This document shows positions 1 through 32,426 of a DNA stretch of 32,426 bases, one piece after another; the stretch's first letter is position 1; each line of letters starts with the position of its first letter. Source of the DNA: Octopus bimaculoides (lineage: Eukaryota); the NCBI RefSeq assembly GCF_001194135.2, contig NC_068986.1, forward strand, positions 106,992,738 through 107,025,163. Reading direction: 5' to 3'. Under the pieces are notes generated by a model that was given only the letters and a program-made list of their open reading frames with translations, did no database searches and had not been told where the DNA came from. A program made the translations under genes and the position numbers.

Positions 1-216
1 CCTGACACCTTTGGGTATTCTTGACACCATTACCTCTCATAACCTATATATATATATACATACATGCAAACATACACACACTCACATTCAAGTACACATG
101 TATACCTGTAAAATGCACACACGTATCTACTTTCGTTGTACCTCTTTTTCCTTGAAATTGAAAAAAACAGTTACTATTTCGATCCCGTCAAAATAACTTT
201 GTACTTTCAGATCAAT

Positions 217-289
217 ATGACACGACTATTTCCTGTTTGCGTGCTGCTTATGATTGTGATAACAGTAGTTATGACAGAATGCCCTAACG
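217..289 (+). CDS. Gene A coding exon 1: signal peptide of a secreted Cys-rich protein (MTRLFPVCVLLMIVITVVMTECPN)
   Basis: Acceptor tttgtactttcag ends at 210, ATG at 217, hydrophobic core VCVLLMIVITVV, phase-1 donor G|GTAAGT at 290. Clear homolog at 15868-15934. Confidence 0.88.
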
Positions 290-474
290 GTAAGTTACCA
301 ATCATATATCAAAATACTGAATAAATAAATTTTGAGCATTACTTGATCACCAATTCTTTTCCTCTATTCAGCTAATCAGTATTTTCATACTTTGAACGCA
401 TTACAATTGCCGGTATATGATTTCCATTGCCACGAATTGACAATTCGTATACACGTGTATGTAAATATGAATAT

Positions 475-496
475 ATATTTATATAGATAGATATAT

Positions 497-552
<56 letters not shown>
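475..552. repeat. (TA)/(GATA)n microsatellite running into an N gap
   Basis: Read directly. Similar arrays: (CT)n 3369-3420 and 28120-28196; (TTA)n 4339-4440 and 13188-13240; (GATA)n 9583-9641; (CA)n 8410-8508, 11980-12025 and 15700-15766; (AAT)n 19146-19206; (AAAT)n 31587-31620. Confidence 0.97.
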
Positions 553-1029
553 NNNNNNNNNNNNNNNNNNNNNNNNNNNNNNNNNNNNNNNNNNNNNNNN
601 NNNNNNNNNNNNNNNNNNNNNNNNNNNNNNNNNNNNNNNNNNNNNNNNNNNNNNNNNNNNNNNNNNNNNNNNNNNNNNNNNNNNNNNNNNNNNNNNNNNN
701 NNNNNNNNNNNNNNNNNNNNNNNNNNNNNNNNNNNNNNNNNNNNNNNNNNNNNNNNNNNNNNNNNNNNNNNNNNNNNNNNNNNNNNNNNNNNNNNNNNNN
801 NNNNNNNNNNNNNNNNNNNNNNNNNNNNNNNNNNNNNNNNNNNNNNNNNNNNNNNNNNNNNNNNNNNNNNNNNNNNNNNNNNNNNNNNNNNNNNNNNNNN
901 NNNNNNNNNNNNNNNNNNNNNNNNNNNNNNNNNNNNNNNNNNNNNNNNNNNNNNNNNNNNNNNNNNNNNNNNNNNNNNNNNNNNNNNNNNNNNNNNNNNN
1001 NNNNNNNNNNNNNNNNNNNNNNNNNNNNN

Positions 1030-1420
1030 GGTCCCGGGTTCAGTCCCACTGCGTGGCACCTTGGGCAAGTGTCTTCTATAATAGCCTCGGGCCGACCAAA
1101 GCCTTGTGAGTGGATTTGGTAGACGGAAACTGAAAGAAGCCCGTCGTATATATGTATATATATATATGTATGTGTGTTTGTGTGTATGTGTTTGTGTGTA
1201 TGTGTTTGTGTGTCTGTGTTTGTCCCTCCGCCCAACATCGCTTGACAACCGATGTTGGTGTATTTATGTCCCCGTAACTTAGCGGTTCGGCAAAAAGAGA
1301 ACGATAGAATAAGTACTAGGCTTGTAAAGAAAAAGTCCTGGGGTCGATTTGCTCGACTAAAGGCGGTGCTCCAGCATGGCCACTGTCAAAAGATTGAAAC
1401 AAGTAAAAGAGTAAAAGAGT
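1030..1420 (+). mobile_element. tRNA/CORE-type SINE (octopus-like family); 5' end lost in gap
   Basis: B-box-like GGGTTCAGTCCC, CORE-like ACCTTGGGCAAGT, internal (TA)/(TG) tract, 3' end GGCGGTGCTCCAGCATGGCC...AAAAGAGTAAAAGAG; same family at 9045-9290 (-). Confidence 0.8.
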
Positions 1421-1689
1421 AAATATATATCTATATATGTATGGATATATATGTACAGTTCATGCAGGCATATATTATCCACACCAGAAGAGAGGGTTGA
1501 TTAAATACAGAAGAGACAGATACACGTACATGTCTACATATATACGTGTGTATATGCAAAATGTCCAATGATCAAGATAGCAAATTATTTTTATGCATAC
1601 ATGTAATGTACATACATATACATACATATATCGATTTATATGTGTGTATATATATATATACATATGCCCATTAATACCCAGCTATATAC

Positions 1690-3200
1690 GAGATAGCATG
1701 GACTTACTCAAGCATATCCTAACTACTGTCCTGGAAGGTATACTTGCAAGTTTTAATGTCATTAAAATCTATAACAACATACCTCATAGCTTGGGCCTGG
1801 AAGCAGTCGAACTGGGTAGAGAGACACAGAAGATGTATAGATGAACATTTCAGAACAGACTTCATTACCAAAGCTACACGTCTAGTACTAGAAGAAAACA
1901 CCTCCAGACTTAATAATAAGATATACCGACAGATAGAGGGCACGGCTACGAAATTTGCACCTTCATATGCCAACCTAGTCATGGGTTACCTAGAAGGTTA
2001 ACTTTACGAGTAAGTAGGAAAAATCTGTGATCAGAACGTCAAGGAAGACATCGTGAAGAAGTGGAAGCGCTACCTCGATGATTGTTTCATTTTTGGGGAT
2101 AGATTAAAAGACCATTTCACAACGACCTCCTCAACACACTGACCCATCTATCAAACTTACAAAAGTAACAACCTACAAGGAATTACCATTCCTAGACATT
2201 CACATCAAAATACACAACTCCACTGTTACAGCAGACATTTTACAAACAAACGGAGACACACCAATATTTGATTTTCTACTTTTGCCACCCCTCACATATT
2301 AAAAGGAACATTCCATACAATATGCAAGACGTATCTGCACCATAGCATTTGACCCACAAATATTCCAAATTAGACTTGATGAATACAAAAACATCCTACA
2401 AGAACAAAATTACCCTGTGAAACTAGTAAATAATAGATTGTCGAAAGCGACGACATTTGACATCACACAACTAGGGACTCCAAAAGAAAAAAAACAAGGA
2501 AAATGCTATTCCATTTATTAATACACACAACTCTGTAATAACCAATATTTTCCACGTAATACAAACCTACCGAATATTCTTAGAGAGTCCCAAAATGAGA
2601 AATTCTGATAGATAAAAGCTGCATATGAAATAGTAAACGCCTGAAAATTCCTTTAAAACAACTCACAGTGGCAAAATTCACATCAGTGAATGAAACAAAA
2701 TTCTCCGTAACAGAATGTGGAATATGCAACACGAACAACAACTTCAAATATATGTATGGGGACACCCACATAAAATTTAAGAGTGGATTGTCGTTCAACG
2801 TAAATGCAAATATGAGCTGCAAGGCACAAAATCTCATATACTGCGTTACTTCTCCCAAATGCAAAGAAAATTATATTGGTGAAACCAATAATTCCTTTTC
2901 CCAACGCACAAGAATCTACAGACACTAAATCTCGCAAGAAGAACTACGGAAAATTCCACTGAACAAACATATGGAAATATGTGGAGTAGTAAAATTCAAG
3001 ATCTTCCCCTTCTATAAATGCTCAAGGAACAACCCCAAATTCCAAAATGCAATGGAACTATATTTCAAAAACATACCTTTACACGGCTAAATCGAAAACA
3101 ACAACTGGAATTTTAATCAAAAACATCCATGCAAATATTCTCTTCTCCTTACATTAATCAATACAAAAGAAGAAGGCAAGACCTTGAAACGTAATTATAA
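1690..3200 (+). mobile_element. Degraded Penelope-like retroelement (RT + GIY-YIG endonuclease) in gene A intron 1
   Basis: YRQIEGTATKFAPSYANLVMGYLE (ORF 1744-2001), KWKRYLDDCFIF near 2059-2094, CKAQNLIYCVTSPKCKENYIGETNNSFSQR (ORF 2668-2928); multiple frameshifts and stops. Confidence 0.92.
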
Positions 3201-3367
3201 TTGTTCCAGGAGAAAAAAAAAAAAAAACATCTGGTCTTCCAATTAAAAACCTCGATTACTTGATCAGAAAAATTGCTTTCCCTCCCCACCCAAAAGGTCA
3301 CTAAAAAGGAAAGAAACAACATATTGAATCCTTTCCAATTCGTTTCTCTCTTTCACCCTCACTCTCC

Positions 3368-3432
<65 letters not shown>

Positions 3433-3999
3433 AAAGAAGCATCACTTTCAATTTTATATAAATAGGTCAAACAAACATTGGGGATCCATGTTCCGATTTA
3501 CGCGAAACTTGTTTTATTCCGTTTCTCCTTCCCATTTCAGGCGTACTTTCTTTCAGAGTATTTTCCCATTTTCTGCCGATTTGGCCGTATTAAATTACAG
3601 ACAAACTCGCACGCAAGTATGCACACAAACAAAACTGGCATAAACAACGCACACGAATTTGTTGCCTCATAACTTCCAGACAAATTGGATACATTTTAAC
3701 AAAATGTTCCACAAATACTACTTAGATGACGTGGATTCAGAGTAAATAGAGAGTTGTGAGGTATGAGAAGGAATATTTCCGAAGGGATAGGGAAAGGAGT
3801 TTTGAAAAATTCACAAGATTCGAGTTTTTTCCCTCGTAACTTTCAGGAAAATGGATATCATTTAAGGAAATTTTACACAAATACCTTTCAAACAGCATAG
3901 ATTACGACTATAAAGAAATTTGTGGGGAATTTTTTTCCGAAGGGGTGGGGAAAGGAGTTTCGAAAGATCGCATTTTCTGATCAGGAAGACCAGATAAGT

Positions 4000-4440
<441 letters not shown>

Positions 4441-4832
4441 GTTTTATTAGTTTTATTTTTTAGCGTTCACAAATTTTAGCAACCAAATTACGCTTATACC
4501 GAAACCTGGATGCGATTTACCCCTTCACACCAAATCTTTTTTGTCTGCCAAAAGCACGCAGGTAGGAGAAACGTTTGTAGAAGAACGTATCAGTAAACTG
4601 GTATCACTATACTCCCCACACTTCTCTGTTTTATAAAAACAGGAGTGGGAAAAGAGATAAATGATCCGACTGAATTTCATATATGAATTAGAAGGAAGCA
4701 AAGGATATGATTTCAGTTGGATATTATTGAAACCATTTTTACCTTCTTCTAGTTTATAATAAAACTACCTTAGAAAATATCCACTGTACAAAACTGCTGG
4801 GTAGATATTGTAATTCCTGTCTTTTTATTTAG

Positions 4833-4967
4833 AGTGTGATGGATGTTGCTACGGGAACATATGCCGTGGTGAGGGACATACATGGTTGGAAAAGTTGCCC
4901 CGGAAGTGTTCTCGGAAACAATGCAAACGTGTTTGCGGTCGTTGGAAAGCAGTTGAAATAAGAGAGT
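4833..4967 (+). CDS. Gene A coding exon 2: Cys-rich module 1 (ECDGCCYGNICRGEGHTWLEKLPRKCSRKQCKRVCGRWKAVEIRE)
   Basis: Acceptor ctttttatttag ends at 4832; 135-bp open phase-1/phase-1 exon; donor T|GTAAGT at 4968. Same length, phase and Cys spacing as 19641-19775. Confidence 0.9.
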
Positions 4968-5279
4968 GTAAGTTGATAAAGAAATCTTTCGTTTCCTCTA
5001 TTCACTACGTGTTTTGATGTATCAAAATCCCAATGAAAGTTTATATTTGCTTTGCTTTGTTTTGAATGCGATAAGCTTTGTTCAGTAAGTCTTACTTATT
5101 GACCAACGTTAACTGTGAGGCTGATGTACCCCAACACACAGACGATTATATCTAACCCAGTAAACAGCGGATCTTTAGTTTATTGAACTGAACTGACGAA
5201 AACAAATATCCAACAGATCTCAGCGCTTAAACAAATGTGTCTAAATATTGCAAAGCCTTTTTGCAGGCGCACTAACGAT

Positions 5280-5385
5280 TCTGGTTGGCTGGTAGAATCG
5301 TTAGCACGTCGAACAAAATGCTTAGCGGCATTTCTTCCGGATCTTTACATTCTGAACTTATATCCCACTAAATTAAACTTTACTG
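5280..5385 (+). mobile_element. Old SINE fragment shared with gene B intron 2 (20105-20300)
   Basis: GGCTGGTAGAATCGTTAGCACGTCGAACAAAATGCTTAGCGGCATTTC matches the head of the SINE at 20647-20874 and recurs at the equivalent intron position in gene B. Confidence 0.7.
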
Positions 5386-7134
5386 TTTGTATATATATGT
5401 ATATATAACATGTCTTTTTGTATATATGCCTATGTGTATATTCTTGTATTTGCATGTGTGTATGTGTGTGTTTCTGTATGAGTTGTTTGTAGAAAAAGTA
5501 TTCTGTCACTGTGATTATCAATATCTACGAGCTTTCCCAAATTCAAGGGATAGTTTTCTTTAAAAAAAAAACAGACTTATATTTATCTTAATTAAACATA
5601 TATATATCATTAACTAATTTACTCTGGAAATGTATGCTTTCTTTTTAAACAAGAAATTTCTTTTTGATTTAAGTTCTTTTTCCCATTTTATACATCAACT
5701 TTTAATTTTAATTGTTTTTATTACTTTTTTTATTCATATTTACAGTTTGTTTTTAAACCGTTAGTTGACACAACCAATGAAATTCAAACGTGTATCTGTC
5801 AATGTAAAGTACATCATAATATAAATTATACGTCTAACCTAAATTCTTGTTCCATTCTGGATTCCAACTTCCCAACGAATGGGAACGTGAAACTCTGAGT
5901 AGCAGCATTTTGTGATACATTTGCGATGGTTTTGCAGCTTCAGTAGTAAAGCATATTACTCTACCTCCGGTGTTCGAGTACTATTTTTTCCCACATTCTT
6001 TCACGTTTATGTGATTACTTTGGTATATATATATATATATATATACATATAAATAGATTCAAGGTTGAACATGGTACTTATGCGTAGGCACCCGAATATC
6101 GTATCCTAAAAGGATAGGTGATCAAAATCAAAAAATAAGCAACACGGATTTCAAAGGTGATTGCAGTACGCACGTTTCATGCTACTCCAATTTATTTAAG
6201 TAATGCGAGCATTACATTAAATGCAATATGAAGAGCAATTTTCAGCTGCACGAAAATGCAGAAAATTACTGTAGAAAAGACATATTATAAATGTGGCAAC
6301 ATTTCAAATCTAAGTGGGAGAGAGAATACATAAAAATCCAAATGTGAGGAAGAATACATAAATCCATCTTGACATAGCCGAGTCTATCAGGCTAGTAATT
6401 GATTCTAGACAAAAGTTTTAACCTTCTCAGATTTTATTGTTTCTTATCTAGTGGTGATAGCATAAGGGACAATTACTTCTAAAGAGAGGGAAGGTGTAAG
6501 CAGTATGCATGGACAAGGCTATAAAATGTATTAGAATATAAAGGTTTCACTGGTCAGAGTAGTATCAGGTCATTTTACTACTACCAAAATGTTGAGGAAT
6601 TAATGTTGAGGAATTACAACCCTAGGTATATGGGTCAAATAGGTTTTTTTTTCTTTTATTCTGAATAGAGTAACAGTATAGTGGTACAGATATACATATA
6701 TATATATATGTGTGTGTGTGTATACGTTACAACCAAAAGTATAACGATACTATTGTACAAACTGTGGTCCCACACACACAATTTATAAATGAAAGCTAAG
6801 TCCACGTATTCATACATACACTCATACTAATAAGAATGCCTATAAACGGCAACTCCTCAACCGAAATAAGCACAAAAATATACCCGAGTTACTTCCATAA
6901 ATGTGATGCGCAGCACCTCTATTCTTCGCTGTTACATTAAACTTTAGTCAAGATAACATTCAGTTTTGTCATCATGTCCGCAACCTACCCAAACACATAA
7001 ACAAATCATATGAGAACAATAGTCAGTAACATTATCTAGCGTGGTTTAATCCGTAGCATTTTGTTCAAGCAACATTGAGGACACATTAAGGTGTTGAGTA
7101 GGTTCACTCAATGATAACTTTCATAAGGTGTGAA

Positions 7135-7360
7135 GGCGCATGGCTTACTGGTTACGGTATTCGGCTCGCGGTCATGAGTTCGATTCTTGTCAGTGCGTTT
7201 TGTTCTTGAACAAGACATGTTAATTCGCGTTGCCGCAGTGCATTCAACTAGCAAAAATGAGTCGTAACTGTACTTCAAGAAATCAGTCTTATCACATTCT
7301 GAAGCTCCCTCAGAACTACGTTAAGGACGCACCACTGGAAACCTCGACGTCGCAACCAGT
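7135..7360 (+). mobile_element. Degraded tRNA-derived SINE
   Basis: Box A TGGCTTACTGG, box B GAGTTCGATTC; shares AGAACTACGTTAAGG and a CTGGAA(A/C)CCTCGACGTCG motif with the SINE at 23658-24043. Confidence 0.65.
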
Positions 7361-7594
7361 TTCACTCATGGAACCGAATATGATGCTTCGAAATAACCTT
7401 TCATTCTACTGGTGTATAAAGAAACTGAAATGTCTTCTACCTGTCCTTAAAAACGAGGTACAAACTATACAAACAAATACTTTACTCTATTCCGATTTTA
7501 GGAATATGAAGTTAATATCAAAAGTGCATAATAAGTTACGTTAAATAAACATATATACCATATCAGAATATCACTAACTGAAATCATGAGTGGG

Positions 7595-7790
7595 TAAAAT
7601 AGATAGCACGCCAGGCATTTTTGCTTACTGGAAATTTTACTGGCTTTCTGACTCGAATTCAAACTTCTCCGAGGTTGATTTTGCATTCGATCACTTCCAG
7701 GTCGATAAAATAAGTACCGGTTAAAAATTAGAATCATTGAAATCGACTTACAGGCTCCCCTGAAATTGTTGACATTTTGCCAAAGTCTTG
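7595..7790 (+). mobile_element. Old SINE shared with gene B intron 2 (about 24080-24270)
   Basis: TAGCACGCCAGGC...TTTGCATTCGATCACTTCCAGGTCGATAAAATAAGTACCGGTT; colinear copy immediately upstream of exon 3 in both paralogs. Confidence 0.7.
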
Positions 7791-7864
7791 TGCCAGTATA
7801 GGCATAATTATGTGGTAGAAAAATTTTAATAGCATAATCAATACATTCATCATTTTATCAACAG

Positions 7865-8007
7865 ATTGTCGGTTGATTAATGCCGTATGTTCTAAGATAG
7901 ACACATCTTATGTGACCATAAGTGATGACAAATGCTGGAATTACACCTGCAAATATCAGGGAGATTCAAAAATTATAACCACGGTAGAATATGCCGGATT
8001 ATGTTAA
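7865..8007 (+). CDS. Gene A coding exon 3: Cys-rich module 2 ending in a stop (YCRLINAVCSKIDTSYVTISDDKCWNYTCKYQGDSKIITTVEYAGLC*)
   Basis: Acceptor ttttatcaacag ends at 7864; frame open in phase 1; TAA at 8005-8007; exon continues to donor GTGAGT at 8013. The CWxYTCxY motif is shared with 24346-24496. Spliced CDS 73+135+143 = 351 nt = 116 aa + stop. Confidence 0.88.
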
Positions 8008-8235
8008 CGTCTGTGAGTATATTTTTTAAGCTATTTGATTTAACTCATACAGTTCATTTTCTCCATATCACAGCTGCGTTATGCTTGTAACACTTCCCTT
8101 TCAGTTCTAAATTTTACTCCAGTTAGCTCTAATTTAGATGTGAAAGTACAAATCTTAGCATTTCCAGTTGAATGATAGAACTATTAAAATCGCTTATTTC
8201 TTTTTCAATTTAAAACGTGTCTGTTTCTTTTTCAG

Positions 8236-8475
8236 GGAAGCCCATGTCAAGTTAAGCTAACTATGATTACGGCCACTTAAATGGATTACCTAAACAAATA
8301 GACAAATGTATTTATCTATTTTTAAATGTGGTTCTTATTCCATCGGTTTCCTTTGTGGGAAACCGAATACACGGACAAAATATAGAACAAACAAACACAC
8401 AAACACATTATATATATATATATTTATATACACACACACACACACACACACACGCACGCACACACACACACGCAC

Positions 8476-8508
<33 letters not shown>

Positions 8509-8626
8509 NNNNNNNNNNNNNNNNNNNNNNNNNNNNNNNNNNNNNNNNNNNNNNNNNNNNNNNNNNNNNNNNNNNNNNNNNNNNNNNNNNNNNNNNNNNN
8601 NNNNNNNNNNNNNNNNNNNNNNNNNN

Positions 8627-8669
<43 letters not shown>

Positions 8670-8886
8670 CAGTAAATTTTGTAATCGTTACCAATATAGC
8701 ATAAGACTTCACCCCAAAGGATCATTGATTAGATTCCTTAAGGATCTAATTTTGGGTCATTTGTTCTAATGGAAGCCATTCCTGAGGAAGTACCAAACAT
8801 CAGACATCCAACGGATCAGTCGCTGGATAGAGTTGAGCACAAAAATGTTCACATCGAATGATAAATAATTAAATAAATGGAATAAA
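8236..8886 (+). other. Gene A terminal exon (3' UTR; homolog of gene B coding exon 4); 3' end uncertain
   Basis: Acceptor ctgtttctttttcag ends at 8235; starts GGAAGCCCATGTC versus AGAAGCCCATATC in gene B. AATAAA at 8872-8877 and 8881-8886 are candidate poly(A) signals; an N gap lies inside. Confidence 0.6.
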
Positions 8887-9044
8887 AATCGAGCGTGTTG
8901 GAAGTCTCTATCGTTTTTAAATATACAAATTTGAAACCTTGGAAATATATATATATATATAGATAGATAGATAGATAGATATATATATACTTATATATAT
9001 ATATACATATGCACACACATACACAAACACATATAATATATATG

Positions 9045-9290
9045 GTATTTATTCTTTTATTCCTTTATTTGTCTTAGTCATTGGACTGCGGCGGTGCTGG
9101 AGCACCACCCTAACCCTAACCGTAGCCCTAACCCTAACACTAACTCTAACCCTAGCCCTACCCTAACCCTAACCCTAACCCTAACCCAGGACTTAATATT
9201 TGTAAATCAAGTACATATTCTATTGATCTTGTTTGCCTAAACACTAATTTCCGTGGACATATAGACACCAATATCCGTTGTCAAGTGATG
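9045..9290 (-). mobile_element. SINE of the 1030-1420 family, interrupted by a telomeric array
   Basis: Reverse complement aligns with CATCGCTTGACAACCGATGTTGGTG...AAGTCCTGGG...GGTGCTCCAGC...AAAAGA of the first copy. Confidence 0.7.
9108..9187. repeat. Interstitial telomeric repeat (CCCTAA)n, about 13 units, partly degenerate
   Basis: ccctaaccctaaccgtagccctaaccctaacactaactctaaccctagccctaccctaaccctaaccctaaccctaaccc. Confidence 0.92.
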
Positions 9291-9582
9291 GGCGGGCGGG
9301 CGTTTTCTTATGCATATATTTGACGAATTTATACAAAGATTCTTTCTACCGAATTTATCTAAATTCTTTTTGATCGATTCATGATAGGAAACTAAACTTG
9401 CGCACGGATATTCCATGCATATTCCATAAATATTTGTCGTATCTGCGGGAATGTTATGCAGACAAGAGTACTCTACACACTGGTGCTGAATGGTCATTTC
9501 CAGAAAATTCATCAATATCTCTGAGGGTCATAATATAAGACTAATTCTTCGAATCCTTTCTTTTAACAGTATTCACATGTTC

Positions 9583-9642
<60 letters not shown>

Positions 9643-9646
9643 CAGA

Positions 9647-10709
9647 CAGGGTACGGAGGGAGGTAAATCATCGACATTTTACATTTTTAATTTCGCGCAT
9701 ACGCATCGTTTGTTTCGGATTTTGTCGACTAGACAGCAACCTCTGCGAGAAGAACAGCACCATGACGCAATTCACTCTGCCAGAAATTAGGAATCGACAT
9801 GCTGTTCTGCTTGCTGTGCTCCATGCTGTACTAGCCGCGCCGGAAGCTCCAATACGAACATCTCAGAGTATTTGCGTGTGAATCGGAAGACAGAGCAATA
9901 TGAGAGTGATATGTACCGAGATTGATAAAAATTAAATATCCACTCAACATCATGGTGTCTGGAACGATCACAAGTGATGGCGATATTGTGCTTGCATTCA
10001 TCTTCCCAAACGACCTCAGACTCAACCCTTTCGCCCACATCAAGTGCCTGAAGGAGGTAGTGCAGCCCTGGGTCAAAAGGGTAGCTACTGAAAGTTTCTA
10101 CGTATGGCAACAGGATTCTACACCATGCCACACAAGCAGTAGAATCCGTTCATGGTTGTCAGAAAATTTCTGCGACCATTCCACCCCTAACATCTGGCCA
10201 CCTAACTCCCCAGGCAGAAACCTTATTGCTTATTACATGTGGGGCACAGTTAAACGAGAGACCCACAAAACTCCTCGTAACATCAGAAATGAACCAAAGG
10301 CAAGGATTATGGCAGTATTCCCCAACGTAAACACGGAGACGGTCCAGAAAAGTNNNNNNNNNNCTAACTCCCCAGGCAGAAACCTTATTGCTTATTACAT
10401 GTGGGGCACAGTTGAACGAGAGACCCACAAAACTCCTCGTAACATCATAAATTAACCAAAGGCACGGATTATGGCAGTATTCCCCAACGTAAACACGGAG
10501 ACGGTCCAGAAAAGTTGCAGGAGATGCCGAAGTCATCTGGAGGCTATGGTTCAAGCCAATGGCGGGTTTTTTTTTTTATTGAAGAAATTTACTCTTTAGT
10601 ATTTCAATATAATTTTTTATGTAATTTTGGTAAATATATCTGTTAAAATGAGATGTCAGTTATTTTCATTTTTGTCTAATTTAGACGGCAGTTTATTCAC
10701 CGTACCCTG
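9647..10709 (+). mobile_element. Tc1/mariner (maT/DD37D-like) DNA transposon, degraded
   Basis: Terminal inverted repeat CAGGGTACGG (9647-9656) / CCGTACCCTG (10700-10709); ORF 9922-10455 carries WQQDSTPCH and IWPPNSPGRNLIAYYMWG motifs. Confidence 0.85.
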
Positions 10710-11049
10710 GATATTATATCAGAATAAAATTTATAACCTTATAATTAACTTCGCTACGCAATTTTATTTGTTAATATTTGTTTCCGCTTTATAACAGTTT
10801 TGTGTATCTACGTTTTTATAGAAAGACAGATTTGCCAATCGGAAACCGAAGCCAAAGTCAAACCAGTTTACTATGAACTGATAAAGAAGGAAATAATTAT
10901 ACCGGGTTAAGATTTAATTATTGTTATATAATCATCACTGAACTACGATTGAGAAATAATGTAATAAACTAATTACTGATCCAACCCTGCAGCTTCTTGT
11001 TTTGTCTTTCCTATGTATCCACTGGGATTTTAATGACAGTTAGAAATCA

Positions 11050-11830
11050 TTACAACCAGGATTTGATTAAAAGGCAACATTTTTTTACGTCCTGCTGATC
11101 ATTCGTCTGAGACCTTTCGGAATTCTTCAAGGCCACCATAACAAAATCATAACAGACACCACACGGACACACTTTATCTCATCACCAAACTACCGCTTAC
11201 ATTCAGTACTCTTATACACAAACCCCGTTGCCCAGCACAGCTTCATAGCTATCGCTTACACTCATGCACACGCATACAGCCTCTCCTCCACCTTATTACC
11301 ACTTAACAGCTCTAAATACACCAACACGTCCACACATACATAATGTATTACACTCTCAGTCCACGTACACCCATCCGCGTAAACACACAGACGTACAAAA
11401 TTGCAATTTATCTCTACTTTAAACCCACATATGAACCATACCTGTGCTAGAATTTATACCTTGCTCATATACCCGCCATTTCCACTGTGCTTTACAGCTC
11501 TCCTTAACTTGCTAAATTGCTCAAGACAATAGCTCATCTTTGCTACTGACACTCCATGTCGCTTATACAAAAAAAAAAACTTACAGACACTTCCAACCGC
11601 ACAAAGACACACGCCCCAGCTACTCTAGACTGTAACTTCCCTCGTTAACACACAAAATCTTATGAAGCGTCTACAAAAATATACATGCATGCGCACTGTT
11701 TTCTTTCTCTTCCTTCTTATCACCCGTTGTTTCGCTCTCCACGTTTCCTGTTGTCTTCATAATGCGTTACTTCTCCGTAGTAGTTAGGTCCCACTTCTCC
11801 GCTCTTTTCCGCTGCTATTTTACCTTTGAA
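11050..11830. repeat. Unclassified dispersed repeat, also at about 26380-27120 and partly at 1-45
   Basis: Colinear blocks such as GATCATTCRTCTGA..CCT...GG.ATTCTTCAAGGCCACCATAACA and TACACCAACACGTCCACACATACATAATGT occur downstream of both genes. Confidence 0.7.
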
Positions 11831-11978
11831 ATTAAATGCTGGATTTTACAAATTTCACCCACTTACAAACTCCTTTCTACAATCAACGTATTTGTCTCTG
11901 TACAATGACGGCATTTAACCATTTGCGTGCGCTACTACATAACCCTCAGATACTTTTTAACTGTGCTTCGTTTCTGAT

Positions 11979-12018
<40 letters not shown>

Positions 12019-12095
12019 ACACACACAAACGCACACTAACACACACAGACGCACCCAGAAACACACAAACACAGGCATATGTATACATTTACATG

Positions 12096-12600
12096 TACGA
12101 GGGGTACCGAAAAGTAACGGGAAATGTTCGTTTTTGTAGTTCAATGTTCCGCCGTTAGAATCGACTCGATGCGATCCCCGAGTAACAGTTGTCGATCGAC
12201 GTCATCGACTGGTGTCGTACTGCCACGTCGTGCGCCTTTGGTTTGCAGTGCCTCTCCCCATTTCATCGTTTTTGCAATGGCTGAAACGAAGGAACAGCGT
12301 GCTTGCATGAAATATTTTTCTGCTTGGAAAAACGACGGCCAACACAGTTGGCATACCTCAAAGAGCTTACACGGCTGCTGCCATTAGCAAAACACAATCT
12401 TACGAGTGGTTTCCACGTTTTAGGAATTATCAAATGTTGCTTCAAGTCCAACCTTGTTCTGGACCGCAATCACCGAACAATTGACGAGCTTGTTGATATA
12501 CCTGATCTCTCTTGGAGCTCTTGCCTACGAATTTTGGGCGAAGAATTGCGAATGAAAAGAGTAACAGCAAAATTTGTATCTTCGAAGAATTGCTTCTATC
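12096..12600 (+). mobile_element. Mariner 5' fragment (TIR + HTH region)
   Basis: Starts TACGAGGGG; MAETKEQRACMKYF; RNHRTIDELVDIPDLSWSSCLRILGEELRMKRVTAKFV; frameshifted. Confidence 0.8.
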
Positions 12601-12808
12601 TACGGGCTGATCACCTGACAAGTATACATGAAATGTAGTTTCGAGTCTCATGCTCAGCCTTCTTCTAACTTCTAACTAAAGGGTTTTTCAATCTACTGTT
12701 TGAATTTCATTATTTATAGACTCAGAAAGCGCCCCAAAATCAATGTTTCAAAACAGAAGTTTTTGCATCCTTTCGTAAGTTTATGAAATATTTATATTGT
12801 TAATGATG

Positions 12809-12809
<1 letters not shown>

Positions 12810-12903
<94 letters not shown>

Positions 12904-12980
12904 AAGAAGAAGAAGAAGGAGGAGGAGGAGGAGGAGGAGGGGGGAAGGGGAAGAAGAAGAAGAAGAAGAAGAAGAAGAAG
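12810..12980. repeat. Compound microsatellite (AAT)n-(GAA)n-(GGA)n-(GAA)n
   Basis: Read directly; it produces the poly-I/R/E/L ORFs in the track. Confidence 0.97.
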
Positions 12981-13187
12981 ATATGATCGCATGATACATA
13001 ATACTAACATTAGAATCGGAATTAAGTAAACCAAATCAATTAAAGAAATTAATTATTTATAAACTCATACTTAAATTAACTTTTATTTTAAAGAGTGAAA
13101 AGAAGAATAAACGAATAAAATTATCGACAACGGAATATATCAAATTAGATTACAATGAAATCAGGAAATAAATGATAGAACAATAGC

Positions 13188-13236
<49 letters not shown>

Positions 13237-13428
13237 CATCATTGAGTGAGAAAGCAATGCATGCAATTCTCCTCAACACATGGCTATGATGCTCCCCCAC
13301 TACTTCTGCTCCTGATCAGAGATGCACATATCGTCAGCCACCAAGGGACATACTCAACTGGTTAAGGTCAAACAACTGACAAGCAAATCTGTGGTATTGA
13401 GCAGAATATTTGCTGTAGCCCATCTTTT

Positions 13429-13469
<41 letters not shown>

Positions 13470-14569
13470 CAACAACAATAATAATAATAATTGATATGTC
13501 TCGCATTATGAGAGCGTATTTCGTTGTCTGTGTGACTGGTCGTACGGCGTATCTCGCTGGCTGACATTGCTTGCTGTGTTTGCCAACTATTTATCAGTAG
13601 TGGAATAGCTCACTTCTCACTTGGGGACGTCCACCACAATACTTCCTACTTTTGAGATTTTTTATATACTTTTCTTTTTGGTTTCATATAACATTATTTT
13701 TCTTCGGAATGCCGCAGGTAGTACCAGTCTACTTAGTTTACCGGTAGCGCTACTAACTCATAGCGACCTGACTAAAATCCTTCACTTATTATCATCATTA
13801 TTTTTTTCTTCCACAGAGAATTATTTTTCACTTCAGAATGCTGCAGGTAGAACCAGTCTACATTGTTTACTGGTAGCGCTACTAACACATAGCGACCTGA
13901 CTAAAATCTTTCACACGGATTTATATCATTCTTCACTGTGTGTAGTTCAGTTCTGCATTAGCGTTCCAGTTTTATCACACAATTTGTTTCTTCAACAGGA
14001 TTTGTTTTTCAGTGCGTGTGTACGAATCCTCGTCGCCTCTTTTATGTTCCGTATTATGACGGCGTATTTTGTCATCTCCGTAGCTGGCCCGCACGGTGTG
14101 CCACTCCGACTGATATTGCTTGCTGTCTCTATCCACTATTTATTAGTACTGGAACAGAACAGCCCACTACTAAATTGGGGGTATCCGCAACAACAACAAC
14201 ANNNNNNNNNNNNNNNNNNNNNNNNNNNNNNNNNNNNNNNNNNNNNNNNNNNNNNNNNNNNNNNNNNNNNNNNNNNNNNNNNNNNNNNNNNNNNNNNNNN
14301 NTAATCAGTTTGTCTGTCCTTGTTTGTCCCCTCTATGTTTAGCCCCTTGTGAGCATTGAAAAATAACAAGTATATATACAGTAAATGAATTATAAATATT
14401 TATATATATGTGTATACATATATATATACATACATTTGCATACACACATATACATACAGATACAGACACACATTTTTTTCACTTTTGACACGTAATACAG
14501 GCACAGTGTAAAAGAGGAGAGATTGCACCGGGCTCACGTTAGGCAAGAAGTTGAGAATTTATATACTGC

Positions 14570-14689
14570 ATGGTCGGTAAGTCATATATAAAATTTGAAT
14601 GAAATCGGTTGGGCAAGGTTCCAGTTTTAGTAATGCACACAGACATAGACAAACACACAGACAGACATTGTCGGTTTTATATATAGAGA
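14570..14689 (-). mobile_element. Non-autonomous Helitron-like 5' terminus fragment
   Basis: Minus strand A|TCTCTATATATAAAACCGACAATGTCTGTCTGT...CCGATTTCATTCAAATTTT, the typical start of invertebrate non-autonomous Helitrons. Confidence 0.55.
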
Positions 14690-15719
14690 TATATATGTTT
14701 GTTATACATATACATATATATGTGTATGTATATGTGTATCTGGCCGTAAAGCCTTTTCTGTTTGTTTTCCTGTCTTGTTTTTTGTCCGCCACTACATTTC
14801 TCCATGGCAAGATTTAATTTGCGTATACAAATTTAATCTGCGGTCCATGGGATGAGCCGTTTTAACGATGCGTCCTGCCCAAGCTCGTCGAAACGCCGGT
14901 GTTAAAACGTGGGTAGCTGATGAAGTAAAATGATCTCTATGTGGCTCGTGTGTTTTCTCCTCTACGTTTGTTTGCAATGTCCTGTACCCAGATATGCACC
15001 TATACATACAGGTGGATGTCGGTATGCACATACCTGTACGTATATATGCATATACTCATTTACTATTTGTTTATATATNNNNNNNNNNNNNNNNNNNNNN
15101 NNNNNNNNNNNNNNNNNNNNNNNNNNNNNNNNNNNNNNNNNNNNNNNNNNNNNNNNNNNNNNNNNNNNNNNNNNNNNNNNNNNNNNNNNNNNNNNNNNNN
15201 NNNNNNNNNNNNNNNNNNNNNNNNNNNNNNNNNNNNNNNNNNNNNNNNNNNNNNNNNNNNNNNNNNNNNNNNNNNNNNNNNNNNNNNNNNNNNNNNNNNN
15301 NNNNNNNNNNNNNNNNNNNNNNNNNNNNNNNNNNNNNNNNNNNNNNNNNNNNNNNNNNNNNNNNNNNNNNNNNNNNNNNNNNNNNNNNNNNNNNNNNNNN
15401 NNNNNNNNNNNNNNNNNNNNNNNNNNNNNNNNNNNNNNNNNNNNNNNNNNNNNNNNNNNNNNNNNNNNNNNNNNNNNNNNNNNNNNNNNNNNNNNNNNNN
15501 NNNNNNNNNNNNNNNNNNNNNNNNNNNNNNNNNNNNNNNNNNNNNNNNNNNNNNNNNNNNNNNNNNNNNNNNNNNNNNNNNNNNNNNNNNNNNNNNNNNN
15601 NNNNNNNNNNNNNNNNNNNNNNNNNNNATATATATACACACATAATATATCAACATACATACACACATATATATATATTCATATATACAGGTAAAAGTAT
15701 ACACACACACACACGCACG

Positions 15720-15750
<31 letters not shown>

Positions 15751-15867
15751 ACACACACACACACACAAGAACGCAAATATATACGTATAGCATGCACTCA
15801 CTTCTTTGAAATAGAAAACAGTTACGAATTCAGTTACGTTTAATTACATTTGTACTTCCAGATCAAA

Positions 15868-15934
15868 ATGACACAACTACTTCCTTCTTGTTTGCTGATT
15901 TTGGTTGCATTAACAGATGTTATGCCAAACCCCA
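15868..15934 (+). CDS. Gene B coding exon 1: signal peptide (MTQLLPSCLLILVALTDVMPNP)
   Basis: Acceptor tttgtacttccag ends at 15861, ATG at 15868, hydrophobic core CLLILVAL, phase-1 donor A|GTAAGT at 15935. 43/57 nt identical to gene A over the first 19 codons. Confidence 0.88.
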
Positions 15935-16337
15935 GTAAGTTTCCTTTCATATATGAAAATATATTGCCTAAGTACAATATTTACACGGATGAATGTATAT
16001 ATGAGTAACCACACAATCACATGCACACAATCATGTATAAATGAGTAACGAAATGTACAGGTGTCAATTCATTACGATCATTGGACGCAATCGTTTTATT
16101 TGATTAATGAAAACATTAAATCATTTCTGAAGCCTTTCTCCTCAGATGACCGCATAGTCTTCAAACCTATAGGTTACAACTACTGCTTTAACATATTCAC
16201 ATGAATAATGGAACTCAAAATATTTACACTGTTTATTGTCATATCTCTGGCAGTATGAATTTAGAAAGTAATGCATACCTTGTCAAGTGTACTATAATTT
16301 AGAGAGGGAATGCAGCAGTACCCAATTCAACGGAATC

Positions 16338-16383
<46 letters not shown>

Positions 16384-16879
16384 TTGTGTATGTGTATAAG
16401 ATAGAATGCATGGTGGGTGATTAAATGTAGTATAGAAGGAAAGAAATAAGATAAAGAACAAACTTGTTTTACACGACTAAAGAATATATTAGAATCATCA
16501 CAGCAAAATTATTATACAATATTATATAACAATTGATCTTTGTTACTTCCAACATAATAACCGGTTTCGCTAACGCTTTTCAAATTTTGTATTTTGGATG
16601 CAATTCTGAATTAGAGATTTTGTTTCGTAGAGGGGATAATTGGCATCCAAGGTGTTTTTCAGTAAATGGAAGATAAAACTGTAAATTTCAATATTGGTTT
16701 ACATTTGGTTCTGGCTTATATTCTACAATAGATGAGGTAAATCTTTAATTTTCAGTATGAATTTATATTTAACACTGGCTTATATATTTCGATAAATGAT
16801 GCCTCTTTATTTAATTGTACTTGTGTTGAGGTCCAAATACTAAATTGATATAATGAGAAAATGAGGAATTGTGGTTGTA

Positions 16880-17745
16880 ATTGTTCCGTACAGTTGTCAA
16901 TGCTTTCACTGACATATTTCTGGCGATATCGTGTCATCCCTTATATAGTTTTTATGACGGCCTGAGCATCAGATTACCTAAATGAGGTTTTCAGAGGCGC
17001 AAGAGAAGTTGCTTTTAATTTTGAATTTTTGACCTTGTCTAAAATGGAACTCTGATCCTTCCAAAAGACTGAGACATTCTTCGCAGTTAGGATGATCACA
17101 CTTTTTCCTCTTGCGTCCGTTATTCTGGACTATAATTTAGCATTTGCGAGAGGTTTCTTTAATATCTTTGGTTGTTTACTGCTTTTACTAATTTTATGGA
17201 TACGTACAATTTCCTGCGCTTTGGGATCCTTATGGAGAATTGGGAGATTTCGGACTATGATGTTAAACGCTTCTTTGTTTCTGGGGTTTTATGTGGAAAC
17301 GTAGGTTAGTGTTTTCAGAGCAAGTGTATTATTATGTTCCACATATCTTAATGTTTTATGTCAATCGATTTTGCACGTTTTACCTCTTCATTTATGAGTG
17401 CATTGGGCAGTGTTTTTCCTTCAATGCTTTTCCCGTTTTTTTTTTCTTTGTTCATTTCCTGTTTAAATTTTTTCGTTACACAATTTTCGGTTTTGCTAAC
17501 CCTGGCCTTCTTCGTGTTTTTCAACAGTGGCTCCGCGGCATTTTTTATACACCACCCCAGGCTGTTTTCCTTTACCTGGCAGCTGATTACACCTGTCCCA
17601 CCCTTTCTTCTGGAGAAGTACAGCCTACCGGTGTCACGTTTAAGGGGGAAAGCTCCGTGTACTGTCAACATTTTCTTGGACTTGTTATCCATTTTCTTCA
17701 TTTCAGTATTTTGTCATTTTATAATACCTGCTCCAAACCGAATTG
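16880..17745 (-). mobile_element. 5'-truncated R4/Dong-like LINE fragment (RT C-terminus) in gene B intron 1
   Basis: ORF 17348-17701 reads KKMLTVHGAFPLKRDTGRLYFSRRKGGTG, resembling the R4-clade thumb motif; abuts a (TTA)n tract at 17750-17778. Confidence 0.75.
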
Positions 17746-17783
17746 ATTACTATTATTATTATTATTATTATTATTATTGATAA

Positions 17784-19144
17784 TCATACCATAGTGGGCG
17801 TAATGTCCGTCAGTCTGTCTGTACCCCCCCCCCACTGATTTTCTGATTTCGGAGAAAAAAAATCGTACTCGCTACAGCTCTATCTGGGATTGCAGCAACA
17901 TTGCTGCACAATGACCGGACATTTCTTTCTCGGTTCAAAGTGCCTAGAAACATAACACCAGAGTCCTGCGGCAACATGTCATCTCAGGATGCAACTGCGC
18001 AACACTTCAGAATGACTAGTCTAATAATAGTCGATGAAGTTTGCCAAGGCGACAAGACCATATATGAATGTTTGGATCGTTCTCGACGCAATATCAGATC
18101 AAACGAATCCGTTTGACGGAACATGTGCTCTTTTTGTAGGCGACTGGAAGTAGATTATACCAGTTGTTAAACGTGGTAGTCGAGTCCAAATAGTACAAGC
18201 CACCTTGAAAACATCGTACATCTGGAGGTCTGTGACGGAGTTGAGTCTAAAGAAAAACATGAGGTTACGAAATCCTTAAGATATACCTTACACAACCTAT
18301 TTAAGTGACATCGGTTCCGGACAATGTTCGTTCACTGACCCACTGAGGAAAGTGATTCGAATTTGGCCAGATTTTGTAATCGAGACGTCATCTATTTCCG
18401 AAATATGCAAATTCGTCTTTAATGATTTACGTGAATGCTATAAAATCGCATCATGGCTGTGTTGGGGAGTTGTCATCGTCTCGACCAGTGAAGTGGTAAA
18501 CAGTGTGAATGAGAACATGGTCAGCAACTTACCTGGGGAAGGTCGAGAGTACTGACGAAAGCTACCACCAGTACCCACAGAATTTCATGAACAACTTAAA
18601 TCCATCGGGATTGTCACTCCATAAAATCAAATTGAAAAATAACTGTCCGATGATATTCCTCAGGAATTTTGATCCGGCCAGTAGACACTGCAATGAAACA
18701 TGATACACGGTATCAGAACTAAATTCCAATGTTATCGAAGCTGTGATTGCAACTGGCCCCGCAATGGTAAACGCGTGTTCATTCCGCGGATAACGCTTAT
18801 ATCAACCGATAACGAGTTTCAGTTCCCATTTAGACGCAGGCAGTTTCCTATAAAACTGTCTTTCTCATTTACAGCAAACAAGACACAGAGCCAGAGTTTA
18901 GATCGTATAGGTGTATTTTTACTCAGTCTAATGTTTACACACGGCTAGTTATACGTCGCTATGTGTAGAGCAACGAAATCCAGTAATTTGAAAATTAGTG
19001 TCGACCACACACAAAATATTGTCTACAAGGAAGTTTTGTAATCGTATTGATATCAAAATCTATTGACACATGTTTCAATACATACTGTTCTTATGATTTC
19101 CCTCTCTCATTTTATACCTCCATCGTGGATGGGTAGATTTGCTA

Positions 19145-19145
<1 letters not shown>
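17784..19145 (+). mobile_element. Internally deleted Helitron carrying a PIF1-type helicase pseudogene, no Rep domain
   Basis: Probable 5' A|TC at 17784; SGIAATLL, LIIVDE, GDWK, KNMRL, VFIPRITL, FRRRQFPIKLSFSFTANKTQSQSL, HG*LYVA, NIVYKEVL*; hairpin CCATC-GTG-GATGG (19120-19132) followed by CTAG|T (19142-19145). Confidence 0.88.
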
Positions 19146-19207
<62 letters not shown>

Positions 19208-19640
19208 GCATTATCATTATTACTATTAGCTTTATTTTTTTTTAGCGTTCATGACTTGTGGCCAGCAAAAAAACGCCTACACCGAAACCTGAAATCCGGT
19301 GTTTCCTATCTTTATGCGATTTATCATTTCACACCAAAACCTTTTGGTTTGCCCAAACCACGCTTGTAATTAGGAGAAACCTTTGTAGAAGTACGTACCT
19401 GTCCATTAAATTGGTTTCAATATATTCCTCACACGTATTTGTTTTATGGAGACAGGACCGAGAAAAGAGGTAAACGATCCGACTGAGTTTCATATATGAA
19501 TTAGAAGGAAGCGAAAATTATGATCACACTTGGATATTATTGGAACCATCTTTAACAATGCTAACTTATAATAAATCTGCCTTGTAAAATATCTAATATT
19601 CATTAGTGGATACTATTATAATGTATGTATTTTTCTTTAG

Positions 19641-19775
19641 AGTGTCCGGGATGTGACGACGGCATTTTGTGCCGCGATATTGGAGAAGAATGGGTGGAAA
19701 AGATATCCGAAACATGTACCAGGAAAATATGCGACGAGTTTGATGGTGAAATGAAAATAAAGGCAACACATTTGT
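19641..19775 (+). CDS. Gene B coding exon 2: Cys-rich module 1 (KCPGCDDGILCRDIGEEWVEKISETCTRKICDEFDGEMKIKATHL)
   Basis: Acceptor ttttctttag ends at 19640; 135-bp phase-1/1 exon; donor T|GTAAGT at 19776. Lies within ORF 19625..19903 of the track. Confidence 0.9.
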
Positions 19776-20540
19776 GTAAGTTGACAAAAAAAATTTATTT
19801 CCTCTCTTCACTGCGTGTTTTGATGCATCAAAATCCCAACGAAGGTTTATATTTGCTTTGCTTTGAATGTGATAGGCGTTGTTCGGTAACTCTTAATTAC
19901 TGACCATCTGCCAGCGTTAATTGTGAGATTGATGTACCCTAGATCACAGACGGTCAATTCAACCCTAGTAAACGACGGATTCTTCGTTTATTGAACCTAG
20001 GTAACGAAATGTAATGTGATCTAGACCAACACAGTAGGGCTAAATCTCAGTGCGTAACGAAATGTATCTAAATAGCGTAAAGCATTTCGGAAGATGCACT
20101 AACGTTTCTGGTGGGCTGATAGAATCGTTAGCGCAACGAACAAGATGCTTAACGGCATTTCCTTCGTATCTTTAGGTCCTGAACTTATGTCCCGCTAAGT
20201 TCAACTTTACTTTTCATCCCGTCGAGGTCGAAAATTAAGGTACCAGTTAAATATCGGAGTCGACGAAAATTACTAGTTGCCTCCCCTAAAAAATTGCTCG
20301 CATGAAAACCTGTAACGGATAGCCCGCCCTTTCATGTTGGTATTGGTAATTTAAATGCCATGGAAACAGGGTAACCGCTATTATAAATCCTAGGGCTAAA
20401 GACAAACAGAATAAACAATTCTCATATTTCAATGCTTAACTTCAATTATAAGTTACATGGATGGTATGTTTCAAAGATTGTGCTTTTGTGAGAATTTCAA
20501 AAGTTTATTTATATCTGTATGTATCATCAATTGACATCAG

Positions 20541-22075
20541 TACGAGGTTCGGCTAAGTTAGTAGGCTGACTAAGACATTCTCTTGGAATGTGAGCAAATG
20601 ACGTTGGTTTCCTAGCATATTTCCCCTTGCCGTCAACACACTTATTTCTTTATTGCCCACAGGGGGCTAAATATAGAGGGGTCAAACAAGGACAGACAAA
20701 GGGATTAAGTCGATTATATCAACCCTAGTGCGTAACTGGTATTAATTTAATCCACCCCGAAAGGATGAAAGGCAAAGTCGACCTCGGCGGAATTTGAACT
20801 CAGAACGTAGCGGCAGATGAAATACCGATAATCATTTCGCCCGGCTTGCTAACGTTTCTACCAGCTCACCGCTGACACACTTATTCCATCGGTGCCGCAG
20901 TCATTGGATCCCATTGCTGAAAATGGTTTTACTCTTTTGGTCCAAAAGCCATCAACAATACATATGACGTCATCAATCTCCACAGCGACATGGCTCTCAG
21001 TCAAGCGTTTTTCCATGTTGGGGAGGTGGTGATAGTCAGGCGCGGCGGAAAGAAGAGAAAAGAGAGGATGAGCAACCCTTTTCAAAGCCATATTCACAAC
21101 AGCCATTGAATCCAATGATTTGTGCGCTAGAGCAATGTCCTGAAGGTCCAGTTTCTTCAATCTTCCTTGGGTCTTGGTGCTTGGGGTTTGGGGGTTTGGT
21201 CTTCATAGCCTTTCGTAATCACTTCCCCATCATTCGTGAGTCCTTTTTGAAGATAATCGATAAAGTTCTTTACATTTGCATCCCCACAAAATGAAGATTT
21301 CTCCTCCTCTGCAAATGAAAAAACCTTGTCATTCTTTGGAGTAGGAAATGTGGAGTGTTTCCACCGCACGGAGGTTTTGGTTGTTGCCTCATGCATTGTC
21401 TCATTGTCTCTCCAAGTGCTGAACCCAATACTATACCTAGGTTAGAACACGTTCAAGGAAACCAGCTGGATGTGCCTCTAATAATATCAGATTTTCCTGT
21501 GCATTTTGCATCAGTTGTCAGAAGACTTGACACCTACCGAACAGAGACCTTTGCCCTGCCAAGTCCATCGTTCAGAATATACTCAAATCTCTCATGGGGA
21601 ATGGGAATAGCATTGGCTGTTTGATTTATAGTTATTCGCCATTTATCCATCAGCATGTTACGAACATGATCAATGCTTTCGTCGGTAGTGGGTGTTGCAG
21701 GATGTCCAGATCTTAGATCATCCTTACTATTCTCTGTTCCCCTCCTAAATTCAACTGCCTACGTTTGAACTGTAAGTTGACAAAAATGGATCGTCATCTA
21801 CTAGTGTAGCAATTGTGTAAGCGTAATGTATCATTCGGAGCTAAACCCTCTTTTCTTCCGGTACTTCATACTAAACTTTCCCCATGTTCAAGAGAAGTCT
21901 CAACTAGTCGAAGTCTTCTTTGAATAGTCAGATGACTGTTGACTTGAACAACAAAAAACAACAAAAATAAATACAGACATTATGATGAAACGCTGAACTG
22001 AATGCATGCAAGACTTCACAGCTTCAGGATCACTCCCTCACAGACAGCCTATGAACTTTTCAGCCTACACTCGTA
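20541..22075 (-). mobile_element. Full-length but decayed mariner element with a nested SINE, in gene B intron 2
   Basis: Imperfect TIRs TACGAGGTTCGGCTAAGTTAGTAGGCTG versus reverse complement TACGAGTGTAGGCTGAAAAGTTCATAGGCTG (22044-22075); remnants DDLRSGHP, IDYLQKG, LQDIALAHKS, AHPLFSLLSAAPDYH, GIQ*LRHRWNKCV. About 1.3 kb without the SINE. Confidence 0.85.
20647..20874 (-). mobile_element. Young SINE inserted into the mariner with an 11-bp target-site duplication
   Basis: ACACACTTATT at 20636-20646 and 20875-20885; minus-strand GAGTTCAAATTCC box B. Confidence 0.88.
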
Positions 22076-22126
22076 TGTGTACGCATCTCGAACATGAATG
22101 TTTGTTTACACAGCTGAAGTTAATTG

Positions 22127-23300
22127 TATTAGGTTGGCAACTAAGTTCCTGCCATTTTTCTTTATTTAAATTTTTTAAAAGGTTTAATAAACAATAACAA
22201 TTAATCAATCAATAGTGTATTCAGCCTTGTTGTCTACAACTTCTTGCCAACGTTCAACAAGATTTTCAATACCACGTTGGTAGAAATCACCTTATTTCGA
22301 CTCGAAAAATTGGATCCAACCAAGCTCTCAATTCTGCATCAGTATTGAACGAAACTCCGCGCATAGCGTTTGAAAGAGATCGAAAGAGGTGGAAATCCAC
22401 TGGTACCAAATCAGGAGAGTACGGCGTGTGTGGCAGCATTTCCCAGCCACGCGTTTGAATGGCTTCTCTGGTCATATTGGCGATATGAGGGCGAGCGTTG
22501 TCATGGAGTAGAACTCCATATTGACGATTAAGTATGTTCTCTTGAATAGCCGTATTGTGTCGTTTCATCTCTTGAACATAGAGTTCCGCGTTGACCGTTT
22601 GGTTCCGTTCAAGCAATTCGTAATGGATAATCCCTTCCCAGTCCCGCCATACGAAACAACCTCGTTTTACGCAGATTAAGATCTTGTTTCACGCGCGGTA
22701 TCGCTTGTTTACCGGGGCTAAGCCATTGCTTACGCTGCTTCATATTGATGTACAGGCACCATTTTTCATCGCCAGTTACGATTCGGTAAAGAAATCGTTA
22801 CTTGTGTCCATGAGTTGAGCAGTGACGAGCAAGCAAACCAGCGGAGATTGTGGCTCGTTCTTTTTTGTTGTTGTCATATTTCTGAACCTTTCCCATCAAT
22901 TAAAGATGCTTCTCTATAGCAGTGTGGAAGCATTCCATTTTCTCTGCTAGTTCCCTTGTCGTTTGACAAGAATTTTCGTGCAAAAGTTGGTTCAATCGCT
23001 CTTCATCGAACTCAACTGGACGGCCAGAACGAGGCGCGTCTTTGAGGTCAAAATTTCCATTTTTGAACTTGGCATACCAATCNNNNNNNNNNGAGGTCAA
23101 AATTTCCATTTTTGAACTTGGCATACCAATCACGAGCGGTTCTTTCAGCTATGGCACCCTCTACATACACAGCACAAATGTCGCGAGCAGCTTCTGCGGC
23201 CTTAGAACCTTGATTAAAAGCAAAAAGAAGAAAGTGTCGAAAATGCTCGTTTTTCTTAACTTGACATACCATTTTAATGATCTGAAAATAAACAAAAATT
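22127..23300 (-). mobile_element. Mariner (DD34D) transposon, degraded
   Basis: TIR TATTAGGTTGGCAACTAAGTTCC at 22127; KNEHFRHFLLFAFNQG, DAPRSGRP, LLHDNARPH, HTPYSPDLVPVDFHLFRSL; other TIR not found. Confidence 0.92.
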
Positions 23301-23657
23301 AACTAAAGTTAACTACAAAAAAAATAGATTCCAAAATGATTCAAAAATAGAATTCTCAAAAAGAAAAAAAAAATAGATTCCAAAATTTATCAATTATAAA
23401 ATATATTAAGAAGTGGATAGTACGTTTAAATATTTAAAGAATAAATATTTAGAATCATCAGAATTTAATATAATGTATAAATGATGCAGTAAAATGCTAA
23501 TTCTCTTGTACCAAATTAAAGTGGTCACATGTACTTAGCTTGCATACAAGATATGAAAACGATTGCCTTAATTTATTCCGATTTTAAGAATATGGACTCA
23601 ATATAAAAAAAAGTGAATAATAATTTACGCTAAATAAACATATATACCAGGATATCA

Positions 23658-24043
23658 GTGGAGACGCAATGGCCCAGTGGTTAGGGCAGCGGACTCGCGG
23701 TCATAGGATCGCGGTTTCGATTCCCAGACCGGGCGTTGTGAGTGTTTATTGAGCGAAAACACCTAAAGCTCCACAAGGCTCCGACTGGGAATAATGGTGA
23801 ACACTACTCTTTCACCACAACTTTCTCTCACTCTTACTTCCTGTTTCTGTTGTGCCTGTAATTCAAAGGGTCAGCATTGTCACACTGTGTCACGCTGAAT
23901 ATCCACGAGAACTACGTTAAGGGTACACGTGTCTGTGGAGTGCTCTACCACTAGCACGTTAATTTCACGAGCAGGCTGTTCCGTTGATCGGATCGACTGG
24001 AACCCTCGACGTCGTAAGCGACGGAGTGCCAACAACAACAACA
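23658..24043 (+). mobile_element. tRNA-derived SINE specific to gene B intron 2
   Basis: Box A TGGCCCAGTGG, box B GGTTTCGATTCC, (AAC)n tail; TSD-like ACCAG(G/C)ATATCA at 23646-23657 and 24044-24055; the site is empty in gene A near 7555. Confidence 0.85.
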
Positions 24044-24345
24044 ACCAGCATATCACTAACTGAAACAATGAGAGGGCAAAATAGTTAGCACGTCGGGCAT
24101 ATTCACTTATCGGAAATTCTTCTAGTTTTCTGATTAGAATTTAAATTTCTCCGTAGTCGAGTTTGCATTCGATCCCTTCCAGATTGATAATATAAGTACC
24201 AGTTAAACATTAGAGTCATTGTAATCGACTTACCCGTTGCATGAAATTGCTGACCCTTTTCCAAATTCTTAGACCAGTGTAGGCATAATTATGTCATAGA
24301 AATAGTTTTCATAGAATAATTAATATATTTTCTTATCAACAACAG

Positions 24346-24496
24346 ATTGTAAGTGGGATGATGGCGGATGTGTTGCTAGAAGCACAAAATGGACTGTCAT
24401 CAGGGAGGACGGGGTTTGCTGGATTTACACCTGCAACTATAAAGAAATGACAGACGTTAAAGCCGAAAAGAAATTTCTCGGAAAATGTTTACCTCC
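24346..24496 (+). CDS. Gene B coding exon 3: Cys-rich module 2 (YCKWDDGGCVARSTKWTVIREDGVCWIYTCNYKEMTDVKAEKKFLGKCLP)
   Basis: Acceptor tcttatcaacaacag ends at 24345; 151-bp open exon, phase 1 in and phase 2 out; donor CC|GTGAGT at 24497. Confidence 0.88.
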
Positions 24497-24713
24497 GTGA
24501 GTATATATTTGAAGCTATTTAATTTACTTCTTATATTACATTTTCTCAATATCATCGTTGCGTTGTCTTTGTAACAACATTTCCTCTTCTGTTCTAAATT
24601 TAGCTCAAACTTAGAAGTGAAAATACAAATCTGAGCATTTCGAGTTGAAAATGTATACTGTTAAAATTCCTTTTTTTTTAAATTTAAAATGTGCTTGTCT
24701 CTTTGTTTTTCAG

Positions 24714-24798
24714 AGAAGCCCATATCACACTGCTTACTATTTCTCAAGTAGAGCATGACAGCGGCCATACTTTCAACATACAGGATATTCCATTATAG
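24714..24798 (+). CDS. Gene B coding exon 4: Cys-free C-terminal tail (PEAHITLLTISQVEHDSGHTFNIQDIPL*)
   Basis: Acceptor ctttgtttttcag ends at 24713; in-frame after the phase-2 junction; TAG at 24796-24798. Spliced CDS 67+135+151+85 = 438 nt = 145 aa + stop. Confidence 0.75.
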
Positions 24799-26379
24799 TT
24801 TTTTTAGCAAATATTTCATCAAAACTAGAGAGTAAAATATTTATATGCTTCTTGCTATTATTGTAGGAGAATGAACTTAGAGAGAAAATGCCCCAACTAT
24901 AATTTGGAGTGGCAGAAGAGAATGACAATGGGGGGTCATGAGATGTTGTTATAGCTACATTTACCTATCTCCCTATCACCATCAAAAGATCTAATGCTGC
25001 TAGTATTCCACGTCCACTAAGAATTAAAACAACTGGAAATTAAGAGTTATGTTCTAGCTGCTGATCATAAATTAATTAATGACAGATATTCTTCCCTACC
25101 CCTAATATACTGTGGCTATAAATTTGCTATGACTATACAAAGGAACAAGTCTCAGAAAATGTCAGTACGACAGTGGTATATTCCCAGAAAAAGGGGAGCG
25201 TATGGTGGACATAAACTATTTTACTATTATCAGTTAAAATGGGCCGACAATAGAAAACAAAGGAGAACGCAATGAGATTTAAATGGGCGTTAAGGCTTCA
25301 GGGGAAAATGTATATACAAAATTTAGAAAAAATTATATATTATTTTATCTGGGTACAATATATTTATATATTACTCTTTTACTCGTTTCAGAAAGCCGAA
25401 GTCGGCTGCGGTCATGCTGGTGCACCATCATATATTTTATTCTTTTATTTCAGGCAAGTGATTGAGGACACTCAGAACAAAACAGCTTAATCGCCCTCAT
25501 GAAATTTGCCAGTCATCTCTGATGTGTTTGCCAGAAAGATACAGCTCGCTGACCCACATGAAAGTTAATACCCATTTCGTATTTATGTTCAACACAATGT
25601 AAATGAAAATATTTCAAAATTCATAGTACAAGTTTAGCAGCTGTTTACTGTTTGTCTGAAAAATAGGCAACGTGTCTATATCACAGCTGCAATCGCCGCT
25701 CAACAGTCATTGGTTCCTACAGGAATCTACTCTAACAGCTTATTTCAAACTTTACCGTGAAGATCTATTTGCAAGGAAGATTTATTGTTACCAACTGCCA
25801 TCTTAATACACATGAGATAATAATCAATCGAAGACGCGAAAAATTGGTGCGTATGTTGGAAATCATCCCGAAGATTTTTTTACAGTACACTTTAATCAAG
25901 ATGGGTGTCTCTACTTAAGGATCTTGCTTCAGTTTTGTTTTTGCGTTTGTATTTGTCTATATATTAAACCGAAAAAATAAATAAATACATTTTGCTTTGT
26001 CAGCGCCATTACTCTGTCTCATACCCCTCTGGGCAATCGAATTCAGCGCATTCTAGTTGTATTTTTTAATGACTGTAAAGTTGCAAAGGTTTATATTATA
26101 TTCTATTAAAATCTTAACTTTATAATTAACATCTCTTACCAATTTTATTTGGAAATATTTGTTTTCGCTGTATATAAATGTTTTGTATATCTTCACTTTT
26201 ACAGATAGAGAAACTTACCAATCGAAAACCAAAACCAACTCCAAATCAATTTACAATAAACTAATGAAGAATAAACTCATTTAATAAACTAATGTAATAA
26301 ACTTGTTTCAGAGCCAATCCTTTAGTTTCTTTTTGTTTTGCTTTTCCTAATTATATACACTGTGATCTTTATGATTATT

Positions 26380-27120
26380 AGAAACCGTTACAAGAAAAAT
26401 TTGATTAAAAGTCAACATTTACTTTTCGTTCCGCCGATCATTCATCTGACACCTCCCGGTATTCTTCAAGGCCACCATAACACTCCTCTACTTTTCTTTT
26501 TTCTTTCAAATGTACCTTCGTTTTCAGTGTACCTTCCATTGTACCCAACTCAGACCGACACCCTACCGACCAACTTTATCTCATCACCATACTATCACTT
26601 ATATTCAATACTCAAATACACAGACGCCGCTACCCAGCACATCTTCACAGATATCGCTTACACGCATGCATACGCATATAGCCTCTTCTGCACCTTATTA
26701 CCACCTCTGCATACACCAACACGTCCACACATACATAATGTCTTACACTCTCAGGAGATGATGTATCTAATCAGACATACCTGCTCTCTGTCCACGTACA
26801 CCCATTCCCATAGACACACTTGTACTAAACTGCACTTATTCTCTACCGTAATCCCACATATAAACCCATACGTGTTCTAGAATGTTCACCTCGCTCACAT
26901 TCCCCTCATTTCCTCTGTGATTTACAGCTGTCCTTTACTTATTCATCCGTGGATCAACAATTGCTCATGACAATAATTATTCTTTCCAACTGACATTTTA
27001 AGTTGCGTAATACAAGCACGGACAAGCACACAAACTTGCAACGCACTCACACACGCTCCCGCTTCGCTAAACTACTTCTTCCTATGCTAACACTCAAAAA
27101 GGCATGAAGCGCTTGCAAAA
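26380..27120. repeat. Second copy of the 11050-11830 repeat
   Basis: Same blocks in the same order and at an equivalent position downstream of gene B. Confidence 0.7.
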
Positions 27121-27124
27121 ATAT

Positions 27125-27737
27125 ACGTTTTTAGCAGTGGCTGGACCAAAATGGAACACTGAAAACCCGCCCTACTCCCGAGCTCTTCAAAACGAAGGTT
27201 ATGTTGACTGTTTGGTGGTGCACTGCTGGACTCATCTACTATATCTTCTTAAAACCCCGATAAAACATTACTGAAGAAATATATTGCCATGAAATTGCCA
27301 AAATGAACGAGAAAATGCTACTCCTCTATTCCAGACCGGTCAAACAAAGAGGGCCAATCATTTTTCATGACACGGCTCGACGACATGCTTCACTAAGGAC
27401 GCTCCAGAAGTTGAGGGAATTTAGCTACGAAGTTCTTCTCCACGCAAGTTATTCCCCAGTGCTTTCTTCTACCGACTACCATTTTTTTAAGCACCTTGAT
27501 CGTTTCCTGCGAGAGTAGTTCAAAAATCAAATCAATGCTAAAGCTAAATTCAAAGAGTTCATCAGCTCCATAACTCCAGGTTTTTATGTTACCAGAATAA
27601 ACAAACTTGTAACTCGTTGGCAATAATATATTGATTGTAATGGTCCTTACTTTGGTGACTAAAATTTCCGCATTCTTGAAATATATTGAGATGAATTTCA
27701 TGCTTCAAAACATTGCTTACTTTTTACTAAACTTGGT
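27125..27737 (+). mobile_element. Mariner 3' half, degraded
   Basis: KVMLTVWW, IIFHDTARRH, HASYSPVLSSTDYHFFKHLD. Confidence 0.85.
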
Positions 27738-27744
27738 AGAACGA

Positions 27745-27905
27745 AATGTGATGAAACTGACCTTTTCTGGAAAGAAATGCCCAGAATAACATATTTATCT
27801 TTAGACGAGAAAACATTCCAGTCTAAATATCGTCCTTCATCCCAATGCGAGTGGAGACCTGAAGATTAAGACGCTCCTTGTCTACCATTCAGAAAACCGA
27901 TGAGC
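27745..27905 (+). mobile_element. Tigger/pogo transposase fragment
   Basis: KCDETDLFWKEMPRITY...EK and NASGDLKIKTLLVYHSEN, resembling TIGD1-type DDE_1 motifs. Confidence 0.75.
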
Positions 27906-28115
27906 GTTCAAGTCGCACAAAATCCCGAAGGAGAAGCTGCAGGTCATGTGGAGGGCAAAGGTTAAACACTTTAGTACCGGTTTCAGTCTTTGGGACTTTT
28001 TTCAACTTAGAGTAAAGCATGAAAAACAATTAAATTGTGGAAAAAGTAAATGAAATGTTTTTTTTTGTTTAATATTTCCATAGTTTACAAATACAAAGGT
28101 CCCTTTCCTTTTTAC

Positions 28116-28200
<85 letters not shown>

Positions 28201-28439
28201 CAATTTTTAACTCTTGCGAAGGCTTAGTAGTGGGTAGTAGGTAGTAGCAACCCTAAAAGAATATTTGATATGAGTTCTTGGTTTTGATTGTTGAAGACAG
28301 CAAAGTAAGTAAGGATTGCAAGAACTAAATGCGAAGCTTAATAATGCAAATAGCAATATCTAGCAACCGGGCTAGATTGCAGCGGCTTTTCCAGAATGAC
28401 AGTGTTTCGTCCACTTGTGACAGTGATGTATGTGGCTCT

Positions 28440-29860
28440 CTTTTAAAAGGGACAATACTTACACTGCATCATCGCAGACTTGTATTTTTTTAATTTTAAG
28501 GAAACAATTATGTCAAAATAGGCCAAGAGCACGATGCAAGAAGAAAACAGGGGCTTTAATGAAGATTAGGAACTGCAGTATTACTGTGTGTCTTCGAAAG
28601 ATAAGAGGATCTGTTTGCTTAGTGATTCTGCGATAACGATATTACCGCTTAACGATAATCAGCACTATACAATTCATAAAAATAATAAATATTTCAATTT
28701 AGAGGGAGAGGCACGAAATTTTGGTCAGCAAACATTTAAAAAGTGGAAAATAAAAGCAAAGACAGCTATTGCAGTTTGTGGCAAAATCTGAAAATTATGT
28801 CACACAAGCAACTCGTACAGTTGCTTATATACTGAAGGAAAAAGGTGAGCCTTTCAAAGATGTGGGAATTGTGAAACAGTGTATTGTTGAAGTGTATGTA
28901 CAAATGGTGCTCCTTTCATGACTGGAAAACGTGAAGGATTTATTACTCAGATAAATATGTTGCATCAGATCCAGATGTTCTAATTTATTGTCATCGTATA
29001 TTTCGTCAGGAAAAGCTACTTTATATGACACCTCGCCGGAAGTCATAAATATTCGTGCCAATGCAACAATGTATCGTCATTCCCACAACATGCTGCGGTT
29101 GGACATTGAAGTATTCAGTGTGCATTTCATGTATCACTCTAGTGTGTTGACTCGCAAGGAAGGGTGTTAGAAAACGTTTTAACTTTATGCGAGCAGATAA
29201 TAAAATTTATTAGGAACGGAATAAACAATGTGAATTATTAGATTAATATTTCTATACAAATACTGCATTTCTTTGTTGCATCATGCCAAAGCAAAATGAC
29301 TTGAATATTTGGTTGCAGGGTAAAACAAAATCAGTCTATGACATTTGGCAAAAGTTCAAGCATTTCTGAAAAAAGCTTTCTTTTTTGAAAGATTTTCTCT
29401 TTTAAAATGAAATTTCAACTGTGTATTTTCCCCATTTAGCTAAGGCCATTTACGGCCACGAAGATTCTTATGAAACCGTTGATGACTATGCAGGTGTTCT
29501 GGATTAATTAAGTGAAGAATACTGTGAAAAGTTCACTGACTTTGCGAAACATGATATTACACTGATATTCAACCATATCTAGTTGATGCATGCAAGTCTC
29601 ACAAAGAGTTGCAGATGGAATTAATCGAGCTCTCAGAAGATAACATTTTAAAGTCGCTATTTAACGTTAAAAAGGATCCAGTTGAAGTAAGGAAAAAAGT
29701 AGTAGAATATCCACGAGTTTTTCAACATACACAAAATTTGCTTCCCTTCGTCTCTATAACGTTGCTAATAATTTATATTTTCAAACTTAAACATAATCAA
29801 GGATTCCTAAAATCGCAAATTATAAACGCCGATCTAGAAGATCAGCTTAAACTATGACAT
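28440..29860 (+). mobile_element. hAT (Buster/SPIN, GTF2IRD2-like) transposase pseudogene
   Basis: KGEPFKDVGIVKQCIVE; QMELIELSEDNILKSLF...EYPRV (hAT dimerisation region); many stops. Confidence 0.75.
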
Positions 29861-30289
29861 TTAATGCTTTATTTTAAAAATGTTTTTAAATTATTTTCAA
29901 ATTAGTTGTGTGATTTACTACAAAATATAGATTTTAGAAATAATAATGAAAATGTTGTTACTGCCTCGTTAGATTACAATCAAATTTAATGGCACCTTCT
30001 ACCTTAAAGAGACTTCCACCTCTGACCCAGCCACTAGATTAATAGGCCCATCGAAATCGGATATTGTTCAAGTGGTAAATCGATTATAGATAAAATGCTT
30101 CCAAAATTGAAGACCCATGGAAATCTTGACCTTATGTCGTATACTACTGACGTAATTGACTAGTTTAAGAAGTTATCTTACAAAATATAGTTAAAGTTAA
30201 CTGCCAATTAAAATTCATTAAATCTAGAAGTTATTATAAAATGATTTTTCGAGACTTTGTTGTTCTTAAGTAAGTCAAGCAACACTGCC

Positions 30290-31010
30290 GTAATATCTTA
30301 ACCATATGGTTAGACTACAAGAAATATTTTGACTCTGTTCCTAACTCATGGATGATAGAATCAGTACACTATGCCAAAGTAGCAGATTCGATAGTGAATG
30401 CCATTGAAAGACTGACCAGAACATGGTCCACATATTTATTACTGACAACTACTAAAGCAAATCTTATTGCTACAGTGCAGGTACTCTGAAAATACATCAC
30501 ACGCGAATCAACGAAGACTGGATTAGCCTACACAAGCCCGGAGGGGGAGCAGGCATCATACCACCAAAATGCAATACTTTATGCTAAAGGATAACAAAAG
30601 TATAAGCGGGAAAAGCAGCGTCTGTTTGACCTGTGATAAATCCCACCTAGAATGATATGTTTTTGCTAACCAAGAACATGAGATAGCTACTAAATGCCTC
30701 ATAACAAAAAGAGTGACAAAAATACCACAACACTGCCATGCTGTGACAGAAAATGTCGGCTCTGCTATATCAGTGCAGCTGGCCCACATTGTCTACGAGA
30801 TACTACACAACCCTGAAGCAAGATATTATTCCTAAGATTATGTACGACGCCATATGCAGATAGGATTACGCCGTCGTATACATCAATTGCATGCCAGAAC
30901 TAGCAAGTATTCGGAACTTCATAAACAAGAAATCCTGGTATAAACTCTCCTATAAAAAGAAAGAATATTGGTGAAAAATGTCAATTAAAATTCCGATTAG
31001 GTGCCAACAC
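30290..31010 (+). mobile_element. R4/Dong-like LINE fragments (RT, zinc knuckle, endonuclease), heavily deleted
   Basis: TIWLDYKKYFDSVPNSWMIES near 30301; HCHAVTENV zinc-knuckle remnant; SIKIPIRCQHKR. Confidence 0.75.
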
Positions 31011-31389
31011 AAGAGACAATCTAACGACATATTCACCGCAGTCACTGTGAAGAAGGAATTGTCGCTTATGATAAAAAGCGTTAAACATTTCTGCTGAGTG
31101 CTTGTTCTAATGTTTCTTAGCTGTGTGTCTAACTCGTTAGCTTTCCTCTGAAGGAGACAGCGAAGAGCGGTAACTGTGGCCAAATTATAGCATTCTTTAT
31201 CCTAGGACAATCAATGTCATTGACTGAGTAGTAATTCTTTCTCGTGATAAAAACGTGTAAAACTCCTCCTCTACTCAAAAATAAATACAAAAAGGATGTA
31301 ATTTCCTCTTCTTAATTATTCTGTTATGTCTCTTTCACCCAATCAATAATGTTATTTCTTCTTCTTCAAACTAAGAAACTTCCCTAGGG

Positions 31390-31570
31390 TTTTGGGCATA
31401 CACTGCCATATTGACGGCTGTAGCTTGCTTCAACGGTGGATATTTTCTCATCCGTTAAAAGGATATTTCGATGAGCACCGTCTGTATACCGGAGAAGAAG
31501 CTGTTTGGATCATGTAATTCTGCTCACTTTCAGTGAAGGAGCCAACATGTCTTGTACATCGACGATAGGC
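31390..31570 (-). mobile_element. Tc1/maT transposase fragment
   Basis: Minus strand KQLLLRYTDGAHRNILLTDEKISTVE, resembling the first catalytic D motif ILFTDEKIFTVE. Confidence 0.6.
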
Positions 31571-31585
31571 ACTCACCCTTAGATC

Positions 31586-31621
<36 letters not shown>

Positions 31622-32081
31622 AGAGAAACTTTCTGCGTTCGAGCAATCTCCGTACAACTGTTATGCGCTTTTAATGCAACAATTACAGCATGTCCTTTCA
31701 ATTGCTGAGACATCCTTGAGTCTGACATTAGTTATTTGAAATGTAAGGTTTTAAAAGACTGAATGGGCAAAAAAAATAAAGCCCTTCAAACATGTGTCGT
31801 CAAAAACCCGACGTAGATATATATGTGCATATGTATCTATCTAATGATCGATCTCTCTACAATATTATCTATTTTGTCGTGTCGATCAGGGAAATTTTAT
31901 TTATTCCCTTTATTAAGTTAAGGTGTAGAAGACACCTTTGTTTGCACTTCCCTACGAGCCATAAAATATCTTTAGTTCTCAGCAAGTATTTTATAAAATG
32001 TCAATTGTTATCCACATCAGCTTTGGGAGTGAGATATATTGTCACCAGGTGTTTACTTGTATTGGAGGTGTTACATTCAGT

Positions 32082-32157
32082 TATAAATACTCATCGCTTT
32101 CGCATACATCATTCTTTTAAATTTCTTCACTGATTTTTCCTTTTGATATACGTAAGT
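32082..32157 (+). promoter_or_regulatory. Candidate core promoter plus 41-nt noncoding first exon of a downstream gene
   Basis: TATAAATA at 32082-32089; Inr TCATTC at 32109-32114 (A at 32111, 29 nt from the TATA start); ATG-free to 32151; donor GTAAGT at 32152. Confidence 0.5.
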
Positions 32158-32426
32158 GAACTTCTAAAATTATCTTATTTTTTTAATGGAATTTGTATGA
32201 AATATTTAAATAATTGTGTTACATTATAACTCAGATATGATTTAAAAAATCTAATTTGTTCGTCAAAGTTTTCTTGTAATACATAAAATCGGAAACGTGT
32301 GTAATATAAAGTTATCTGACAGTGTGTTGATTTTATTTTATTGGTAAAGAACAAAATATATGGTTTAAATCTAAAGTAATTGTATTTTCTGTTTTTCGAT
32401 GTGAATATGTCTGTGTGCGTTTGTAT

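Follow-up and report, generated by a model that had tools for sequence, protein, structure and literature searches.

The window analysed here, a stretch of 32,426 nucleotides from chromosome CM046606.1 of Octopus bimaculoides, is identical to assembly GCA_001194135.2 over 26,559 overlapping bases. It contains two tandem paralogs, copy A and copy B (LOC128248175), which are spaced about 15.65 kb apart and share collinear homology blocks across at least 11.5 kb; three more paralogs lie on the same chromosome, all within 280 kb. In each copy, a signal-peptide exon is followed by two exons encoding a mature protein of about 95 residues, 10 of them invariant cysteines, and then by a 3' exon. In the gene models that we rebuilt from sequence, both open reading frames (ORFs) are intact, and every coding exon of A and B has good AG/GT splice sites, with introns in phase 1. 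The protein database has no entry for copy A.

By splice-aware reconstruction, the first coding exon of copy A (positions 217–289; all features are on the + strand) begins with an ATG at 217 and encodes the signal peptide MTRLFPVCVLLMIVITVVMTECPN. An acceptor-like tttcag immediately 5' of ATCAATATG suggests the existence of a 5' non-coding exon upstream. Exon 2 (4833–4967), preceded by ag and followed by gtaagt, encodes the first cysteine-rich module of the mature protein, and exon 3 (7865–8012) the second, ending in a stop TAA at 8002–8004 that stands opposite a TTA leucine codon in copy B and in paralog P0003. Exon 4 (10822–10975) is now 3' UTR in copy A, with a conserved acceptor and an AATAAA at 10963–10968; it is homologous to its copy B counterpart and to the P0003 tail QKRDLPIANRSENQ, and it codes for the tail in other family members. 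In copy B, the first coding exon (15868–15934), which encodes the signal peptide, matches residues 1–22 of P0001 exactly, and the two cysteine-rich modules are encoded by exon 2 (19641–19775) and exon 3 (24346–24496). The NCBI model ends in an alternative last coding exon (25454–25490; tail QVIEDTQNKTA), placed by tblastn and by splice reconstruction from P0001, for which copy A has no counterpart. The ancestral exon 4 of copy B (26205–26310), homologous to exon 4 of A and to the tail exons of paralogs, would bring in a TAG at 26206–26208 if spliced in, and carries AATAAA signals at 26270–26301. Assembly gaps fall in intron 1 of A (553–1029), in intron 3 of A (8509–8626 and 10354–10363), between the genes (14202–14301 and 15079–15627, the latter stopping 240 nt upstream of the ATG of B) and in intron 2 of B (23083–23092). 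The two gaps of 10 Ns are unmerged assembly overlaps within transposon remnants. Because the exons and the compared flanks are free of gaps, the reading frames are not interrupted by them.

The 10 cysteines are invariant in all eight family genes, with the spacing C-x2-C-x5-C-x14-C-x4-C in the first module and C-x6-C-x15/16-C-x4-C-x17-C in the second, and probably form five disulfides in the secreted protein, which has a mass of about 11 kDa. Among the sequences found, the family is known from Octopus only, and we found no paper mentioning any of its members. Net charge is +6 in A and −3 in B, a shift that may reflect different targets. In relatives, dibasic sites occur shortly after the last cysteine, so that their tails are probably cleaved near these sites. 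Neither A nor B matched any Pfam family at E ≤ 10, and seven members gave no match to the fn1, VWC or PSP94 profiles; one member matched Defensin_beta at chance level (E = 0.25). A search of PDB chains with the family profile returned no sequence match. AlphaFold models of two members have pLDDT values of 79 and 82, with cores above 90, and DSSP assigns to the predicted models two sets of a short hairpin plus three strands. Pairs of fibronectin type I (FnI) modules were essentially the sole consistent Foldseek matches (the first 8 meaningful matches of P0001 and the first 17 of P0007), with E-values down to 3e-4, probabilities up to 1.0 and TM scores of 0.45–0.56 over about 90 columns; the structures matched were PDB 3gxe, 3ejh, 2cku, 1fbr, 2rky and 3cal. 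The mature protein is thus predicted to be a pair of FnI-like beta modules, one per exon, sharing with FnI pairs the tandem arrangement of two-stranded and three-stranded antiparallel sheets. However, an FnI module has four cysteines with a C-x-C motif and 1-3/2-4 disulfides, whereas the octopus protein has five cysteines per module-equivalent and C-x4-C, and the family neither matches the FnI profile (PF00039) nor displays the FnI cysteine pattern. Otherwise, FnI is not known outside chordates. Von Willebrand factor type C or single-VWC domains (PF00093, PF15430) were rejected as an identity, as there was no Pfam match and no VWC structure among the Foldseek matches.

The mature exons of the two copies are far less alike than their introns. 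Over the full alignment, exons 2 and 3 are 57% identical (162/283; K80 0.64), versus 79% for the flanking introns (1,317 sites) or 75% if a misaligned SINE insertion is counted (1135/1508), with an intron K of 0.24–0.30 (Fisher p = 2e-9); the fall in identity coincides exactly with the exon boundaries. This bears out the central claim of a preliminary description of the locus, the counts of which were recovered without change: 75 of 135 nucleotides and 16 residues identical in exon 2, 87 of 148 nucleotides in exon 3, 43 of the first 57 in the signal exon, and 12 mismatches in the first 60 nt of intron 3. Its contrast of 92% with 56% had the right direction and too large a size: the intron stretch at 4995–5070 indeed has 5 mismatches over 64 aligned nt, but 92% is the value of the single best 45-nt window, among windows ranging from 0.64 to 0.93. 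The caveat that short, biased windows might have created the contrast does not hold, the 79% extending over about 1,300 nt.

Homology to copy B was followed on both sides of each mature exon of A. The 3' end of intron 1 (4461–4832, homologous to 19229–19640) is 78% identical and holds a family-wide conserved island at 4668–4705; since this segment matches only its positional homologues at every paralog locus, it is not a dispersed repeat. The 5' end of intron 2 (4968–5387, homologous to 19776–20214), which contains the 92% window, is 79% identical. The 3' end of the same intron (7564–7864, homologous to 24046–24345; about 79–81%) consists partly of an old SINE found at the same position in A, B, P0002, P0004, P0006 and P0008. 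The 5' end of intron 3 (8013–8250, homologous to 24497–24727) is 73–78% identical. Divergence is similar further 3': K is 0.28 for the 3' exon, and the DNA beyond the polyA signal of A (10976–11690, homologous to about 26310–27126) is 78% identical (K80 0.26), identity being 77–78% for the 3' exon and the downstream DNA. As homology continues past the polyA signal, the duplicated unit must span at least 11.5 kb. Parts of the introns are conserved throughout the family, which makes the introns an imperfect neutral yardstick. For P0006 and P0008, a likely ortholog pair, dS (0.16) is close to intron K (0.09–0.15), which supports the use of introns as such a yardstick.

At the codon level, dN between the mature regions of A and B (0.7–1.0) exceeds both intron K and dS, the latter being 0.28–0.32 by maximum likelihood (ML) and YN00 and 0.48–0.49 by Nei-Gojobori. 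The preliminary impression of a low dS with a very high dN was therefore sound, as was its count of synonymous differences in 4 of the 30 codons for identical residues; at four-fold sites, 2 of 9 differ. By codon position, differences number 46, 42 and 31 at the first, second and third of 92 sites each. A dN/dS at or below 1 on the full alignment, which had been named as an outcome that would speak against selection, was not obtained, point estimates ranging from 1.42 to 3.5. Omega is 1.42–1.45 by Nei-Gojobori, which is not significant alone (bootstrap CI 0.86–2.5; one-sided p = 0.08), 2.8 by YN00 and 3.0 by Biopython ML; our own codon ML gave 2.6–3.5 under four codon-frequency models (p = 0.006–0.014 against omega = 1), pairwise p values near 0.01 deserving a winner's-curse discount since the pair was chosen for its extreme look. 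The ratio of dN to intron K is 2.95 (CI 2.1–4.1), and was at or below 1 in none of 5,000 bootstraps.

The site and branch models that the preliminary description had proposed both favour positive selection. They were run with our own implementation on a neighbor-joining topology of paralogs, with NEB (not BEB) site calls, and covered eight family members, A and B among them. In the branch model, omega is 2.72 on the A and B branches versus a background of 0.89 (p = 0.006 vs M0; p = 0.005 vs a foreground omega of 1), and about 3 on each branch taken singly (p = 0.03–0.05). Over the eight genes, M2a was preferred to M1a (LRT 21.2, p = 2.5e-5), a type of test that recombination between paralogs can inflate; the signal was stable to topology and remained with A and B removed (p = 0.0012). 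About 45% of sites fell into a class with omega 2.7 and 18%, including cysteines, a tryptophan and glycine, into one with omega 0.04. The signal exon is not specially conserved, contrary to what its 75% in the preliminary description might suggest, and evolves at an about neutral rate (70% nt identity, dN 0.22–0.32, dS 0.26–0.55, omega about 1), no better conserved than the introns.

Several other explanations of the contrast must be weighed. The introns could be unusually similar, either because gene conversion acted on non-coding DNA only or because purifying selection preserved intronic elements, the exons then recording a true, older divergence. Islands near splice sites are indeed conserved in all paralogs, distant ones included, and over 126 nt the region 4655–4780 of A shares 89% identity with P0006. 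However, the synonymous divergence of the exons equals intron K, which gives the exons no greater age than the introns. Excluding the islands alters little (79.1% identity outside them, 80.8% within), the 3' exon and some 700 nt past the polyA signal are about as diverged, and no near-identical conversion tract is seen, the spread among windows fitting sampling around 0.79. Intron-only conversion, raised in the preliminary description as a possible refutation, is thus contradicted by synonymous and four-fold sites that match intron, 3'-exon and downstream K; we regard this explanation as improbable, if the least so of the four considered. Slightly lower in probability, and likewise improbable, is relaxed constraint or pseudogenisation, in which one copy, most likely A, would be dead and drifting, inflating exon divergence. 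It would agree with the lack of a recorded protein for A, with a stop codon earlier than in relatives and with a family-wide M0 omega of about 1.1. Yet drift has a ceiling at omega = 1, where dN equals intron K, and even the lower bound of the observed ratio lies above it. Moreover, both ORFs are intact with good splice sites, both copies retain the 10 cysteines, tryptophan and glycine of the scaffold despite about 64% of residues differing, acceleration affects both branches and not A alone, and the early stop of A immediately follows the last cysteine, about where the tails of relatives are probably cleaved.

Exon-targeted hypermutation was once proposed for conotoxin genes, and here would mean that mutation, not selection, raises the substitution rate of the mature exons. 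The Nei-Gojobori dS, somewhat above intron K, points that way, but ML and YN00 estimates equal intron K, third positions differ least, and invariant cysteine, tryptophan and glycine codons are interspersed with hypervariable ones, so we accord this mechanism very little credence. Least credible of all is an artefact of short-exon misalignment, saturation or chance in a genome-wide scan. In its favour, no more than about 92 codons are available, they are highly diverged (t about 2.5 substitutions per codon), and the pair was picked post hoc. Against it, exon 2 has equal length in both copies and aligns without gaps, a single codon indel suffices for exon 3, the alignment is anchored by ten cysteines, a tryptophan and a CW..C motif, and the exon/intron comparison agrees with dN/dS, with the branch and site models, and with the family when A and B are left out.

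We therefore consider it likely that positive (diversifying) selection on the mature exons after tandem duplication explains the exon–intron contrast. An ancestral gene of the Octopus-restricted secreted-protein family was duplicated in tandem as the unit described above. In the proposed scenario, silent positions, introns, and the 3' exon with the DNA beyond it would then have drifted neutrally (K about 0.25–0.30). Scaffold residues were held constant, while positive selection would repeatedly have replaced most remaining residues in both copies, raising dN and so leaving the exons less alike than the introns. The driver would be a co-evolving or diversifying binding partner, candidates being a prey or predator target of the secretion, a gamete or pheromone receptor, or a pathogen; A and B may thus be arms-race targets, as had been proposed.

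A and B have the features of clusters of secreted cysteine-rich proteins under accelerated evolution: clustered duplicates, dN above dS, less-diverged introns and UTRs, and invariant cysteines. The introns of snake-venom phospholipase A2 (PLA2) genes are conserved. Accelerated evolution of crotaline PLA2 isozyme genes was reportedly described by Nakashima et al. in 1993 and 1995. Like the octopus pair, these are clustered recent duplicates whose mature exons diverge more than introns and UTRs while the disulfide scaffold is kept; unlike it, they have another fold, belong to another animal, and have a known enzymatic and toxic function and venom-gland expression. Vertebrate beta-defensins also form tandem clusters, in which a positively selected mature exon contrasts with a more conserved signal exon and more conserved introns, and paralogs shift in charge; they resemble A and B in these layout, selection and charge traits, with an unrelated fold and size. 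Beta-microseminoprotein (MSMB/PSP94), of which the squid egg-capsule pheromone is an example, is secreted and evolves fast, with about 94 residues and 10 cysteines; its gene has four exons, the first of which encodes the signal peptide. A and B resemble it in size, cysteine number, exon number and rate, but cysteine spacing differs, and this identity (PF05825) was rejected because neither a Pfam match nor an MSP structure by Foldseek was obtained.

In crotaline PLA2 isozyme genes, KA/KS exceeds 1, a pattern termed 'accelerated evolution' (PMC6062510), and in conotoxin superfamilies and mussel MgCRP-I likelihood ratio tests support positive selection on a hypervariable mature region with invariant cysteines (PMC4558851). 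The latter two share with the octopus genes their molluscan origin, secretion, cysteine richness, multi-exon structure, phase-1 intron after the signal exon and dibasic sites. Their peptides, however, have 20–40 residues and three disulfides, versus about 95 residues in two modules here; their pre-pro region is strongly conserved, whereas the octopus signal peptide is not; and the octopus dibasic site, where present, is C-terminal of the mature part. The pair is a new example of an already known pattern: its amino acids have changed at about three times the pace of its introns and silent sites, a sign of positive selection also seen in genes for venom, defence and fertilisation.

The window sequence is that of Octopus bimaculoides chromosome CM046606.1 (GCA_001194135.2) at about 106.99-107.02 Mb, with no mismatch over 26,559 overlapping bases. 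Comparison of the window with itself revealed two collinear homologous units, both on the plus strand and about 15.65 kb apart, which match in four blocks (148-316 with 15802-15961, 4355-5387 with 19143-20214, 7459-8249 with 23545-24727, and 10711-11684 with 26093-27126, all plus) and hold two tandem paralogs, copy A and copy B (LOC128248175; protein P0001). By splice-aware reconstruction, the coding exons of copy A are 217-289, 4833-4967, and 7865-8012, its stop codon is at 8002-8004, and a 3′ exon follows from 10822; copy B comprises 15868-15934, 19641-19775, and 24346-24496, together with an ancestral exon 4 from 26205 that carries a TAG at 26206-26208 (all plus strand). The two copies share one architecture, in which every coding intron is in phase 1, and their predicted precursors of 116-118 residues each comprise a signal peptide and ~95 residues with 10 conserved cysteines, to which the mature part of copy A adds two more. 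In the NCBI model, copy B terminates instead in a small exon (25454-25490) that copy A lacks; the acceptor and polyA signals of the ancestral exon 4 are retained. In both copies an acceptor-like tttcag/ttccag (205-216 and 15856-15867) directly precedes ATCAA(T/A)ATG, which suggests a non-coding 5′ exon further upstream; that of copy A would fall outside the window. A word-index protein search returned no protein on record for copy A, and only copy B itself for copy B.

Assembly gaps lie in intron 1 (553-1029) and intron 3 (8509-8626 and 10354-10363) of copy A, between the genes (14202-14301 and 15079-15627), and in intron 2 of copy B (23083-23092); they spare all exons and all compared flanks, so that no reading frame crosses a gap. 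The two gaps of 10 N (10354-10363 and 23083-23092) sit within Tc1/mariner transposase remnants (ORFs at 9922-10455, plus, and 22287-22616, minus) and are flanked by duplicated sequence, exact over 39 nt at 23083 and near-duplicate over ~150 nt at 10354, and thus look like assembly overlaps left unmerged, not like missing sequence. Intron 2 of copy B, but not that of copy A, carries an insertion of a young and abundant SINE with a tRNA-like head (23660-24040); most of the paralog loci examined contain copies of it at 85-91% identity, on both strands, several of them near family exons.

The preliminary description had held that the exons of the two copies are less alike than their introns, and this is true over the full alignment. 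Its counts of identical nucleotides in exon 2 (75/135), exon 3 (87/148), and the signal-peptide exon (43/57), of mismatches over the initial 60 nt of intron 3 (12), and of conserved codons with a synonymous change (4/30) were all reproduced. The intron stretch at 4995-5070, reported as 92% identical, does have five mismatches, but it is the single best 45-nt window in a range of 0.64-0.93. Exons 2 and 3 are 55.6% and 58.8% identical between A and B, the flanks of exon 2 78-79% (287/367 and 337/426), those of exon 3 70-73% (79-81% without the B-specific SINE insertion), and the 3′ exon with downstream DNA 77-78%. Pooled identity is 1135/1508 in introns versus 162/283 in exons (Fisher p = 2e-9), with K80 values of 0.30 versus 0.64, and the fall in identity sits at the exon boundaries. 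Near the splice sites there are islands (4668-4705/19481-19518, 4977-5060/19785-19860, and 8013-8090/24497-24575) that are kept in all family members, including distant paralogs and the O. sinensis genes, and the first of which holds the palindrome GAATTTCATATATGAATT. These islands may serve splicing or regulation in genes with hypervariable exon sequence; an Rfam search gave no match at the islands or elsewhere in the window. Some islands are constrained family-wide, and leaving them out barely alters the A-B intron identity.

Of the 92 codons compared in the mature region, 46 differ between A and B at position 1, 42 at position 2, and 31 at position 3. The Nei-Gojobori omega was 1.42 over 92 codons (dN 0.685, dS 0.482) and 1.44 over the 90 codons of the family alignment (dN 0.712, dS 0.494), a ratio that is not significant alone because its bootstrap CI spans 0.86-2.5. 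YN00 gave 2.83 (dN 0.84, dS 0.30), Biopython ML 2.98 (dN 0.86, dS 0.29), and our own codon ML 2.6-3.5 under four frequency models (dN 0.84-1.01, dS 0.28-0.32), with omega = 1 rejected at p = 0.006-0.014; the pair was picked for looking extreme, and these pairwise tests are conditional on that choice. A dN/dS above 1 is therefore found by ML on the full alignment, as the first hand counts had implied. Synonymous divergence between A and B equals that of introns, 3′ exon, and intergenic DNA (0.24-0.30, locally up to 0.36), which indicates that the exons are of the same age as the introns and that the excess is specifically non-synonymous. Relative to intron divergence (K_intron), taken as a neutral yardstick, dN was 2.95 times as high (95% CI 2.1-4.1), and 0 of 5000 bootstraps fell at or below 1.

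These values bear directly on other possible sources of the exon excess. Relaxed constraint is excluded because its ceiling is omega = 1, which is exceeded here. Gene conversion confined to introns would have kept these alike while the exons aged, and hypermutation would have struck the exons at large; both are argued against because they predict dS above K_intron, whereas the two are equal between A and B. Replacement of exons from another paralog was rejected, the exons of A and B being 48-61% identical to every known member and no closer to any than to each other. The conserved flanks are not dispersed repeats, as each matches only the equivalent position in paralog loci, apart from an old SINE that sits at a shared position, and an origin of the two copies as uncollapsed haplotypes was rejected because intron divergence amounts to 21-25%.

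The family to which A and B belong appears restricted to Octopus: only Octopus proteins were returned by HMMER, run profile-free on 1.84 billion representative proteins, and by a profile search of a 5.8-billion-protein set. We found members in O. bimaculoides (LOC128248056, LOC128248057, LOC128248060, and A0A0L8IDP9) and in O. sinensis (LOC115212787, LOC118763691, and LOC118763783), all annotated as "uncharacterized" and without a Pfam domain; a literature search on the locus names gave no result. Every member has three coding exons with phase-1 introns, and 10 invariant cysteines. LOC128248056, -057, and -060 lie within 280 kb of A and B on the same chromosome; the located O. bimaculoides members are thus all close together, unlike those of O. 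sinensis, which occupy two distant places on CM016864.1 (L005 at 9.86 Mb and L006 at 10.38 Mb; L007 at 96.9 Mb), a difference that could reflect rearrangement or assembly. The O. sinensis protein at 96.9 Mb (P0008, LOC118763783) is likely the ortholog of O. bimaculoides P0006. Its locus contains the whole of exon 2, including the first three cysteines (L007, 9930-10067), just upstream of the internal start ATG of the NCBI model, which thus appears truncated at its 5′ end; the model further includes a C-terminal extension that is long and looks unrelated.

In exons 2 and 3, A and B share 48-61% identity with every other member, and the others 54-76% among themselves (61-76% without P0003; P0006/P0008 pair excluded), while homologous intron flanks are still 64-80% identical across the family, so that A and B represent the extreme of a family-wide tendency. 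Intron distances from BLAST HSPs clustered at the detection floor for all paralogs (K ~0.23-0.29), and some were contaminated by independent young-SINE insertions (e.g., P0004-P0007, 372/388); being uninformative, they were kept out of tree-building. On an NJ tree that joins A and B as sisters, our own implementation of the codon models, here applied to paralogs, gave an M0 omega of 1.12, and a two-ratio model assigned omega 2.72 to the A and B branches versus 0.89 elsewhere (p = 0.006 vs M0; p = 0.005 vs foreground omega = 1). The site models proposed at the outset, run as M1a/M2a, also supported positive selection (LRT 21.2, p = 2.5e-5), with ~45% of sites at omega 2.7 and 18%, comprising Cys, Trp, and Gly, at 0.04; this result was robust to topology and survived without A and B (p = 0.0012). 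For the P0006/P0008 pair, omega was 0.84 and dS (0.16) close to intron K (0.09-0.15).

AlphaFold models of P0001 (copy B) and P0007, built from a seven-sequence family alignment, had mean pLDDT of 78.9 and 82.4, with cores above 90. Both are all-beta and contain twice a unit of one short hairpin and three strands, one predicted module per exon. In Foldseek searches of the PDB, pairs of fibronectin type I (FnI) modules were essentially the sole consistent matches for both (E as low as 3e-4, probability as high as 1.0, TM 0.45-0.56, ~90 columns) and took the first 17 places for P0007. Pfam scans, which covered A, B, and all members, gave nothing usable (no fn1, VWC, or PSP94 match), and the family profile matched no sequence in the PDB. 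Because of this and of a cysteine spacing that differs from that of FnI, the family is best described as FnI-like in its predicted fold, not as a member of the FnI family. In other members, exon 4 encodes a C-terminal tail, which in P0002, P0003, and P0004 bears dibasic KR/RR motifs soon after the last cysteine, a sequence feature that suggests convertase processing. A and B lost this ancestral tail by separate nonsense changes close behind the last cysteine: in A, a TTA became TAA (8002-8004), and in B, exon 4 has TAG as its first full codon (26206-26208). The net charge of the mature protein is +6 in A and -3 in B.

The diversifying selection first proposed for this locus is thus supported by omega, by dN/K_intron, and by branch and site models. 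In the best-supported scenario, tandem duplication of an ancestral gene would have produced A and B, and positive diversifying selection would then have replaced non-scaffold residues in both. The pattern is that of the "accelerated evolution" known in beta-defensins. It likewise resembles what was described under this name for snake-venom PLA2 genes (PMC6062510) and for conotoxins and mussel MgCRP-I peptides (PMC4558851). The locus adds a new example to this known phenomenon, from a family that is uncharacterised and restricted to Octopus, and A and B are plausible as a putative arms-race target. Octopus vulgaris has an egg-derived sperm attractant of ~11 kDa. A more specific proposal, which we judge less likely than not, is that the members of this undescribed family of secreted two-module FnI-like proteins serve as effectors or in recognition within an ongoing co-evolution, antagonistic or sexual (saliva/venom, sperm-egg/pheromone, or pathogen-binding), A and B having different targets.

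It is rare for the exons of a gene to outpace its introns, and where they do, this points reliably to molecular conflict or to rapid diversification of function. To our knowledge, few such loci have been described in cephalopods, whose venom, fertilisation, and immunity proteins are poorly known. The A-B locus is a clean case with statistical support, in a family that is confined to one lineage and lacks annotation, and its ~95-residue proteins are small enough for expression and binding-partner tests. The FnI fold is otherwise associated with chordates; if confirmed in this family, the FnI-like fold would bear on whether the module is truly chordate-specific or arose more than once.
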